Source: an uncultured Saccharospirillaceae bacterium (GTDB taxonomy: Bacteria; Bacteroidota; Bacteroidia; Flavobacteriales_D; CAJJDF01). Taken from it: DNA of 64,000 nt. The position numbers and the translations under genes were made by a program. Below are positions 1 through 64,000 of this stretch, piece by piece (within the stretch, counting starts at the first letter, position 1; every line of letters begins with the position of its first letter). The notes beneath the pieces were generated by a model. The model searched no databases. It saw nothing but the letters and a program-made list of their open reading frames with translations, and was not told the DNA's origin. The stretch lies in the NCBI GenBank assembly GCA_950054195.1, contig CATLPG010000010.1:622-64621 (forward strand), in the 5' to 3' direction.

Positions 1-2210
1 CTTCTAAAGTTATTTCCTTTGTAATTATACCACGTTGGCCTGAATTTCATTACTGTTTCTAACCCATAAGGCAAATCCTTTATATTTTCTTTAAGCCTAA
101 GATCAGAAATATTAGTCCAGCCCGAAACTCCTCCATTCATAAAAACTCCTGACGTACCTGCACTATTAGTTTCTAAACGATAGCCATTAGTAAACTTAGC
201 CATGAGCTGATCACTTGCTGTTGTAGTTGCTGAAGCTCCTAAAATTACTGACCCTGTATGACCTGATGCTATAGTATTGTTGTAACCTCCTGCTATAAAT
301 GAATATCCCCCTAAAGCATGATTCGAAAAGCCTCCAGTAACAACAGCATGTGTCCCCACAGCTTTGTTTCTTTCTCCACCTCCAACAAACGAATAGTCGC
401 CATTAGCACTATCTGAAAAACCTCCTCCAACAACTGAATGAGTACCATCTGCATTATTATATTCTCCTCCTCCTAAAAACGATGCTACACCATTAACAGT
501 ATTGTATTCACCTCCTCCCAAAAAAGACGAAATAGCATTAAGGTCATTATAAGCTCCTGCTCCTAAAAATGAATTATTTCCGTTTAACGTATTATAATAC
601 CCCCCTCCAACGAATGAATACTCTCCAAATGCGGTATCGTTTTGTCCTCCACCTACAAAAGAGTAATCTCCTGCGGAGTTACCCGCTAATCCACCTCCAA
701 CAAAAGAATTAGAACCACTAGCTGTATTGTTTTCTCCTCCAACAATGGATGATACGTTACCTACTGATCGATTGTAAGCGCCAGCCCCAACAAAAGAATA
801 GTCTCCTTCAGCTGTATTGTAATACCCTCCTCCTGCGAACGAATACCCCCCATTAGCTGAATCATTTTGCCCCCCACCTATAAAAGAATAATCTGAAATA
901 ACTTTATTGTCTTGTCCCCCTCCAATAAATGAATAATCTCCACTAGCAGAATTTCTTAATCCGGTTATAACAGATGATAAATTACCAGCAACTGTATTAT
1001 AAGCCCCTGCACCTGCAAAGGAATAATTACCACTTAGGATGGTAAATTCTCCTCCAGCTGAAGCTGAGTAATCTCCATTTACTCTAGCACTCCATCCACC
1101 ACCGACAAATGAATAATCTCCTACGTTAGCATTATCCCATTCAGACCCTCCTACAGCTCCTACTCTAAAGGCTGCTTTACGTGGATACCAAATCATTCTT
1201 GTACCTCCTCCTGATGTTGTTAGTGTATTTCCAGAACCAAAAGTTCCAATTGAAGTAATTAATCCATCATCCTGAACTTGTAGCCTTGGAGTTGCTCCAT
1301 CAGTTAATGCAAAATCTCCTGTTCCATTCATGTTGAACGTCATATTATTCGTTCCTTGAGTAATCGTTGTAGCTTGTGTTAGTGTTCCTCCTAATACAAT
1401 ATCGTTTGCATTATCAGTTAAACCATTTGTAGCAACAACATTTAAGGTTGCGGAACCAGAGGTTGCTCCTCCTACTAATCCATCTCCAGCTATGACATCT
1501 GTTATATCACCAGCAGCTCCTGCTCCTGCAATTGTAATATCTTGACCTGACCTACTCAGCGATATATTACTTCCTTGTAACAATCTAAAGGAGTCTCCAC
1601 TACCTGATATTGTTATCACTTGGGTAGTTCCAGAGTTAGTGACATTTAATGTTTGTGCATCAGTATTTATGGAGGAAATCGGAATGGTTCGAGTGCCTCC
1701 TCCATCAACAAGACGAATATTACCTGCATTAATATCAAAGGTGCTTACAAAATCATCTGTAGAGTCTCTATCTCCAGTATTTACTAAAGTTATCGAAGAG
1801 CCTGATTCAGAGATAGACAACCCTGCTCCAGCTTGAACAATAATACTATCTCCGTTTTCAATATCAATAATAGAAGTATTGGCTGCCCCATTTAATACAT
1901 TTAAATTTTGATTATCGGATAATCCACTATTATTCTCATCTACAAGACAAAACCAAGCTACGCCATTACACATTTTAACACAACTATCAATAACATCATA
2001 TACGATCATACCACTTATGGAAGGATCAGGGGCTATTGCTCCTGTATTTACAATAGGGATAATTAATCCTTTTGTACTGTCTTGTGAAACGATATGTACT
2101 ATAGCTTGCTGATTGGGTTGATTAACTCCAAAGCCATATTGAGCCTTAACTTCTCCAAAAACTGACAGAATAATAATAAAACAAAGAAGTTTAACATATT
2201 TACTCATCAT
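1..2210 (-). CDS. tail-fibre-like secreted repeat protein, 3' end cut by the window edge; its C-terminal S74-type intramolecular chaperone domain starts near position 107
   Basis: Absent from the ORF track because it runs off the left edge. The reverse strand reads ATGATG at 2210..2205, then MMSKYVKLLCFIIILSVFGEVKAQYGFGVNQPN.... This N-terminus is paralogous to 2587..4338. The frame is open for 736 codons down to position 3. It has 14-residue 'GDYSFVGGGxxNxA' repeats (~245..1120) and ends ...GWTNISDLRLKENIKDLPYGLETVMKFRPTWYNY. Confidence 0.8.
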   Translation of the reverse strand, partial: MMSKYVKLLCFIIILSVFGEVKAQYGFGVNQPNQQAIVHIVSQDSTKGLIIPIVNTGAIAPDPSISGMIVYDVIDSCVKMCNGVAWFCLVDENNSGLSDNQNLNVLNGAANTSIIDIENGDSIIVQAGAGLSISESGSSITLVNTGDRDSTDDFVSTFDINAGNIRLVDGGGTRTIPISSINTDAQTLNVTNSGTTQVITISGSGDSFRLLQGSNISLSRSGQDITIAGAGAAGDITDVIAGDGLVGGATSGSATLNVVATNGLTDNANDIVLGGTLTQATTITQGTNNMTFNMNGTGDFALTDGATPRLQVQDDGLITSIGTFGSGNTLTTSGGGTRMIWYPRKAAFRVGAVGGSEWDNANVGDYSFVGGGWSARVNGDYSASAGGEFTILSGNYSFAGAGAYNTVAGNLSSVITGLRNSASGDYSFIGGGQDNKVISDYSFIGGGQNDSANGGYSFAGGGYYNTAEGDYSFVGAGAYNRSVGNVSSIVGGENNTASGSNSFVGGGLAGNSAGDYSFVGGGQNDTAFGEYSFVGGGYYNTLNGNNSFLGAGAYNDLNAISSFLGGGEYNTVNGVASFLGGGEYNNADGTHSVVGGGFSDSANGDYSFVGGGERNKAVGTHAVVTGGFSNHALGGYSFIAGGYNNTIASGHTGSVILGASATTTASDQLMAKFTNGYRLETNSAGTSGVFMNGGVSGWTNISDLRLKENIKDLPYGLETVMKFRPTWYNYKGNNFR

Positions 2211-2414
2211 ATTATACGTTTTTAATGCACTAGTTTGGTTTGCAATATAATGTTTTGAAGTATGAACTTCTATCCTCTAAAACTGTTTTTAACATAAAAT
2301 ATAATGGGGTAAAATGTATTTTAGTTTTCATAAGTTTTACGCTGTATTACTTTTTCTACGAAAAAGTAAAGTTTTCGTTTCATTTATTGATTATAAAAGA
2401 TTAAAAATCTGCCA

Positions 2415-2440
2415 TATCTATATTTCTAGAAATGTAGATA
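2415..2440. repeat. near-perfect 26-bp palindrome centred on CTAG, in the gap between two fibre paralogs
   Basis: TATCTATATTTCTAGAAATGTAGATA; 12 of 13 arm positions are complementary. Function unknown (operator or AT-rich hairpin). Confidence 0.5.
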
Positions 2441-2586
2441 ATTAAATAATACTAATTAGTGTTGAAGGGATTATTTTTTAGGTTGATATTGTGGATATTA
2501 GATATTGTTTAGTATGCAAATTATTTATTTAAAAAAGTTGCTATAAAGCTGTTGTTTTATGAAATTGAATATTTAACAAACCGCTT

Positions 2587-4338
2587 TTAACGTTTAGATT
2601 CTCTCAACTGCTTACGTTGTTCCTCTATTATTTTTCTTTGTTCTTCGATCATTTTTTCTAATCTGCTTACTTCTTCTTCAATCGTTTTTTTAACGTCATT
2701 ATTCATCTTCCTAATTACACTCCTTAACTCTTCGTTTTCTTTTTGATTTTTTTTGATTAGTTCTTGCTGCTCTTGAATGGCCTTAACCATTGGAACCACA
2801 AATTGGGAATAGCTCACACTGTAATTATCTTTTTCAGAATTAGGAAGGTGTACCCCATCGAAATCATAACCAACATCTTTCATGGCAGACTCAACTTCTT
2901 GTGCAATAAAGCCAGAATGCTTGATATTTCTTGATGGCTCATAATTCAATTGACTCATTATTGCCTGTTTTAGAGAATCTTTAACATCGCTCATGAGGAA
3001 TTCATCAAACTTTTTTGTATCAAAATTATACGTTACAGGCCTTAGTTTTAATATAAAATCTAAGCCTACTACTTCACTATCGCTTATGTTTGACTTAAAT
3101 CTACCATCAGATGGAAAGGAATAAGCAACTTGTCCCTCTATGGTAGTTACACTTGCATTTCCAATTCTTACTTTATTGCTTGCATTAATATTACTTAGAG
3201 CTCCTAATGCTGTTGAATTATCAAAACTTGTTCCTGTTGGGAAAGCAAATGCCCCCAATGCTGTATTTAAACCACCATCGGTATTTCCATTCATAGACTC
3301 AAAACCTATGGCTGTATTGTGTTCTCCTACTGTATTATTTTGCAATGCTTCATGACCTAAAGCAGCATTATAAGAGCCAGTTGTATTTAATTCCATACTT
3401 GCAAATCCTAATGCTGTATTAAAACTAGCTGTGCCAACATCGATATCACCATTTGTAATTTCAAGTGCCGCTACCCCTATAGCCACATTTTGTCCTCCTC
3501 CAGTATTTTGGCTTAAACTCAACCCGCCAACAGCTATATTCTCATTTCCATCTACATTACTAAATAAAGCCCCAGATCCTAATGCAGTATTATACGAACC
3601 TACAGTATTGGTATAAAGTGCTCTATACCCAACAATAGTATTATATTCAGCACTTGTACTAGAGTTTCCGGTTTCATACCCTAAGTAAATATTTCCATTA
3701 GCACTTAAATCATCTGCAGCTCCAGCTCCTTCCCCAATAAAAATAGATTCTCCTGAGTTTAAAAACTCTAAAGTTCCTTGAGTTGTAAGTCGTAGTTTAG
3801 TTACATTATTTGTTCGAATAGCCAAACTCTGGTTATCAGTTGTTCCTAAGAAGTCTGTAGTGGAATTTGTGCCCGTGTTTCCAGATGTTAGCCACCCACT
3901 ATCAAGAACTCCAAAAGTAATTGTGTCTCCAGATTCAGTTAATTCGATATTATTTCCTTCTGAAAGGATAACATTATTACCATTTGAAATTTGGATGATA
4001 GAAGTGTTAGCGTTTCCAACTCCAACACTCAAATCTTGATTATCGGTCAAAATTGTATCATTTTGATCTACTATACAAACCCAAGCTACACCTGTACACA
4101 GTTTTACACAACTATCTACAGGATCGTAAGCTATCATACCCTTGAGAGATGGATCAGGAGCTACAGCTCCTGGTTTTAACATTGGAATAATAAAACCTTT
4201 AGTACTGTCTTCGGACACTATATGTACCATTGAATTTTCGTTAGGTTGGTTTGTACCAAAGCCATATTGAGAGAAAATTTCACTTGAATTTAATAACAAA
4301 AGAGTCACAATAAGGGGTATAAAAAATAGTTTTTTCAC
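2587..4338 (-). CDS. tail fiber domain-containing protein (signal peptide, YadA-head-like repeats, S74 intramolecular chaperone domain, coiled coil)
   Basis: 583-aa ORF with signal peptide MKKLFFIPLIVTLLLLNSSEIFSQ. Repeats of type 'NTALGxxALxxNTxGxxN' lie at ~3170..3700. The 'SDGRFKSNI' junction has its Ser at 3111..3109 and is followed by 'GFIAQEVE'. The K/E/Q-rich heptad tail covers 2590..2766. Confidence 0.8.
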   Translation of the reverse strand: MKKLFFIPLIVTLLLLNSSEIFSQYGFGTNQPNENSMVHIVSEDSTKGFIIPMLKPGAVAPDPSLKGMIAYDPVDSCVKLCTGVAWVCIVDQNDTILTDNQDLSVGVGNANTSIIQISNGNNVILSEGNNIELTESGDTITFGVLDSGWLTSGNTGTNSTTDFLGTTDNQSLAIRTNNVTKLRLTTQGTLEFLNSGESIFIGEGAGAADDLSANGNIYLGYETGNSSTSAEYNTIVGYRALYTNTVGSYNTALGSGALFSNVDGNENIAVGGLSLSQNTGGGQNVAIGVAALEITNGDIDVGTASFNTALGFASMELNTTGSYNAALGHEALQNNTVGEHNTAIGFESMNGNTDGGLNTALGAFAFPTGTSFDNSTALGALSNINASNKVRIGNASVTTIEGQVAYSFPSDGRFKSNISDSEVVGLDFILKLRPVTYNFDTKKFDEFLMSDVKDSLKQAIMSQLNYEPSRNIKHSGFIAQEVESAMKDVGYDFDGVHLPNSEKDNYSVSYSQFVVPMVKAIQEQQELIKKNQKENEELRSVIRKMNNDVKKTIEEEVSRLEKMIEEQRKIIEEQRKQLRESKR

Positions 4339-4490
4339 AGCTGTTTTTTTAACAAATGTTATTTCAAATAGAAATATAAACTTTTTTGATGAATCAGCCT
4401 TCTTTTGTTCTAAACAAAATTTTATGTCTAAATAAATATCAAACCTCTTCTAACAGTACTAATATTCAACAAAATGGGTGCTAGTGGCAT

Positions 4491-6062
4491 TTATTCAGAT
4501 TTGAAAACAGCTTTACCTTTTATATAAGTAGCAAGGACCTGAGTCTCCATGATTTCATCTTCTGGAGCTGTGATGATATCTCTTGAAAGTATAATAAAAT
4601 CAGCTTCTTTACCTATTTCTAGTGAACCAATAGCTGAATCTTGATGTTGGGCTATTGCATTCCAATACGTCATTGCTTTCAAGGCTTTGATTCGCCCTAT
4701 TTTTTCATTTTCTAAATAAGCTTTTGGGCCATCTTTTGGCTTCCTCACTACAGCTGAATAAAATGTTTTGATTGGGTTTATTTCTTCTACTGGAAAATCC
4801 GTACCAAAAGCTATCATACCGTTTTGATCTAACAATGTTTTTAATTGATAAGAATCTGTTAAACGATTAGCTCCAATTTTACTTTCTACCCAAGATTCAT
4901 CTGACAGACCATGAGAAGGTTGAACAGATGGTAAAATAGAGTATTTACTTAAATTGTTTACATCATTAGGGTGAGTCATTTGAGCATGTTCAATTCTCCA
5001 CCTTAAATCGTTTGTTCTTTCCAAAACCTCTCCCATTCCTTCACTCACTAATCTAAATGCTCCATCACCTATGGCGTGTACATTCAATTGGAAACCTGTT
5101 TCTTTACATAGCTCAGCTAATGCTATCAAACTATCTTTTGTTATTAGTAAATTTCCTTTTTGAGATTGATTAAGGTAGTTTTCTAATAAATAAGCAGTTG
5201 AAGAACCTAATGCACCATCTGCAACAAGTTTAAATGAACGTATGGTTACCTTATCACCTTGATAAACTCCTTTGTAAGCATCTTCCATTGTTTCTGGTGA
5301 TGGTTTTAGCATTCCATATACCCTAATTTTTAATTGATTTTCTTGGTCTAGGTATTTGTAAAGTTCGGCTTCATCTTTGGTTATACCTGCATCTGTTACT
5401 GAAGTAAGTCCTAACTTAACACAAGCATCTTGTGCATAACGAACAGCTTGCTTTTTTTGCTTGCGTGTGTAAGTGACTTTTGATAAAAAGAAATTAATTT
5501 GTTCATCGTTTAACACGCCATTTTTTATCTCAGCATCAGGGAACACCTCACTTAAGGCATTCTCGCTTACAATCATTTTATGTCCATCGATATACCATAT
5601 GTATATTTTATGAGTGGGGAATTGAGTGTTTAATGCATTAAATAATTTATCATTAGGTAATGTATTTGATAAACCATAACCCATTATCCAATCTTGGCTG
5701 GGTTTATCTTTTATAAAACCTGATAAGCTCGCTTCAATTTGCTCTACCGTTTTAGAATCTTTTAACGAAACCCCTTGGGCATTTAGTCCATAGCCTAACA
5801 AATGAGCATGTGCATCAATAAAACCTGGATAAATTGGATTTGTTTGAGCATCTAAAAATTGATCTGCACGAAACCTATTTTTCATTTCATGCTCCTTGCC
5901 TATTGCGATAATCTTACCATCTTTAATCGCCATTGCTTGTGCTATTTCAAACTCTGGATTTACGGTATATATTTTGGCGTTATGAACAACTAAATCTGCC
6001 TTTTCGAGCTTTACACACGAGCAAAACAATACAATAAAGAATAAGAAAAGTTTATTTCCCAT
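4491..6062 (-). CDS. amidohydrolase family protein (Amidohydro_3/YtcJ-like metal-dependent hydrolase), probable lipoprotein
   Basis: 523 aa. N-terminal 'LFCSC' lipobox-like signal, 'PGFIDAHAHLLGYG' HxH metal motif, and later 'NVHAIGD' and 'FGTDFP' motifs typical of the family. Confidence 0.75.
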   Translation of the reverse strand: MGNKLFLFFIVLFCSCVKLEKADLVVHNAKIYTVNPEFEIAQAMAIKDGKIIAIGKEHEMKNRFRADQFLDAQTNPIYPGFIDAHAHLLGYGLNAQGVSLKDSKTVEQIEASLSGFIKDKPSQDWIMGYGLSNTLPNDKLFNALNTQFPTHKIYIWYIDGHKMIVSENALSEVFPDAEIKNGVLNDEQINFFLSKVTYTRKQKKQAVRYAQDACVKLGLTSVTDAGITKDEAELYKYLDQENQLKIRVYGMLKPSPETMEDAYKGVYQGDKVTIRSFKLVADGALGSSTAYLLENYLNQSQKGNLLITKDSLIALAELCKETGFQLNVHAIGDGAFRLVSEGMGEVLERTNDLRWRIEHAQMTHPNDVNNLSKYSILPSVQPSHGLSDESWVESKIGANRLTDSYQLKTLLDQNGMIAFGTDFPVEEINPIKTFYSAVVRKPKDGPKAYLENEKIGRIKALKAMTYWNAIAQHQDSAIGSLEIGKEADFIILSRDIITAPEDEIMETQVLATYIKGKAVFKSE

Positions 6063-7074
6063 GTAACATAATGTCCATTTGATTACTCAATATCTCCCCC
6101 ATACTTTTACAAACGCTAAATGAGTCTGTACTATGATGCTCATTTAATTCTTCCTTAAGCTGCTTCATTTTTTCTGGGGTTGAAATTTTATCTACTTTCA
6201 TGCAGTTAATCAATCTTTTCATCTTTTTTTCAGAAGAATGATACCTTTTTTTGATTAGCGTGCGCTCTTCGAGCTGGTATTGATAGGTAGTTTCTGCATT
6301 CATTGTATCAATACAAAACTGAACGATTGGATAGTTCTCCACAAAGAACTGTGATAAGTACATTTTTTTATTCCCTTCGTAACATTGTTGATCAAAATCA
6401 ATTGCTCGTACACGGTATTGTTCTGCATCAAAATCTGGTGTTACATCAATTACATAATTGTATGATCTCATATCTCCTAACAGCTTTACAAAACAACGTT
6501 CATTGAACTTGATAAACTCTTTGGCCAACCTTACTTTGTTTAAGGAGTCACGATTTAAATCGTATTTAATAAATTGATCTCCTGGTATGCCAGAAATATG
6601 CTCCTCAATGAGTGTATCTTCATCAACTAAGTAATTGATTCGGTTTGGAGAAAGAATATGCTCTAACTCTAAACCATAAATACGTGATGCATCTACCTTT
6701 TTTACGTAAAAATAATCGTAGTTATCGTTAAATTGATTAATAATTCGAACACGAAAGGGCTTTGAGTTTCCAAAAGTACAATAATCAATGCGATCAACTT
6801 TTAAATGAGGCATTGCTGTTGTATCTCCCTCCATTTTAAGCATGAGATACATATATGTTAAGTGCTCATTAATTTCTTCCCAAGCATAAGGATCGTACAT
6901 TAATGTTTCCCAAAGTGTATCGTTTCCTTTCAAATCTTCTAAAGGAAAACTTCCTTTAGATTGTAGAAGATCTTCGTATTTTATTGGAATTTCTTGCTGT
7001 CTATCAAAATCAATTAAGTATTTAGAAAGTTTTTTTTTAACTGGATAAAAAGGCTTTTTTTTAGAGATAATCAT
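6052..7074 (-). CDS. conserved hypothetical protein with protein-kinase-like motifs
   Basis: 340-aa ORF that overlaps the downstream gene by 11 nt, suggesting an operon. Motifs are 'FYVKK', 'LLGDMRSYNYVID' (D-x4-N catalytic-loop-like) and 'AIDFDQ' (DFG-like). See findings. Confidence 0.6.
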   Translation of the reverse strand: MIISKKKPFYPVKKKLSKYLIDFDRQQEIPIKYEDLLQSKGSFPLEDLKGNDTLWETLMYDPYAWEEINEHLTYMYLMLKMEGDTTAMPHLKVDRIDYCTFGNSKPFRVRIINQFNDNYDYFYVKKVDASRIYGLELEHILSPNRINYLVDEDTLIEEHISGIPGDQFIKYDLNRDSLNKVRLAKEFIKFNERCFVKLLGDMRSYNYVIDVTPDFDAEQYRVRAIDFDQQCYEGNKKMYLSQFFVENYPIVQFCIDTMNAETTYQYQLEERTLIKKRYHSSEKKMKRLINCMKVDKISTPEKMKQLKEELNEHHSTDSFSVCKSMGEILSNQMDIMLHGK

Positions 7075-7080
7075 TTCGAT

Positions 7081-9063
7081 TTATTTATTGTCTCCAACTG
7101 AATAAAGCACTTTTTCATTAATTGTAATTGGGTACTTTTCTTTAAGCTCTTTAATCCACTCTTTTTCTAATTGGTTTTGATAATCAGAAATAACCATACC
7201 TCTTGTATCCTCAAGTTTTTTAGGCTCTGGATCAATAAGACGATGAACCTTGATAAAATAGAATTTGTTATCCAGTTTGTACGGTCCGTTTACTCCCACT
7301 TTTAACTTTTTATCCTTTAGTTCTTCTTTCTCTTCAATTTCGTAAATATCGGAGTCTAAATTTAAGTTTAGTTCTGATGTTTGGTTACTTTCCTTTAAGA
7401 TTTCATTTCCATTTTTACCGCTATTTGCCATACTCATTGCCTTTTTGATTATATCCTCTTCGTTTGAAGTATAAATCTCAACATCAGCTCGCTTACTCCA
7501 CATATAATCGTTTTTATTGGCTTCGTAGAATGCCTTAAGACCAGTAGTATCCCGAGATGCTTTTTTCCAAACTTTTTGATCTGTTAGTTCGAATAAAAGT
7601 ATGCCATCCTTGTACTCCTTCATTAAAGCTTTGTACTCTGGGTACTTCACTTCTAAACGTGAACGTTCAAAATCCATTAATGTTCTAGCTACCCATGCAT
7701 CATATTCCTCTTGCACATTAAGCTTTACATTTTTTGTTTTGTTTATTAGCAAATCAATAAAGTCACCAGCATACACTTTTGTCTTCTTAGCTAACCAACC
7801 TCCTTTAATGCTATATTTAAAAGCCAAGTTATCGTAGTATTTCTCTATTCTCCCCGAAAAATCCACATCTTCTAATGAGTCTGGTTTTAAGTATTCGTTG
7901 GTTAAATCAACTATCCATTTGTGTGAATAATCTTTAAAATGGTATTCCTTTTTAAGTTTATTAATAAAGCTTGCTTTTGATTTATTGCTTCTGGCATCTT
8001 TAGCAATTTTTCTTGTTAACTCACCTTCCATTTGTTCGAATGGTGGAACTGGCTTATAATCTAAACGTTTAATGATGTGAAACCCATATGAACTTCTAAC
8101 AGGTTTAGAGTAATCTCCATTATTTTCTAAAGCAAAAGCAGCTTCTTCAAACTTTGGTAGTAACTTCCCTTCAGAAAACCAATTAAGCTTTCCTCCATTA
8201 GAAGAGGATGTTTTATCTTCTGAATATTTTTTAGCTAAATCACTAAAGTCTTCTCCTTTTTGTAAACGCTGATAGATCTCATCTATTTTACGTTTTGCCT
8301 GAGCCACTTCTTTTTCTGATGTGTTTTCAGGAGCTTTGATGTAAATATGAGCCGTTAAGATTTGTCCCCTTGTTTTTCTTTGATCATCTACTTTAATTAA
8401 ATGATAACCAAAACGTGTTTTTACAGGCTCAGAAACCTCTCCAACTTTAGTATTAAAGGCTGCTTCTTCAAAAGGATAAACCATTTGAAAAGCTCCAAAA
8501 TAACCTAAGCTTCCTTTTCCAGTTTTTGCTGATGGGTCTTGAGAATATTTAACAGCAGCATCTTCAAATGATATTCTTCCAGAAACAATCTCGTCTCTAA
8601 TTGAGTTAATTTTATCAAGTTCTGCTTGTCCTGCTGGCTTTGGATTTCTCGATGCTTCCTTCGCATTAACATCTTGGATAAGTATGTGCGATGCTTTTAT
8701 TTGATTGGTTGTTCTGAAATAAGCATCGCGAACAAGTTGCTCGTTTACTTCTTTATCTGTTAAGTAAGGCTCTGATAATTGTTCTCTATAACCTGCCAAT
8801 TCTCGTTGAAACTTGGAAATAGTGTCCATCTTCAAATTCTCAGCCTCAGTAACTTTAAGCTTATACTTAATGAATAAGTCCATGTACTCATCTAAAGAAG
8901 CCTTATCATACTTTGGGTTCGGATTATTTTTGGTATAAATAGCAATAAATTCTGATTGATGAACATCATTACCATCAACCGTCATTAAAACTGGATCTTT
9001 TTGAGACTTCAATGATAAGCTAACGAATACTGCGAAAGCTAAAAAAAGTGACTTCTTCATCAT
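7081..9063 (-). CDS. peptidylprolyl isomerase, parvulin type (SurA/PpiD-like periplasmic chaperone)
   Basis: 660 aa with a signal peptide. Two parvulin domains are visible: 'ASHILI...FGYHLIKV' and 'TAHIYI...YGFHIIKR'. Confidence 0.8.
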   Translation of the reverse strand: MMKKSLFLAFAVFVSLSLKSQKDPVLMTVDGNDVHQSEFIAIYTKNNPNPKYDKASLDEYMDLFIKYKLKVTEAENLKMDTISKFQRELAGYREQLSEPYLTDKEVNEQLVRDAYFRTTNQIKASHILIQDVNAKEASRNPKPAGQAELDKINSIRDEIVSGRISFEDAAVKYSQDPSAKTGKGSLGYFGAFQMVYPFEEAAFNTKVGEVSEPVKTRFGYHLIKVDDQRKTRGQILTAHIYIKAPENTSEKEVAQAKRKIDEIYQRLQKGEDFSDLAKKYSEDKTSSSNGGKLNWFSEGKLLPKFEEAAFALENNGDYSKPVRSSYGFHIIKRLDYKPVPPFEQMEGELTRKIAKDARSNKSKASFINKLKKEYHFKDYSHKWIVDLTNEYLKPDSLEDVDFSGRIEKYYDNLAFKYSIKGGWLAKKTKVYAGDFIDLLINKTKNVKLNVQEEYDAWVARTLMDFERSRLEVKYPEYKALMKEYKDGILLFELTDQKVWKKASRDTTGLKAFYEANKNDYMWSKRADVEIYTSNEEDIIKKAMSMANSGKNGNEILKESNQTSELNLNLDSDIYEIEEKEELKDKKLKVGVNGPYKLDNKFYFIKVHRLIDPEPKKLEDTRGMVISDYQNQLEKEWIKELKEKYPITINEKVLYSVGDNK

Positions 9064-9115
9064 TTAAAAATATTTAAAAATTAGAAACGGATTTGAATTT
9101 ACATTATTATTCGGT

Positions 9116-10585
9116 TTATTTCAAACTATAATTAGGAGCTTCACTTGTTATTGCAACATCATGCGGGTGACTCTCCCTCATGCTAGCAGCGGTAATTTTA
9201 ATAAACTGGGCATCATTTTTTAGTGTTTCAATATCTTTTGCACCACAATACCCCATTCCAGATCTTAATCCACCAGCTAGTTGATGCATTACTTCGCTCA
9301 AATGACCTTTATAGGGAACTCTTCCAGAAATTCCTTCTGGAACAAGTTTTTTGTCATCACTTTCAGAAGCTTGAAAATAACGATCTTTAGACCCTTTTTT
9401 CATTGCTTCTAAAGACCCCATCCCCCTATAGGTTTTAAATTTTCTTCCTTGATAAATAACTGTTTCTCCTGGGGATTCTTCTACACCTGCAAACATGCTT
9501 CCAAGCATTACACTACTAGCTCCAGCAGCTATTGCTTTTACTAAATCACCTGTAAACCGTATACCTCCATCTGCAATAACTGGAACTCCGGTTCCTGCCA
9601 ATTCTTCAGCTACATCCATAACAGCCGATAACTGAGGCACACCAACACCTGCTATTATTCTTGTTGTACAGATTGAGCCAGGACCTATACCAACTTTTAC
9701 AGCATCCGCTCCATTATCCACTAGTATTTTTGCAGCTGCTGCTGTGGCTATATTACCAACTATTACTTCTAAATCAGGATAGTTTTGTTTTACTTCTTTT
9801 AATTTGTCAACTACACCTTGAGAATGGCCATGAGCAGTATCAATAACTATAGCGTCTACACCCGCATCATACAAAGCTTTCACTCTGTCTAGCGTATCAT
9901 CAGTTACACCAACTGCCGCAGCAACTCTTAATCTACCGTATGTATCCTTACATGAGTTTGGGTGCTCTTTTACCTTTATAATATCTCTAAAAGTGATTAA
10001 ACCTGTTAGCTTATTGTTCTCATCAACAATTAGTAATTTTTCAATCTTATTTTTTTGTAAGATTTGCTCAGCTTCTGACAAGTCTATTTTTTGCTTTGCA
10101 GTTACCAAATTAGTTGAAGTCATTACCTCAACAATAGATTTAGACAAATCTTTTTCAAATCTCAAATCTCTATTAGTAACAATTCCTTTTAATGTTTTAT
10201 TACTATCTACTACTGGTATTCCCCCTATTCCATGTTCACGCATTAAGTTTAAAGCATCTCCAACTAACGAACTCTCGCTAATTGTTACAGGATCTTGAAT
10301 CATTCCACTTTCAGACCTTTTTACTTTTCTAACTTCAGTAGCTTGTTCTTGGATAGACATGTTTTTATGAATAACACCTATACCTCCTTGTTGAGCGATA
10401 GCAATTGCTAGTTTAGACTCTGTAACCGTATCCATTGCAGCTGAAACAACAGGAGTATTTATGGTTATATTTCTCGTAAACTTAGAAGTTAAAGAAACTT
10501 CCCTAGGTAAAACATTTGAATAAGCTGGAATAAGAAGAACATCATCGTAAGTTAATCCTTCTTTGACTATTTTAGATTGTTGCAT
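9116..10585 (-). CDS. guaB: IMP dehydrogenase
   Basis: '[14 protein letters not shown]' N-terminus, a CBS pair, the '[11 protein letters not shown]' catalytic Cys loop and 'GGIRFTGD'. The ORF track starts at 10651, but the ATG at 10585 ([15 protein letters not shown], 489 aa) fits the family N-terminus. Confidence 0.9.
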
Positions 10586-10769
10586 TAAACTGTTTTTAGG
10601 TGTCTTTTTAATGCCCTCAAAGATAGTAAATACTTTTCTATAAAGCATCATATTAACCCGTGATTAACGCTGAGTTTTGAAAGAACTTGTAAAGCAACCT
10701 TTTTAATTAGTTATTCGTTTATCTTGTAATAATTTACTGGTATATTTATTTCATAAAAATTTATTTGTA

Positions 10770-13115
10770 TTGGCTTTAAGATATCATAACACACTTATTA
10801 TTATTTTTTTAATAACCAGTTTTTCCTTTTACTCACAAGAGGGGGTTAAAATAGCTCCGACCATTGGAACTCCTGATCCATCTGCCCTTTTAGATATTGA
10901 AAATGGAGTTGATAAAAAAGGTATATTAATTACTAGAGTAAGCTTAACAAACAGAACTATTACAAACCCGATTAACACACCTGCTAATAGTCTTTTGGTT
11001 TTCAACACTAATTTTACTGGCACGAATTTTAACGATGTTCAGCCTGGTTATTATTACTGGGATACAGACTCAACCAAATGGATTCGACTTTTAACTACTG
11101 CTAGCTCTGATAATCAAAACATAGACTCATTGACTTTAGTTGACGCTAACCTTTCTATATTTATTGAAGATGGTGACTCATCAAGTATTGATTTATCCCC
11201 TTTAAAAGACCATGACTGGTATGAGATAGGTTTAAATGAGTCTGCGGATAATATTAATGACACAATTTATACTTTGGGTCATGTAGGGATAGGAACGAAC
11301 TCACCCTCTACTACCTTAGATATACAAGGAACTCATAAACAAATTAGAATTGGTAACAATAATGAAGCGGGTTATATCGAAATTTCAAGAGGAGATGGTA
11401 ATTATACTGGGGGCTTAGGTTACGAAACTGCCACAGAAAACAACATATTGGAATTAAGGAATAGCTCTGGAGGAGCAGAAATCAATGTAATTACAAATAC
11501 AGGTGTTGGAACTAGTGGAGGGTTTAACGTACAATCAGTAGGAACTGCAGCTACGCATATGACCGTTAGAAACACAGGAAGAGTTGGTTTAAGTACTATT
11601 AACCCTACTCACACACTAGATGTTAATGGAGAAGCAAGGGTTAGGGTTGTTAATGACACGCTAGAAGTTGCGAACCTACTAACAGCCAACACCAATGGTG
11701 TTATAAAAAAATTAGCCTATGATAGCTTAGTAAGTTATTTAAAAGATAGCATCAAAGATTTAGATTGGTACAAATCAAACACCAATACAACTCCTAACGA
11801 CATAAATGATTCTATTTACACCTTGGGAAATGTTGGTATTAAAACGCTGAATCCTTCTTATAGCTTACATATCGATAACGGGAACTTATTTAACATAACC
11901 AATAGACAAGCTGCCATACTAACCGAAGGTTTTTTTGGAGGAGGGGTAATCATGAAGGATATAACTCCCAACGGTTTTTCTGGTATGTTTATGAGCACAA
12001 CCGGTCCGAACGAAAACAAACTTCATTTATCTGTTTTAGATAATGGTTCGGGAAACTTAGAAAACTCTCATTTTACACTCAATGAATTTGGAGAAGTTGG
12101 TATTGGTACAACCGACCCATTGGAAATTTTACATATTGAAACTGGTAACGCTATTATAAATGCAGACCAATCTGGACTTAAATTTTCTGCAGGTAACATA
12201 ATGATTAGAAGAAATGGCGAGGATTTAGAATTTGTTGAGCTAGAAGATGGAGCCAATCTACCCCAATCTCCAATTGCTGGTGGCGGTAACGTTTGGATGC
12301 ATTTCGATGATCAAGGAGGAGAAACCGCTAGAATAGGTATTGGTACAATTACTCCCACTGATCGTTTACATGTAAATGGCTCAGTAAGAATTGGTATAAC
12401 TACAGCGGCTGGAGCTGGTCCTGTTGCGGGCTATGGAGACCGCTTATACTTTTCAGGAGGGCCAACTAACCCAATTTTCGGATCAGAAAACAGTGACCTC
12501 ATTTGGATGGCTAGATATAATTCTGGCATTGATTCAACTGAACTAAGGTTAAATATAGGTGACAATACAGCAGGGCATGATATTTTTAATGTAGGAAGAG
12601 TTACTGCTGGAGTTTGGACCCCTACAATCTCTGCAATAATTAGTCAAAGGCGAGTAGGTATAAACACCGAAACCCCTACCGAAGCTTTAGAAGTTGTTGG
12701 TAACATTTTAGCTAGTGGTACCATTACCCCTTCTGACAAGAGATTTAAGGAAAATATATCAATTATTGATTCTGCACTACTCAAGCTTCATCAATTAAAT
12801 GGTGTTACTTACACGATGAAAGAAGAATTTAAATCCAAAGGGTTTGAAGATAGAGTTCAAATTGGTGTAATTGCACAAGAAGTCGAAGCGATATATCCTC
12901 AACTCGTTAAAACAAATCCAGAGACTGGATATAAAGGGGTAGACTACAGTAAATTTACCCCTATATTAATAGAAGCAATAAAGGAACTAGATAAACAAGT
13001 TCAAAATTTAAAATCTGAAAATAATTCTCTAAAAAGTCAATTAGACGAACGTGATGTTATGGAAAAAAGGCTTCAAAGTCAAATTGATAAAATAAACCAA
13101 TCTTTAAGTCAATAA
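10770..13115 (+). CDS. tail fiber domain-containing protein (S74 intramolecular chaperone domain plus coiled coil)
   Basis: 781 aa with a TTG start that yields a signal peptide. The conserved N-domain is 'GVKIAPTIGTPDPSALLDIEN...KGILITRVSLTNRT...GYYYWDTDSTKWIRL'. A 'VGIGTxxPxxxLxVxG' motif recurs. The 'SDKRFKENI' Ser is at 12732, followed by 'GVIAQEVE' and a C-terminal coiled coil. Confidence 0.8.
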   Translation: MALRYHNTLIIIFLITSFSFYSQEGVKIAPTIGTPDPSALLDIENGVDKKGILITRVSLTNRTITNPINTPANSLLVFNTNFTGTNFNDVQPGYYYWDTDSTKWIRLLTTASSDNQNIDSLTLVDANLSIFIEDGDSSSIDLSPLKDHDWYEIGLNESADNINDTIYTLGHVGIGTNSPSTTLDIQGTHKQIRIGNNNEAGYIEISRGDGNYTGGLGYETATENNILELRNSSGGAEINVITNTGVGTSGGFNVQSVGTAATHMTVRNTGRVGLSTINPTHTLDVNGEARVRVVNDTLEVANLLTANTNGVIKKLAYDSLVSYLKDSIKDLDWYKSNTNTTPNDINDSIYTLGNVGIKTLNPSYSLHIDNGNLFNITNRQAAILTEGFFGGGVIMKDITPNGFSGMFMSTTGPNENKLHLSVLDNGSGNLENSHFTLNEFGEVGIGTTDPLEILHIETGNAIINADQSGLKFSAGNIMIRRNGEDLEFVELEDGANLPQSPIAGGGNVWMHFDDQGGETARIGIGTITPTDRLHVNGSVRIGITTAAGAGPVAGYGDRLYFSGGPTNPIFGSENSDLIWMARYNSGIDSTELRLNIGDNTAGHDIFNVGRVTAGVWTPTISAIISQRRVGINTETPTEALEVVGNILASGTITPSDKRFKENISIIDSALLKLHQLNGVTYTMKEEFKSKGFEDRVQIGVIAQEVEAIYPQLVKTNPETGYKGVDYSKFTPILIEAIKELDKQVQNLKSENNSLKSQLDERDVMEKRLQSQIDKINQSLSQ

Positions 13116-13118
13116 ACA

Positions 13119-16100
13119 ATGATAAACAAGTATATTATTTTTGTATTACTCCTATTAATAACTGGATTTTCTTTTTCTCAGCAAGGGGTTAAGATAGCTC
13201 CAACTGTGGGTACACCAGACCCTTCTGCTATGCTAGAAATTGAAAATGGAACAGATCAAAAAGGAGTTTTAATTACTCGTGTTAGCTTAACAAATCGAAC
13301 AATAGCAGCACCAATTAATACCCCTGCCAATAGTTTATTGGTATTCAATACTAATTTTTCAGGTAACACGTTCAATGATGTTCAACCTGGTTATTACTAT
13401 TGGGATACTGATTCAACGAAATGGATAAGACTCGCTACTTCATTAGGGTCTGATGATCAAAATATTGACTCTATTACACTAACCGATGATGAACTAACTA
13501 TCTATATTGAAAATGGAAATTCTTCTAATATTGATTTATCTCCTATTAAAGATCATGATTGGTATGAAGTAGGCACAACAGCATCTGCTAACAGCATCAA
13601 CGACTCTATATTTACTTATGGAAATGTTGGTATAGGCACCAACTCCCCTACATATATATTAGAAACAGCTGGTGCTAATAGTGATGCCTCGATAAACAAC
13701 ATTCGTGTAGGAAGAGGAGGAGGAGATCTAATCACGAATACTGTAGTTGGTAACAATGCACTATCTGCAAACACCACTGGAAACAATAATGTAGCAGTAG
13801 GCTTAGGGGCATTATCAAACAATACAACGGGTATACACAACAATGCTATTGGTGTTTCTTCACTTCAAGATAACCTTACCGGTAGAGGAAATGTTGGAGT
13901 TGGAATTAACACGCTACAAAGTAATACTGATGGTAGTTTTAATATTGCTCTAGGAGAAACAGCTTTACAATATGCTACTAGTGGCACGAGCAACATAGGA
14001 ATTGGCTTAAGGAGTTTAAGAAACAATATAACGGGCAGCAATAATATAGGTGTTGGTACTGATGCCATTGCTAATAGTACAGGTAATGGTAACATTGGAA
14101 TAGGTCAATTAGCCGGCTTTGATGTCTCGGCTAGCTCTAATGGAACATACATTGGAAACTCAATAAGAGGAGATTTCGTTGGAGATAATAACATTGTTAT
14201 TGGTTCAAAAAACTATTCAATTGCAGGACCAGAAAACACAACAGCACTAGCATCAAGCAATTCAATATTTATAAATGCAAATAATGGAATAGAAAGAATT
14301 AGAGTCAATAACTTAGGTGATGTTGGAATAGGAGCTTTTGATCCAACACATAAACTAGACGTTAATGGAGAATTAAGATTAAGAACCATTATAGATACAC
14401 TAGAAATAGCTAACCTTTTATCTTCCAACACAAATGGAGTTATAAAAAAACTAGCTTACGATAGCTTGGTGAGTTATTTAAGAGATAGCATTAAAGATGC
14501 TGATTGGTACGAATTAGGAACAACTAACTCCCCTACAAATATTAATTCTCCAGTATATACACTAGGTGATGTTGGCATTGGTACAACTACACCAAGCAAT
14601 CAATTAACGGTTAACGGTAATAGCTCAATCATTAATGGTTCTCTCGGTTTTAATAGAAATCCATCAACTGGAGCATTACCTACTGGGGGTATTGCTAATT
14701 CAGGGAAATTTCAGGTAACCTATCAGTCAGACCATATTAGCTTGGAGTCTTATAAGCAAAATTCACTAACTGCAGATGGAAATTTAGTTTTAGATACCAA
14801 TGGAAATGTTGGTATTGCTACTACTACTCCTCAAGGAAGATTGGATGTTGAAGCAAGTGATGAATTTTATCTTGGAAGAAACGATGCAAACGCACGAATA
14901 ATAGCTAGTAATGGAAATAACTTACAGTTTAAGCCACCGGTTGATGGAAATGAAATACAGTTCATGGACGGTAACACGAATAATAGTATGGACATTACTG
15001 TTGGTCCTGAAGCTACAATACAAATTCTTACTCCTGTTGCAGGAGCTGGTGATTTGGCCATTATTACTGATCCCGCTTTTGGAGATGATGGTGATGTTAT
15101 TTTTAGAGGTGGTACAGCCTCTGCAGAGCGAATGCGAATAAAAGGTAGTGGAAAAGTTGGAATTGGAACTCCTGCTCCAACACAATTATTACATGTCCAA
15201 GGGAACGAATACTTACAAGACACACTTTTTGTTAGGGACGCAATAAGAATGAACCCCGAGAATAGTATTGGAATAGCTCCAGACATTTGGATGAGACAGC
15301 AAGGATATATTGTTTCTGAAGACAATACCTTTCTCGTATCAAATGGAAATAATGATGGGAGTGGTGATCTAATTTTTTCTTCTGGAGCTGATGTTTTTGG
15401 TGGAGCTGGGTATACTGAGCACATGAGGGTACTTACTGCTAATGGAAACGTAGGAATTAACAACACTGCTCCCGAAGAGAAACTGGTTGTTAATGGAGTC
15501 GCTCGATTAGCTGGTATACCAACAACAGATTCAACAGATACTAGAATTCATCTAGAAATAGGAACGAATCCTATTGGTAACAACTTTACACAACCAGGAA
15601 GCGATAGACATTTTAGAATTTTAACTGAAACAAACTACCAAACTCAATTTAGAGATTGGATGATATTTGAGGCTATGGACGGAAATGATCCAGAGCAAGA
15701 TGGAGGATTTGTTTTTAGAAGCAGTAATAATTTAGGAGCAAAAAATGATGTTTTAATTGTTCAATCGAGATCTGGAGGAAGAGTTGGTATTAATACAATT
15801 ACACCAACTGAAGCACTACATGTTACAGGTAATATATTAGCAAGCGGTACTATTACACCATCAGATAGTAACTACAAAAAAAATGTTGCTCCTCTCAATA
15901 ATGCCCTAGAACAAACACTTAAACTTAGAGGAGTATCCTATCAAATGAAAGAAGAACACCAAGAGCAAGGCTTTGGAAAAGGAAATCAAATTGGAGTAAT
16001 TGCCCAAGAAGTTGAAAAAATTTACCCCGAACTCGTGAGAACAAACGAAGAAGGATACAAAGGAGTTGATTACAGTAAATTTACACCTATATTGATAGAA

Positions 16101-16274
16101 GCCATTAAGGAGCAACAAGAAATTATTGAGTCGTTAAGAAATCAAAACAATCAATTATCTAAAGATAATGATGCATTAAAGACGTCTATAGAGAATCAAA
16201 ACAAGGTGGATGATAGTCTTCAAAAACAGATTGACGAGTTAAAAGAAATATTAAATCAAACCAGTTCAAAATAA
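13119..16274 (+). CDS. tail fiber domain-containing protein (S74 intramolecular chaperone domain plus coiled coil)
   Basis: 1051 aa, starting 3 nt after the previous stop. Its N-terminal ~170 aa are paralogous to 10770..13115. YadA-head-like 'NNxAxGxxALxxNTTG' repeats lie at ~13750..14130. The 'SDSNYKKNV' Ser is at 15861, followed by 'GVIAQEVE' and a coiled-coil tail. Confidence 0.8.
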   Translation: MINKYIIFVLLLLITGFSFSQQGVKIAPTVGTPDPSAMLEIENGTDQKGVLITRVSLTNRTIAAPINTPANSLLVFNTNFSGNTFNDVQPGYYYWDTDSTKWIRLATSLGSDDQNIDSITLTDDELTIYIENGNSSNIDLSPIKDHDWYEVGTTASANSINDSIFTYGNVGIGTNSPTYILETAGANSDASINNIRVGRGGGDLITNTVVGNNALSANTTGNNNVAVGLGALSNNTTGIHNNAIGVSSLQDNLTGRGNVGVGINTLQSNTDGSFNIALGETALQYATSGTSNIGIGLRSLRNNITGSNNIGVGTDAIANSTGNGNIGIGQLAGFDVSASSNGTYIGNSIRGDFVGDNNIVIGSKNYSIAGPENTTALASSNSIFINANNGIERIRVNNLGDVGIGAFDPTHKLDVNGELRLRTIIDTLEIANLLSSNTNGVIKKLAYDSLVSYLRDSIKDADWYELGTTNSPTNINSPVYTLGDVGIGTTTPSNQLTVNGNSSIINGSLGFNRNPSTGALPTGGIANSGKFQVTYQSDHISLESYKQNSLTADGNLVLDTNGNVGIATTTPQGRLDVEASDEFYLGRNDANARIIASNGNNLQFKPPVDGNEIQFMDGNTNNSMDITVGPEATIQILTPVAGAGDLAIITDPAFGDDGDVIFRGGTASAERMRIKGSGKVGIGTPAPTQLLHVQGNEYLQDTLFVRDAIRMNPENSIGIAPDIWMRQQGYIVSEDNTFLVSNGNNDGSGDLIFSSGADVFGGAGYTEHMRVLTANGNVGINNTAPEEKLVVNGVARLAGIPTTDSTDTRIHLEIGTNPIGNNFTQPGSDRHFRILTETNYQTQFRDWMIFEAMDGNDPEQDGGFVFRSSNNLGAKNDVLIVQSRSGGRVGINTITPTEALHVTGNILASGTITPSDSNYKKNVAPLNNALEQTLKLRGVSYQMKEEHQEQGFGKGNQIGVIAQEVEKIYPELVRTNEEGYKGVDYSKFTPILIEAIKEQQEIIESLRNQNNQLSKDNDALKTSIENQNKVDDSLQKQIDELKEILNQTSSK

Positions 16275-16304
16275 CTTTTAGTTAGGTATAATTGAATAGA
16301 TACT

Positions 16305-16312
16305 TATCTTTG
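16305..16312 (+). promoter_or_regulatory. candidate Bacteroidetes -7 box (TAnnTTTG) upstream of ccmB
   Basis: TATCTTTG lies 26 nt upstream of the TTG start at 16339. I found no convincing -33 TTTG. Confidence 0.35.
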
Positions 16313-16338
16313 GTAAAGAGTTAAGAAACTTACTCATC

Positions 16339-17001
16339 TTGATCAAACAAATTCTACATCTTATTAAGCACGAGTTTAATTTAGAGCTCAAGCAAAAACA
16401 ATTCATGAGTTCTATCATCATGTATATAGTTAGTACTGTTTTTGTTTGTTACTTAACTTTTAAGTCCTTAGAAAATACTGTTATATGGAACGGTGTATTT
16501 TGGATTATTATTTTGTTTTCACTTACTAATGCTATTTCAAAATCGTTTGCTAACGAAAACTCATCTTATCAACTTTTTATCTATACTCTTGTTAATCCCC
16601 GAGCTTTAATATTGGGTAAAATTATTTATAACACACTATTAACTTTTGTATTAGTTATTATAGCTTATCTCTTGTTTAGTGTTTTTATCCAAACAGATAA
16701 CAGTTCAACTACTCCACTAATATTTATCACTGGCTTAGTATTAGGCAGTTTTGCTATATCATCTACATTAACATTAGTAAGTGCAATAGCTGCAAAGACA
16801 AATAATAACTTAGGAATATTAGCTATTTTGGCTTTTCCTATTGTGCTCCCCACACTCTTAATTGCTATAAAAATTACCAGTTTAGGAATGCAAGGAGGTA
16901 GTTGGAGTGATATTTCTGATCAAATAATAATGCTGAGTGCTATAAATATGATGGTTGTCACATTAGCGTTTTTATTATTTCCTTACCTTTGGAGACAGTA
17001 A
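16339..17001 (+). CDS. ccmB: heme exporter protein CcmB (System I cytochrome c maturation)
   Basis: 220 aa with about 6 TM segments. It is collinear by eye with E. coli CcmB: 'HEFNLELK' vs 'FRLELRV', 'GVFWIIILFSLTNAISKSF' vs 'GIIWVAALLSSLLALERLF', 'ILAFPIVLPTLLIA' vs 'ILVLPLTIPLLIFA'. TTG start. Confidence 0.7.
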   Translation: MIKQILHLIKHEFNLELKQKQFMSSIIMYIVSTVFVCYLTFKSLENTVIWNGVFWIIILFSLTNAISKSFANENSSYQLFIYTLVNPRALILGKIIYNTLLTFVLVIIAYLLFSVFIQTDNSSTTPLIFITGLVLGSFAISSTLTLVSAIAAKTNNNLGILAILAFPIVLPTLLIAIKITSLGMQGGSWSDISDQIIMLSAINMMVVTLAFLLFPYLWRQ

Positions 17002-17002
17002 A

Positions 17003-18055
17003 ATGAAAGGACTCTGGTGGAAAATATTAACTGTTTTGATATTACTTTATGTAGTTATCTTTTCATTTATTGTACCACTCCGTCCTGATATCTCAAAGCT
17101 ATCAAACACTAACCTATCAATAGGTTATAACACAGTTACTGCTACTGGTTATAACACAGCTTTTGATAAATACACCAATAATATTAGTGGCTATATCAGC
17201 TATGAAAAAAAAGCGATTGCCTGCTTAAACAACATTAAAGCAACTAATAATCAAGAAATTACTTTTACGGTTAATATTCCGAAAGAATTACCTGCAAAAA
17301 ATCTTCATTTAAATCTTTCAACTCCTGATTATACCATTTTTGCTCCTGAAATCATCAAGGTTTATGAGGCTGATAAAACTGAAAGCTTTACCCCTGCTAA
17401 CTGCGAAACAGTTAATTCTACTAACAAATCATTAGGATTCCCTAACAGGTTGTTGTTAAATGAGACCATTAGAAATTTAATGTTTCATGTACCTATGTGG
17501 TTTACCATGATGGTATTGTTGTTTCTTTCATTTTTATCCTCTATTCGTTATTTAAATGGATTTAATCTAGCTCATGATTTAAAAGCTTCTCAAGCAGTTA
17601 ATATTGGTTTGTTATTTGCTGTTTTAGGTATTATAACTGGCGCTATATGGGCAAAATTCACATGGAGCGATCATACCCCCCTATTCTCCTTAACCGGATG
17701 GTGGGCAAACGATGTAAAACTTAATGGAGCAGCTATAAGCACACTTATTTATATTGCGTATAGAATTCTTAGAAGCTCTATTAGTGACGAACATCAACGA
17801 GCAAAAGTAAGTGCGGTCTATAATATTTTTGCTTTTGTACTCATGTTGGTTTTTATTATGATACTACCAAGGATATACGACTCATTACACCCTGGTAATG
17901 GAGGAAATCCTGCATTTGGAGCGTATGATCTTGATAACACCTTGCGAATGGTTTTCTATCCAGCAGTTATTGGATGGATTGGTTTAGGCATATGGATACT
18001 TCAAATTAAAGTAAGACTTGAAAAATTAAATAATACAATTAATGACAGCTATTAA
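17003..18055 (+). CDS. ccmC: cytochrome c assembly protein CcmC-like, with an extra ~150-aa N-terminal region
   Basis: Trp-rich WWD-like motif 'TGWWANDVKLNGAA', plus conserved His contexts 'FHVPMWF' and 'SLHPGNGG'. Starts 1 nt after the ccmB stop. Confidence 0.7.
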   Translation: MKGLWWKILTVLILLYVVIFSFIVPLRPDISKLSNTNLSIGYNTVTATGYNTAFDKYTNNISGYISYEKKAIACLNNIKATNNQEITFTVNIPKELPAKNLHLNLSTPDYTIFAPEIIKVYEADKTESFTPANCETVNSTNKSLGFPNRLLLNETIRNLMFHVPMWFTMMVLLFLSFLSSIRYLNGFNLAHDLKASQAVNIGLLFAVLGIITGAIWAKFTWSDHTPLFSLTGWWANDVKLNGAAISTLIYIAYRILRSSISDEHQRAKVSAVYNIFAFVLMLVFIMILPRIYDSLHPGNGGNPAFGAYDLDNTLRMVFYPAVIGWIGLGIWILQIKVRLEKLNNTINDSY

Positions 18056-18263
18056 GAAATATTTTTTGTTGCTTCTAGCAGTTACCATTGCTAGTTTAGG
18101 CTTTGGTCAAAGCAGTGAGTCTGGGATAGACCAAACATTACACGAATCTGGAAAAATTTATATTGTAGTAGCTGTTTTATCTGTGGTTTTGATAGGAATT
18201 ATTTTCTTTTTAATTAAAACAGAATTAAAAATCAAGAAGTTAGAAGACGAAATACGCAACTAA
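18042..18263 (+). CDS. CcmD family small membrane protein
   Basis: 73 aa, overlapping ccmC by 14 nt. 'SGKIYIVVAVLSVVLIGIIFFLIKTELKIKKLEDEI' is the typical Bacteroidetes CcmD-family TM segment with a basic tail. Confidence 0.6.
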   Translation: MTAIKKYFLLLLAVTIASLGFGQSSESGIDQTLHESGKIYIVVAVLSVVLIGIIFFLIKTELKIKKLEDEIRN

Positions 18264-18301
18264 CACACAATTTTTAACGTTTACTAATAAAACACCTTAT
18301 T

Positions 18302-18523
18302 ATGAAAACGTTAAATCTTACACTGTTTTCGATTTTGCTAGGTGCAAACTCGTTAATGGCTCAGTCCACTAACCAAGAAGAAGAACAAGTATCGTTTTGG
18401 TTTCAAAAATTTATGGGGTTTCAAGTTATTGAACTTGTTATTTCGGTAGTTGCAATTGTAGCAGTAGTTTATGTTGCCTATGCTATGAGTAAAGTTAAAA
18501 AGAGAAAAAAATCCCAAAACTAA
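18302..18523 (+). CDS. hypothetical small membrane protein (same architecture as the preceding CcmD-like gene)
   Basis: 73 aa: signal-like N-terminus, a single TM 'VIELVISVVAIVAVVYVAYA', and a basic tail KVKKRKKSQN. Confidence 0.45.
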   Translation: MKTLNLTLFSILLGANSLMAQSTNQEEEQVSFWFQKFMGFQVIELVISVVAIVAVVYVAYAMSKVKKRKKSQN

Positions 18524-18824
18524 CCACCTTAAATTGGTTATAAAGACCGAAAAATAATTAGCACCAATTAATACCAACGTCTAATAGCACATAACACGTC
18601 TCATAGTTAAATCATTAAAAAATTAATTATGGGAACTGCTATCTTAACATTGGACATGCCTTTTATGTACCTAACTCCAAGGATCAAGAGACTAATAAAA
18701 ACACTCTCAATTCAAATCTACCAGATTCTTAATTTTAGTGCCATTTTTAATAATTCTGTTGCCTAGCAATAGATTTAACACGATGAATCATTCACAAAAT
18801 TAAACAGCTTGAATGAAAAGTTTG

Positions 18825-18832
18825 TATCTTTG
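18825..18832 (+). promoter_or_regulatory. candidate -7 box (TAnnTTTG) upstream of ccmE
   Basis: TATCTTTG lies 17 nt upstream of the ATG at 18850, at the end of a 326-bp non-coding gap. Confidence 0.35.
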
Positions 18833-18849
18833 GTTGAAGAACAATCACT

Positions 18850-19218
18850 ATGAAAAAAGTTGAAATCATTCTTATTTTGTTAGTTGCTGTAGCTATTGCT
18901 ATTATATTCGGATTTACGGCTAACGCTAGTACGTATGGTAATTTTTCGCAAGCTTTTGATAGCGAAGGAAAAACATTTACTGTAGTAGGCAAGTTGGATA
19001 AAGAGTCTCCTATCAAAAGTCAAGCAAATTTAGTTGTATTTAACATGATCGACAAAGAAGGTAAAGCGTGTAAAGTATATTTAAACCAAACAGTTCCTGA
19101 GCACTTTGATCGATCAGACAATGTTGTTATTACTGGTAAAGCAAGCCGAGACAAAGAAGCTTTTATGGCTACAGAAGTGCAATTAAAATGTCCTTCTAAG
19201 TACAACGATGAGAAGTAA
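18850..19218 (+). CDS. ccmE: cytochrome c maturation heme chaperone CcmE, CxxxY variant
   Basis: 122 aa: N-terminal TM anchor, OB-fold-like body, and C-terminal 'LKCPSKYNDEK' (C-P-S-K-Y) where the canonical HxxxY heme-binding motif would sit. Confidence 0.7.
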   Translation: MKKVEIILILLVAVAIAIIFGFTANASTYGNFSQAFDSEGKTFTVVGKLDKESPIKSQANLVVFNMIDKEGKACKVYLNQTVPEHFDRSDNVVITGKASRDKEAFMATEVQLKCPSKYNDEK

Positions 19219-19270
19219 AATTTCTCTTTAAAACTATTCACATTTTGAAATCAAAAAATTTAACCCATTT

Positions 19271-20302
19271 ATGAAAAAAATTACATTATTATTAGCAAGT
19301 ATGATTGGAGTTTCTAGCTTCTCTCAAATAACAATGATTTCAAGCGATTTTGTATCGGCTGGAGATGAAATAATTACAACATATGATAGTACCTCTTCTA
19401 TTACTGTAACAGCAGCTGGTGCTAATCAAACTTGGGATTTTTCTAGTTTAGAAGATCAAAAAAGAGATACTGCTTATGGTATCGACCCTACTACTGCTCC
19501 ACAATTCGCAGAATTCCCAGATGCTAACGTTGTTCTAGAAATAGACTTAGCTGGATTAGTTGCATTGAGCTATATAAAGAAAGAAGCTACTAAAGCCGAG
19601 ATAATTGGTATTGGTTATAACAATACATTAGCTCAATTTTCTAACAGTCAACAAATAGCTCAATTCCCAATGAACTACAACGATCGTTATGAAGATTACT
19701 ATAAATTCATTGCAAAAGGACCTGCATCAGATTTTGATGCTCCTGCTTTTATTGATTCTATAAGGTTAGAGTCAAGAGGTACTCAAATTAGACATGCTGA
19801 TGCATATGGAACTGCTATTATGCCAACGGGTAGTTTTGATGTTTTAAGAACTAGTGATACAACTTATGACACAACTATAACTTATGCTAAAATTTCAGGT
19901 TCGTGGACTGTTTTTGACTCTTCAGCAACCATTCAATTTCGTCATATTTATGAGTCTAATCACAGCGGAGTTAAAGTATCTTTAGTGTCTTATGATGTAT
20001 CAAGCGGTGGAACTTTAAATGGAAGAGTTAACTGGGAGTATGTTGATCCTGCGAGTAGCATCAACGAAAATCAGTCGTTTGATTTCTCTTTCTATCCTAA
20101 CCCTGCTCAAAACAAAATAAACATTACTAGCAAAACGCAAATTAATGGCTATGTTATAACAGATTTACAAGGAAAAATTATCCGTTCTAATAGGAGTAGT
20201 AACATTTCCTCTATTGATGTCTCTGATCTTGCTAAAGGATCTTACGTATTAACATTAATTAGTAATGAAAAAACCTCTTCTAAGCTGATAAACAAACAGT
20301 AA
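19271..20302 (+). CDS. T9SS type A sorting domain-containing protein (secreted, function unknown)
   Basis: 343 aa with a signal peptide. The C-terminal ~75 aa (20075..20299), 'FSFYPNPAQNKINITS...LAKGSYVLTLISNEKTSSKLINKQ', is a typical Por/T9SS CTD. Confidence 0.75.
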   Translation: MKKITLLLASMIGVSSFSQITMISSDFVSAGDEIITTYDSTSSITVTAAGANQTWDFSSLEDQKRDTAYGIDPTTAPQFAEFPDANVVLEIDLAGLVALSYIKKEATKAEIIGIGYNNTLAQFSNSQQIAQFPMNYNDRYEDYYKFIAKGPASDFDAPAFIDSIRLESRGTQIRHADAYGTAIMPTGSFDVLRTSDTTYDTTITYAKISGSWTVFDSSATIQFRHIYESNHSGVKVSLVSYDVSSGGTLNGRVNWEYVDPASSINENQSFDFSFYPNPAQNKINITSKTQINGYVITDLQGKIIRSNRSSNISSIDVSDLAKGSYVLTLISNEKTSSKLINKQ

Positions 20303-20322
20303 AAAACACTCATATTATATTA

Positions 20323-20352
20323 AATCCTGGTCAAAAGCCAGGATTTTTTTTG
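20323..20352 (+). terminator. rho-independent terminator
   Basis: AATCCTGG-TCAAAAG-CCAGGATT followed by a T8 run, 20 nt after the stop at 20302. Confidence 0.75.
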
Positions 20353-20450
20353 TTATAAATGAAACTTTTAATGTGTTATTCCGTTAATAATTTATATTTC
20401 TAAAATGGCATCCATGTAACATTCTACTCGTTTACCTTAAAAATCGGCTT

Positions 20451-21815
20451 ATGATTGGTTTAAGAAAAAAGATAGTTTTGTTTATAACAACTATCTCATA
20501 CGGAGTAGCATTTACACAGGAAAGTATAGGAGTAGTTTTAGATAATTATCAACCCCTACAAGGTTTAAAATTAAATCCTTCTGCAATTGTCGATCAAAAA
20601 CCATGGTTAAGTGTTCAAATAATTGGCGCTCATACTTATGGTAGAAACAATGCTGCTTTTTTAAATCAATCAACTTATATCAATAGAGCTGAAGAAGTAT
20701 CATTCAATGAAAACAGAAATAAATATTCAGGTTACTCAGATGTGGAGATTGATGGATTAGGAGCTAGTATTTCTTTAGGAAATTATGCTATTGCTATACA
20801 CAGTGGTGCTAGAGTAATTGCAAACGCCAAAGGAATCCCTGGCGAGCTTGCTAATGTAATTAACGATGAAACTAACACTCCTGCTGATGGCACCTATAAT
20901 TCCAATTTTGCAAGAGCTAAAGGTATGGCATGGGGACAAGTTGGTGTTACAGTTGGAAAAGTATTATTTAATAAAGGGGAACATTATATTACTGGAGGCT
21001 TAACGGTTAATCGTTTATTTGGGTTTGGAAACGCTAACCTTATTATAAACAATGCTAATGTTAACATAGCCAATGGAAATGCTACATTAAATAACCTTGA
21101 TGGTAAATACAGCTATGCTAATTTCTCTTTAAATGCAGGAAGAGGCTGGGGAACATCCTTTGGACTTACTTACAAAAAAATGAAAGATGAAGTGAGTTAC
21201 TATACTCCTCACTCAACATTATATAATTGTGGAACCGTTAACTATAAATATAAAATTGGAGTCTCCTTAATAGATGTTGGATATATCAATTTTAAAAATG
21301 AAGCGCAAGCTGCAAACTTTAATGAAGAAATGACTACCGAAGAGCTAGAAGCAATTTATGAAGAAGGAAGCGATGCTACTCTTAACCCTTCTAGAACATT
21401 TAATACTTCATTACCTACTGCAATTAGTGGTCAGTTTGACTATAATGTGAATGATTACATTTATTTAAACGCTTCAGTCATTCAAAAAATTACGGTTCCA
21501 AGTTTTTACGGAGCAGAAAGAGACAATCTTTTAGCTTTATCTGCTCGTTATGAATCAAAATGGTTTGGTGTTGGACTTCCAATTACATTACAAAACTACA
21601 AGCATCCACAAATTGGACTAGCATTACGAATGGGGCCATTAAGTGTTGGTACAGATCATATTTTACCTTTGTTTGTTCCAACTGATATTTATGCAGCTGA
21701 TGTTTATGCTGTGTTAAGATTTAACATTATGAAAAGCCCAGGATGCAGAAAACCCAAGCCTAAAAAGCAAAAAACCACTAGATATAAAAAAGTATATTGC
21801 CCAGCTTGGAAGTAA
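20451..21815 (+). CDS. hypothetical outer-membrane beta-barrel-like protein
   Basis: 454 aa with a signal peptide. Gly/Asn/aromatic-rich alternating segments suggest a barrel. The C-terminus is unusually basic: 'CRKPKPKKQKTTRYKKVYCPAWK'. No family recognised with confidence. Confidence 0.45.
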   Translation: MIGLRKKIVLFITTISYGVAFTQESIGVVLDNYQPLQGLKLNPSAIVDQKPWLSVQIIGAHTYGRNNAAFLNQSTYINRAEEVSFNENRNKYSGYSDVEIDGLGASISLGNYAIAIHSGARVIANAKGIPGELANVINDETNTPADGTYNSNFARAKGMAWGQVGVTVGKVLFNKGEHYITGGLTVNRLFGFGNANLIINNANVNIANGNATLNNLDGKYSYANFSLNAGRGWGTSFGLTYKKMKDEVSYYTPHSTLYNCGTVNYKYKIGVSLIDVGYINFKNEAQAANFNEEMTTEELEAIYEEGSDATLNPSRTFNTSLPTAISGQFDYNVNDYIYLNASVIQKITVPSFYGAERDNLLALSARYESKWFGVGLPITLQNYKHPQIGLALRMGPLSVGTDHILPLFVPTDIYAADVYAVLRFNIMKSPGCRKPKPKKQKTTRYKKVYCPAWK

Positions 21816-21821
21816 AGTTAA

Positions 21822-22160
21822 TCAAGACGAATACTTCATCCTTAATTGAACTTTTAACCATTGGCGTTTTACAATTAAAATAGCAATTGACTGTTCTAAA
21901 GTATAACCATCAATAGGTTTAACTTTAGATTCTGGTATGTCTATACGGTATAATAAATTTAAAAATGTAGCATATTCTTTGCTTAGTAGATGTTCAACAA
22001 CATCAACCAATGCATTCATTAAATACTGCGGTTCAATTGTTTCGAAATCATACGAGATGCCTGTAAACCTGAAATCTTTATCAAGTTGTTGGATTAACTT
22101 TTGATAGATTTCTTGACTTGGAGTTACCTCTAGTACTTGGTTAAGTATTAAATCAGACAT
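21822..22160 (-). CDS. hypothetical protein
   Basis: 112-aa ORF directly abutting the upstream DUF4159-like gene (0-nt gap), so it is operonic. Confidence 0.4.
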   Translation of the reverse strand: MSDLILNQVLEVTPSQEIYQKLIQQLDKDFRFTGISYDFETIEPQYLMNALVDVVEHLLSKEYATFLNLLYRIDIPESKVKPIDGYTLEQSIAILIVKRQWLKVQLRMKYSS

Positions 22161-22826
22161 TTAATTATCAGTAAAAGCAAATTGTACAATATTAGCTCCC
22201 ATTTGCAAAGCTTTTTCTCTAACGTCTTGAGGGTCGTTATGCACTTCTTGATCTTCCCAACCGTCTCCTAAATCGCACTCAAAAGAGTAAAAAACCATTA
22301 ATCGACCGTAATCATCAAATATTCCAAATCCTTGAGCAGCCTTATTATCATGCTCATGTACTTTAGGTAAGCCACTTGTAAACGTATATTTCTGCTTGTA
22401 GATTTCATGGTTAAAGGGCAGTTCTACTAGCTCTTTATTAGGAAAAACTTTTTTTAGTTCGTTTCGCACAAATTGATCCATCCCATAGTTATCATCAATA
22501 TGTAAAAATCCTCCTGAAAGTAGATACATTCTTAGGTTTTCTACATCATCTCCATTAAACACCACATTTCCATGTCCTGTCATATGAATAAATGGATAAT
22601 TAAAGATTTCAGGACTCCCAACGTCCACTTCAACTACTTCTTCATCAATATTCATATTTAACTGCTTATTACAGTATTTCACTAAATTAGGAACTGCTGT
22701 TGGGTTTGCATACCAATCCCCTCCTCCTCGGTATTTTAAAACCGCAAATTGATAGGTGGGATCTGGCAAAAATGTAAATGACCAAAATACAACTGCAATT
22801 ACGCTATATGTAATAAATTTCATCAT
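22161..22826 (-). CDS. DUF4159-like domain protein
   Basis: 221 aa with a signal peptide. 'FAVLKYRGGGDWYANPTAVPNL' and 'GGFLHIDDNYGMD' resemble the DUF4159 family as I remember it. Overlaps the upstream gene by 4 nt. Confidence 0.5.
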   Translation of the reverse strand: MMKFITYSVIAVVFWSFTFLPDPTYQFAVLKYRGGGDWYANPTAVPNLVKYCNKQLNMNIDEEVVEVDVGSPEIFNYPFIHMTGHGNVVFNGDDVENLRMYLLSGGFLHIDDNYGMDQFVRNELKKVFPNKELVELPFNHEIYKQKYTFTSGLPKVHEHDNKAAQGFGIFDDYGRLMVFYSFECDLGDGWEDQEVHNDPQDVREKALQMGANIVQFAFTDN

Positions 22827-23605
22827 ATGGATACATATCCTTTTGGTGGGGTGAAAAATGTTTCATCAACAGGAGCAAATGAAATATTTTTTATTTGTGC
22901 CTCCCCTATTTTTTTTGAAAGTTCTTTGCCTTCACTCCATTCGTAAAACTCCCACTGAGAAGCAATTTGTATACCATCTATCTGCTCGTAGGCAAAATAT
23001 CGAATAGCATGAGGATCTTCTTCTGCTTCTTCTTTCGTTTTATTAGCGGTTACTATGTAAGCTACATAATCTAATAAATTGTTTTGCTTATCAATATGTA
23101 ACATATACCAATCATCTGGAGCATCGCCAACGTCTTTTCCGAATGTAAGCTTAGCTTTTTTATGCTCGTTTTTTAAACCTAAATCATCAACCATCGCTCC
23201 TTGATCTGATAACTTATATGGAAGCAGAAAAAAGTAAGTCCAAGTATAGGCATCAAACCTTAATGATTTTTGTTCTTTAAATAAGCTTGATGCAAATACA
23301 TCATCATCATTTATGTATAAGGTATCTCCTGTATTATAAATAATCACAGCATCTTGTGAGTTTGTTTTGGTTATAAACTTTCCATTTAAACGTGGTTGCC
23401 CTCCAAAAGACAAGTCCAAATCAAAACTAATGACATCATTGTTTAAGAATTTCTCTTTTTTATGCGCATTTTCAACTTCTTCTACAAAGTTGTTTCTTTT
23501 ATGCTCTACCTTTTCAGATGTTCCCTTTGTATCTTTTTTTTCTCCACAACTGATCATAAGAAGAACGCCTGCAAATGAATATAAAATGTATTTTAATGTT
23601 GCCAT
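22823..23605 (-). CDS. hypothetical lipoprotein
   Basis: 260 aa with lipobox 'LLMISCGEKK'. No recognisable catalytic motif. Confidence 0.5.
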   Translation of the reverse strand: MATLKYILYSFAGVLLMISCGEKKDTKGTSEKVEHKRNNFVEEVENAHKKEKFLNNDVISFDLDLSFGGQPRLNGKFITKTNSQDAVIIYNTGDTLYINDDDVFASSLFKEQKSLRFDAYTWTYFFLLPYKLSDQGAMVDDLGLKNEHKKAKLTFGKDVGDAPDDWYMLHIDKQNNLLDYVAYIVTANKTKEEAEEDPHAIRYFAYEQIDGIQIASQWEFYEWSEGKELSKKIGEAQIKNISFAPVDETFFTPPKGYVSI

Positions 23606-23643
23606 ATGAAGTTAACTTACATTAAAGATACTTAAAATTGTGA

Positions 23644-24765
23644 TCAAGGAGTAGTTGTACTTCGAGGAGTATTTGTTCTTCCTATTTGATACCTAACAGA
23701 AAATACATTAGAATAAAGTGCAATAGAGTTATCTCCAATATCAGTTAAAGCGTAATCAATGTAAAAGTTTTTAATTTTTAACCCCAGACCAATGTTAGGT
23801 TGAGCTGATAAGTTTTCAGTTTCATCAAATTGACGAACCCATTGTACGTTTCCTAGACCAGTTCTTACAAAAACGACTCCTTTATAACCAAGTTCGATTC
23901 CTAGTTTAGGTTCTGCACTAACAAAGCTTGATCGAATTAGTGTATTGCGCTTTCCATCAAATGTAAAATCCAAATCGGCAGCTGCTAGTAAATTAAATTG
24001 TTTTGATAATTTAAATGATCTTGCTGCACCAACAACTAATCTAGGTATGGTTAATTCTGTTGAGTTTTGGGGAATTTCATTATTCGTAGAGTCAAACACT
24101 TCTTTTACTTCATCAGACAATGTATAGCTCCAAGAATTTACCGTAGAAGTTATGTCTCTTACAACAGCCCCAAATTTCCACTTTTTGTAATCATAACTTG
24201 CTGAAGCATCTATACCAAACCCCCATGCTTGAGCAAAATCGCCTATTCTTCTATGGATGATTTTAAAATTTGCTCCAGCATCAATATTATATTTCATTTT
24301 ACGGGCATAAGAAAATATAAAAGCATAATCTGCCGAAGAAAAAGTAGTTATACGATCATAATCTACGTTACCATCTTTATCGATTAATTGCGTAGTATTT
24401 GGTATATCATCTACTCCAAAACGAATAAAAGAAATAGCTCCTACACTTTTATCATCAATTCGTTTAGAAAAACCTACATAGTCATATTTAGCAATTCCAG
24501 CAAAATACTCTGAGTGTAACAAACCAATTTCCATTGGTGCTTTTGATTTTAGTAAACCTGATGGATTCCAGTAAGCTGCTGTTACATCATCAATATAACC
24601 TATTGCTGAATTACCCATCCCTAAACTTTTTGCTCCGATACCAATATTTAAGAATTCATTGCTGTATTTAGGAGCAGATGTTTGAGAAAAGCTAATGTGA
24701 GAAACAATAAAAGTTCCAGTTAAAGCTAAAAGGGATTTAAAATTCATTGGTTTATAAAGGTTCAA
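23644..24765 (-). CDS. PorV/PorQ family outer-membrane beta-barrel protein (T9SS-associated family)
   Basis: 373 aa. 'FLNIGIGAKSLGMGNSAIGYIDDVTAAYWNPSGL' matches the N-terminal signature of the PorV/PorQ family. An alternative start lies at Met7 (24747). Confidence 0.55.
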   Translation of the reverse strand: MNLYKPMNFKSLLALTGTFIVSHISFSQTSAPKYSNEFLNIGIGAKSLGMGNSAIGYIDDVTAAYWNPSGLLKSKAPMEIGLLHSEYFAGIAKYDYVGFSKRIDDKSVGAISFIRFGVDDIPNTTQLIDKDGNVDYDRITTFSSADYAFIFSYARKMKYNIDAGANFKIIHRRIGDFAQAWGFGIDASASYDYKKWKFGAVVRDITSTVNSWSYTLSDEVKEVFDSTNNEIPQNSTELTIPRLVVGAARSFKLSKQFNLLAAADLDFTFDGKRNTLIRSSFVSAEPKLGIELGYKGVVFVRTGLGNVQWVRQFDETENLSAQPNIGLGLKIKNFYIDYALTDIGDNSIALYSNVFSVRYQIGRTNTPRSTTTP

Positions 24766-24879
24766 TAGTCTAAAGTTAGGAAATAAACGAGAACTAATCT
24801 GTTTTAGTATGAATCTAGCAGATTAATAATTTTATGGTCGTTAATTTTCATATTAAACCATTAACCAAACAATATTTAT

Positions 24880-24909
24880 CAAACAAAATTTAGGGTCGAA
24901 CCCCCAAAT
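24880..24909 (-). terminator. candidate intrinsic terminator of the arsR-DUF6428 operon
   Basis: The minus strand reads ATTTGGGG-GTTCGA-CCCTAAAT (8-bp stem including one G-U) followed by TTTGTTTG, ~80 nt downstream of the stop at 24991. Confidence 0.4.
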
Positions 24910-24990
24910 TAATTGTAACACAATAAGCGAAGTTGTTATTACTATTGGCTTTTTATATTTTAAGAACAGCGGTTTCATTTATCTATAGAG

Positions 24991-25464
24991 TTAACAACAA
25001 CCACTACCTGGGGAACAACTATTTGTTTCGCCAACAGCTAAACTGGCTAATTGTTTCTTTTGCTTTGTTACAGGGATTCCACAACTATCTTTCGCTAAAC
25101 AATCAGTATACTTGTTTGTTAAAATAAATGTATTGTCTTCAAAGGCCAGTCCAAATCTACTAACTGTTTCTGTTTGATATTCAATTTCAATTTCTATGTC
25201 CTCTTTAACATAAAGTTCTTCAGCAATGGTTATAATTTTTAATACTTTGTCGGGTAATAATCGATGATCAACATCATCACTTACCCATAATTGAAAGCTT
25301 AAATATTTTTCTACCCTGTTTGTACCTCCACAGTCTATAAATTGTTTTGTAGTTAATCCTGCTTCAGTGATATGAAAATGCTTTGGAACTGATGTTCCAT
25401 TAGCAAGCTTAAAGTTAATTTCGTCTAACCCACTTAACCTTTTTTTAAATTCTGTAAATTTCAT
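24991..25464 (-). CDS. DUF6428-like protein (ars-operon associated), C-terminal Cys-rich tail
   Basis: 157 aa. The N-terminus 'MKFTEFKKRLSGLDEINFKLANGTSVPKHFHITEAG' resembles DUF6428 as I recall it. The protein ends '...NSCSPGSGCC'. Lies 18 nt downstream of the arsR-family gene. Confidence 0.5.
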   Translation of the reverse strand: MKFTEFKKRLSGLDEINFKLANGTSVPKHFHITEAGLTTKQFIDCGGTNRVEKYLSFQLWVSDDVDHRLLPDKVLKIITIAEELYVKEDIEIEIEYQTETVSRFGLAFEDNTFILTNKYTDCLAKDSCGIPVTKQKKQLASLAVGETNSCSPGSGCC

Positions 25465-25482
25465 GATTTTTAATTTTGATTA

Positions 25483-25833
25483 TTAGCAGCAGTTATTTTT
25501 TTCTGCTAGTTTACTTTTTATCCCAACAATATAATCTCCTATTTTTTCAATAGTATTCGTATTTAAGCAATAACAGATAGAAGCTCCTTCTATTTCTCCT
25601 TTAATAATCCCACTTGATTTCAATTCTTTTAAATGTTGAGATACTGTTGGTTGAGCCAAAGACAATTCATTTACAATATCTCCACAAATACAACTATCTA
25701 CTTTAAGTAAGTGCTCAATTATTGCTATACGAGCAGGATGAGCTAGTGCCTTCATCAAACTGGCTATCTTGTTCACTTCCTCTGTATACAAATTAGTTTT
25801 TGTTACCCCCATATTAAAAATACTATATAGCAA
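25483..25833 (-). CDS. ArsR/SmtB family metalloregulatory transcriptional repressor
   Basis: 'ALAHPARIAIIEHL', 'CICGDI' (the CxC As(III) site position of ArsR), 'LSLAQPTVSQHLKELKSSGII' (wHTH). Ends '...EKNNCC'. An alternative start lies at Met8 (25812). Confidence 0.8.
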   Translation of the reverse strand: MLYSIFNMGVTKTNLYTEEVNKIASLMKALAHPARIAIIEHLLKVDSCICGDIVNELSLAQPTVSQHLKELKSSGIIKGEIEGASICYCLNTNTIEKIGDYIVGIKSKLAEKNNCC

Positions 25834-25926
25834 TATTACGATTAATATTTTAATTCAACACCTATACTTCATCATTAATTTTTCCCGTTCATCAAATTCA
25901 TTGGATTAAATCCTAAAGAATATCTA

Positions 25927-25934
25927 TATATTTG
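25927..25934 (+). promoter_or_regulatory. candidate -7 box (TAnnTTTG) upstream of the M1 aminopeptidase gene
   Basis: TATATTTG lies 28 nt upstream of the ATG at 25963. It sits 1 nt before the TTG at 25936 used by the ORF track, which argues for the ATG start. Confidence 0.4.
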
Positions 25935-25962
25935 ATTGATTTTAATCACATACTATCTATCA

Positions 25963-28647
25963 ATGAAAATAAATAATTTACTTTTTGGACTCGGACTATT
26001 AGTAATGGGATGTACGACAAGCAAACAAACTACAGAAGTTGCTAAACAAACTACCTATCAAGAAGAAGAATTACTATCATTACCAGAATTAACTATTCAA
26101 GAGGACGCTATTGTAAGTGATTCTATAAAAGAGCTACCTATTTATAGAGCTAGTAATAAAAAAGTAAATGACTTAATTCATACAAAACTAGAAGTCTCTT
26201 TTGATTGGGAAAAACAACACTTGCTTGGAAAAGCTACGCTTACAATAAAGCCTTTCTTTTATGAAACGAATCAACTTGTTTTAGATGCTAAAGGCTTTGA
26301 TCTTCATAAAGTTCAATTAGTTAAAAATGGAAAATATACTGATCTTAACTACACTTATGATAGTTTAAAAATCACTATTGACCTAGATAAAACCTACACA
26401 AGAAAAGAAAACTACACGATTTTTATTGATTACACATCAAAACCTAACGATTTAGAGGCTGGAGGTAGTGCGGCTATTACAAGCGATAAAGGATTATATT
26501 TTATTAATCCATTGGGGAAAGATAAAAATACAATGCCACAAATTTGGACGCAAGGAGAAACACAGGCTAGTTCTTGTTGGTTTCCCACCATTGATTCTCC
26601 AAATGAAAAAACTACACAAGAGATCTATATAACTGTAAAAGATAAATATAGAACGTTGAGTAACGGTAAACTGGTTAGTTCTAAGAAAAATAACGATGGT
26701 ACGCGAACAGATTACTGGAAACAAGACCAAAAACATGCTCCTTACCTATTTATGATGAGTATTGGTGAATTTAAAGTTGTTACAGATTCTTGGACAAGGA
26801 AAGATGGATCAAAAATGACCGTAAATTATTATGTTGAGCCTGAGTGGGAGCAATATGCTAAAGCTATTTTTGGAAAAACACCAAAAATGTTAACTGCATT
26901 TTCTGATATGTTAGGAGTTGAATACCCATGGGATAAATACAGTCAAATTGTAGTACGTGACTATGTTTCTGGTGCAATGGAAAATACTTCTGCTGTTATT
27001 CATGGAGATTTTCTTTATCGTACTGATAGGGAATTATTGGACGCTGATAACGAATCTATTATTGCTCACGAATTATTTCATCACTGGTTTGGTGACTTAG
27101 TAACTTGTGAATCATGGTCTAATCTACCTATGAATGAATCTTTCGCAAATTACAGTCAATACTTATGGGACGAGTATGAACACGGAAGAATGGAAGCTGA
27201 TAGAAATGCCTATGGTGAAATGAATGGGTACAAATTACAAGCAAATCAATCTGGACACCACGATTTAATTTGGTTTGATTATGACACTCGTGAGCAAATG
27301 TTTGATGGTCATTCATACAATAAAGGAGGTAGAATCCTTAACATGCTACGAAATTATGTTGGCGATGAAGCATTCTTTTTATCACTAAAAGACTATCTAA
27401 CAAAAAGGATGTATAATACAGGTGAAGCACATGATTTAAGACTTTCCTTTGAGGAAATTACTGGTGAAGACATGAACTGGTTCTTCAACCAATGGTTTTT
27501 CGACAAAGGCCATCCAGATGTTGTTATTGACCAATCTTATGATAACGAAACGAACAAACTAACAGTTACAATTGAACAAAAGCAAGATTTTGAAAAATTC
27601 CCATTATTTAAACTTCCAATTGATATCGACATATATACAAATAGTGGAAAAGAAAGAAAACGCGTTTGGATGACTAAATCTTTGCAATCGTTTGAGTTTA
27701 ACACAAGCTTACCTCTATTAGTAAATGTTGATGCTGAAAAAATTCTTCTATGGGATAAAGAGGATAACAAGTCGGACGAACAATGGATTTACCAGTTAGA
27801 AAATGCTCCGCTTTATTTAGATAAAAAAGAAGCTTTTGATAAATTAAAGTCTAGTAAAAGTCCAGAAGCACACAGAGTAATTATTGCTATGCTTGATCAC
27901 CAATATGAAGACATCAAAAGCATGGCTATAAGCACGCTAAGAAAAGCTGTAAAAGAAAACGAAGAAGTTGTTAAAGCAAAGCTTATCAAACTAACAAATG
28001 ATCCTGTAGCCTCTGTAAGATACGATGCACTTAAAGCTTTAAAAAAGTATTTTAGAGACGATGCTGAAACTAAAAAAGCCTATGAATTAGCACTTGAAGA
28101 TCAATCATACCGAGTGATGGGGCTAGGTCTTAAAGAGCTTTTAAAAGATGATAAAGCAAAAGCATTAGTGATTGCTAAAAAGTATGAAAACTCGAACGTA
28201 GGATCTGTTAAAACATTAGTAGCGTCTGTTTATGCTAAAGCTGGAGGAAAAGATGAACACGACTTTTTTGTTCGTGCCATCAAAACTACAGGAGGTTTTG
28301 GAGTTATGGGGCTAATGAACGACTACAAGTCTTACTTATATAATCAAGATGACGAATCTTTTGAAAAAGCTGTTACAACATTTCAATCGGTAGCTTCTGG
28401 AAGTGGTGCTTGGTTTATTAAAATGCAAGGATACAATGCTATGTATAGTATGGAGCAAAAAATAAACAACCGAATTAGAGAGGTTGAAACAGAAATTGAA
28501 AACACTACTGATGCTGCTAATAAAGCACAGCTTGAAAGAGATTTAACATACCTAAAAAATGTTTTAATTAAAACAGAAAAGATTATTCAAGAAACTAAAG
28601 AAAATGAGACTGATAGTCAAATTTTAGAGCTCCTTAATCAAGAATAA
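25963..28647 (+). CDS. M1 family metallopeptidase (aminopeptidase N-like) lipoprotein with C-terminal HEAT-like region
   Basis: 'GAMEN' exopeptidase motif and 'HELFHHWFGDLVT...NESFANY' (HEXXH-x18-E). Starting at the ATG at 25963 gives MKINNLLFGLGLLVMGCTTSK, a lipoprotein signal. Confidence 0.85.
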   Translation: MKINNLLFGLGLLVMGCTTSKQTTEVAKQTTYQEEELLSLPELTIQEDAIVSDSIKELPIYRASNKKVNDLIHTKLEVSFDWEKQHLLGKATLTIKPFFYETNQLVLDAKGFDLHKVQLVKNGKYTDLNYTYDSLKITIDLDKTYTRKENYTIFIDYTSKPNDLEAGGSAAITSDKGLYFINPLGKDKNTMPQIWTQGETQASSCWFPTIDSPNEKTTQEIYITVKDKYRTLSNGKLVSSKKNNDGTRTDYWKQDQKHAPYLFMMSIGEFKVVTDSWTRKDGSKMTVNYYVEPEWEQYAKAIFGKTPKMLTAFSDMLGVEYPWDKYSQIVVRDYVSGAMENTSAVIHGDFLYRTDRELLDADNESIIAHELFHHWFGDLVTCESWSNLPMNESFANYSQYLWDEYEHGRMEADRNAYGEMNGYKLQANQSGHHDLIWFDYDTREQMFDGHSYNKGGRILNMLRNYVGDEAFFLSLKDYLTKRMYNTGEAHDLRLSFEEITGEDMNWFFNQWFFDKGHPDVVIDQSYDNETNKLTVTIEQKQDFEKFPLFKLPIDIDIYTNSGKERKRVWMTKSLQSFEFNTSLPLLVNVDAEKILLWDKEDNKSDEQWIYQLENAPLYLDKKEAFDKLKSSKSPEAHRVIIAMLDHQYEDIKSMAISTLRKAVKENEEVVKAKLIKLTNDPVASVRYDALKALKKYFRDDAETKKAYELALEDQSYRVMGLGLKELLKDDKAKALVIAKKYENSNVGSVKTLVASVYAKAGGKDEHDFFVRAIKTTGGFGVMGLMNDYKSYLYNQDDESFEKAVTTFQSVASGSGAWFIKMQGYNAMYSMEQKINNRIREVETEIENTTDAANKAQLERDLTYLKNVLIKTEKIIQETKENETDSQILELLNQE

Positions 28648-28655
28648 ACAACCCA

Positions 28656-29876
28656 GTGAAAGAGTTTTTTGTTGCTAACATAGAGATATTTCAGTACTTA
28701 TCTATTCCACTAATTAGTGGTTTAATTGGATGGGGAACCAATTGGTTGGCTTTAAAAATGACTTTTTATCCTGTAGAATTTGTAGGAATAGGTCCCATTG
28801 GTTGGCAAGGGATTGTACCCTCCAAAGCAGCTAAAATGTCTGCCACAGCTGTTGATCTTTGGACAAGTAAACTCATTAAAGTTCAAGATATTTTCTCTCA
28901 GTTAGACCCTAAAAAAGTAGCCAAGGAAATGAAGCCGCGCTTTTTAGAAATGGCTAAAGACATTCTTGATGAAGTAATGAAAAATGAGTCTCCTGTCGTT
29001 TGGTCTCGTGTTCCTGAAAGTGTAAAACAAGGAATTTACAAGCGTATCGCTAAAGACATGCCTCAAGTAGTTGAACGGCTAATGGCTGACATGAATGAAA
29101 ACATTGAGGAGATTTTTGACCTTAAGGATATGATCGTTAAAGATCTTACCAATGACAAGGCTTTGATGAATGAGGTAATGATTAGGTGTGGGAAACGAGA
29201 GTTTAAATTTATTGAACACTCTGGGTTTTACTTTGGTTTTTTATTCGGACTTATTCAAATGGCCATTTGGATTAGTTATCCCGAGTGGTGGATATTACCA
29301 GCTGCAGGACTAGTGGTGGGTTATGCCACAAATTGGGTTGCTTTAAAACTGATATTCGAGCCTGTGAATGAAAAAAATTTCTTGGGAATGAAGTTTCAAG
29401 GACTTTTTATTAAACGTCAAGATGAAGTTTCATTTGAGTACTCTAAAATGCTTGCTGAACGCATTTTAACTCCTGAAAAAATATTTACCGAATTAATCAA
29501 TGGTCCAAAAAAATATATTTTTTACGACATGGTTAAAAAACATGTTCACCAATCCATTGATGAAACAGCAGGTTACTCCAAACATTTAGTTACTGTTGTT
29601 GCTGGTGAAAGACGCTACCAAAAACTAAAAGAAATAGCCACTCACTATGTAATTGATCGTTTAGACGAATCCATTGAAGATGCCTACGAATATTCATACG
29701 ATGCAATGAACTTACATGAGGTATTAGATGATAAAATGAAAAAACTCACTTCTGAAGAGTTCGTAGAGTTTTTGCGTCCAGTTTTTAAAGAAGATGAACT
29801 TACCCTCATACTAGTAGGGGCTGCACTTGGTTGTGTAGCTGGATGGGTTCAATTAATTGCAGTTTTTGGATGGTAA
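28656..29876 (+). CDS. DUF445-like membrane protein
   Basis: 406 aa with a GTG start. 'GWGTNWLALKMTFYPVEFVG...GWQGIVPSKAAKM' and a second 'GYATNWVALKLIFEP' half are typical of the DUF445/YheB-like family. Confidence 0.5.
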   Translation: MKEFFVANIEIFQYLSIPLISGLIGWGTNWLALKMTFYPVEFVGIGPIGWQGIVPSKAAKMSATAVDLWTSKLIKVQDIFSQLDPKKVAKEMKPRFLEMAKDILDEVMKNESPVVWSRVPESVKQGIYKRIAKDMPQVVERLMADMNENIEEIFDLKDMIVKDLTNDKALMNEVMIRCGKREFKFIEHSGFYFGFLFGLIQMAIWISYPEWWILPAAGLVVGYATNWVALKLIFEPVNEKNFLGMKFQGLFIKRQDEVSFEYSKMLAERILTPEKIFTELINGPKKYIFYDMVKKHVHQSIDETAGYSKHLVTVVAGERRYQKLKEIATHYVIDRLDESIEDAYEYSYDAMNLHEVLDDKMKKLTSEEFVEFLRPVFKEDELTLILVGAALGCVAGWVQLIAVFGW

Positions 29877-30021
29877 CCATTCAATTTAAGCTTTTATCGG
29901 TTGCAAATCAATTACCAAGATTTTTAAGCTATCGTTAATTGATGATTTATCAAAGTCAATTATTTCCAAAGCTTCTACAAAACTTATTTAATTAGTATTT
30001 TTAATATAGAAATACGAAAAC

Positions 30022-30504
30022 ATGCAAAATAAAAGAAAATTAAAATGGTATCACTTTACTCCATTTATATTAATCATTGGCTATGCAGCTTATATGTTTA
30101 AAACGCATTCAGTAGATTTTTCGAGAAGCAATATCCCTCTAAACTCCTTGGAAAAGAAAATTGTAGGAAATTGGGTTACTGTAAAAACATCATCTCCAAG
30201 CAGGCAATTTAACAGAATACCTCAAGTAAAAGGGCAGTATAAATACCGAACCGATGAAGGGTCTTATTCTCAAAACTATAATAAACACAAGCCTTTCAGG
30301 TTTCTATTTTTTCTTAACGAAAAAGATTCCATCTACTCCCATGTAAATTTTAAACGAGACACCTCTCTTTATAAGGTTAAACTACTTAACGATTCTATAT
30401 TTATATACAGTAGTTTGGAGCAAGATTCAACTACATATTACCAAATGAGATATAGCGGAACTAGAAGGACTCTTCCAAAATATATTTCAGAAATGAACTA
30501 TTAA
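30022..30504 (+). CDS. hypothetical membrane-anchored protein
   Basis: 160-aa ORF with an N-terminal TM 'FTPFILIIGYAAYMF'. No family recognised. Confidence 0.4.
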   Translation: MQNKRKLKWYHFTPFILIIGYAAYMFKTHSVDFSRSNIPLNSLEKKIVGNWVTVKTSSPSRQFNRIPQVKGQYKYRTDEGSYSQNYNKHKPFRFLFFLNEKDSIYSHVNFKRDTSLYKVKLLNDSIFIYSSLEQDSTTYYQMRYSGTRRTLPKYISEMNY

Positions 30505-30526
30505 AACTTCCTTATTATCTAAACGA

Positions 30527-32515
30527 ATGAACTTTAAACAAGAAATATTAGCAGGAATAACCGAAGAATTACCTTCAAAAAAGAAGTATGACTTATCTGT
30601 TAACCATGCTCCAAAAAGAAAAGCAATCCTAAACGAAGATGAAAAGAAATTAGCACTAAAAAATGCCTTAAGATATATTCCTCAACACTTACACAAGGAA
30701 CTTATCCCAGAGTTTAAGCAAGAGTTAGAAACCTACGGACGTATATACATGTACCGTTATCGCCCAGACTATGAAATTTATGCACATCCAATAGAGGATT
30801 ACCCTCACCAATCAAAGCAAGCGGCTGCTATCATGCTCATGATTCAAAATAACTTGGATCATGCGGTAGCACAACACCCTCACGAACTAATTACGTATGG
30901 AGGTAACGGAGCAGTTTTTCAAAACTGGGCACAGTATCGCTTAACGATGCAATATTTGGCTCAAATGACTGATGAGCAAACACTAGTGATGTATTCTGGT
31001 CATCCGATGGGATTATTTCCTTCACATAAAAATGCTCCTAGGGTGGTTGTTACCAATGGAATGATGATTCCTAACTACTCCAAACCCGATGATTGGGAAA
31101 AATTTAATGCTTTAGGCGTTACTCAGTATGGTCAAATGACGGCTGGTTCGTATATGTACATAGGACCACAAGGAATTGTACATGGAACAACCATTACGAT
31201 TTTAAATGCTGGAAGAAAAATTCAAAAAAAGGGAGAATCTTTAGCAGGGAAGCTATTTGTTACTGCCGGTTTAGGAGGAATGAGTGGAGCTCAACCAAAA
31301 GCCGGTAACATTGCAGGATGTATAACTGTTTGTGCAGAAGTTAACGATAAAGCATCAACCAAAAGGCATGAGCAAGGTTGGGTAGATGAATTAATAAATG
31401 ATATTGATCACTTAGTTGAACGTGTTGAAGTTGCCAAGGAAAACCAAGAGGTAGTTTCCATAGCCTATCAAGGAAACATTGTTGATGTTTGGGAAGCTTT
31501 TGATAAAGCAGGTATTTATGTTGATTTAGGATCAGATCAAACCTCGTTACACAATCCATGGGCAGGAGGTTATTATCCAGTTGGTTTATCATATGAAGAG
31601 GCTAACGAACTAATGTCTCAAAATCCAGAGGAGTTTAAGAAGTATGTTCAAGAAAGTTTAGTTAGACAAACAAATGCGATCAATAAACATACAGCCAAAG
31701 GGACTTATTTTTTCGATTATGGGAATGCCTTTTTACTAGAAGCATCTAGAGCTGGAGCAGATATTATGGCTAAAAACCAAGTTGATTTTAAATATCCTTC
31801 CTACGTGCAAGATATTATGGGACCTATGTGTTTTGACTATGGGTTTGGTCCATTTAGGTGGGTGTGTGCTTCTGGAAAACCAGAAGATCTAGCTAAAACG
31901 GATAAAATAGCATCTGAAGTGCTAGAAAAAATTGCTGAAAGTGCTCCAAAAGAAATTCAGCAACAAATGCAAGATAACATTCAATGGATTAAAGGAGCTC
32001 AAGAAAACAAATTAGTAGTTGGCTCCCAAGCAAGAATATTATATGCTGATACTGAAGGAAGAATGAAAATTGCCAAAGCTTTTAACGATGCCATTGCTAA
32101 AGAAGAAATTGGACCAGTAATTTTAGGAAGGGATCATCATGATGTATCAGGAACAGATTCTCCTTACCGTGAAACTTCAAACATTTATGATGGATCACGA
32201 TTTACTGCTGATATGGCTATCCAAAATGTTATTGGTGATTCGTTTAGAGGTGCTACTTGGGTTTCCATCCACAACGGTGGTGGCGTAGGCTGGGGAGAAG
32301 TTATCAATGGTGGCTTTGGCATGCTTTTAGACGGCTCCAAAGAAAGTGAAAACAGACTAAAATCAATGTTACATTGGGATGTAAATAATGGTATCGCACG
32401 TAGAAGCTGGGCAAGAAACGATGAAGCTATTTTTGCTATTAAACGAGCAATGGAACAAGAGCCTAAGCTAAAAGTTACCTTACCAAATTTGGTTGATGAG
32501 AGCCTGTTGAACTAG
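30527..32515 (+). CDS. hutU: urocanate hydratase (long, eukaryote-like form)
   Basis: 662 aa. Family hallmarks: '[10 protein letters not shown]', '[10 protein letters not shown]', '[11 protein letters not shown]', '[12 protein letters not shown]', 'LGRDHHD'. Confidence 0.85.
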
Positions 32516-33687
32516 TTAATAACCCCAGATCCTATTAATTCATCATTGATATACCATGCAACAAACTGACCTGGTGTAACTCCTCGTTGTGCTTCATCAA
32601 AAAGAATGTAAACACCTTCTTCTTTTTGGAATAAAGCAGCTTTTTGCAACGGTTGGCGATACCTAATGCGTGCATCAACTCTTAGCTCCTCTCCTATGGA
32701 TAACACTAAATCAGGGCGTATCCAATGTGTTTCCTTTTTATCTACAAATAATGCCTTCCTGTATAAACCAGGATGGTGATCACCTTGACCAACATAAACA
32801 ATATTTTCTTTTACATCAGTATCTATAACGAATAATGGAAGCTTTGTACCTCCAACTCCTAATCCTTTTCTTTGACCGATAGTAAAGTAATGAGCACCTT
32901 GATGTTCTCCTACTTTTTTCCCTTCAGTGGATTGATAATGTATAGGAGCTGCTAAACGTTGAAGTTCTTCTCTTGAGGCATATTCATCATAAGTTGCTAA
33001 ATCTTCAGCTATTTCAACAATTTCACCATTTTTAGGCTTTAATTGTTGCTGTAAAAAATCGGGTAGTTTTATTTTACCTACAAAACATAACCCCTGTGAG
33101 TCTTTTTTATTTGCTGTTATTAAATTCTGTTCTTCAGCTATTTTCCTAACTTCTGCTTTTTGTAAATGACCAATAGGGAAAAGGGCTTTAGACAACTGGT
33201 CTTGATTTAATTGACATAAAAAATAGCTTTGGTCTTTATTGTTGTCAGCACCAGCTTTTAGTTGATAAATGGTTTTACCGTTTTTGTCAACTTCACTTTT
33301 TTGACAATAATGACCTGTAGCAACATAATCTGCTCCCAAACTCATGGCCGTTTTTAAAAAAACATCAAATTTGATTTCACGATTACATAATACATCTGGA
33401 TTAGGTGTTCTTCCTGCCTCATACTCAGCAAACATATAATCAACGATTCGTTCCTTATACTCCTTACTTAAGTCAATACTTTGAAAGGGTATCCCCAGCT
33501 GCTCTGCAATTGCTAATGCATCATTACTATCTTCAATCCAAGGACATTCGGTATCCAAAATAACAGAGTCATCATGCCAGTTTTTCATAAACAAGCCAAT
33601 TACTTCGTATCCTTGCTCTTTTAGCAGGTAAGCAGAAACACTTGAATCTACACCTCCTGATAAACCTACAACTACTCGTTTAGACAC
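32512..33687 (-). CDS. mnmA: tRNA 2-thiouridine(34) synthase MnmA
   Basis: PP-loop '[15 protein letters not shown]', '[14 protein letters not shown]', 'ATGHY', 'KDQSYFL'. 391 aa. Confidence 0.9.
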
Positions 33688-33790
33688 TTTTTTATTTTAA
33701 AATTAAACCTTTTTAGAATATGTTAGACAGATAAATCTATTAAAACTTACTTGTAAGTACTTAAAAATTTACATTACTAAGTAACTATTA

Positions 33791-33826
33791 AAACACAAAA
33801 AAGGGGAAATGAAATCATTTCCCCTT
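33791..33826 (-). terminator. rho-independent terminator of gene 33887..34246
   Basis: The minus strand reads AAGGGGAAATGA-TT-TCATTTCCCCTT followed by TTTTGTGTTT, ~60 nt after the stop. Confidence 0.7.
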
Positions 33827-33886
33827 TTATAATTGCTATTCATACCTAGCTTATTTTATACAAAATAGCTAAGTAAAAGCTACTAA

Positions 33887-34246
33887 TTAGTGATTATCTT
33901 CGATATCTTCTAAATCGTTTTCAATATCATTTTCTAAGTCTTTGAAACCTTCTTCTAATCCTTTTTTGAATTCTGCTCCAAATTTATCAAAAGCTTCTTC
34001 GTAAGCAACTTTCATTCTGTATCCATTACCTGCAGCAAGTAAAGATACAACAACAGCGATAATTGGCAACGTCATTTTACCTCCTTTAGTAGCTAAGAAT
34101 ACTCCGATAGCTCCTAAAATCAATCCTAAAATTCCAAGGTACATCCCGATAGCTCCAAAAAGGCTTAAGATTAAACCTAATCCCCCAAATACTACACCTA
34201 AGATACCCATTGTCTTCCAAGTGTTACTTGTTTTTTCTGTTGTCAT
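33887..34246 (-). CDS. hypothetical small membrane protein (Gly-zipper TMs, acidic tail)
   Basis: 119 aa with three Gly-rich TM segments and the tail 'DLENDIENDLEDIEDNH'. It has its own terminator. Confidence 0.5.
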   Translation of the reverse strand: MTTEKTSNTWKTMGILGVVFGGLGLILSLFGAIGMYLGILGLILGAIGVFLATKGGKMTLPIIAVVVSLLAAGNGYRMKVAYEEAFDKFGAEFKKGLEEGFKDLENDIENDLEDIEDNH

Positions 34247-34411
34247 TTTTTTGTTTTTTAATTATACATTTAATTATCCGACAAATATATACTTCACGGG
34301 CTATTAAAAAAATACTTTTTACAGGAATTGATAAAATACACTAAATAATTATCAACAATAAGAACTTATTTGTTAATTACTTAAGAAAAAAATCAAGCAG
34401 GTATAACTCTA

Positions 34412-34642
34412 CTAAACTTTTTTAGATAAATAAAACGCTAAGGATGTAATAAGTAATATCCATGGAGTCCCGTGCATGAACAAGTCAAACCAATCAATGC
34501 CTCTCATTTGTTTATTGCTATCTAAAACCCATGTGATTTTTTCCCAAACATGAGGTGGTTTAAAAGGAGCTAACCCTAAGGTTAAGCTTGCTATCAGCCA
34601 CAATTTTATATTATTGGTTAAAAACTGAGTTACGCTTACCAT
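34412..34642 (-). CDS. hypothetical small membrane protein
   Basis: 76 aa with two TMs and the motif 'PPHVWEKITWV...IDWFDLFMHGTPW'. Overlaps the rhodanese gene by 7 nt. Confidence 0.45.
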   Translation of the reverse strand: MVSVTQFLTNNIKLWLIASLTLGLAPFKPPHVWEKITWVLDSNKQMRGIDWFDLFMHGTPWILLITSLAFYLSKKV

Positions 34643-35037
34643 CCTAAGTATCCTCCTTCAAGTTCGTAAACAGTAGTGAAACCATTTTTTTCGAAAACTT
34701 TAAGTGCTCTTGAGCTTCTACCTCCGCTTCTACAAAAAATAAATGTTGGAGTTTCTTTATCAAGTTTAGCTATGCTTTCTTCGAAGTTGTCTGCCAAAAA
34801 ATCAATATTAGCAGCATTTCCAATTGTTCCTGCTTGATATTCTTTCGGAGTTCGAACATCTACTAATTGAATTCTTGGATAAGCGGCTATAAAGTTTTTA
34901 AACTCTTCTTTTGATACACGTTTAGCAACTACTTCCGTTTTGTTTACTGATTTTTCTCTTGACTCAGTATCATTGCTTTGCGCACAAGCTGTAAAAATCA
35001 ATGAGCTAAAAAATGCGATTAAAATTGTTTTATTCAT
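34636..35037 (-). CDS. rhodanese-like domain-containing protein (secreted or lipoprotein)
   Basis: 133 aa with the signal 'SLIFTACAQ' and the active-site loop 'FCRSGGRSSRA'. Confidence 0.8.
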   Translation of the reverse strand: MNKTILIAFFSSLIFTACAQSNDTESREKSVNKTEVVAKRVSKEEFKNFIAAYPRIQLVDVRTPKEYQAGTIGNAANIDFLADNFEESIAKLDKETPTFIFCRSGGRSSRALKVFEKNGFTTVYELEGGYLGW

Positions 35038-35396
35038 TTGTTTTGTTTTTTGTAGTTAAAGAAAAAATTAGCCCATATTATTTTAGACATAGGATACATA
35101 AATGGTGTTGCAAGTATTAACGCTGAAAAAATTGATGCCAAAGTTGCAACCATAGACAAATTTGGCAAAAACAAATTAATTGATGTCCAAACAGTAACAA
35201 AAACAGCAACTCCTAATGCATAAACAACATAGTAAGATCCTTGATAAAAACCTGGCTCTTTAGCATATTTCTCCCCACATACTTCACAATGATCTTTCAC
35301 TTTGGCACTAAAAAAACTTCCCTCGAAAAAATCGCCTTCTTGGCAGTGTGGACATTTGCGTTTGAAAATACTGTATAGTTTCGTTCCTTTTTTCAT
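35034..35396 (-). CDS. DUF983-like zinc-ribbon membrane protein
   Basis: 120 aa. 'CPHCQEG...CEVCGEKY' (CxxC x2) followed by 'EPGFYQGSYYVVYAL' and two TMs. Confidence 0.6.
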   Translation of the reverse strand: MKKGTKLYSIFKRKCPHCQEGDFFEGSFFSAKVKDHCEVCGEKYAKEPGFYQGSYYVVYALGVAVFVTVWTSINLFLPNLSMVATLASIFSALILATPFMYPMSKIIWANFFFNYKKQNK

Positions 35397-35489
35397 GTTC
35401 TATTACATATCAATAATTAAAACTAGTTTTTTCTGCTAAAATGGATGGTAACAAAAGTTACCTACATCAAGATACTCATCCTTTCGGAA

Positions 35490-36116
35490 CTAATCAACTC
35501 CCAAAAATTTATGTGTTTGGATAGATATTTTCCATTTAGGATGTTCTTTGATGTAGTCAAGAATATAAACACTCATTTCTTCACTTCTCTCCCACTCTGG
35601 TTGAAAGTATAATTGACAATCAGCTAGCACCTGCGAAGCATAATCTTCCCCCCATTTAAAATCATGTGTGTTAAACACAATAACTTTTAACTCTTTAGCA
35701 ACTTCAATAACTGATTGAATGGGAGCTTTAAATTTCTTGGGAGATAAACATACCCAATCAAAAACTCCTTTGATGGGATAAGCTCCAGAAGTTTCAATTG
35801 CAATATATATTCCTAAATCTTTTATTGCTAACGTTAACTCTGCTAAATCATACATAGCTGGTTCGCCTCCTGTTATCACACAAAAGTTTGCTCCTGATTC
35901 TCTTAGTCCATCCACAATATCTTCAACCGGATACACCGTATGGTCTTCTCTATTCCAACTTTCTTTTACATCACACCATACACAACCAACATCACATCCT
36001 GCTAATCGAATAAAATATGCTGGTCTACCAACATGACACCCTTCTCCTTGAATAGAATAAAAGGCTTCCATTATTGGTAAATGTGTTCCGTTTTGTATGT
36101 TTTCTGGCAGCTCCAT
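35490..36116 (-). CDS. queE: 7-carboxy-7-deazaguanine synthase QueE (radical SAM)
   Basis: 'FYSIQGEGCHVGRPAYFIRLAGCDVGCVWCD' carries the Cx3Cx2C cluster motif. 208 aa. Confidence 0.8.
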   Translation of the reverse strand: MELPENIQNGTHLPIMEAFYSIQGEGCHVGRPAYFIRLAGCDVGCVWCDVKESWNREDHTVYPVEDIVDGLRESGANFCVITGGEPAMYDLAELTLAIKDLGIYIAIETSGAYPIKGVFDWVCLSPKKFKAPIQSVIEVAKELKVIVFNTHDFKWGEDYASQVLADCQLYFQPEWERSEEMSVYILDYIKEHPKWKISIQTHKFLGVD

Positions 36117-36694
36117 TAATTGCCGTCAAAGGTATATAAAATCTCTGGTGTAACACATATATCCATAGGAATATCGTACGAATTTATATCACTTATCAAA
36201 TCATCTTCTACTTCAAAAAGAGATAATCCTACTTTTAAAGCATCTTCTTTTAAGTTTAGTAAAAACCTATCATAAAAACCTTTTCCATAGCCTACTCTAT
36301 ATCCTTTTTTATCAAAAGCCAAAAGTGGGAGCAAAACGATATCAATATCACTTGGAGAAACTTCTACAAGGTTACCTCCAGTAGGCTCTGGAATACCATA
36401 ACTATTTTCTCTAAACTCAGTATTATCAGTAACCAATATGTGTTTCATCGTGTTTGAAGAAAAATCAGAAATTGAGACAACCACCTCACCTACCGACCTT
36501 ATCCTATCAATAATTAGCCAAGTATTTATTTCCTTTTTTGACGTAATTGGTAAAAAAACGTGAACTTTTTTATTTGCCAAGTCCAAGTGCTTGAATAACC
36601 GGTCTGATAATTCTATGGATTGATTTGCTAACTCTATTGGAGAAAGCTCATCACGCAATTTCACGTATTTATCTCTAAGTTCTTTTTTGGTCAC
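36116..36694 (-). CDS. 5-formyltetrahydrofolate cyclo-ligase
   Basis: 192 aa. '[15 protein letters not shown]' is the family signature. Overlaps queE by 1 nt. Confidence 0.8.
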
Positions 36695-37050
36695 CTAAAT
36701 GGTTTTTTAAATCTTCTTTTTTGATTAAAAACTTTACCTCCTCCTAGCCAAAATATAAGCATAGCTAGAGCTAAGAAAACAAAAAAAATTAATAGTGGAT
36801 CAAGAAGCTTTATGGTTAGTGTAATTTGATAAGCTATAATTACGTGTGAAATTAAAAAAGATAGAAAAATCAAACATGTTTGATAAACTAATTTTCTTTT
36901 GGTTTGTTTTATCCCAACTATTTCAACCCATCTTTTAAGCTTTTTATCTCTTATTCGGATATATCTATCACCAAAAATAGAGGTAACAACTAAGTAGACT
37001 ATTGCAAAAAAGGTGTTAAGAGTAATGTAAGCAGAATTAAATTCTTCCAT
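36691..37050 (-). CDS. hypothetical membrane protein
   Basis: 119 aa with 3-4 TMs. It is translationally coupled on both sides (4-nt overlap downstream, 0-nt gap upstream). Confidence 0.45.
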
Positions 37051-37347
37051 TTACATCCCTGGAATAAGTCCAGCAGAAGCAGCTTTCATTTCACTTTCAT
37101 TAACTTTTTCTGCTTTTTCTAGCGCTTGATTTAATGCTATGATTAGCAGATCTTCCAATTCTTCTTTATCTAATTCGCTTAATTCTGGTGCAATCGAAAC
37201 ACTTTTAACCACTCTATTACCAGTTACAGTAACTTTAACTTTTCCTGCAGCCTCACCATCAACTAAAATAGTATCTAAGCGGGCTTTTGTTTCTTCAACC
37301 TTTTGTTGCATTTCTTGCAACTTTTTCATCATATTTCCTCCAAACAT
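37051..37347 (-). CDS. YbaB/EbfC family nucleoid-associated protein
   Basis: 98 aa: 'MMKKLQEMQQKVEETKARL...VKVTVTGNRVVKSVSIAPEL...DKEELEDLLIIALNQA'. Confidence 0.8.
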   Translation of the reverse strand: MFGGNMMKKLQEMQQKVEETKARLDTILVDGEAAGKVKVTVTGNRVVKSVSIAPELSELDKEELEDLLIIALNQALEKAEKVNESEMKAASAGLIPGM

Positions 37348-37352
37348 ACTTT

Positions 37353-38630
37353 TTATTTTGCCGGTAATACTTTTGTAGACACTTCTCCAAATCCAACTCT
37401 AACACCATCTTTCTCTGCATGCCCACGCATAATCACCGTATCATTATCGTTTATAAATTTTCTTTCCGACCCATCCAACATCTTAATTGGCTTTGTTCCT
37501 CTCCAAGATATTTCTAACATAGAGCCATAACTGCTTTCGTCATTCCCACTTATCGTTCCAGAAGCTAACACATCCCCTCCTTTAATATTACATCCATTAA
37601 TGGTATGATGAGCCAATTGTTGGTTCATATTCCAGTACATATGTTTAAAGTTAGATTTTGTTACACGTTGCTCCATTCTTCCTTCGGGCTTAATGAAAAC
37701 TTCAAGCGTTACATCTAAATGCTTATCTCCATCATACTCAAGATAAGGAAGCACCTTAGGGTCTTGCTGTGGACCAGAGACTCTAAAAGGCTCTAATGCA
37801 TCAAGTGTTACTATCCATGGAGATATTGATGACGCAAAGTTTTTTGCTAAAAATGGACCTAATGGAACATATTCCCATTTTTGAATATCCCTTGCAGACC
37901 AGTCATTAAAAAGAGCTAAACCAAAAATATAATCATCTGCTTCGCTTGTGGATATTGAATCTCCTAGTGGTTTACCATCAAACGTAATGAAGGCCATCTC
38001 TAATTCAAAATCTAATAATTTACATGGACCAAATACTGGAGGTTCTTCTTCGTTTGGCTTTTGCTGACCTTTTGGCCTGTGAATCGGAACTCCAGAAGGT
38101 ATAATCGAGCTAGCTCTACCGTGGTATCCCACAGGAATATGTTTCCAATTTGGTAAAAGTGCATTATTTGGATCACGAAACATCGATCCAACATTAAATG
38201 CGTGCTGTTCACTCGAATAAAAATCAGTATAATCACCTATTTTAATAGGTAAAAGCATATTCACATCATCTTGATCATAGAGTACTTGACTCACATGAAA
38301 CTCATTTTTTTGTAACTCAGTGTTACCTTCGGTAAACAGTTCGCTAATTCTATTTCTTAGTGCACGAACACTCATTTTACCTTTTTTCATCATTGAATTG
38401 AGATACCTGTCATCAAAATCTGAGAGCTCAAAAGGTAATCCTTCAAGGTAACCGTAATCTTCTAATTCTTTTAAATCTATCACTTTATCACCCAAAGCCA
38501 CCCCTACTCTTGGTGAGTTTTCTGTTTTGGGAACAAAAATTCCAAATGGTAGGTTTTGAATTGTAAAATCACTTCCCTTAGGGATATTTATCCATGAAGT
38601 TAGGTTTGGGTTGTTTGCTGTTATTTCCAT
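37353..38630 (-). CDS. fahA: fumarylacetoacetase
   Basis: 'FTIQNLPFGIF', 'IGDYTDFYSS', 'GYHGRASS' and 'FGLALFNDWSARDIQKWEY' are family hallmarks. The ORF track starts at 38750, but the ATG at 38630 (MEITANNPN..., 425 aa) matches the family length and frees the divergent promoter region. Confidence 0.85.
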   Translation of the reverse strand: MEITANNPNLTSWINIPKGSDFTIQNLPFGIFVPKTENSPRVGVALGDKVIDLKELEDYGYLEGLPFELSDFDDRYLNSMMKKGKMSVRALRNRISELFTEGNTELQKNEFHVSQVLYDQDDVNMLLPIKIGDYTDFYSSEQHAFNVGSMFRDPNNALLPNWKHIPVGYHGRASSIIPSGVPIHRPKGQQKPNEEEPPVFGPCKLLDFELEMAFITFDGKPLGDSISTSEADDYIFGLALFNDWSARDIQKWEYVPLGPFLAKNFASSISPWIVTLDALEPFRVSGPQQDPKVLPYLEYDGDKHLDVTLEVFIKPEGRMEQRVTKSNFKHMYWNMNQQLAHHTINGCNIKGGDVLASGTISGNDESSYGSMLEISWRGTKPIKMLDGSERKFINDNDTVIMRGHAEKDGVRVGFGEVSTKVLPAK

Positions 38631-38688
38631 AATACTAATTAGTAGTTCTAATTTAATTAAACAATATAACATTAAGAAACTTCGGTTT

Positions 38689-38727
38689 ATTTTGTTTAAC
38701 ATTTTAAATTGTTTTTCTAAACAAAAA
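38689..38727. promoter_or_regulatory. candidate operator site 1 (ATTTTGTTTAA-N17-cTAAACAAAAa) in the fahA / SDR-carH divergent region
   Basis: The left arm is identical to site 2. The right arm matches 9 of 11 positions. The spacer is 17 nt, as in site 2. The site ends 29 nt before the ATG at 38756 and overlaps a TAAATTGT -7-like box. Confidence 0.5.
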
Positions 38728-38755
38728 AACCTACCTTTAAGTGTAAACACTGAAA

Positions 38756-39445
38756 ATGAGTAATATTTTAGTAATTGGGGCTAATTCTACTGTGGCAAAA
38801 GAAGTTTTTAATTTGCTTCAAAAGGAAAATCATACAATATACTCTGTTTCAAGAGATGACTTTGATTTTTCAAAAAATCATTTAAGGACTTCATTGGATG
38901 AAAAAGAAATTGATTGGGATTTTTTTCCAGAAGAAATCAATCAGCTTTATTATTTCCCAGGAACAATAAACTTAAAACCTCTTAAGTTTTTAAAAGAAGA
39001 GGATTTCAAAAATGACTTCGAGATTAATGTTTTAGGTTTTGTTAGATACATAAAAAAATTAGAAAAGAATTTACGAAAAGGTAAAGCCTCAGTAGTTAGT
39101 TTTACTTCTGTAGCTTCATCCATTGGCATGGACTATCACACGAGTGTTTCAGCATCAAAAGGAGCGTTGGAATCTCTAAATAAAGCCCTTGCAGCTGAAT
39201 TTATTGGATCAGTTAGATTTAATACAATTTCGCTATCGCTATCCAACACAAATATGGCGCAACAACTACTTAATAGCGACAAGAAATTAGAATTGGCAAA
39301 ATCTAGAAATCCAATGGGAGTCATTGGCGACCCTGCTAAAATTGCAAAATTAGCTACATTTGTAAATTCCGAAGCATGTGATTGGGTTACTGCACAAAAC
39401 ATTCATGTTGATGGAGGCATGTCTAACATAAAATTATTTACATAA
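38756..39445 (+). CDS. SDR-family (short-chain dehydrogenase-like) protein with a non-canonical active site
   Basis: 229 aa. It has the Rossmann N-terminus 'ILVIGANSTVAKE'. The segment 'SFTSVASSIGMDYHTSVSASKGAL' aligns to the SDR S...YxxxK region, but Val131 sits at the catalytic Tyr position. Confidence 0.65.
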   Translation: MSNILVIGANSTVAKEVFNLLQKENHTIYSVSRDDFDFSKNHLRTSLDEKEIDWDFFPEEINQLYYFPGTINLKPLKFLKEEDFKNDFEINVLGFVRYIKKLEKNLRKGKASVVSFTSVASSIGMDYHTSVSASKGALESLNKALAAEFIGSVRFNTISLSLSNTNMAQQLLNSDKKLELAKSRNPMGVIGDPAKIAKLATFVNSEACDWVTAQNIHVDGGMSNIKLFT

Positions 39446-39452
39446 TTAATAG

Positions 39453-40325
39453 ATGGACGAAAAGTATAGTATCAATCAAATAGAAATTTTATCAGGTATC
39501 AAATCTCACACTTTAAGGATATGGGAGAAGCGATATCAGATTATTGTGCCTAAAAGAACAGAAACTAATTTTAGATACTATGATGAAAAAGATCTTAAAA
39601 AGGTATTAAACATTGCTTTTTTAAACCAAAACGGTTACAAAATTTCTAAAATTGCTGCTCTATCGGAAGATCAATTGGTAAAAGAGGTTCAAGAATTTTA
39701 TTCCAATTCTTCGGAAGAAGTTGACACTAACCTTCTCTTAACAAAGGCTCTAATTGCTTTTGACCTAGATAGTTTCCAAGGAATTTTCAACTCCTATAGA
39801 AGCAAACACGATTTTGAAACTACTATTACTAATTTGGTAGTACCTTTCTTTGAAAGAATAGGTATTTTATGGCAAACAAATAAAATTTGTCCAGCTCAAG
39901 AACATTTATTCTCTCAGTTCTTCAAACAAAAATTGATGTATGAGATCGAAAAAATTGATGCAAAAAATAACAAGCCTAAAGTTTTAATTTATCTACGAGA
40001 AAATGAGTATCACGAATTAGGACTGCTTGTTTATCATTATATTTTGAGAAAAAAAGGGTATGAAGTTTTTAACCTAGGAGCTTCAGTTCCATTAGAAAGC
40101 TTAATTAAAGCAACAAAATCTATTAAACCTTCAATAATAATTTCATCATTTATTTCCTACACGAATAATGAAACATTTACTGAATATTTCGATCAGTTAA
40201 AAGCTAATATAGGATCTAACTATAAATTCTTATTTAGTGGCAATACTACTGTACTAAATGAATGTAATACTGATAATTCTTACGAAGTAATTGATAATTT
40301 GCCAAGTTTTTACGACCTTTTGTAA
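39453..40325 (+). CDS. MerR-family, cobalamin-binding light-responsive regulator (CarH/LitR type)
   Basis: N-terminal MerR HTH 'YSINQIEILSGIKSHTLRIWEKRY'. W-x9-EH motif 'WQTNKICPAQEH' (W140 at 39870). B12-binding 'EYHELG' (ExHxxG, His187 at 40011) in a Rossmann-like C-terminal domain. Confidence 0.75.
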   Translation: MDEKYSINQIEILSGIKSHTLRIWEKRYQIIVPKRTETNFRYYDEKDLKKVLNIAFLNQNGYKISKIAALSEDQLVKEVQEFYSNSSEEVDTNLLLTKALIAFDLDSFQGIFNSYRSKHDFETTITNLVVPFFERIGILWQTNKICPAQEHLFSQFFKQKLMYEIEKIDAKNNKPKVLIYLRENEYHELGLLVYHYILRKKGYEVFNLGASVPLESLIKATKSIKPSIIISSFISYTNNETFTEYFDQLKANIGSNYKFLFSGNTTVLNECNTDNSYEVIDNLPSFYDLL

Positions 40326-40334
40326 AATTGGTCT

Positions 40335-40823
40335 ATGAAAAGTCTTGCCATATGCTTATTTGCTATAGTGATTAACACTCTTAGTTACTGTCAAACAATA
40401 GAGCTTAATGAAATAAGACAAAAATACAATCAGGTTAATGGGGATATTGATAAAGCCAAAACTCTATTTGACCGACTTGATAAAAAAAATGATAAAAACT
40501 CAGTAGAAAAAGCATACTTAGGTGTTATTAAATCTATAATAGCAGATTCATTTTACAATCCATTTAACAAATATTCTTGGTTTATTGATGGAAAAAAAAG
40601 TATAGAGAGCTCTGTCAAAAACTCACCTACAGATCCAGAAATTCGATTTTTAAGATTATCAGTTCAATATAAAGCACCTAAATTTTTAGGCTACTATAAT
40701 AATATCAAAGAAGATACAATCATCGTATTAAAATCTGCCAAATACTTCAAGGAGATTGGTATTTATGAGCCTGTAAAAGAATTCATTGTTAAAGAAATGA
40801 AGCTTTCTGATATTAGCTTCTAG
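40335..40823 (+). CDS. hypothetical secreted protein
   Basis: 162 aa with a signal peptide, starting 9 nt after the regulator gene. No family recognised. Confidence 0.45.
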   Translation: MKSLAICLFAIVINTLSYCQTIELNEIRQKYNQVNGDIDKAKTLFDRLDKKNDKNSVEKAYLGVIKSIIADSFYNPFNKYSWFIDGKKSIESSVKNSPTDPEIRFLRLSVQYKAPKFLGYYNNIKEDTIIVLKSAKYFKEIGIYEPVKEFIVKEMKLSDISF

Positions 40824-40889
40824 TTTTTATTCCCCGCTATTTTTTTAATCTCACTGTACAAAAACAGCTAAACTCTTGATCTCAAAATT

Positions 40890-40928
40890 AATTTTGTTTA
40901 AATTTAACATATGTATAGTTAAACAAAA
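40890..40928. promoter_or_regulatory. candidate operator site 2 (ATTTTGTTTAA-N17-TTAAACAAAAT) upstream of the photolyase operon
   Basis: Perfect 11-bp inverted arms with a 17-nt spacer, 103 nt upstream of the ATG at 41032. Confidence 0.5.
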
Positions 40929-41031
40929 TAGCGTTTATTAGTTTAACCTAGCATTTAATCTAAAAACAATAGGCTAAGCTTTCAATTTTAAAATTAAAAT
41001 CTGCTGGATATAGTCCAAAAAAAGAGTCAAT

Positions 41032-41520
41032 ATGAGTAACATAACATTCACAAATTCATCTGGTATATATCAACTAAAGGCTGAACAATACTTACCTATA
41101 TCAAAGATTGAGGCTTGGGATTTTTTAGTGAACCCTAAAAATCTTCCTGTAATCACTCCTCCCCACATGAATTTTGAAATTACTTCCCCTTACACGGAAG
41201 AAAAAATTTATGCTGGCCAAATAATCACCTACAAAGTATCGCCATTTAAAGGGTTCCGATCAAATTGGGTAACAGAAATCACAGAAGTTGTTAACGGAGA
41301 GTATTTTATTGATGAGCAACGCTTTGGACCTTATGCTATGTGGCACCATGAACACATGATTACCGAAAAAGATAACGGTGTAAACATGGTTGATATCATC
41401 TCTTACAAACCTCCTTTTGGCTTTATTGGTGCCTTAATGGAGCCAATAGTTATAAGAAAACAGCTTAAACAAATATTTGAGTTTAGAGAAAAAAAGCTAA
41501 ATGAATTATTTCCTGCGTAG
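41032..41520 (+). CDS. SRPBCC family protein
   Basis: 162 aa with size and pattern ('FRSNWVTEITEV...YFIDEQRFGPYAMWHHEH') typical of SRPBCC/COG4276 proteins found in flavobacterial photolyase clusters. Confidence 0.55.
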   Translation: MSNITFTNSSGIYQLKAEQYLPISKIEAWDFLVNPKNLPVITPPHMNFEITSPYTEEKIYAGQIITYKVSPFKGFRSNWVTEITEVVNGEYFIDEQRFGPYAMWHHEHMITEKDNGVNMVDIISYKPPFGFIGALMEPIVIRKQLKQIFEFREKKLNELFPA

Positions 41521-43067
41521 TGAAAAACAAAAAAACATATAAAAAAATTCGTTTGATTCTAGGCGATCAACTAAACAGCTTTCATAGTTGGTTTAGCGAA
41601 ACGAATGATGATATTTTATATGTGTTGATGGAGTTAAAAAGTGAACAAGAATACGTAACTCATCATATTCAAAAAGTTTCTGCGTTTTTTGCTGCTATGA
41701 GGGATTTCTCAAATCAGTTAAAAGAAAAGGGGCATCACGTCCACTATATTAAAATAACGGATGAAGATAGTAAGCTTTCGTTTACAGAAAACCTAATTAC
41801 TTTAGCTAAAAAACATAATGCAGAAGCAATTGATTATCAAAAACCAGACGAATATCGTTTAGATCAAAAATTAGGTGAGCTAAAGAATGAAAACTATAAA
41901 ACAACTGTTTTTGATACCAAACATTTTATCACCGAAAGAAATGAGCTTACCGAATTTTTTAAAAACAAAAAACAGCTCCTTCTAGAAAACTTTTATCAAC
42001 ACCTTCGAAAAAAACACAACATTTTAGTATCTGGAAAAGGTGAGCCAGAAGGTGGTCAATGGAATTTTGACAAGCAAAACAGAAAAAAGCTTCCTAAAAA
42101 TCATAATGTAACTCATTTGCGAGCTTTTGAAAATGATGTTTCTGATGTACTTAAAGATGTAAAATCTGCAAAAATTAAATTCTTTGGTAAAGAAGAAGTC
42201 AAAATAAAATATCCCATAAACAGAGAACAATCTCTAAGGATGTTGAATGATTTTATTAAAAATGGATTGCAAAACTTTGGCTCTTTCCAAGATGCCATGC
42301 ATACCGATCATTGGAGGCTTTACCATTCCCTACTTTCTTTTTCTTTAAACACCAAGCAAATTAGTCCAAAAGAAGTGATTGATAAAACAGTAGATTTTTA
42401 TCATTCTAACGAATCGAATGTAGAAATCAAGCAAGTTGAAGGATTTGTAAGACAAATACTAGGTTGGAGGGAATATGTTAGAGGCGTTTATTGGAAAGAA
42501 ATGCCAAGTTATAAAAAAGAGAACTTTTTAAAGCTCAAAGAAGATTTACCTACTTTTTATTGGGATGGAAATACAAAAATGAACTGTTTAAAGCACAGCA
42601 TCAACCAATCACTTGATTACAGTTACGCTCACCACATTCAACGGTTAATGGTTACAGGTAACTTTGCACTTTTGGCAGGTGTACATCCCGATCAAGTAGA
42701 CGAATGGTACCTTGGCATTTATGCTGATGCTTTAGAGTGGGTACAATTGCCAAATACCCGAGGGATGAGTCAATTCGCTGACGGAGGAATACTTGGTACA
42801 AAGCCTTATGTTTCGTCTGCTAACTACATTAATAAAATGAGTAATTATTGTGCCGATTGTTATTACTCAAAAACAAAAACTTACGGAGATAAAGCATGCC
42901 CATTTAATTCTTTATACTGGAATTTTATTGATCAACACGAAGATAAATTAAGTAATAACCCAAGAATGGGAATGATGTATTCCCTTTGGGGCAAAAGAGA
43001 ACAAGAAGAAAAAACAAAAATATTAGAACAAGCAAACGAGTATTTAACCAATATTAATGAGCTATGA
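41520..43067 (+). CDS. cryptochrome/photolyase family protein, FeS-BCP/CryPro class ((6-4) photolyase-like, COG3046)
   Basis: 515 aa with a GTG start overlapping the previous stop. The N-terminus 'IRLILGDQL' is typical of the class. The four-Cys pattern is C356-x87-C444-x2-C447-x12-C460 (codons at 42585, 42849, 42858, 42897). Confidence 0.75.
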   Translation: MKNKKTYKKIRLILGDQLNSFHSWFSETNDDILYVLMELKSEQEYVTHHIQKVSAFFAAMRDFSNQLKEKGHHVHYIKITDEDSKLSFTENLITLAKKHNAEAIDYQKPDEYRLDQKLGELKNENYKTTVFDTKHFITERNELTEFFKNKKQLLLENFYQHLRKKHNILVSGKGEPEGGQWNFDKQNRKKLPKNHNVTHLRAFENDVSDVLKDVKSAKIKFFGKEEVKIKYPINREQSLRMLNDFIKNGLQNFGSFQDAMHTDHWRLYHSLLSFSLNTKQISPKEVIDKTVDFYHSNESNVEIKQVEGFVRQILGWREYVRGVYWKEMPSYKKENFLKLKEDLPTFYWDGNTKMNCLKHSINQSLDYSYAHHIQRLMVTGNFALLAGVHPDQVDEWYLGIYADALEWVQLPNTRGMSQFADGGILGTKPYVSSANYINKMSNYCADCYYSKTKTYGDKACPFNSLYWNFIDQHEDKLSNNPRMGMMYSLWGKREQEEKTKILEQANEYLTNINEL

Positions 43068-44347
43068 AAAAGATTAAAACAGGTTTAGTTTGGTTTAGAA
43101 ACAACCTACGTTTGGATGATAATCCAGCACTAAATAGAGCATTAGAGCTATGCGAATATGTACTACTCGTTCATGTGTACGACACTCGAACTTTTGAAAA
43201 ACAACAATTTAATATTGATAGAATTGGCGGACATAGAATGCGGTTTTTATTTCAATCTGTGGAAGACTTATCTCAAAACCTAAGAGATAACAATCTTTAC
43301 CTTCACACCGCTTATGACAACCCTATTAATTATATCAAAAAGCTAGTTTCGGAGTACCATGTTACCGATATTTTTACTCAAAAAGAAGCTGGCTATGAAG
43401 AAATGATTGACGAGAAAGAAATAAAAAGAATAGCCAATCTTCATCTCTTCGAATCTTCAACACTTTTTTGTAAAGAAGACTTAGGGTTTTCTATTGATCA
43501 ACTTCCGAAAGATTTTACTTCTTTTAGAAAAAAAGTTGAAAAACAAGGTTTTTTAAATCCTCCTGTTGATTTTGAAAGGCATGATGCCTATTCAATAGAA
43601 GTTCCTGATGAAAAATATTTGTATAAGTTTTCACATCTTATGATAAACCCTCATCGAAAAACAGTTTATCCTTTTACAGGCGGGGAAACAATGGGAAATG
43701 AACGATTAAAGCATTTTATTTGGGAAGATCGAGCCATTGATACGTATAAAAAAACTAGAAACAACTTAATTGGATCTAACTATTCTTCTAAATTTTCTCC
43801 TTGGCTTGCTAATGGAAGCATTAGCCCTAAAAGAATTTGGTTAGAGATTAGTCAGTACGAACAAATAGTTAATAAAAACCAATCAACCTATTGGTTGAAA
43901 TTTGAGCTCCTTTGGAGAGAGTTTTTTAAATGGGTAGCCTACAAACACCCAACTAAATTCTATCTAAAAAACGGATTTTCTAAAAAACCAATTGATACAG
44001 CCACTGAAAATGAAAACTTTACTCTTTGGAAAAATGGAAAAACAGCTAATGAGTTTATAAATGCCAACATAAATGAACTTAACTTAACAGGTTTTATGAG
44101 TAACAGGGGAAGACAAATAGTTGCCTCATACCTTATTTATGATCTTCATGTAGATTGGAGGCTTGGTGCTGCTTATTTTGAAAAAATGCTCATTGATTAT
44201 GATACAAATTCTAACTACGGTAATTGGACATACATAGCTGGTGTTGGAAATGATCCTAGAGGAGGCAGACATTTTAATATAGAAAAGCAACGATCACAAT
44301 ACGACCCTAATGGTGAGTACACACTACTATGGGCTGATGCTAAATAA
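43064..44347 (+). CDS. DASH family cryptochrome
   Basis: 427 aa. 'GLVWFRNNLRLDDNPAL' and the C-terminal 'NWTYIAGVGNDPRGGRHFNIEKQRSQYDPNGEY'. Overlaps the upstream gene by 4 nt. Confidence 0.8.
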   Translation: MKKIKTGLVWFRNNLRLDDNPALNRALELCEYVLLVHVYDTRTFEKQQFNIDRIGGHRMRFLFQSVEDLSQNLRDNNLYLHTAYDNPINYIKKLVSEYHVTDIFTQKEAGYEEMIDEKEIKRIANLHLFESSTLFCKEDLGFSIDQLPKDFTSFRKKVEKQGFLNPPVDFERHDAYSIEVPDEKYLYKFSHLMINPHRKTVYPFTGGETMGNERLKHFIWEDRAIDTYKKTRNNLIGSNYSSKFSPWLANGSISPKRIWLEISQYEQIVNKNQSTYWLKFELLWREFFKWVAYKHPTKFYLKNGFSKKPIDTATENENFTLWKNGKTANEFINANINELNLTGFMSNRGRQIVASYLIYDLHVDWRLGAAYFEKMLIDYDTNSNYGNWTYIAGVGNDPRGGRHFNIEKQRSQYDPNGEYTLLWADAK

Positions 44348-44758
44348 ATGATAGTTAAAACAACATATTTTGATAAAAAAACCCAAGAAGCTATTATAGC
44401 AAAAGTTGGAAAACCTTTTTCTCCTTTAGATGTAATAAAGAAAGGGATGATTGGTTCTTCACGGATGATTATTAAAGACTATAGCCAAGGATTTGACGCT
44501 TTTATAAATAAAAACATGGACTTAACCTATGCCAGTATTGGGTTAAGACCAAAAGGCATCATTGTTATACTCTCCAAATCTTACTTTAATTTGAGCTGGG
44601 TAATTTCTTACCATCACCTTTCCATTTACAAAACAGATGTATTAAGTATTCATGCTGAAGGTGAATTTTTGAAACTCCAAATCAAAAAAAAGCAAAACAA
44701 AAAGCTTATCGAAAAAATACTGCTATACAAATCAAAATACATGAATAGTGATGTTTAA
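44348..44758 (+). CDS. hypothetical protein (photolyase operon member)
   Basis: 136-aa ORF starting on the nucleotide after the cry-DASH stop. Overlaps the next gene by 11 nt. Confidence 0.45.
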   Translation: MIVKTTYFDKKTQEAIIAKVGKPFSPLDVIKKGMIGSSRMIIKDYSQGFDAFINKNMDLTYASIGLRPKGIIVILSKSYFNLSWVISYHHLSIYKTDVLSIHAEGEFLKLQIKKKQNKKLIEKILLYKSKYMNSDV

Positions 44759-45014
44759 ACCTAGAGAAATAGACCGTATCATAGAAATGGCATGGGAAGA
44801 TCGCACCACTTTCGATGCGATAGAATATCAATTTGGCATTGATGAATCTGGGGTTATTGAACTCATGCGAAAACACCTCAAACCAAAAAGTTTCAAACGC
44901 TGGCGGAAAAGAGTTACTAACCGAAAAACTAAACATCGAGCTAAACGAGATTTTACAGTTGGTAGATTTAAATGTAGTAGACAAAAAACTATTTCTAACA
45001 ACAAGTACAGCTAA
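44748..45014 (+). CDS. TIGR03643/DUF2805-like small protein (photolyase-associated family)
   Basis: 88 aa. 'EIDRIIEMAWEDRTTFDAIEYQFGIDESGVIELMRKHLKPKSFKRWRKRV' matches my recollection of this family, which is typically encoded beside photolyase genes. Confidence 0.55.
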   Translation: MMFKPREIDRIIEMAWEDRTTFDAIEYQFGIDESGVIELMRKHLKPKSFKRWRKRVTNRKTKHRAKRDFTVGRFKCSRQKTISNNKYS

Positions 45015-45037
45015 CCTCTTATTTAACTGAATTTCTG

Positions 45038-45045
45038 TATCTTTG
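45038..45045 (+). promoter_or_regulatory. candidate -7 box (TAnnTTTG) upstream of the giant adhesin gene
   Basis: TATCTTTG lies 20 nt upstream of the ATG at 45066. No clear -33 element. Confidence 0.35.
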
Positions 45046-45065
45046 CCTTTACCAGCTGAATACCT

Positions 45066-48000
45066 ATGAACAAACTCATCTATACCCTTGCGGTATTTTT
45101 TATTTGTATTACCTCCTATGGAGCTGATTACTATTGGGTAAATGGCTCGGGCACTTGGACAGATGCTGCTGGTCACTGGGCAACCACGTCTGGCGGAACT
45201 ACAATGCATTTAGCTCCTCCAACAATTAGTGATGATGTTTATCTTGACTCCAACTCATTTTTAACTACAGGACAAACAGTTACCATTAATACAAAAGCTT
45301 ATTGTAAAAACTTTTTTGCTGCTAATGCTATAAATAACGCTACACTAACAAGTGGTGTCGATTCCTTAATTATTTATGGAAGTTTTATACTTAACAACAA
45401 CATTAACCTTAGCATTTCTCAACCACTTCTTTTTAAATCTAGTGGAGGTTCAGATACGATACATACACTTGGCAAAACAATTAATAGCGACATAATCATC
45501 GAAGGTGCATCCATATTTGTACTTACCTCTAACCTTAATTTATCGGGTAATTTAGTATTTAAACAAGGAACAATTGAAGTCAATAACTTTGATTTAACCT
45601 GCCATAATTTTAATGGAAATTTCATTATCCCTAAAACACTAACTCTCACAACAGGAAACATCAACTTAACAGGTGATGGTAATGCTTGGAATATAACCAA
45701 TACTAGTTTCACCCTAAATCAAGGTACTTCAACCTTAAATTTTAATTATACTGGTGCAAACTCAGTTATTTTTTCTCCTGCAGGCTTCACTTATAATAAT
45801 ATAGTTTTTAATTCTTCAAATAATGTTTTTTCATCTGGAGGAACATACAATAGCCTAACCTTTTCAGCGGGTAGTAAAACAACATTTCCTGCATTAGAAA
45901 TTCAAGTAATTGGTAGCATTAATGCCAACGGTACTTGTGGGGAACATATCATTTTTAATAGCAGCTCAACTACTCCCGCTATTTGGATTGGAACGGGGAC
46001 ACATGTCTTAAACTACCTCAGTATAAGCAATATTCAAGCGAGTGGAACTGCTTTTAATGCAAACAATTCTTTTGATGATGGCAATAACACGGGCATTACC
46101 TTTACCGATATTGCAGATAACAGTGATTTTTATTGGATTGGAGGAAATGGCGATTGGCACGATCCTGCTCATTGGTCTAACAGCTCTGGAGGAGCTTCGA
46201 ATGGATGTATACCTGGCCCTAATAACAACGTTTTTTTTGATGGAAACTCTGGATTTACAGTAGGCGGAGTTACTCTCAATAGAAATGCGTACTGTAATTC
46301 CATGGATTGGACAGGAGTATCTGGAACACCTCAACTAACTATTGGAAACGCCAAAACATTAAAACTAAAAGGCAGCTTTTTGTTAGCGGCTAATGTTTCT
46401 CCTAACATAGATGGAACTGTAGAGTTTTACTCTGGAAATTATGCTTCTGTTAATACTTTTAACAAGCAACTAAATGGAACATTAATCTTCAAAAAGACAA
46501 ATACTGCTAGCATCATATCAGATATCTTAACAGCCAGTATTCGTCACGAATCGGATAGTTTAGTATTTAATGGTAATAACATTACAATTAACAGCTATGT
46601 TTCAAACACTTCAACAAACAGGGTATTAAGTATAGCTAACAGTAACATAAAGCTTTTAGGTTCTGATACCGTTTGGCAAATATCACCAAGTAACTTCACT
46701 TATATTGACAGTTTTTCTACTATTTCTATTGAATCAGACACGAACTTAGTTGCTAGCTTTTATGGCGGAAATCAAACCTATGAATCGCTTATCATAAATC
46801 ATATTAATGCAGAAATACTAGATACAAATACATTCAACTACCTAGAAATTAAAAAAGGAAAAACGTTAGCAATAGAATCTGACGTTACACAAACAGTCGA
46901 CTCCCTAGTAGCTGTTGGTTCATGTGATTCTATTATAACTCTCCAATCCACATCTAACTTATTTACTCCTGCAAGAATCCAAAAACTAGGATATGACACA
47001 CTCTTTGTAGATTATTGTAACATAATAAACATTGATGCAGTAATTACTGGAAACGAAGCTTACTACACAAGAAACACCAACTTACAAAATAGTACCGTCA
47101 ATTGGTATGATTCTATCCCAACAACTTCAAACACGTATTATTGGGTTGGCAATGGAGGAGATTGGAGCGATGTAAATCATTGGTCACTGCTACCAGGAGG
47201 GCCTTCTGCTGGCTGTTTACCTACTGCAAAAGATACAATTATATTTGACTTATTATCCATTACTACTACTGGACAAGTAGTGATTTTAGATGTTGATGCT
47301 TCTTGTGCAAAAATAGATTTTACATTACTTGCAAATCCTTTAATCATTGATTTTAGAAGGGATTTAAACGTCTCCTTTGAAGCCAACCTTCATCCAAATT
47401 TAACCTGTACACGAAACAACAGTTTTTCGGCTATTTACTTCGTAACTGATTCCACGAATGGAATTTTCAACCCTGCAGATGCTTCACTAGATTTAGGGTT
47501 TATTTTTATTGGAGCTACCTTAACCGATACGCTTACACTCACAAGTAATCTTGATCTTGGAAATTTTGGAGTTTTTATTATCTCTAAAGGAACATTTATA
47601 AGTGAAGCCGCTGAATTAATTGCTAATTCCTTTAATTTATTTACAGACAATCCTAAAAACATTTTCTTAAATAGCACTTTTCTTTCTTTGTACTCTGGGG
47701 TAGATGCCCGTTTCTTAACCAACACTACATTTGATGCTGGAACTTCTAACATTTTTATAGAGGGGTCTTTAGGAAATGATTATTTTTATGGAAACGGTTT
47801 TAATTACCACAACTTGGAAATCAACCATGTTGCCTCAACAACCTTTTTAAGCGGAAGTAATACGTTCAATAAACTTAATATTTCAGCTGGTATTGAGCTT
47901 CAAGTGGAAAATGGAAGTGCACAAACCATCAATGATTCGTTACTTTTAGAAGGAACATGTTACGACAGTATTTCTATTTTCTCTGATAATGCTGGAGTTC

Positions 48001-51000
48001 AAACAACCTTTAACCTAGCGAGTGGCGATTACATTGCTACATGCATAAACTATCAGGATGTGGCTGTTACTTCTACTGTTCTAAACACCTTATTTAGTTC
48101 TGATTTTGGAAACAATAGTGGTATAACGTTCAACCCTGCTCCTTCATCTACTCCAAGCTTCACATTAGCATCCTTTCAAGTTTGTTTAGGTGATACTATA
48201 AAACCCGTGAACACCTCAACTGCTTTTAATGGAATATTTAACGACCTCTCTTTTTCATGGGATTTTAGCGATGGAACCATTAGCAACGATACTAACCCAT
48301 CTCATTTATATTTGAATGAAGGGAAATACTACATTGAGTTATCATCAACATTTACAAACGGCTGTACAAATACCCATACAGATTCAGTAAATGTAAACGA
48401 CCCTTCCCTACGATTATTTGCTTCGGATGGTGACACAACTATTTGTGAAAGCGAAGAAGTAATCTTTACAACTAGTGTAAGTGGAGATACTTATCAGTTT
48501 TTTATTAATGGCAATGCTGCAACAGCAATGATCCCCTCTACTTCTTATTCAACAGATTCTTTGAATAACGGAGATAGTATTTATGCTACCACGCTATTAA
48601 ATGGTTGTCCGGCTACTAGTTTAGATACCTTAGTTTGGATAGTTAATCCAAACCCAGTACTTACAGTTTCTTCTTCTATTCCGAATGATACCTTGTGTGA
48701 TGGCGATACCGTTTCAATAACTGCAACAGGAGCTACAAACTATCAATATTTTTTGAATAATATTCCCTTGGGGTTACCATCTAGTGATTCACTTTTTAAA
48801 TCGGGCGATATTAATTCAAATGACTCTTTATTTTTAATAGGCTCTTTTAGTTCTGGTTGTTCTGTGAATAGTGATACTATTGCTTTTCATGTTAACCCTA
48901 AACCCTTTATTACCCTTACGAATACTGGAGCCAATGTTATTTGTGATGGAGACTCTTTACTTTTCATAGCCAGTGGTGGAGAAGCTTATCAATACTCGGT
49001 AAATGGTATTCCAACAGCCGGCTTTATAACTTCTGACTCGCTATTACTTACTAATCTTTCTCACACAGATACCGTTAACGTAATTGGAGATTCTTTAGGA
49101 TGTTTAGCAAATGGAAATATTGAATACATTATTGCAGTTAACCCAATTCCTAACACATCAATCACACCTTCTATTCCTTCAAGTACAATATGTAGTGGTA
49201 ATAATTTAACTTACACCTTTTCTGGAGCTACCACTTATGAAGTTTTTATCAATGATGTTTCTCAAGGTCCTGCTTCTGGGACAACAACGTATAGCTCTTC
49301 AAGTTTTGCTAATGGTGATCGAATAAAAGTACTCGGTAGTACCTTTGGATGTGATAGCTTATCATTGGAGGACACAATTACCGTACTTCCACTCCCTACA
49401 CCAAGTTTAACATGTAGTGATGCTGATACAATCATTTGCTTAAATGATTCAGTTACTCTTATAGCTAGTGGTGCTGATCAATACCAATTTTTTATTGACG
49501 GAATTCCTGCAACAACGATAGATTCATCAAACACATATACAACAGACTCTTTAACCAATAATGATGTTGTTACTGTAATAGGTTATGTAAATGGCTGTGG
49601 TCAATTAAGTACTGATCAATTTAACTTTTCAGTAAAGCCTTTACCTTTGGTGAATATATCAAGTAATAACGATACTATTTGTCAAGGAGAAAGTGTTTTA
49701 TTTACTGCCATTGGAGCAACTTCTTATGAGTTTTTAGTGAATGGTGTATCTCAAGCTACACCATCTGCATCTAATACTTATAATACTGATTCTTTACAAG
49801 GTCTTTCTGATACCATCACAACTATCGGTTACTTAAATAGTTGCTCAAGCCTCTCGAATAACAAAGCAATCGTTGTTGTTAACCCTAGTCCTAGTGTTTT
49901 GTTTACAATCAATCAAGACTCTATTTGTGATGGAGATACAATAATTGGAACTGGAGCTGGAGCTTTAGATTATCAGTTTTTACTTGATGGAACACCTCTT
50001 AATACCTTCAGTAATAACAACACATTTTCTTTCGCAAATCTAGTTGATGGACAAACCTTATCGATAAAAGGAAAAACAAATGGATGCACAAGCAATGGTG
50101 ATACTGCTTATAACATAGGAGTTAATCCTATTCCTTCAGTTAGTTTAACAACTTCAGATATAGATCAAATAATTTGTGAAGGGGATTCCGTTTCATTTAA
50201 TGCGTCTGGTGCAATAAATTATACTTTTTTCATCAATGACTCAATACTTGCTACAGCTAATACTACTGGAATCTATTCCACAGATTCTTTGGTAAACAAT
50301 CAAGAAGTTCATGTAATTGGAGAAAACAGTGGATGTTCTGCTAAAAGTTCTCAATCTTATACTTTTACAGTAAATACCGCTCCAACTGTAACGATCTCCA
50401 CTACCGATGCAGATACGACCATATGTGAAAGTGAGTCTATCACATTTATTGGAAGTGGAGCTAGTTTATATAAATTCTATGTAAACAATTCTCTCTTTAC
50501 AAGCACTATAAATCCCATTTTATCAATATCCACACTTAATGATGGAGATACATTATCACTAATTGGCAATAGTGCAGCTGGGTGTATAGATACTGCTAAT
50601 ACAATACTTGTAGTAAAAGTTGATTCATTACCAAATACACAACTTTTCGCATCAGCAACTAATTCGACTTGTTTTGGAGATACACTTACATTTAATGCTT
50701 CTGGCGCTACCAATTATGAATTTTTCATTAATGGGTTTTCACAAGGGGCATCCTCGTCTAATCCAACATATGTAACAGATTCATTATCTACAGGAGATAT
50801 TGTAACTGTAATTGGTGAACAAAACGGTTGTTACCAAACAGCAGATTCTTCTTACGCATACCAAGTTTATAATTATCCTAACGTTTTACTCTCTATGCTA
50901 AACGCTAACATACCATGTACGGGAGATACAATTAATTATAAAGCTACCGGAGGAATAACCTATGAATTTTTTATCGATAATATTTCTCAAGGAACTCCTT

Positions 51001-53342
51001 CTACAAACAACGTATTCTCAAGTGCCACATTAACTGCTGGTGAAGAAATCTATGCTATTGGTTACAACAATGGCTGTGGATCAAAAAGCGACTCTATCTA
51101 CACCGTTCAAATTAATAGCTACCCTTCATTATCAGTAACAACTGTACCTGCCGGACCAAGTATCTGTTATGAGGATACACTTGTAATAAATACTCAAGGA
51201 GCTAACTCCTATCAATACTTCATCAATCAAGTATCGCAAAACATAACTGATTCTATTTTTAAAATCAACCAGTTAAATACTGGAGATACAATTAAAGTCA
51301 TTGGTTATAATGGTGTTTGCCCCTCAGCACCAACAAAGCTTAGCTATTCTGTTACAAAATTAAATTTAGCTATTAATTCACCAGATAATTTTATGTCGTG
51401 TGATAATTCTCCCGTAACCCTAACAGCTAATGGAGCTTCTCAATATCAATTTTCCGTTAACGGTTCTGCTCAAGGAGGATTTAGCACAAATAATAGCTTA
51501 AGCAATACATTTAATTCGGGCGATTACATTTCCGTTATTGGTCAAGGCATGGGATGTAGTCAAACCTCAAGTCCTTATTACATAAGCAGCATAAACAGTC
51601 CATCAATTGATCCACCCGGACCAATAAAAATATGTAATGGACAAGATATCCTATTAACTACAGATAACCTATTTGGAAACAAATGGTTTAAAGATGGTGT
51701 TGAAATTCCTAATGCTTATGACTCTAATTATTTGGTAAGCGAAACAGGTAGTTATTCTATTCAAAAAATACAAGGAGGCAATGGAGAGGTATGGTCTGTT
51801 GGTAATGGTGTTAATGGAGAACTTGCTAATGGAACATATACTAACTCCGTACTACCTTTGATAGCTCACTCAATTAATCAAGGAGTCGCCATTGATGGAG
51901 GAGAAAAATATGTTCTCTTTTTAAAATCTGACGGTTCGGTTTGGGCATGGGGTGATAATACTTTTGGTCAATTAGGCGATGGCTCATTTACTCCTAGAAA
52001 TACAGCTGAGCAAATCGTTGGACTTAGTAATGTGAATAAAGTTTCTGCTGGAGATAATTTTAGTATCGCACTTAGTAATGGAACAATTTGGACTTGGGGA
52101 GATAATACTAAAGGACAACTAGGGTTAGGAAACAATGGAAATGTAAGTATTCCAGTGTCCAATAATAATATAACCAATGTAATGGACGTATCCGCTGGAG
52201 GGGAATTCACAATAGCTTTAGATAATAACGGGGATGTATGGACATGGGGAGATAACCAATTCGGACAATTAGGTGATGGGTTCTTTACTAATAGAAACTT
52301 TCCATCAACGATAGGCTTGAGTAATGTTGTTTCTGTTTCAGCAGGAAAAACACACGCACTAGCCCTTGATATAAATGGAAATGTTTGGGTTTGGGGAGAT
52401 AACTCCTTAGGTCAATTAGGAATTGATAACATAGGGTTTATTCAACAACCAATTAAATTAAACTCTCTAAGCAATATTGTTAGTATTTCTGCAGGTACTA
52501 CACATTCTTTAGTGCTAAACACAAACAATGAGATTTTTACGTTTGGAGATAATACTTTTGGGCAATTAGGAGATGGGACAAACACACAATCCAATATCCC
52601 TAAAAAAATAAATGGTAATTACACCTCTATTTTAGCTGGGTACTATGCTAGTTTTGCCATTGGTTCAGATGCAAGCCTGTGGAGTTGGGGTAAAAACCAA
52701 TACGGTCAATTAGGCAATGAAGGTACTTCTAACCAAAATATACCACAACTTATTTCAAACTTTAAAGGTGCTTCACTTGTAGCTTCAAGTATTGAATCTA
52801 CTTCTGTGCTTATGACGAATGCTTTTAGTTGTGGGTCAACTACAGTTGATATTATTATTGATTCAGTTCCTGATGTTTTTATAACACTTACTAATGACAC
52901 CGTATTATCGACTACAGCTGTGGGAACTAGCTATCAATGGTATTTGAACGGAAATCTTATTCCTAATGCAAATACAAATTCTTGGATTGCTACAACTCAT
53001 GGCACATACACTGTTAAAGTTACCTTTGCTAATGGTTGTGAAGAAGAATCTAATGCCCTCATAATTTTACCCGTAGGAATTGAGGAAGAGGTTAATAATC
53101 TCTCGTTTTCTATCTATCCAAACCCAACTTCAGAGTATATTGAGATTAAAGCAAATAATAAAAATGATAGAATAAGCAACCTAACTTATTACGTTTACGA
53201 TATTAATGGAAAAGAGCTTATTACAACTTCAAATAACTTAATTTCGCTACACACTATCGAAAACGGAAGTTATATTTTACAAGTAAAATGGAATAATTCA
53301 TTAATACATACACAGCGAATTATTAAACTGGCTAAATTTTAA
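45066..53342 (+). CDS. giant secreted multi-domain protein: 3 x ~335-aa modules, PKD, 13 Ig-like repeats, 7-blade RCC1 propeller, T9SS type A CTD
   Basis: 2758-aa uninterrupted ORF with a signal peptide. 'FSWDFSDGT...NPSHLY' is a PKD domain (~48155..48395). The C-terminal 'FSIYPNPTSEYIEIKAN...NGSYILQVKW...RIIKL' (53094..53339) is a T9SS type A CTD. Confidence 0.9.
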   Translation: MNKLIYTLAVFFICITSYGADYYWVNGSGTWTDAAGHWATTSGGTTMHLAPPTISDDVYLDSNSFLTTGQTVTINTKAYCKNFFAANAINNATLTSGVDSLIIYGSFILNNNINLSISQPLLFKSSGGSDTIHTLGKTINSDIIIEGASIFVLTSNLNLSGNLVFKQGTIEVNNFDLTCHNFNGNFIIPKTLTLTTGNINLTGDGNAWNITNTSFTLNQGTSTLNFNYTGANSVIFSPAGFTYNNIVFNSSNNVFSSGGTYNSLTFSAGSKTTFPALEIQVIGSINANGTCGEHIIFNSSSTTPAIWIGTGTHVLNYLSISNIQASGTAFNANNSFDDGNNTGITFTDIADNSDFYWIGGNGDWHDPAHWSNSSGGASNGCIPGPNNNVFFDGNSGFTVGGVTLNRNAYCNSMDWTGVSGTPQLTIGNAKTLKLKGSFLLAANVSPNIDGTVEFYSGNYASVNTFNKQLNGTLIFKKTNTASIISDILTASIRHESDSLVFNGNNITINSYVSNTSTNRVLSIANSNIKLLGSDTVWQISPSNFTYIDSFSTISIESDTNLVASFYGGNQTYESLIINHINAEILDTNTFNYLEIKKGKTLAIESDVTQTVDSLVAVGSCDSIITLQSTSNLFTPARIQKLGYDTLFVDYCNIINIDAVITGNEAYYTRNTNLQNSTVNWYDSIPTTSNTYYWVGNGGDWSDVNHWSLLPGGPSAGCLPTAKDTIIFDLLSITTTGQVVILDVDASCAKIDFTLLANPLIIDFRRDLNVSFEANLHPNLTCTRNNSFSAIYFVTDSTNGIFNPADASLDLGFIFIGATLTDTLTLTSNLDLGNFGVFIISKGTFISEAAELIANSFNLFTDNPKNIFLNSTFLSLYSGVDARFLTNTTFDAGTSNIFIEGSLGNDYFYGNGFNYHNLEINHVASTTFLSGSNTFNKLNISAGIELQVENGSAQTINDSLLLEGTCYDSISIFSDNAGVQTTFNLASGDYIATCINYQDVAVTSTVLNTLFSSDFGNNSGITFNPAPSSTPSFTLASFQVCLGDTIKPVNTSTAFNGIFNDLSFSWDFSDGTISNDTNPSHLYLNEGKYYIELSSTFTNGCTNTHTDSVNVNDPSLRLFASDGDTTICESEEVIFTTSVSGDTYQFFINGNAATAMIPSTSYSTDSLNNGDSIYATTLLNGCPATSLDTLVWIVNPNPVLTVSSSIPNDTLCDGDTVSITATGATNYQYFLNNIPLGLPSSDSLFKSGDINSNDSLFLIGSFSSGCSVNSDTIAFHVNPKPFITLTNTGANVICDGDSLLFIASGGEAYQYSVNGIPTAGFITSDSLLLTNLSHTDTVNVIGDSLGCLANGNIEYIIAVNPIPNTSITPSIPSSTICSGNNLTYTFSGATTYEVFINDVSQGPASGTTTYSSSSFANGDRIKVLGSTFGCDSLSLEDTITVLPLPTPSLTCSDADTIICLNDSVTLIASGADQYQFFIDGIPATTIDSSNTYTTDSLTNNDVVTVIGYVNGCGQLSTDQFNFSVKPLPLVNISSNNDTICQGESVLFTAIGATSYEFLVNGVSQATPSASNTYNTDSLQGLSDTITTIGYLNSCSSLSNNKAIVVVNPSPSVLFTINQDSICDGDTIIGTGAGALDYQFLLDGTPLNTFSNNNTFSFANLVDGQTLSIKGKTNGCTSNGDTAYNIGVNPIPSVSLTTSDIDQIICEGDSVSFNASGAINYTFFINDSILATANTTGIYSTDSLVNNQEVHVIGENSGCSAKSSQSYTFTVNTAPTVTISTTDADTTICESESITFIGSGASLYKFYVNNSLFTSTINPILSISTLNDGDTLSLIGNSAAGCIDTANTILVVKVDSLPNTQLFASATNSTCFGDTLTFNASGATNYEFFINGFSQGASSSNPTYVTDSLSTGDIVTVIGEQNGCYQTADSSYAYQVYNYPNVLLSMLNANIPCTGDTINYKATGGITYEFFIDNISQGTPSTNNVFSSATLTAGEEIYAIGYNNGCGSKSDSIYTVQINSYPSLSVTTVPAGPSICYEDTLVINTQGANSYQYFINQVSQNITDSIFKINQLNTGDTIKVIGYNGVCPSAPTKLSYSVTKLNLAINSPDNFMSCDNSPVTLTANGASQYQFSVNGSAQGGFSTNNSLSNTFNSGDYISVIGQGMGCSQTSSPYYISSINSPSIDPPGPIKICNGQDILLTTDNLFGNKWFKDGVEIPNAYDSNYLVSETGSYSIQKIQGGNGEVWSVGNGVNGELANGTYTNSVLPLIAHSINQGVAIDGGEKYVLFLKSDGSVWAWGDNTFGQLGDGSFTPRNTAEQIVGLSNVNKVSAGDNFSIALSNGTIWTWGDNTKGQLGLGNNGNVSIPVSNNNITNVMDVSAGGEFTIALDNNGDVWTWGDNQFGQLGDGFFTNRNFPSTIGLSNVVSVSAGKTHALALDINGNVWVWGDNSLGQLGIDNIGFIQQPIKLNSLSNIVSISAGTTHSLVLNTNNEIFTFGDNTFGQLGDGTNTQSNIPKKINGNYTSILAGYYASFAIGSDASLWSWGKNQYGQLGNEGTSNQNIPQLISNFKGASLVASSIESTSVLMTNAFSCGSTTVDIIIDSVPDVFITLTNDTVLSTTAVGTSYQWYLNGNLIPNANTNSWIATTHGTYTVKVTFANGCEEESNALIILPVGIEEEVNNLSFSIYPNPTSEYIEIKANNKNDRISNLTYYVYDINGKELITTSNNLISLHTIENGSYILQVKWNNSLIHTQRIIKLAKF
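45123..48132 (+). repeat. three tandem ~335-aa protein modules (coding repeat)
   Basis: Each module opens with a Trp-rich cap: 'YYWVNGSGTWTDAAGHWATTSGG' (aa 22), 'FYWIGGNGDWHDPAHWSNSSGG' (aa 355), 'YYWVGNGGDWSDVNHWSLLPGG' (aa 691). Each closes with 'G(T/S)C...I..(F/L).S ... D.GNN(T/S)GITF'-like ends. Confidence 0.7.
48400..51600 (+). repeat. 13 tandem ~77-aa Ig-like repeats (coding repeat)
   Basis: The recurring pattern is 'xICxGDSVxFxASGAxxYxFFxNGxxxxxxSxxxxYxTxSLxNGDxVxVIGxxxGCxxxS....xVNPxP', with two conserved Cys per unit. I counted 13 units by eye. Confidence 0.75.
51775..52810 (+). repeat. seven RCC1 (beta-propeller blade) repeats
   Basis: Seven copies of the 'W.WG.N..GQLG.G' signature: VWSVGNGVNGELANG, VWAWGDNTFGQLGDG, IWTWGDNTKGQLGLG, VWTWGDNQFGQLGDG, VWVWGDNSLGQLGID, IFTFGDNTFGQLGDG, LWSWGKNQYGQLGNE. 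Confidence 0.8.
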
Positions 53343-53344
53343 CT

Positions 53345-53833
53345 ATGAATTTTTATATAAAAACATCATTTCTCATTATTACTTTATTATATGGGGTATG
53401 TTATGCTCAGGAAAGGGTAACTTTTGAAAAACATAACGTATCTATTGAGCAACCAGAAAGTTTTGAGAAAGTTGATTTTTTTGAAGGATTATATAGTAAA
53501 TCCACTGGAGCTTCAATACAAATTGAAACAGTTGATGGTGTTACTTATCCATTCTTAGCTAAAGGCTTTACAGAAGATAATTTAATTCCACAAGGAGTTA
53601 CATTGAAGAAAAAAGAAGAGATTCAAATGCAATCTGGTGATAAAGGCCTACTCATATTTATGGAGTTTAATGTCACTCAAAATGGAGAGACTAGAGTTTT
53701 TAAACGAATTACACTGCTTACTGGTAACTTAAGCAAAACACTAATGATAAATACTAATTTTTCTCCCGAGGTTGAAACATTGGTATATCCTGCTATTTAT
53801 AAAGCTTTACTAAGCGCTAAACTTGAAGAATAA
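53345..53833 (+). CDS. hypothetical small secreted protein (adhesin-cluster accessory candidate)
   Basis: 162 aa with a signal peptide. Starts 2 nt after the giant gene's stop and is overlapped by 11 nt by the next gene. Confidence 0.5.
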   Translation: MNFYIKTSFLIITLLYGVCYAQERVTFEKHNVSIEQPESFEKVDFFEGLYSKSTGASIQIETVDGVTYPFLAKGFTEDNLIPQGVTLKKKEEIQMQSGDKGLLIFMEFNVTQNGETRVFKRITLLTGNLSKTLMINTNFSPEVETLVYPAIYKALLSAKLEE

Positions 53834-56800
53834 ACACTTTTACATATTACTTGTTTTTATTGCTTTTGGTAGCGTTTTATCGCTTAAAGCTCAAACCTAC
53901 ACGCAAACAGACTATGCCCCATTTTCAAATGATAGCATGAACATGTGGGGAAGTGGTGGTGCTCTTAACCTAAATCGGGATATTGAGTTGTTTCGTTTAA
54001 ACCCTGGTCCACAAACTACTTCCGTTGGAAATATTACTTCTGTTGCTGGATCACAGTTTGGAGCCCTATTAAATGCATCATTGTATATTGATATTGGATC
54101 TAATTTTAGAATTTCTGGTTTTGAAGGTGGGTCAGTTGATGTTGACTATCCAGTTGATGTTAGTATGACTATGCCTACTGATTCAAGCTTTGAAAGAGGA
54201 GAATGGATTACTATTGAATCTGATTACAGTCTCAGAAACGCTGGTTTTATTAATTCTAGTTTTCCTAGTGGTGGAAGTACAGAACTTGTTATGAGATTTG
54301 GTTTTGCAACAAATGTTAATTCAAAAGTTTGTGTGTTTGGTTGCACAGATATTCCTTTGCTTCCTCCAAATTCAACGACAGCTCTTTTAGGTCAGTGGCC
54401 ATCCATAGAAATTCCAATTTTTGGATTATACCACGATAAAGCTACTAATACTGTTTCTACAGTTTACCCTTGTTTGGATCCGCATCCAATTCCCAACATA
54501 TGTAACTCAAATGTAACACCAATCCCTTTGGATATTCCTGATTTAGGTTTAAGTGGCTATGTTGACTTACCTCAAACAAATACCAACTCTTCCGTTAATG
54601 GAAAATGCATTAGCGCTTATGGAAGAGATGAATACATCCGTTTGGATATTGATATTTTAAAATATTTAGCTAAAATAGCTGGAGCAATACCTGGAGGTCA
54701 ACCTTTAGCTGTATTAATGGATAATTTAAGTAACAGTTACAGCTTACCTGGAGGGGCTAGTGTGAGCTACAATATATTTTCTGCTGATTTCACAATTAAA
54801 AACTACAACAACCAACGATTTACCTATTGTCCCAATGTAAATACAACTCTTAATTTTCCAACAAGTGTAAAATACCGAATCAAAAATCCATCAGGAACAA
54901 TACTATCTACAGGCTTTGACCAAACGGTAACTTTCCATACTGGAAATGACATTGATATACAATATCCTTGTAGTTATGAATTTGTAGAAGTAACCCCTGA
55001 GTATAAAATTGATGAAACAGAAAACTCATTCAGAAATGAAACCTATGACAGTCTTGATTTTTCATTCAATATGGCTGCTCTTTCATTTAATATCACAATA
55101 CCAAAAATAACAGTTACCCCTGAGCTACATTTCCCCGAAGTTTGTATTCCCTATATATACCCTTGTGGAAATTGGAAAAAACCATGGAGAATGTGTACTG
55201 GTCAATCATGTACACCTGCATTTACCGTCCCTGCGGTATATTTTGGACCATACTCAATTGGTTTTGGCCCTTTATGGACGGCTAGCATCCCCGTTGGAAA
55301 CATTAAAATTCCTTGGTTTGATCGTTCTTGGCCCTTAAAAGATATGGGCGATTTTACTGGATCAACTATCCGATTAGTTCCTAGAAAATATGAAGTATTG
55401 CTTGCTCGTACAGATATTTTATGTAAAGGGGATTCTACAGGCAATTTTACTGCTACTATCAAAAATGGAACTCCTCCCTTTTTATATGAATGGAGTAACA
55501 ATAACTCCTATACCTCATCTTCCCGTACAGAAACAATTAGTGGTTTAGCGGCAGGTATTCATCATGTTAAAATAACAGATGCTAACGGGTGTTCTTTGTT
55601 TGGTAGCATTACATTAACAGAACCAGAGAAAAAACTACATGTAATTGACATCCAAAAAGAGAACGTTTCATGTTATGCATTTAGTGATGCAAAGGCATTT
55701 GTTAACATTCAGGGAGGAACAACCCCATACAATTATTTATGGTCTAACGGAAGTATAAACGATACATTATTAAATGTTAGTATTGGAAATTATACATTAC
55801 AAATTACTGATAGTAATAATTGTATACTGGATACATCTATAACAATAACTCAGCCAGATTCGATTACAATAACAAGTATAAAAACTGATGTTTTATGTTA
55901 TAGTGACTCCACAGGAACTGGTCAAATTCAAGTATCTGGCGGAACATTTCCTTATCAATACAATTGGAGTACAAGTGATAGCTCAAGTTTCTCTAATAAA
56001 TTACCTAATGGAACACATATGATTAATGTAACAGATCATCAAGGTTGTAGTAAAACACACAACATAACCATTAATCAACCAGTAGCTCCTCTATCAATTG
56101 CCAATGTAAGCATTCAAAATATCAACTGTTTTGGTGAGTCTACAGGAGAAATACAAGTAACTCCAACAGGAGGAACTTATCCATATACATACACTTGGTA
56201 TAACACAAATAATATTCAACTTGCTTCTAAAACTACAGTCATCAATAATCAACCTAAAGGATTATACACTGTTATTATTTCAGATACAAATGGGTGTGAA
56301 GTAGATTCAACCATTGAATTAATAGAGCCCATCGCTCCATTATCCATCGAATTAACTGCTGATTCTGTTACGTGCTTTGATGCTAGTAATGGTGCAATTG
56401 ATTTGAGTGTATCTGGTGGAACTGCTCCATACTCTTTTAATTGGAGCAATGGCAGTACAACTGAAGATTTAACTAATATTCCCTCTGGGAATTATAGTAT
56501 AACAGTAACTGATGCATTAGGTTGTACATTCATAGATTCAATTGATGTACTCCAGCCTACGGATTCCCTTAAAATTACTCTAACTAAACAACATCATGTT
56601 CTTTGTTTTGGTGATTCAACAGGAAACCTAGAAGTAATTGCTGAAGGAGGAACAACTCCTTATATATACAACTGGAATAATGGAGTTAATCAGCCCATAA
56701 ACCCCAAGATTAAAGCAGGCAATTATATTGTCACTGTCACTGATTTTTATGGATGTTCTTTATCAAACAACTACGTAATATCTCAACCTAACACCCCCTT

Positions 56801-58457
56801 AAACATCACATACAACAACAAAAACGTAAGCTGTTTTGATGGTAGTGATGGAGAAATTAATGTAATCACAAATGGAGGGACTGCTCCTTATAACTACCAG
56901 TGGGCAGATAGAGACTCAACTATACTTAGTTATACTTCAAGTTCAATTAATAATCTACCAGAAAACATCTATAACCTAAAAATAGTTGACTCAAATAATT
57001 GCTTGTTAGATACAAACATTAGAATTACCCAACCACAACAGGAATTATCAATTATTCTATCTCCTAATGATGCTTTATGTTTTAATAGTTCAGATGGGTT
57101 TATTAACTCAAGTGTTTATGGGGGAACCGCTCCATACTCATACGATTGGAGTAATTCGGCTACATCACCAAACATTACTAACTTAACCACTGGCAATTAT
57201 TACTTAATTGTAACAGATAGTTTAGGTTGTATACAAATTGATAGTGCCTTGATTAATCAGCCAGCCCTTCCCTTGCGGGTATCTACTCAAACTGAAGATG
57301 TAACTTGTATTGGTGGCACTAACGGTAAAATAATGTCTTTTGTTACTGGAGGGGTATCACCTTACACATATGCATGGAGCAATGGACAAAGTTCTCAGGA
57401 TATCGATAGCCTATCAGCTGGATCATATACTCTAACCGTTACGGATGCTAATGGTTGTACCTCGATTTCTGGTGGAACTATAAATGAGCCTAGTACTTCA
57501 GTAAATATTAGCTATACTGTTGATTCTGTATCGTGTTATAGAGGTAATGATGGGCATATTAGAGTAGATATTACTGGAGGTACAACACCCTATCAATTAC
57601 AATGGGCAGACTCCTTATTTTTACTAAACATAAAAGGAAATGATATTTACAACTTAACTACAGGAGAATATGAAATGATCGTTACTGATGCAAATGGATG
57701 CATGTCTTCTGCATTAATTTTTGTTCCTCAACCAGATTCTTTAACACTTGATTTAATAAAAACAGATGCCTTATGTTTTGGATCAGAGGATGGCTCAGTG
57801 ACAACATATGTTCAAGGAGGAACAACTCCTTATCAATACTTATGGACAGATTCTGCTACGACTCCTAATCGAGATAATATTGGTGCCAACACTTATCAAG
57901 TAACGGTAACTGATGCTAAAGGTTGTACCGTAACAGGAGCAATTAAAGTTGAGCAACCTCCTGTTATTTGGGCTACAACCGACTTTAAAGAAGTTTCCTG
58001 TAGAGAAGAAACGGATGGAAGCTTAACACTCATCCCTCAAGGTGGTGTTGGAGGATATATTATTAACTGGTCAAACGGAGAGAGTAAAGAAACTATTGAA
58101 AATTTACCAACTGGTAATTATACTGCTATTTACGAAGATGCTAATGGCTGTAAAGATACCGCTGTTTTCAATTTGTATGGAAATGACCAAGTGTGTATAC
58201 AACTTTCTAATACGATTACTCCAAACGATGATGGAATTAACGATACATGGATTATTGATGGTATAGAGCATTATCCTAACGTATCGGTGAAAGTATTTAA
58301 TGAATGGGGAAGAGAAGTGTTTACATCTAGCGGTTTATATACTGCTTGGGATGGAACTTTTAATGGCAAGCCTCTACCTGGTGGAACCTATTATTATATT
58401 ATTGACTTAAACACGGGTGACCCTGTATTTAAAGGTCCTATATTAATTGTAAGATAA
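53823..58457 (+). CDS. SprB-repeat protein with orphan ~520-aa N-terminal domain and T9SS type B (gliding-motility-associated) CTD
   Basis: 1544 aa. The TTG start yields the signal peptide MKNKHFYILLVFIAFGSVLSLKAQ. There are 12 SprB repeats. The C-terminal 'ITPNDDGINDTWIIDGIEHYPNVSVKVFNEWGREVF...WDGTFNGKPLPGGTYYYIIDL' (58185..58454) is a type B CTD. Confidence 0.85.
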   Translation: MKNKHFYILLVFIAFGSVLSLKAQTYTQTDYAPFSNDSMNMWGSGGALNLNRDIELFRLNPGPQTTSVGNITSVAGSQFGALLNASLYIDIGSNFRISGFEGGSVDVDYPVDVSMTMPTDSSFERGEWITIESDYSLRNAGFINSSFPSGGSTELVMRFGFATNVNSKVCVFGCTDIPLLPPNSTTALLGQWPSIEIPIFGLYHDKATNTVSTVYPCLDPHPIPNICNSNVTPIPLDIPDLGLSGYVDLPQTNTNSSVNGKCISAYGRDEYIRLDIDILKYLAKIAGAIPGGQPLAVLMDNLSNSYSLPGGASVSYNIFSADFTIKNYNNQRFTYCPNVNTTLNFPTSVKYRIKNPSGTILSTGFDQTVTFHTGNDIDIQYPCSYEFVEVTPEYKIDETENSFRNETYDSLDFSFNMAALSFNITIPKITVTPELHFPEVCIPYIYPCGNWKKPWRMCTGQSCTPAFTVPAVYFGPYSIGFGPLWTASIPVGNIKIPWFDRSWPLKDMGDFTGSTIRLVPRKYEVLLARTDILCKGDSTGNFTATIKNGTPPFLYEWSNNNSYTSSSRTETISGLAAGIHHVKITDANGCSLFGSITLTEPEKKLHVIDIQKENVSCYAFSDAKAFVNIQGGTTPYNYLWSNGSINDTLLNVSIGNYTLQITDSNNCILDTSITITQPDSITITSIKTDVLCYSDSTGTGQIQVSGGTFPYQYNWSTSDSSSFSNKLPNGTHMINVTDHQGCSKTHNITINQPVAPLSIANVSIQNINCFGESTGEIQVTPTGGTYPYTYTWYNTNNIQLASKTTVINNQPKGLYTVIISDTNGCEVDSTIELIEPIAPLSIELTADSVTCFDASNGAIDLSVSGGTAPYSFNWSNGSTTEDLTNIPSGNYSITVTDALGCTFIDSIDVLQPTDSLKITLTKQHHVLCFGDSTGNLEVIAEGGTTPYIYNWNNGVNQPINPKIKAGNYIVTVTDFYGCSLSNNYVISQPNTPLNITYNNKNVSCFDGSDGEINVITNGGTAPYNYQWADRDSTILSYTSSSINNLPENIYNLKIVDSNNCLLDTNIRITQPQQELSIILSPNDALCFNSSDGFINSSVYGGTAPYSYDWSNSATSPNITNLTTGNYYLIVTDSLGCIQIDSALINQPALPLRVSTQTEDVTCIGGTNGKIMSFVTGGVSPYTYAWSNGQSSQDIDSLSAGSYTLTVTDANGCTSISGGTINEPSTSVNISYTVDSVSCYRGNDGHIRVDITGGTTPYQLQWADSLFLLNIKGNDIYNLTTGEYEMIVTDANGCMSSALIFVPQPDSLTLDLIKTDALCFGSEDGSVTTYVQGGTTPYQYLWTDSATTPNRDNIGANTYQVTVTDAKGCTVTGAIKVEQPPVIWATTDFKEVSCREETDGSLTLIPQGGVGGYIINWSNGESKETIENLPTGNYTAIYEDANGCKDTAVFNLYGNDQVCIQLSNTITPNDDGINDTWIIDGIEHYPNVSVKVFNEWGREVFTSSGLYTAWDGTFNGKPLPGGTYYYIIDLNTGDPVFKGPILIVR
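55390..58180 (+). repeat. 12 tandem SprB repeats (~77 aa each, coding repeat)
   Basis: The unit is 'C(F/Y)GxxxGxIxxxxxGGTxPYxYxWSNG....xxxLxxLxxGxYxxxVTDxNGCxxxxxxxIxxP'. I counted 12 'GGT.PY.Y.W'-type cores. Confidence 0.75.
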
Positions 58458-61400
58458 TTGAATAAATTTTTACTCCATATTATATTTATTATTGCATCAT
58501 TTTCGATGTATAGTCAATGTCCTACATTAACTATAATAAACAAGCAGAACGTTACTTGTTTTGGTGGTGCAAATGGACAAATTACTGTCCAAGTTACTCC
58601 CGATGGTTCATTACCTCCCTGCGGATCTGGTTATAATATTATATGGTCAAACGGTGCTAATACTACTACTATAAGCGGACTTACTGCTGGCGTATACTAT
58701 GTTAATGTCACCAACAATTGCACAGGGTGTACCTCATTTGCAATAGCCTCCATTGAAGAACCCTATCAATTAACTTCTACTATCTCTAAAACTGATGCTA
58801 ACTGTAAAAATGAAGCTTCTGGAACTGTTGATTTAGAAGTAAGCGGAGGTACTCCTCCCTATAATTATAGCTGGAATACCGGGAGTATATCTCAAGACTT
58901 AATAAATGTAGCAGCAGGTAATTATAACGTAACCATTACTGATGATAATGGTTGTACAGCTACTAATACTTCAGTTGTTAATGAACCTGCTGCTACAGTA
59001 GCTAATACAGCTACGGTAAATGACGTGAGTTGTTTTTTAGGAAATGATGGCGCTATACAAATGGATGTTTTTGGAGGAACTCCTCCTTATACCTACAACT
59101 GGAATAGCGGCACGTATTTATCCGAAGATATTGCCAACCTTACCCAAGGGCCTTACGCTGTTGACATTACAGATGCTAAAGGTTGTATATTAACAAAAAA
59201 CTATACGGTACAACAGCCCACGGCTATTAACACAACACTTATTCCTTCAGCAGTACTTTGTAACGGAACGTCAACTGGATCAGTAAATTTATCGACTAAT
59301 GGAGGAACTCCTCCTTATGATTATAGTTGGTCGAGCTCTAACTTTACACTTGGAAACTCTCAAAACTTATCTAACATCCCTTCAGGAAATTACTACATAG
59401 AGGTTACTGATAATCTCGGGTGCATACATGTTGATTCAACAGTTGTTACCGAACCTAGTACGTTAATTATTACATCATCAGTTACTGCTGTTAGTTGTAA
59501 TGGTTTCTCTGATGGAAATATACAGCTAACAACCGTGGGAGGAACTCCTCCTTATACATATACATGGTCGGATGGAAATGGAGCTTTACCTAATACCACA
59601 GAAGATTTAATAAATATCCCTTCTGAAACCTATCAGGTACTTGTTGAAGATTTTAATGGATGCTCTTTCGCCCAATCATTTATAGTTACTCAGCCGCCAG
59701 CTCCAATTAGTGTTTCTTCAACAAAAGTTGATGTAGACTGTTTTAGTAATAATACTGGCTCTATAGATTTAACAGTTTCTGGAGGAACATTTCCTTATCA
59801 ATATTCTTGGGCTCATGGACCATCAACCCAAGATGTAGAAGATTTATTTTTCGGAAATTATACGGTTACTATTATAGATACCAACGGTTGTATCGAAACC
59901 GAAAACGTTTTTATTAATCAACCTAACAATCCTTTATCAGTAAACGCTAATATAGCTCCCGTATTATGTTACGATAGCACAAATGGAGCCATTGTATTAT
60001 CTCCCTCTGGAGGAACTTCTCCCTACAACTACCAATGGATAAATAGCACATTTACGTTAAGTGCTACTTCAAAAGACTTAACAGGAATGGGTGCTGATTG
60101 GTATGCAGTTACCATAACAGATTCTAACGCTTGTCAATTAAGAGACACGTTTACAATTAATGAACCAGACGAATTATTGCTTTTATTAAATCCATCTGAT
60201 GTGCTATGCTTTGGAGAAAACACAGGTTCAATAGATTTAAGTATAAGTGGTGGTTCTATTCCTTATAGTTTTTTATGGAGTAACACAGAGATTACTAAAG
60301 ATGTTCAAAACCTAACCGAAGGAAAATATCATGTTACTGTTACTGATAATAATGGCTGTATTATTAAAGATAGTGCTGTTATTAATCAACCTCTAACTCC
60401 GTTAAGTAGCTCTTATAATGTGAAAAATACTACATGCCATGGAGGAAGCGATGCACATATTATTTACACAGTAAGTGGAGGTACTCCAAGTTATAATTAT
60501 TCATGGTCTAACGGAGGTCAACAAAAAGATATTTTTAACATTTCTGCTGGGTCTTATCAAATTATCACAACGGATAATAACTCATGTATACTTACTGATA
60601 CTATTCTTGTTACCGAGCCTGATTTTATATCTATTTTAGCTAATATAACACCTGTAAGATGTAAAGGAGAAAGTTCAGGGGAAATTGACATATCAGTTAC
60701 TGGAGGAACTCCCGAGTACGACTATCATTGGACCAATAGTGATTTTGTTCTGAGTGCATCTACGCAGGATTTAAACGAATTACCAGCCGATTCATACTCA
60801 GTAGAGGTTACGGATACAAATGGTTGCACAGGTAGTAGTGCTTTTGTAGTTATTGAGCCTGATGAACTAGAATTAAATGCTGTTAAAACTGATGTTACTT
60901 GCTTTGGCGCTCAGGATGGTACGATAACGCTCAATCCAACAGGTGGAAATCCTTTTTATACCTTCGATTGGAATAATGGTAGTATCCAATCAAACTTAAC
61001 CAATCTAGAGCCAGGAGTATACGTTATTAATCTATTGGACACAAAAGGGTGTAATAAAAGTGAAACCTTCACAGTTATTGAACCAGATGAAATATCATTG
61101 AATCCTATTGTTACTGAAGTCTCCTGTAAAGATCAAAGCGATGGGAGTATCAAGCTTTACCCGGAAGGAGGTAATGGCGCTTATACTTACAACTGGGAAT
61201 TTGGCTCTTCGTCCTCATATGTTGATGGATTAGCTGGTGGTGAATATTATGCAGAAGTTACAGACTTACTTGGTTGTACTGGAGATTCTGTAATTGACAT
61301 GACAATTAATCCACGAGCTTGCATAGATTTATCTAATACCTTTTCACCGAATGGTGATGGAATTAATGATACTTGGATTATAGATAATTTAATTCTTTAT

Positions 61401-61580
61401 GAAGACGCCAAACTAAATATTTATAATGAATGGGGAAATATCGTTTTTCAAGGAGGAAATGATTCTGAATGGGATGGAACATATAATGGAAATACTCTTC
61501 CTAATGGAACCTACTATTATATTTTAAAAGTGCTAAATGATAATGAAACGTATAAAGGTGGAATTACCATTATTCGATAA
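58458..61580 (+). CDS. SprB-repeat protein with T9SS type B CTD
   Basis: 1040 aa. The TTG start sits on the nucleotide after the previous stop and yields the signal peptide MNKFLLHIIFIIASFSMYSQ. There are 12 SprB repeats. The C-terminal 'FSPNGDGINDTWIIDNLILYEDAKLNIYNEWGNIVF...WDGTYNGNTLPNGTYYYILKV' (61310..61577) is a type B CTD. Confidence 0.85.
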   Translation: MNKFLLHIIFIIASFSMYSQCPTLTIINKQNVTCFGGANGQITVQVTPDGSLPPCGSGYNIIWSNGANTTTISGLTAGVYYVNVTNNCTGCTSFAIASIEEPYQLTSTISKTDANCKNEASGTVDLEVSGGTPPYNYSWNTGSISQDLINVAAGNYNVTITDDNGCTATNTSVVNEPAATVANTATVNDVSCFLGNDGAIQMDVFGGTPPYTYNWNSGTYLSEDIANLTQGPYAVDITDAKGCILTKNYTVQQPTAINTTLIPSAVLCNGTSTGSVNLSTNGGTPPYDYSWSSSNFTLGNSQNLSNIPSGNYYIEVTDNLGCIHVDSTVVTEPSTLIITSSVTAVSCNGFSDGNIQLTTVGGTPPYTYTWSDGNGALPNTTEDLINIPSETYQVLVEDFNGCSFAQSFIVTQPPAPISVSSTKVDVDCFSNNTGSIDLTVSGGTFPYQYSWAHGPSTQDVEDLFFGNYTVTIIDTNGCIETENVFINQPNNPLSVNANIAPVLCYDSTNGAIVLSPSGGTSPYNYQWINSTFTLSATSKDLTGMGADWYAVTITDSNACQLRDTFTINEPDELLLLLNPSDVLCFGENTGSIDLSISGGSIPYSFLWSNTEITKDVQNLTEGKYHVTVTDNNGCIIKDSAVINQPLTPLSSSYNVKNTTCHGGSDAHIIYTVSGGTPSYNYSWSNGGQQKDIFNISAGSYQIITTDNNSCILTDTILVTEPDFISILANITPVRCKGESSGEIDISVTGGTPEYDYHWTNSDFVLSASTQDLNELPADSYSVEVTDTNGCTGSSAFVVIEPDELELNAVKTDVTCFGAQDGTITLNPTGGNPFYTFDWNNGSIQSNLTNLEPGVYVINLLDTKGCNKSETFTVIEPDEISLNPIVTEVSCKDQSDGSIKLYPEGGNGAYTYNWEFGSSSSYVDGLAGGEYYAEVTDLLGCTGDSVIDMTINPRACIDLSNTFSPNGDGINDTWIIDNLILYEDAKLNIYNEWGNIVFQGGNDSEWDGTYNGNTLPNGTYYYILKVLNDNETYKGGITIIR
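58518..61300 (+). repeat. 12 tandem SprB repeats (coding repeat)
   Basis: Same unit as in 55390..58180. I counted 12 cores. The first is atypical: 'TPDGSLPPCGSGYNIIW'. Confidence 0.75.
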
Positions 61581-61595
61581 ATTTTATGTGTTGAT

Positions 61596-62582
61596 ATGAA
61601 AAAACTACTACTCATTGTACTGTTTGCTATTATGTCGGTGTTAACATACACACAGCAACGAGCATTAATGACACAGTATATGTTTAACGATTTAATCTAT
61701 AATCCTGCGGTTGCTGGTGTAAAAGATTATGTTCCTATTAATTTAAATGTACGTGAGCAATGGACAACCATTAACGCTGCCCCTGCTACTCAAAGCGTTT
61801 CTATTCATGGTTACCTTGATTATAATTTAGGTGCTGGTGCACATATTTTTAACCATTCTGCGGGTCCCTTGAGAAGAACTGGGCTTACATTATCTACTGC
61901 TTATCATTTAAAATTAAAAGAGAACAGATTTAGTAAAGAATATCGAACACTTTCTTTTGGGTTAAGCGGAACACTTATGCAATATGTCCTAGATAAAGAA
62001 AAAGTTAAAACTAGAATACCTGACGACCCTGCGGTAATTAGTGCTTTTAATTATCGTATGGTTCCTGATTTTTCTTTTGGGTTATATTATCATGAAGGGA
62101 ATAAGTTTTATGTTGGTGTATCAACTTTAAATCTTCTCCAAACTCGCTTCGATTTATTTAATACCTACGAGTTTAACATCAATAAAACAGTTCGTAATTA
62201 TTATATCAGTGGAGGAGCAAACTTTAAAGTAAATTACGATTACTCTATTCAAGCATTTATGCTTGGTCAAATTATTGAAAGCACACCGTTTCAGGTTGAA
62301 ATAGCTGTACTTAACTTTATAAAATCTAAGTATTTTATTGGTCCAACTTATCGCTTACAAGATTCATTTGGTGGTATTATTGGCTACAAAAACCATTCAT
62401 TGAGGGTAAGTTATTCTTATGATTATACTACTTCTGATATTCGACCTTTTCAAAATGGAACACATGAAGTGAATTTTACACTGTTTTTCCTAAATGGTAG
62501 CTTGAATGGAAGCAAAACCTATAAAGGAGATAAACAACGAGCTGCAAATAGTAAGTATAAGCCAGATATTAATGAATTTTAA
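61596..62582 (+). CDS. PorP/SprF family type IX secretion system membrane protein
   Basis: 328 aa with a signal peptide, then 'QQRALMTQYMFNDLIYNPAVAG' (the family N-terminal signature) and a beta-barrel-like remainder. Lies 15 nt downstream of the type B CTD gene. Confidence 0.8.
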   Translation: MKKLLLIVLFAIMSVLTYTQQRALMTQYMFNDLIYNPAVAGVKDYVPINLNVREQWTTINAAPATQSVSIHGYLDYNLGAGAHIFNHSAGPLRRTGLTLSTAYHLKLKENRFSKEYRTLSFGLSGTLMQYVLDKEKVKTRIPDDPAVISAFNYRMVPDFSFGLYYHEGNKFYVGVSTLNLLQTRFDLFNTYEFNINKTVRNYYISGGANFKVNYDYSIQAFMLGQIIESTPFQVEIAVLNFIKSKYFIGPTYRLQDSFGGIIGYKNHSLRVSYSYDYTTSDIRPFQNGTHEVNFTLFFLNGSLNGSKTYKGDKQRAANSKYKPDINEF

Positions 62583-62652
62583 TTAGTATTAAAGCTGTAA
62601 ACAGCTAGGCTCTTAATCTTTCTTTACTTTTAATTTAAAGTACATTTTTAAA

Positions 62653-63304
62653 CTAGTGTACTACACCAAATGAACCAGAACTACCATCTGAACCCGTCCA
62701 TGATCCTGTACCAAATTGAGCAGCTCCCAAACATGGAGTTCATCCGCTGTTTGAAACCCCTTGAGAAGTTCCTGGTGATAATGTGAAAGGGTTTGAAGGA
62801 ACCCAAGTATAATTAGGCTCACTGAGTAAATTTACTGTTATTGAAGCACTTGTATTATACCATATATGAGTTTTCCTAGGGCTAGGAAACACAAAATAAT
62901 CGTAACTACAGAAATTAAATGGTCCAGTTGGCGGGTTTGGATCACAGGGAGCAAACCAAGCTCCAGAAGTTGCACAACCTCCATTATCGGTTAAAGTAGT
63001 TGGACATGTTCCACCATTAATTGAACTAACACATAAGTTTGGTCCTGTACTGGATTTTGAATATTCAGCTTATTTAAAGCAGTAGAAGTTATGCTTACTG
63101 TTCTAAAGTGTGCATTACCAGAGATATTGGGCAGTTACCTACCATAGGTATTACCACATCATCGGTTATAGTAAGTATTGTATTTGGACTCTAATTATAT
63201 CCTTCATGCCAGTCATTGTCTGTTGAGCTTATCCAAGTATTTTTAGCAATCATTTGAATTGAGAAAAACAAAATTATTGTTGCTATAAACGTTTTAAGAT
63301 TCAT
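62653..63304 (-). pseudogene. decayed paralog of the C-terminal part of gene 63370..>64000 (small secreted Trp-cap protein)
   Basis: No ORF over 60 aa in the track here. The reverse strand reads ATG(63304) MNLKTFIATIILFFSIQMIAKNTWISSTDNDWHEGYN-TAG, where TGG (Trp) is expected. Frame disruption follows around 63060..63200. The 3' part reads ...GAWFAPCDPNPPTGPFNFCSYDYFV...GVSNSG-TGA-TPC...GSDGSSGSFGVVH-TAG, clearly homologous to the intact neighbour. Confidence 0.75.
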
Positions 63305-63369
63305 TATCTATAAAGCTTGCTATTATTTTTTTAATAAAAATATTTAATCAATTTTAAATCCAAAATATA

Positions 63370-64000
63370 CTAATGTACCACATTAAATGAACCTGAACTA
63401 CCATCTGAACCTGTCCAAGTTGCCACACCAAACTGAGCAAATCCATTACACGGAGTACCTCCACTGTTAGAAACTCCTTGTGAAGTTCCTGGAGGCAAAG
63501 TAAATGGATTAGATGGTAAATATACATAACCTGCTTGAGTAGGAAGAGTTACTGTAATTGTTGCACTAGTATTATTATAAAATACGTGAGTAGTACCAGG
63601 CCCAGGGCATACAAAATAATCGTAACTACAAAAACTAAATGGACCAGTAGGTGTACCTGGGTTACAAGGCTCAAACCATGCTCCAGGTATTGAAGCATCA
63701 TTCACGTCAAACACCACATCATCTGTAGTGGCAGGACATCCACCACTTGCTGGTCTAGTATACCTAATTCTAACAGTAGTAGTTGCGGAAACATCAGCCG
63801 GGGTGTAAGTAGTACCAGATATACTCCCACCTCCACTTATAATACTCCAACTACCACCTCCTGGTGTACCTGTCAACGCCTTAGTTTCTGTATCATCAAT
63901 AGCTGCTGTACTTGTTGTATTATTTGCCACTAATTGATTAGTGACTGTAAATGATCTATCACTGGTTGTTGCAGGACATCCTCCACTTGCTGGTCTTGTA
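63370..64000 (-). CDS. large secreted repeat protein, 5' part outside the window; ~80-aa Ig-like repeats plus an unclassified ~105-aa C-terminal domain
   Basis: The track ORF (63370..63930) starts at an internal GTG, but the frame stays open to the window edge (...TRPASGGCPATTSDRSFTVTNQLVANN...). 'TRPASGGCPATT(S/D)D' recurs 240 nt apart. The C-terminal domain is 'GAWFEPCNPGTPTGPFSFCSYDYFVCPGPG...GSDGSSGSFNVVH'. Confidence 0.7.
   Translation of the reverse strand, partial: TRPASGGCPATTSDRSFTVTNQLVANNTTSTAAIDDTETKALTGTPGGGSWSIISGGGSISGTTYTPADVSATTTVRIRYTRPASGGCPATTDDVVFDVNDASIPGAWFEPCNPGTPTGPFSFCSYDYFVCPGPGTTHVFYNNTSATITVTLPTQAGYVYLPSNPFTLPPGTSQGVSNSGGTPCNGFAQFGVATWTGSDGSSGSFNVVH

Follow-up and report, generated by a model that had tools for sequence, protein, structure and literature searches.

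Phage-tail-fibre-like proteins encoded in a bacterial genome may belong either to a phage-derived particle or to the cell itself, and four genes in the 64,000-nucleotide stretch of DNA analyzed here (the window) raise this question. The window is chromosomal Bacteroidota DNA, and an earlier note, made from the letters alone, had read the four genes as encoding cellular, self-processing trimeric fibres of unknown function. Significant matches to the Peptidase_S74 chaperone domain in all four genes, a left flank of ~5.4 kb devoid of prophage or tailocin genes, and the distribution of the N-terminal module together support the reading of cellular, Sec-exported, self-processing trimeric fibres. 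The function can be narrowed to that of a probable surface adhesin on the strength of an experimentally characterized precedent that the earlier note had missed, the mosaic adhesive trimer (MAT) fibres of Bdellovibrio bacteriovorus (PMC10769870), and of an N-terminal domain that is already a Pfam family (PF26696). We regard it as reasonably probable that the four genes encode chromosomal, Sec-exported, homotrimeric phage-tail-fibre-like adhesins that are the Bacteroidota counterpart of the MAT fibres.

Organization of the fibre genes and their surroundings

Translation reproduced the four open reading frames at the coordinates given in the earlier note (Table 1). ORF3 and ORF4 are separated by 3 bp and probably form an operon.

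Table 1 Coordinates of the four fibre genes and of their parts in the window.
Gene	Feature	Position	Strand	Description
ORF1	fibre gene	<1..2210	-	824 aa at full length on the parent scaffold; final 88 aa and stop codon left of the window
ORF1	signal peptide	2142-2210	-
ORF1	N-module	~1926-2141	-
ORF1	repeats	141-1220	-	15 aa, beta-roll-like
ORF1	S74 junction, Ser702 codon	105-107	-	SDLRLKENI
ORF2	fibre gene	2587..4338	-	583 aa
ORF2	signal peptide	4270-4338	-
ORF2	N-module	~4054-4269	-	three conserved Cys
ORF2	repeats	3079-3798	-	17 aa
ORF2	S74 chaperone and helical tail	2590-3111	-
ORF2	Ser410	3109-3111	-	SDGRFKSNI
ORF3	fibre gene	10770..13115	+	781 aa
ORF3	signal peptide	10770-10835	+
ORF3	N-module	~10836-11099	+	PTL_trimer
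ORF3	shaft	11100-12731	+	five VGIGTxxPxxxL capping-loop motifs
ORF3	S74 chaperone and long helix	12732-13112	+
ORF3	Ser655	12732	+	SDKRFKENI
ORF4	fibre gene	13119..16274	+	1051 aa
ORF4	signal peptide	13119-13178	+
ORF4	N-module	~13179-13442	+	PTL_trimer
ORF4	repeats	13569-14198	+	17 aa; gene also holds seven capping-loop motifs
ORF4	S74 chaperone	15861-16271	+
ORF4	Ser915	15861	+	SDSNYKKNV

The other genes of the window are housekeeping and T9SS genes only. Pfam matches in its other ORFs of at least 150 aa included no phage, lysis or integrase family, which agrees with the statement of the earlier note on phage genes. That note had also named a prophage or tailocin gene set immediately left of position 1 as a possibility to be checked; the ~5.4 kb to the left, taken from a second assembly with an identical ORF1, contain two more fibre genes and no such genes. 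More fibre genes, along with ordinary cellular genes, lie beyond both window ends, bringing the scaffold to at least eight fibre genes in ~90 kb; S74 ends are present on some of these and missing from at least one, and a neighboring fibre gene has a non-S74 tip. Window and flanks together, ~90 kb of a 1.09-Mb scaffold, yielded no phage structural, lysis or integration family and no eCIS gene family. The reported lack of a T9SS C-terminal domain (CTD) also held, with neither Por_Secre_tail (type A) nor CHU_C (type B) matching the four proteins at E ≤ 1, and the same library detected both CTD types in the T9SS cargo encoded elsewhere in the window. Since the four fibres carry neither this domain nor a lipobox or beta-barrel anchor, they have no known route to the Bacteroidota surface and could stay periplasmic or be released.

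A C-terminal S74 chaperone with a Ser-Lys dyad

The Pfam HMM for Peptidase_S74 (PF13884, named 'Chaperone of endosialidase'; gathering score of 22) matched the truncated ORF1, ORF2, ORF3, and ORF4 with 25.1, 40.4, 61.5, and 59.4 bits, respectively, and E-values from 2e-5 to 9e-17 that are far beyond chance; a precomputed Pfam table annotates the domain in full-length ORF1 as well. These matches coincide with the four junctions that the earlier note had picked out by eye, the serine coordinates of which (107, 3111, 12732, and 15861) proved exact, and they are backed by PDB sequence matches and by the predicted fold. By sequence, the best PDB match is the intramolecular chaperone auto-processing (ICA) domain of MYRF (7DC3; E 3e-13), which is also the best match by fold. 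The AF2 model of residues 610-781 of ORF3 (pLDDT 84.7) has the solved ICA fold, a small beta/alpha unit followed by a long C-terminal helix, and was matched by Foldseek to the MyRF ICA domain (7dc3; E 9e-7, probability 1.0), to 3gud (probability 1.0), and to 3gw6 (probability 0.92).

Each domain starts with a Ser-Lys dyad (S-D-x-x-x-K, i.e., S-x4-K), which reads SDLRLK, SDGRFK, SDKRFK, and SDSNYK in ORF1 to ORF4. The Ser, Asp, and Lys of this motif are invariant in an alignment of 26 sequences and, together with the G-x-IAQE residues, conserved with respect to MyRF and phage S16 gp37. The G(F/V)IAQE block and helical tail described earlier are present in all four proteins; the length given for the part that follows the serine, ~110 aa, gives way to 122-173 aa. 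With this motif and fold, the window fibres would be expected to be cleaved at the junction serine.

The N-terminal module is a PF26696 domain

All four proteins begin with a signal peptide, recognized by inspection from its n-region and hydrophobic h-region and from a boundary with a small residue before it (-1) and Gln after it (+1), in line with the Sec signal peptides proposed earlier. A beta module of ~70-90 aa follows directly. The modules of ORF1 and ORF2 share 57% identity and those of ORF3 and ORF4 are close to each other; BLASTP found no similarity between the two pairs (E 0.69), whereas profile-profile comparison by hhalign aligned them with a probability of 97.8% (E 1e-12), and by this comparison of sequence profiles the two subtypes are homologous.

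The earlier note had also missed that the module is a known Pfam family, PF26696 ('PTL_trimer'): the precomputed table lists strong matches in ORF3 and ORF4, a weak one in ORF1, and none in ORF2, and phmmer matches to the ORF2 module coincide with PTL-type HMM matches. The three conserved cysteines in the ORF1/ORF2 subtype are consistent with an oxidizing compartment. An AF2 model of the module monomer is all-beta (pLDDT 79.5) and yielded no structural match that hints at a ligand.

In other proteins the PTL module is also found internally, in tandem, and at C-termini, which makes an exclusive role as an anchor uncertain. Some ordinary secreted multidomain proteins, with Big_1, cadherin, CBM4_9, F5/8-type-C or right-handed beta-helix domains and no recognizable T9SS CTD, carry it at their very C-terminus. 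A bolder reading, which we hold to be unlikely, is that the PTL module serves for anchoring at the envelope or for sorting regardless of its position in the chain, and that it marks a surface route in Bacteroidota independent of the T9SS CTD. If it bound a conserved outer-membrane or LPS element, or were read by an exporter, this would explain how fibres with neither a CTD nor a lipobox reach the surface and are retained there.

Shafts, repeats, and capping loops

Repeats had been described in three of the proteins, and three do have them, with periods of 15 aa (ORF1) and 17 aa (ORF2 and ORF4) in place of the 14-15 residues given; ORF3 has none. The likeness to YadA heads that had been drawn from them is a resemblance only, as no YadA_head Pfam match was found in the four proteins even at E ≤ 1; some homologs of the window proteins do carry Pfam YadA_head (PF05658). 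A capping-loop motif, V-G-(I)-G/N-..-P-...-L, occurs five times in ORF3 and seven times in ORF4, and is absent from ORF1 and ORF2. A profile built from tip plus S74 domain matched the crystal structure of the MAT protein bd2133 (PDB 8ond, E 8e-8) as well as 8ojn/8onb/8onc and 8ol4/8onf, which are titled 'cell wall surface anchor family protein' and which we take to be further Bdellovibrio MAT structures; bd2133 and these presumed MAT entries, which represent tips only, aligned through the capping-loop region of the profile. Homology to phage fibres covers the shaft and the S74 domain, with 692 and 71 phage records matched; for ORF2, a PHROG tail-spike family (E 1e-58) was matched, as were SPO1-like tail spike proteins.

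Distribution of the design in Bacteroidota

The N-module was found in 72 Bacteroidota genome loci, and all named PF26696 matches are from Bacteroidota. It lies within the first 60 residues in 119 of the 132 N-domain ORFs of these loci; a hydrophobic h-region precedes it in 114 of the 119, and a small residue followed by Gln marks the boundary in 113. S74 is present in 33 of the 139 N-domain ORFs in the loci scanned and absent from the other 106. The design is widespread (Flavobacteriales, Chitinophagales, Sphingobacteriales, Bacteroidales, Saprospiraceae), and its genes often form arrays of two to eight (2-8). Relatives lie beside GH92, cyanophycin synthetase, and PolA genes or form arrays of five, and no neighboring gene family recurs except within a single set of six syntenic loci, most of them from Chryseobacterium. 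Among the GenBank phage matches listed, none extends to the N-module, and it was found on 1 of 2.9 million IMG/VR contigs. Our literature search turned up no work on the function of these fibres in Bacteroidota.

A model for the fibres and its alternatives

In the model that we favor, each chain would pass Sec by means of its signal peptide, and the cut by signal peptidase I would leave Gln at +1, likely cyclized to pyroglutamate (the Bacteroidetes Q-rule). The S74 domains of three chains would assemble by way of the helical tail and start the folding of a triple beta-helix/beta-roll shaft from the C-terminus toward the N-terminus, after which the Ser-Lys dyad would cut the chain at its serine, freeing a chaperone of ~120-170 aa and exposing the distal tip. 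In ORF3 and ORF4 this tip may be a beta-helix with capping loops, as in Bd3182 and MyRF. The conserved PTL module would retain the fibre at the cell envelope. Binding of external ligands, probably glycans that other cells or particles display, would fall to the variable shaft and tip, and the many diverged paralogs would provide a repertoire of specificities.

Many phage tail fibre and tail spike families are homologous to the window proteins in the shaft and the S74 region, which raises the alternative that these proteins serve as tail fibres on a phage-derived particle (prophage, tailocin, eCIS or T6SS-like) encoded elsewhere in the genome and are assembled onto its baseplate in the cytoplasm. 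S74 proteins occur as 'shell' genes where an eCIS operon has no Afp13, Bacteroidota commonly carry eCIS (PMC8213781), and S74-ended eCIS fibres are known from Microscilla (PMC12923769); the coverage of ~90 kb of the 1.09-Mb scaffold also leaves this alternative some room. Sec-type signal peptides, present on all four proteins and on 114 of the 119 N-terminal homologs, are incompatible with cytoplasmic assembly onto a baseplate. Families of sheath, tube, baseplate, capsid, terminase, lysis or integrase proteins are absent from the 64 kb and from the flanks covered, none of the listed GenBank phage matches extends to the N-module, which was found on a single IMG/VR contig, and no phage-like gene recurs beside the homologs in the 72 genomes. 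Already disfavored, this reading is in our view very improbable.

Two further alternatives accept export and differ from our model in function or location. S74 was originally defined on endosialidase tailspikes, and marine Flavobacteriia are polysaccharide degraders; these points and the tail-spike matches of ORF2 suit exported tailspike-like enzymes (polysaccharide depolymerases or lyases) in which S74 folds a catalytic beta-helix, as in phage endosialidases. No glycoside hydrolase, lyase, pectate-lyase or sialidase match was obtained for the four ORFs even at E ≤ 1, however, their shafts consist of 15/17-aa repeats or capping-loop modules that are typical of fibres rather than of large catalytic beta-helices, and no PUL-type SusC/SusD genes adjoin the fibre genes, so that we judge enzymes to be quite unlikely. 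Somewhat less unlikely, though still a minority reading, are exported proteins that are periplasmic, released or vesicle-packed instead of surface-anchored and that act as soluble lectin-like cross-linkers or matrix fibres. The lack of a recognized outer-membrane translocation or anchoring signal is in keeping with this, as is the placement of the PTL module at either end or in repeated form, which would suit a bivalent or multivalent binder; a related annotation class, 'tail fiber domain-containing protein', has been detected in outer-membrane-vesicle proteomes of Tannerella forsythia (PMC10682907). Set against this are the Bdellovibrio fibres of the same design, which sit on the cell surface (PMC10769870), and the near-invariant position of the module, which in 119 of 132 ORFs comes right behind the signal peptide and suggests a fixed, cell-proximal role.

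Read as surface adhesins, the window fibres would belong to an emerging class of adhesins in which bacterial cells encode their own copies of phage receptor-binding fibres; within this class, to our knowledge, functional studies so far concern only the Bdellovibrio MAT proteins. Their breadth in Bacteroidota and their arrays suggest a general surface-recognition toolkit that could matter when cells attach to particles or algae, make contact with other bacteria, or colonize hosts or biofilms. The annotation 'tail fiber domain-containing protein' in Bacteroidota genomes should not be taken to indicate a prophage.

Comparison with known systems

The known phage comparators for S74 (endoNF/K1F 3GW6, GA-1 gp12 3GUD, T5 pb1, and S16 gp37 6F45) share with the window fibres the S74 domain, Ser-Lys dyad, IAQE block, helical tail, and homologous shafts. 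Phage fibres have no signal peptide and start with a virion-attachment part; the window fibres have a Sec signal and a cellular PTL module in its place, and their genes lie amid housekeeping genes. The S74-ended tail fibres of eCIS (PMC8213781, PMC12923769) likewise have a phage-like shaft and occur in Bacteroidota, but they are encoded in eCIS operons and start with an eBAP baseplate-attachment region, whereas the window fibres have a signal peptide and no eCIS genes nearby. The match to eukaryotic MYRF (myelin regulatory factor) includes an RVGINT..P.EAL capping loop before the cleavage serine, yet MYRF is an ER-membrane transcription factor in which cleavage frees a DNA-binding trimer, and it forms no fibre. 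YadA-family trimeric autotransporter adhesins are also trimeric surface fibres with short Gly/Asn-rich repeats. The window proteins differ from them in having neither a YadA_head match nor a C-terminal beta-barrel anchor and in their reversed polarity, in which the conserved end is N-terminal and the C-terminus (S74) would be cut off; we considered and rejected a YadA-like autotransporter identity, as no YadA family match was found at E ≤ 1 and the C-terminus is an S74 domain.

The closest counterpart is the MAT superfamily described by Caulton et al. (2024, Nat Microbiol; PMC10769870), in which a conserved beta-rich N-domain comes after a signal peptide and leads into a long fibre, S74 and non-S74 members have a common N-domain, and the capping-loop motif is common to MAT and MyRF; the MAT fibres of Bdellovibrio are on the cell surface and are the only tested system of this design. 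The window fibres differ in phylum, being from Bacteroidota with no predator marker in the window, in N-module length (~70-90 aa for PF26696 versus ~130 aa for the MAT N-domain), in the occurrence of the PTL module also at C-termini and in tandem, and in the shafts of ORF1 and ORF2, which are built of 15- and 17-aa repeats without capping loops. At the level of sequence, the likeness of the Bacteroidota fibres to MAT extends to the signal peptide directly before a conserved beta-rich N-domain, a long fibre (~600-2600 aa), SDxxxK S74 and non-S74 members on a common N-domain, many paralogs per genome, a shaft and tip homologous to phage fibres and, in ORF3 and ORF4 but not in ORF1 and ORF2, VG(I)G/N..P...L capping loops common with MyRF. 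The design is not new as a kind; it reproduces that of the MAT superfamily.

The fibre genes and their C-terminal chaperone domain

The earlier note had described four fibre genes (ORF1-ORF4; table), and the ORF list, together with translation of ORF1, confirmed all four at those coordinates. The Ser codons that it placed at the Ser-Asp junctions (107, 3111, 12732 and 15861) are exact and correspond to Ser702 of ORF1, Ser410 of ORF2, Ser655 of ORF3 and Ser915 of ORF4. The window occupies record positions 630-64629 of its parent scaffold (ERZ23495411 scaffold_1; metagenome, 1.09 Mb), whose left edge lies 629 bp from the start of the window and on which the full C-terminus of ORF1 reads GFIAQEMEE followed by a K/E/Q-rich tail.

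All four proteins matched Peptidase_S74 in Pfam, with 25.1 (truncated ORF1), 40.4, 61.5 and 59.4 bits (best E 9e-17) against a gathering score of 22 bits; the match is thus significant at every one of the four junctions, and the S74 assignment made in the earlier note stands. When the C-termini were aligned with MyRF and phage S16 gp37, the Asp after the Ser was invariant, with Lys at +5 and G-x-I-A-Q-E also conserved, and Ser, Asp and Lys were invariant at the junction in a 26-sequence alignment. Searched by sequence against the PDB, the ORF3 C-terminus matched 7dc3, the MyRF intramolecular chaperone auto-processing domain (E 3e-13), and 6f45, the tip of the phage S16 long tail fibre. A profile of tip plus S74 also matched 8jov, 3gud (neck appendage chaperone of GA-1) and 8hqz (L-shaped fibre of T5). 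It matched bd2133 of Bdellovibrio (8ond) as well, and entries under the title "cell wall surface anchor family protein" (8ojn/8onb/8onc, 8ol4/8onf), which we take to be further structures of the Bdellovibrio mosaic adhesive trimer (MAT) superfamily. The AlphaFold2 model of ORF3 residues 610-781 (mean pLDDT 84.7, rising above 90 within S74) has a 55-residue helix at its C-terminal end, and Foldseek matched the model to 7dc3 (E 9e-7, probability 1.0), 3gud and 3gw6, the chaperone of an endosialidase. Both sequence and predicted fold identify the C-terminal domain as a genuine intramolecular chaperone. In PHROGs, the last 120-200 residues of the fibre proteins matched many phage tail-fibre families, and the repeat regions of ORF2 and ORF4 matched tail-spike and virion-protein families; an NCBIfam scan of the four proteins returned sub-threshold noise and nothing else.

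Signal peptide, N-terminal module and shafts

Each of the four N-termini has a short charged n-region, a hydrophobic stretch of 10-15 residues and a small residue followed by Gln, with signal-peptide boundaries, placed by inspection, at VKA↓Q, IFS↓Q, FYS↓Q and SFS↓Q. A small residue followed by Gln is the pattern expected of Bacteroidota signal peptidase I substrates (the "Q-rule"). Directly after the signal peptide comes an N-module of ~70-90 aa, which in ORF3 and ORF4 is of the PF26696 PTL_trimer type (precomputed Pfam table) and in ORF1 and ORF2 has diverged and contains three conserved Cys. The two types were not joined by BLASTP (E 0.69), and a word-index homology search with the ORF2 module gave no matches. 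An exhaustive phmmer search with the same module reached 78 representatives, many of whose matched stretches are also recognised by the PTL-type HMM, and profile-profile comparison joined the types at 97.8% probability (E 1e-12); the claim that each fibre has a conserved N-domain is therefore right at the superfamily level. An AF2 monomer model of the module is all-beta (pLDDT 79.5); Foldseek against PDB and BFVD gave nothing below E 0.1 for this model, which as a monomer of a probably trimeric module may mislead, and a sequence search of the PDB gave no relative. The meaning and origin of the name "PTL_trimer" (PF26696) were not found in the literature searched.

The shaft of ORF1 consists of 15-aa repeats (residues ~331-690) and those of ORF2 and ORF4 of 17-aa repeats, ORF3 having none, which corrects the 14-15-residue repeats reported for three fibres in the earlier note. 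Its comparison of these repeats with YadA heads is one of resemblance only, since none of the four proteins matched YadA_head; other adhesin families in Pfam were not matched either. The motif [VIL]G[IV][GNS]xxxPxxx[LIV] is present in five copies in ORF3 and seven in ORF4, and is absent from ORF1 and ORF2. ORF3 and ORF4, 71-74% identical at the DNA level in three duplicated segments, are an old tandem duplication. Recombinational switching (a shufflon) between the oppositely oriented fibre pairs was rejected: long inverted repeats are absent, and ORF3 and ORF4 share old segments only. Ice binding by ORF1 was likewise set aside: its match to "grass antifreeze beta-roll" stayed below threshold (17 bits; cut-off 30) and is regarded as repeat composition.

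Genomic context

Features of the window and of related loci (L-handles denote locus records with their own numbering; strand given where noted).
Feature	Position	Strand	Description
ORF1 fibre gene	<1..2210	(-)	824 aa on parent scaffold; ORF list and translation of the part in the window
ORF2 fibre gene	2587..4338	(-)	583 aa; ORF list
Between fibre pairs			amidohydrolase, 340-aa protein without Pfam match, PPIase, guaB
340-aa ORF	6052-7074	(-)	11-bp overlap with amidohydrolase gene; position conserved in second assembly (L077)
ORF3 fibre gene	10770..13115	(+)	781 aa; ORF list
ORF4 fibre gene	13119..16274	(+)	1051 aa; ORF list
After ORF4			CcmB, CcmC
DUF4159 gene, then two unassigned ORFs	22161-24765	(-)	373-aa ORF with weak PorV-like match below threshold (17.6 bits, cut-off 27; E 0.003)
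Housekeeping further right			M1 peptidase, urocanase, MnmA, FAA hydrolase, photolyases (Pfam)
What looks like a light-response cluster	39453-44347		MerR/B12-binding (CarH-like) regulator, two unassigned 162-aa ORFs, DPRP (cryptochrome/photolyase-related), DNA photolyase
T9SS cargo block	45066-62582		Por_Secre_tail, CHU_C, SprB repeats, PorP/SprF (Pfam)
1416-aa signal-peptide protein, 3' end	63370-64000		630 bases in window
Two left-flank fibre genes	L078:5828-11406		second assembly with identical ORF1
71-aa gene fragment	L001:14754-14966		at scaffold edge
Second fibre cluster	L081:3080-23931		right of window, same scaffold
Proteins with C-terminal PTL-type module	L067:324-10922		five or six consecutive genes

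Scanned against Pfam, the remaining window ORFs (150 aa or longer) yielded no family of phage, lysis, integrase, sheath, tube or baseplate proteins, in agreement with the earlier statement that the 64 kb hold no phage structural, lysis or integrase gene. Pfam also bore out that the fibres have no T9SS CTD and that T9SS cargo is present in the window; the fibre proteins also have no lipobox or beta-barrel. The DNA left of position 1, where prophage or tailocin genes were to be looked for, is represented in the second assembly, which reaches 5.7 kb past the end of ORF1 and has two further signal-peptide fibre genes there instead. The first encodes no fewer than 1168 aa, with a scaffold gap in addition; it has many DS(L/F) repeats and terminates in a tip of ~250 aa that is not S74 and has no Pfam match, and its start is the 71-aa fragment at the scaffold edge. 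The second encodes more than 446 aa. Both are of a third N-terminal type, QNVGIN..NP.NALHV...GVVKYI. This part of the left flank thus holds fibre genes and no phage set. The cluster to the right comprises a 533-aa S74 fibre, a 2636-aa PTL_trimer plus S74 fibre (P0195) and a 2279-aa protein with faint phage-like matches only. The count comes to at least eight fibre genes within about 90 kb.

The T9SS block includes a protein of 2758 aa in which RCC1 repeats, PKD and Ig-like domains are combined with a type-A CTD; SprB-repeat proteins of 1544 and 1040 aa have type-B CHU_C CTDs, the latter also an internal type-A CTD fragment (residues 607-636), and a PorP/SprF gene follows. The 1416-aa protein at the right edge has "GGGSISGTTYTPA" repeat domains, a Cys-rich end and no Pfam match. 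No tRNA genes, and no Rfam families at gathering score, were found in the whole 64 kb (1-64000).

Distribution of the N-module

A genome scan with a narrow N-domain alignment identified 72 loci, every one in Bacteroidota (72/72), spanning Flavobacteriales, Chitinophagales, Sphingobacteriales, Bacteroidales and Saprospiraceae and including the cultured genera Chryseobacterium, Arenibacter, Myroides, Dokdonia, Flavobacterium and Nubsella; 30 of the 72 carry two to eight fibre genes. An HMM scan of all ORFs of the collected loci gave 139 N-module proteins, with an S74 end in 33 and none in 106. The module lies within the first 60 residues in 119 of the 132 N-module ORFs of the 72 genome loci, preceded by a hydrophobic segment in 114 of these and with small-Gln at the boundary in 113. 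The neighbours are ordinary cellular genes; beyond genus-level synteny, no conserved partner gene (exporter, anchor, chaperone) was found beside the fibre genes of these loci, recurring neighbour families being limited to a single syntenic group of six loci, most of them from Chryseobacterium. GenBank phages matched ORF3 in 692 records and ORF2 in 71, and the matches listed cover shaft and S74 only, from residue 99 (ORF3) or 189 (ORF2); in IMG/VR, the N-module occurs on a single 344-kb contig.

Named matches of the N-module profile are all from Bacteroidota, where the module also occurs joined to ends of collagen-like, Collar and lectin-like type. Diverged copies form internal tandem repeats in giant proteins of other phyla. 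Giant proteins with 3-10 tandem copies (P0197, P0213, P0234, P0235, P0246 and others) reach 3794 aa, and some have an S74 end; an Alphaproteobacteria MAG and an Acidimicrobiia MAG each contribute one, which takes the module beyond Bacteroidota. At one locus (L067), five or six secreted multidomain proteins in a row, with Big_1, cadherin, DUF6923 or DUF4347, have a PTL-type module as their extreme C-terminus, and the module has the same position in CBM4_9, F5/8-type-C and right-handed beta-helix proteins (P0240, P0254, P0255, P0265, P0267). None of these multidomain proteins has a recognisable T9SS CTD. The PTL module might serve for anchoring or sorting from either end of a protein, a tentative and rather unlikely suggestion.

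Interpretation and comparison with known fibres

Domain identities, junction motif, fold, signal-peptide pattern, gene context and distribution are direct observations. The signal peptides and the non-phage gene surroundings argue against fibres that belong to an eCIS, tailocin or prophage in another part of the genome, as does the lack of the N-module in phage records (among the GenBank matches listed; one IMG/VR contig); we hold this alternative to be highly improbable even with S74 genes occurring in eCIS operons (PMC8213781, PMC12923769) and with about 90 kb of a 1.09-Mb scaffold covered. Exported tailspike-like enzymes are quite unlikely, no catalytic family in Pfam being matched by the four proteins, and there is a small, appreciable chance that the fibres are released or periplasmic.

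By analogy, we favour reading the window genes as probable MAT-like adhesin fibres of Bacteroidota, since their design is that of the MAT proteins, whose properties are known from experiment; from this we infer the trimeric state, cleavage, surface location and adhesin function of the window fibres. The chain would be exported by Sec, its trimer folding would be nucleated by the S74 chaperone, Ser-Lys autocleavage would free the chaperone and expose the tip, and the fibre would be retained via its N-module, with the variable shaft and tip binding ligand. A "tail fiber domain-containing protein" in Tannerella forsythia vesicle proteomes (PMC10682907) is a weak lead in support of the fibre reading. 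The searchable literature yielded no functional study of Bacteroidota S74 fibres.

Both domains are already in Pfam, such proteins are routinely annotated by NCBI, and the design has a studied precedent in the MAT superfamily of Bdellovibrio bacteriovorus (PMC10769870). A search of supplements to that paper gave no Bacteroidetes terms. For MAT proteins, experiments have demonstrated self-cleavage by S74 (at S782 of Bd3182), that the tips are trimeric, that the fibres lie on the surface and that they bind glycans, and the N-domain has been proposed to bind a surface element (PMC10769870). The window fibres share with them the signal peptide, an N-domain that is conserved and beta-rich, great fibre length, many paralogues, and ends that are either S74 with SDxxxK or some other tip. 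A motif like the capping loops of MAT and MyRF is present in ORF3 and ORF4 and absent from ORF1 and ORF2.

Follow-up and report, generated by a model that had tools for sequence, protein, structure and literature searches.

The window, by which we mean the whole 64,000-nt stretch of DNA that was analysed, probably derives from a Fluviicola-like (Crocinitomicaceae) bacterium and carries five co-directional genes, g1 to g5, separated by spacers of 2, −11, 0 and 15 nt (Table 1). An ORF check returned exactly the coordinates and spacers given in an earlier sequence-only reading of this DNA, and the domain assignments that it made for the five genes hold in Pfam and NCBIfam scans. No terminator-like hairpin was seen at the gene junctions. 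The motif TAnnTTTG occurs a single time within 150 nt upstream of the five starts, before g1, and this box is also kept in L001, a relative sharing 79% DNA identity. A sigma-70 promoter scan was uninformative (87 sites against 83.5 expected), and its consensus is not applicable to Bacteroidota. The tight packing goes beyond chance, as it recurs in three further species whose proteins share 30-38% identity, with spacers of −11, 4-6, 4-6 and −1 nt. A CarH/LitR-type cluster lies upstream. By gene arrangement, the five genes are a real operon for predicted fibre proteins of the cell surface, which the Bacteroidota type IX secretion system (T9SS) would export.

Table 1. Features of the five-gene locus. 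Nucleotide positions refer to the window, residues to the respective protein.
Feature	Position (nt)	Strand	Residues (aa)	Description
Candidate promoter box	45038..45045	+		TATCTTTG; candidate Bacteroidota −7 box (TAnnTTTG), 28 nt 5' of the g1 ATG; motif match only
g1	45066-53342	+		2758 aa, type A CTD giant; begins with a signal peptide
g1, N-terminal repeats			20-1040	Three repeats of ~335 aa, without family match
g1, middle part			~1047-2200	PKD and ~13 Ig_7-like domains
g1, propeller			~2290-2600	RCC1 β-propeller
g1, C terminus			2683-2754	Type A CTD
g2	53345-53833	+		162 aa, secreted
g3	53823-58457	+		1544 aa, TTG start, headed stalk
g3, N terminus			1-24	Signal peptide
g3, head	53895-55412		25-530	Cysteine-rich head of ~505 aa, predicted all-β
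g3, stalk				12 SprB repeats
g3, C terminus			1460-1542	Type B CTD
g4	58458-61580	+		1040 aa, TTG start, headless stalk; begins with a signal peptide
g4, stalk			from ~21	12 SprB repeats
g4, C terminus			957-1040	Type B CTD
g5	61596-62582	+		328 aa, PorP/SprF-family outer-membrane carrier

Some gene callers pick later starts for g3 (1504 aa) and g4 (1024 or 1029 aa). The TTG starts of both genes are supported by their conservation in L001 and by conserved signal peptides that follow in frame, with cleavage between ...KA and Q in g3 and between ...S/G and QC in g4 (..YS and Q in the window); the alternative ATG of g4 is absent from L001. Signal peptides are found on all five products, with Gln at +1 in four, those of g3 and g4 having been judged by eye. 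All five products would therefore enter the periplasm via Sec.

We investigated the conservation of the gene order in related genomes. The arrangement g2-g3-g4-PorP is kept in 5/5 complete Crocinitomicaceae loci (the window, L001, and L009, L010 and L018 from three other Fluviicola species), each with 12-repeat stalks. Both g3 and g4 end in a type B CTD, matched by TIGR04131 at 1e-18 for g3 (67.3 bits against a cut-off of 35; PF13585 2.4e-24) and at 7.6e-19 for g4 (67.7 bits against the same cut-off; PF13585 5.8e-22), and both carry 12 SprB repeats in the Pfam and NCBIfam scans, so that each would stand on a stalk of 12 Ig-like domains. In all g4 orthologs, which are all 1048 aa long with 11-12 repeats, the N terminus aligns as an SprB-type repeat. 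The sequence-only reading had described g3 as headed, g4 as headless and their stalks as equal; this description stands, and the repeat number is maintained across species although protein identity is only 30-38%.

Following these two genes, g5 starts 15 nt 3' of g4 and matches PF11751 (6e-65) and TIGR03519 (1.8e-66; 224.6 bits with a cut-off of 90.55, over positions 1-288 of the 292-position model). The order of cargo and then PorP is the same in L001, L009, L010 and L018, and g5 is, as had been suggested, the obvious candidate carrier for g3 and g4. In gene content, g3-g4-g5 is a standard operon of type B cargo with a downstream PorP/SprF-like carrier. If they follow what is established for type B CTD cargo and such carriers, g3 and g4 would cross the T9SS translocon and then be taken up and retained by the outer-membrane β-barrel g5. 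One carrier for two cargos had been put forward as a novelty, but this is already known from Flavobacterium johnsoniae, where Fjoh_1677 is the carrier for three 'orphan' cargos, scattered across the genome, with CTDs >44% identical, and where cargo pairs with different carriers show a CTD identity of 20-30% (PMC12618676). The CTDs of g3 and g4 are 48% identical, which falls within the range of Fjoh_1677 sharing and makes sharing of g5 plausible, here with cargos and carrier in one operon. Data from F. johnsoniae suggest stoichiometric production of carriers and type B cargos, so the presence of only one carrier gene alongside two cargo genes is not fully accounted for; the locus offers a natural test of both carrier specificity and stoichiometry.

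The locus had also been read as an undescribed gliding apparatus, a view in which g3 and g4 would be mobile, SprB-like adhesins that g5 loads on the GldJKN track, propelling the cell. SprB repeats, type B CTDs and a downstream PorP/SprF-family carrier are all present, as in the F. johnsoniae sprCDBF operon (SprB and SprF), and Fluviicola is described as gliding. The stalk proteins, however, at ~1000-1500 aa, are 4-6 times shorter than SprB (6497 aa), and no SprC or SprD is recognisable by name among the Pfam and NCBIfam matches of g1-g5. In SprF, a Cys-X-Cys motif in the C-terminal tail forms a disulfide with Cys343 of GldK and links SprF to the gliding track (PMC12635249); this requirement has been demonstrated solely in SprF and close homologs. 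No cysteine is present in g5 or in its three orthologs from L009, L010 and L018, which places g5 outside SprF sensu stricto and makes the SprF–GldK disulfide impossible; a weaker association with the track may still occur, and cysteine-less SprF retains short, sporadic track contacts (PMC12635249). The C-terminal tail of g5 is also unlike the conserved ...TPWLKRNRIY.PKI tail of the orthologs.

The neighborhood of the carrier bears on the same question. In L009, L010 and L018, PorP is followed with a −1 nt overlap by a PorE-like OmpA gene (OmpA 1e-14), as in Fjoh_3952/Fjoh_3951/Fjoh_3950 of F. johnsoniae, a cargo, carrier and PorE-like gene of the static class whose carrier likewise is without the SprF cysteine motif; in F. 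johnsoniae a PorE-like gene beside the carrier is the mark of statically anchored type B cargo, and the lack of such a neighbor correlates with mobile cargo (PMC12618676, PMC9143113). No PorE-like gene or remnant was detected in the window (best tblastn E = 0.18 across 64 kb), and L001 has a GT22 gene at this position. By the F. johnsoniae rule of thumb, the missing gene in the window's lineage fits mobile cargo, as in sprCDBF, and counts against a static reading. With orthologous modules that carry the PorE-like gene and no cysteine in g5 or its three orthologs, the gliding proposal is weakened, and we consider it unlikely.

The locus is instead a variant of a known operon type. Judged by its genes and those of its orthologs, the window module is a derived form of the static type B operon class and is probably not a gliding machine; the complex would stand fixed on the surface and not be an adhesin driven along the gliding track. 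It differs from Fjoh_3952/Fjoh_3951/Fjoh_3950 in having a tandem pair of cargos for each carrier (a headed and a headless one, on equal stalks), an upstream periplasmic protein tied to a new head domain, an adjoining conserved type A RCC1 giant, and in the loss of the PorE-like gene in its lineage. The presence of this gene in some lineages and its absence in others, with a correlated change in the periplasmic tail of the carrier, could serve as a test of the static-versus-mobile rule. We consider it reasonably likely that the operon encodes T9SS-exported cell-surface proteins, by architecture putative adhesins, that are static rather than gliding, with g2 as a helper of the head.

Of the two kinds of T9SS cargo, type B is much the less well understood, and its current models draw on some dozen F. 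johnsoniae proteins and a single Porphyromonas gingivalis protein. The present locus extends current T9SS models and overturns none; its new parts are the ~500-residue head domain of g3 and the small partner encoded just upstream, both conserved and undescribed. The first ~530 aa of g3 have no Pfam or NCBIfam match. The head family comprises 457 clusters at 50% identity; almost all of its members end in a type B CTD, so that a widespread head domain caps many type B stalk proteins. An AlphaFold2 model built from 43 sequences is all-β with a pLDDT of 82.8, an earlier model from three sequences having been poor (pLDDT 36), and its β-strands are unusually long (19-25 residues). Foldseek searches of PDB and BFVD produced nothing above noise (TM ≤ 0.1), the top rows being Vip3, Cry toxins and class II fusion proteins at a TM of ~0.08, which is not evidence, and a sequence-profile search of PDB returned nothing. 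The head is an unannotated domain family with a confident all-β model, in which no known fold was matched. Disulfide-rich and ~500 residues long, it would sit at the distal, N-terminal tip of the g3 stalk and is most likely the ligand-binding end. Since the fold matches nothing, a non-adhesive activity of the head is also conceivable.

Directly upstream, g2 has a type I signal peptide (predicted cleavage between ..CYA and Q) and no CTD, and should therefore stay in the periplasm. It has no match in Pfam, NCBIfam or PDB, where the profile search gave nothing relevant at E ≤ 10. A DcrB/PsbP-like identity (PF08786) was rejected as not significant, being hit by 1/13 family members at E = 0.084. 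Two further 162-aa ORFs upstream in the window (three in all) proved unrelated to g2 on inspection, and the g2 HMM gave no further match within the window. The g2 family consists of 31 clusters, all unnamed, and in 17/18 distinct loci the head gene is immediately preceded by g2. This linkage is reciprocal, being the same whether loci are found via the head or via g2, and spans two orders. In Bacteroidales-type loci, a PorP-like identity of the divergent ~335-349-aa genes upstream of g2 was rejected, as phmmer gave no match.

From its sequence features and neighbors, g2 is an unannotated, predicted periplasmic protein tied to head-bearing type B cargo genes, and g2 and the head appear as the conserved core of the module, a core that the sequence-only reading had missed. 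In nearly all relatives, g2 and g3 are translationally coupled. We infer, purely from location and linkage, that g2 would be a dedicated periplasmic helper of the head, a chaperone or holdase acting before export; alternatively, it could inhibit the head. The coupling of this small protein to the head gene hints at a step that is specific to the cargo, precedes translocation and is missing from current T9SS models. A broader proposal holds that g2 and the head form an unrecognised two-part system, a periplasmic chaperone or inhibitor for one class of type B cargo, with g1, g3 and g4 as a composite on one carrier in the Crocinitomicaceae. We regard this as doubtful; if true, g2 would be, within the T9SS literature covered, the first periplasmic factor dedicated to a particular class of cargo.

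An inhibitor role would also be expected if g3 were a stalk-mounted, contact-dependent effector with a membrane-active or lytic head, neutralised by g2 in the periplasm of the producer. The near-invariable coupling of a small periplasmic protein to the head gene and the long β-strands of a head with no fold match would suit such an effector, and a giant Bacteroidota protein whose N-terminal domain is unannotated may be a toxin, as TANFOR shows (PMC7073777). Yet the head matches no toxin or enzyme family and is kept at ~30% identity across orders without being polymorphic, and g2 lies upstream, whereas immunity genes are usually downstream; an effector of this kind is therefore improbable. TANFOR toxins resemble the window's proteins in being large, with an unannotated N-terminal domain and neighborhoods rich in SprB repeats and CTDs (PMC7073777). 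A TANFOR identity was rejected, as TIGR02542 has no NCBIfam match in g1-g5 at E ≤ 0.01; the TANFOR domain measures ~147 aa against ~500 aa for the head, and g3 has a type B CTD at its C terminus in place of a toxin, with a small partner gene upstream. In one natural population the head is frameshifted and g2 retained, an observation that is neutral with respect to an effector.

At the 5' end of the operon, g1 matches RCC1/WD40_RLD (1e-77), PKD, Ig_7 and TIGR04183 (6.5e-08). It is type A CTD cargo, scoring 32.4 bits with TIGR04183 (cut-off 23) and 30.6 with PF18962 (cut-off 27), and the type A CTD of its L009 ortholog is found at 1.1e-12. It contains periodic cysteine pairs, and its internal N-terminal repeat is visible as a tblastn self-offset. 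As type A cargo, g1 would take the general PorV/PorU route and end up attached to lipopolysaccharide or released. Orthologs of 2457-2794 aa adjoin the module in L009, L010, L011 and L018, and truncated copies do so in L007 and L017; in total, a g1-like RCC1 giant is adjacent in 8/8 Crocinitomicaceae loci and divergently transcribed in 6/8. The translational coupling of g1 to g2, which the sequence-only reading had emphasised, is hence lineage-specific; by conserved neighborhood, both the RCC1 giant and g2 are genuine partners in the module. The pairing of type A with type B cargo, taken earlier as a distinguishing trait, is overstated as such, since the unrelated L008 also has genes of both types in tandem. 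The giant of L008 was rejected as a g1 ortholog, its similarity in the Ig repeats being only weak.

The differing orientation of g1 among loci and the tandem mix in L008 would also fit a chance cluster of T9SS cargo genes that are independent of one another, sharing a promoter and no joint function, and clustering is frequent among such genes (PMC7073777, Table 1). Such a cluster is hard to reconcile with the conservation of the genes and their order, of the number of stalk repeats and of the protein lengths between species whose proteins are 30-38% identical, with an adjacency of the g1-like gene that survives inversion in 8/8 loci, and with a g2–head linkage across two orders; we give it little credence. 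The T9SS cell-surface module proposed in the sequence-only reading is thus supported, with its carrier, stalks and partners, but gliding, novelty of carrier sharing and conserved g1–g2 coupling are not. Within the static surface module that we favor, the ancestral form would have included a PorE-like peptidoglycan anchor, and in the window's lineage the loss of this gene and the inversion of g1 would have fused all parts into one operon.

What is new in the T9SS surface-protein module g1-g5 is a head family without annotation, the head's obligate upstream partner, predicted to be periplasmic (g2), a conserved pair of headed and headless stalks of equal length served by one carrier, and a conserved RCC1 type A neighbor. 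The backbone is already known: type B cargo and a PorP-like carrier, to which PorE may be added. The five ORFs are separated by spacers of 2, −11, 0 and 15 nt. These coordinates and spacers, first proposed in a sequence-only reading, were all reproduced, as was every one of its domain calls by the HMM scans it had suggested. g1 combines an RCC1 propeller (PF25390, 1e-77) with PKD, Ig_7 and a type A C-terminal sorting domain (CTD; TIGR04183); g3 and g4 each carry 12 SprB repeats and a type B CTD (TIGR04131), and g5 is a full-length match to the PorP/SprF family (TIGR03519, 224.6 bits; cut-off, 90.55). In the same scans, neither g2 nor the first ~530 residues of g3, which comprise its head, matched any family. 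TANFOR toxins (PMC7073777) were rejected as a candidate, with no TIGR02542 match in g1-g5.

Positions and products of the features discussed (window positions unless a related locus is named).
Feature	Locus	Position	Strand	Product
g1	window	45066-53342	+	2758 aa
g2	window	53345-53833	+	162 aa
g3	window	53823-58457	+	1544 aa, TTG start
g4	window	58458-61580	+	1040 aa, TTG start
g5	window	61596-62582	+	328 aa
g2-like gene	L009, L010, L018			174-183 aa
g3-like gene	L009, L010, L018			1537-1588 aa; head, 12 SprB repeats, type B CTD
g4-like gene	L009, L010, L018			always 1048 aa; 11-12 SprB repeats, type B CTD
PorP-like gene	L009, L010, L018	17671-18618; 17797-18750; 17787-18740		315-317 aa
DUF4140/DUF4139 gene	L019, L020, L022	13465-15072; 13473-15089; 13449-15056		
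Divergent ~334-aa β-barrel-like gene and C25-peptidase type A cargo	L020, L022	4482-9897; 4935-9833		
Tandem with head cargo	L008	3-9023		type B CTD fragment; 1721-aa type A β-helix/Ig giant; head cargo
11-nt deletion	L006 (ERZ24658405)	~11165 (window equivalent 54509-54519)		g3 head frameshift
Light-response cluster	window	38756-45014		SDR; MerR + B12-binding (CarH/LitR-like) regulator; two 162-aa ORFs; DPRP photolyase-related; photolyase/cryptochrome; 136-aa ORF; DUF2805
Convergent gene	window	63370-64000	−	
Peptidase_S74 proteins	window	2587-4338; 10770-13115; 13119-16274	−; +; +	

The −11 and 0 nt spacers hinge on the TTG starts of g3 and g4, and several automated gene calls pick later starts that shorten the signal peptides. 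We accepted the TTG codons because both are kept, with signal peptides in frame behind them, in L001, a relative (79% DNA identity) in which the alternative g4 ATG reads GTT. No terminator-like hairpin was found at the g1-g5 junctions, and the 150 nt preceding each of the five starts contain a single TAnnTTTG box (Bacteroidota-type −7 box), which stands 28 nt ahead of g1 and is kept in L001. Both features fit, without proving, a single g1-g5 transcript.

A single-sequence search with g2 returned one close relative only, while the head gave two distant matches at first and, with a head alignment, ten loci among GTDB species genomes. Exhaustive profile searching expanded the head family to 457 clusters at 50% identity (105 at E ≤ 1e-30); in nearly all members the domain directly follows the signal peptide and the protein ends in a type B CTD signature (…TIIR or …TIVR). 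The g2 family comprises 31 clusters, none named and none with a Pfam domain. Of 18 distinct loci, 17 have a g2-family gene as the head gene's immediate upstream neighbor in the same orientation, whether the locus was reached by way of the head (L009-L018) or of g2 (L019-L022). Crocinitomicaceae loci have 11-17 nt common to both genes; Bacteroidales-type loci vary between an overlap of 4 nt and a gap of 29 nt. There, the pair occurs by itself with a short stalk (2 SprB and 2 PKD domains), with no g1, g4 or PorP gene adjoining it: g2 and the head are the conserved core of the module. All g2 proteins have a type I signal peptide with Gln right after it and lack a CTD, which predicts a periplasmic location. 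That the module encodes an effector with an immunity protein is in our view very unlikely.

AlphaFold2, run on a 43-sequence alignment, gave a confident head model (pLDDT 82.8, pTM 0.66) that is almost all β, several of its strands being 19-25 residues long, with just two short helices; the head also has conserved cysteines. Foldseek found no real match to this fold in PDB or BFVD (TM ≤ 0.1), nor did profile searches find one among PDB sequences.

The sole head-bearing locus without a g2-like gene is the L008 tandem. In three of the four Bacteroidales-type loci sampled through g2, a DUF4140/DUF4139 gene follows the pair, and in two a β-barrel-like gene and a C25-peptidase cargo precede it; these may be further partners. 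In L006, from one metagenome population, 11 nt (AAATGTAACAC) that lie between two ATGTAAC direct repeats are deleted, and the frameshift in the head breaks g3 into ORFs of 195 aa and 1309 aa. Either slippage created a natural null allele here or the contig is misassembled.

We mapped the window's genes, part by part, onto the loci found through the head; the related loci come from Fluviicola and Crocinitomicaceae MAGs. The block from g2 to the carrier is kept in three other Fluviicola species (L009, L010 and L018), with spacers of −11, 4-6 and 4-6 nt; since it persists at 30-38% protein identity, selection acts on the order of the genes, on the pairing of a headed with a headless stalk and on the stalk length of 12 repeats. 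A g1-like giant, with the same N-terminal module, Ig repeats, RCC1 propeller and type A CTD as g1, is a neighbor in 8/8 Crocinitomicaceae loci (window, L001, L007, L009, L010, L011, L017 and L018). Six of these have it on the other strand, pointing away from g2 over a spacer of 129-200 nt. Thus, of the five-gene order earlier taken as a unit, g2-g3-g4-PorP stands across species, while the 2-nt coupling of g1 to g2 is specific to the window's lineage. That the adjacency survives inversion argues for a functional tie, and we give an incidental cluster only a slim chance. L017 (CALPVI020000207.1) is labeled an 'Actinomyces viscosus' MAG, yet its g1-like, g2-like and head set is typical of Crocinitomicaceae, likely reflecting bin contamination or mislabeling.

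L009, L010 and L018 carry a sixth gene (536-541 aa) that overlaps the PorP gene by 1 nt and encodes an OmpA domain (1e-14) after a TPR-like N-terminus, that is, a PorE-like protein; no trace of it was found in the 64-kb window. Type B cargo of F. johnsoniae depends on a PorP/SprF-like carrier, usually encoded directly downstream, and stays bound to it at the cell surface; five operons of this species that add a PorE-like protein are thought to be static and peptidoglycan-anchored, and mobile cargo has no PorE-like neighbor (PMC12618676, PMC9143113). The ancestral Fluviicola module thus belongs to the static class. SprF couples SprB to the gliding track by a Cys-X-Cys motif in its C-tail. The motif bonds GldK Cys343 and is needed for gliding, not for carrier function; these findings concern SprF and do not report on other carriers (PMC12635249). 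In contrast, g5 and its three orthologs contain zero cysteines, which excludes an SprF-type disulfide link; g5 may associate more weakly with the track. A gliding adhesin is therefore unlikely, and the undescribed gliding apparatus first envisaged is not supported. The orthologs share the C-tail …TPWLKRNRIY.PKI, unrelated to that of g5 (…KGDKQRAANSKYKPDINEF), and this change coincides with loss of the adjoining PorE-like gene, suggesting that the carrier C-tail may be a PorE-contact site.

One carrier for two stalks and mixed cargo had also been viewed as departures, yet neither is new. Three F. johnsoniae cargos with >44% identity among their CTDs all use Fjoh_1677, most type B CTD pairs of this species sharing 20-30% (PMC12618676). 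Over their last 100 residues, g3 and g4 share 48% identity, which, with this precedent, makes g5 a plausible common carrier.

Signal peptides, seen directly, indicate that Sec exports all five products; we infer the later steps from family knowledge or gene linkage, and sequence features and synteny are what we observe. g2 would remain periplasmic and act on the g3 head before export. g3 and g4 would then pass the T9SS translocon and be held by g5, and g1 would take the PorV/PorU route. At the surface, the 12-repeat stalk would place the head at its distal tip, beside the equal-length headless stalk and the RCC1 giant. Such a complex would be static, ancestrally tied to peptidoglycan via the PorE-like protein, a tie the window's lineage would have lost.

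A light-response cluster unrelated to the module, two unrelated 162-aa ORFs among its members, stops 51 nt short of g1, and the gap contains no terminator-like hairpin. It adjoins g1 in L001 too, not in the other Fluviicola loci. Read-through is possible and would bring the putative adhesin operon under light co-regulation. On the other side, ~790 nt without a convincing gene separate g5 from a convergent gene; a different neighbor, a GT22 gene, follows the carrier gene in L001, so we place the right-hand boundary at g5. The convergent gene, for which the calls in L003 and L004 give 1336 or 1416 aa, has no Pfam match, and its part within the window is Gly/Ser/Thr-rich. The 20.5 kb around the module (43345-63834) are 100% identical in L003 and L004, contigs from two different metagenomes, and differ by 1 nt in L005, from a third, which suggests a near-clonal, widely sampled population. 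Elsewhere in the window, three large proteins each end in a Peptidase_S74 domain. In endosialidase and tail-fiber proteins, which form self-cleaving trimeric fibers, this domain serves as an intramolecular chaperone; such a triplicate in one bacterial chromosome window is unusual.
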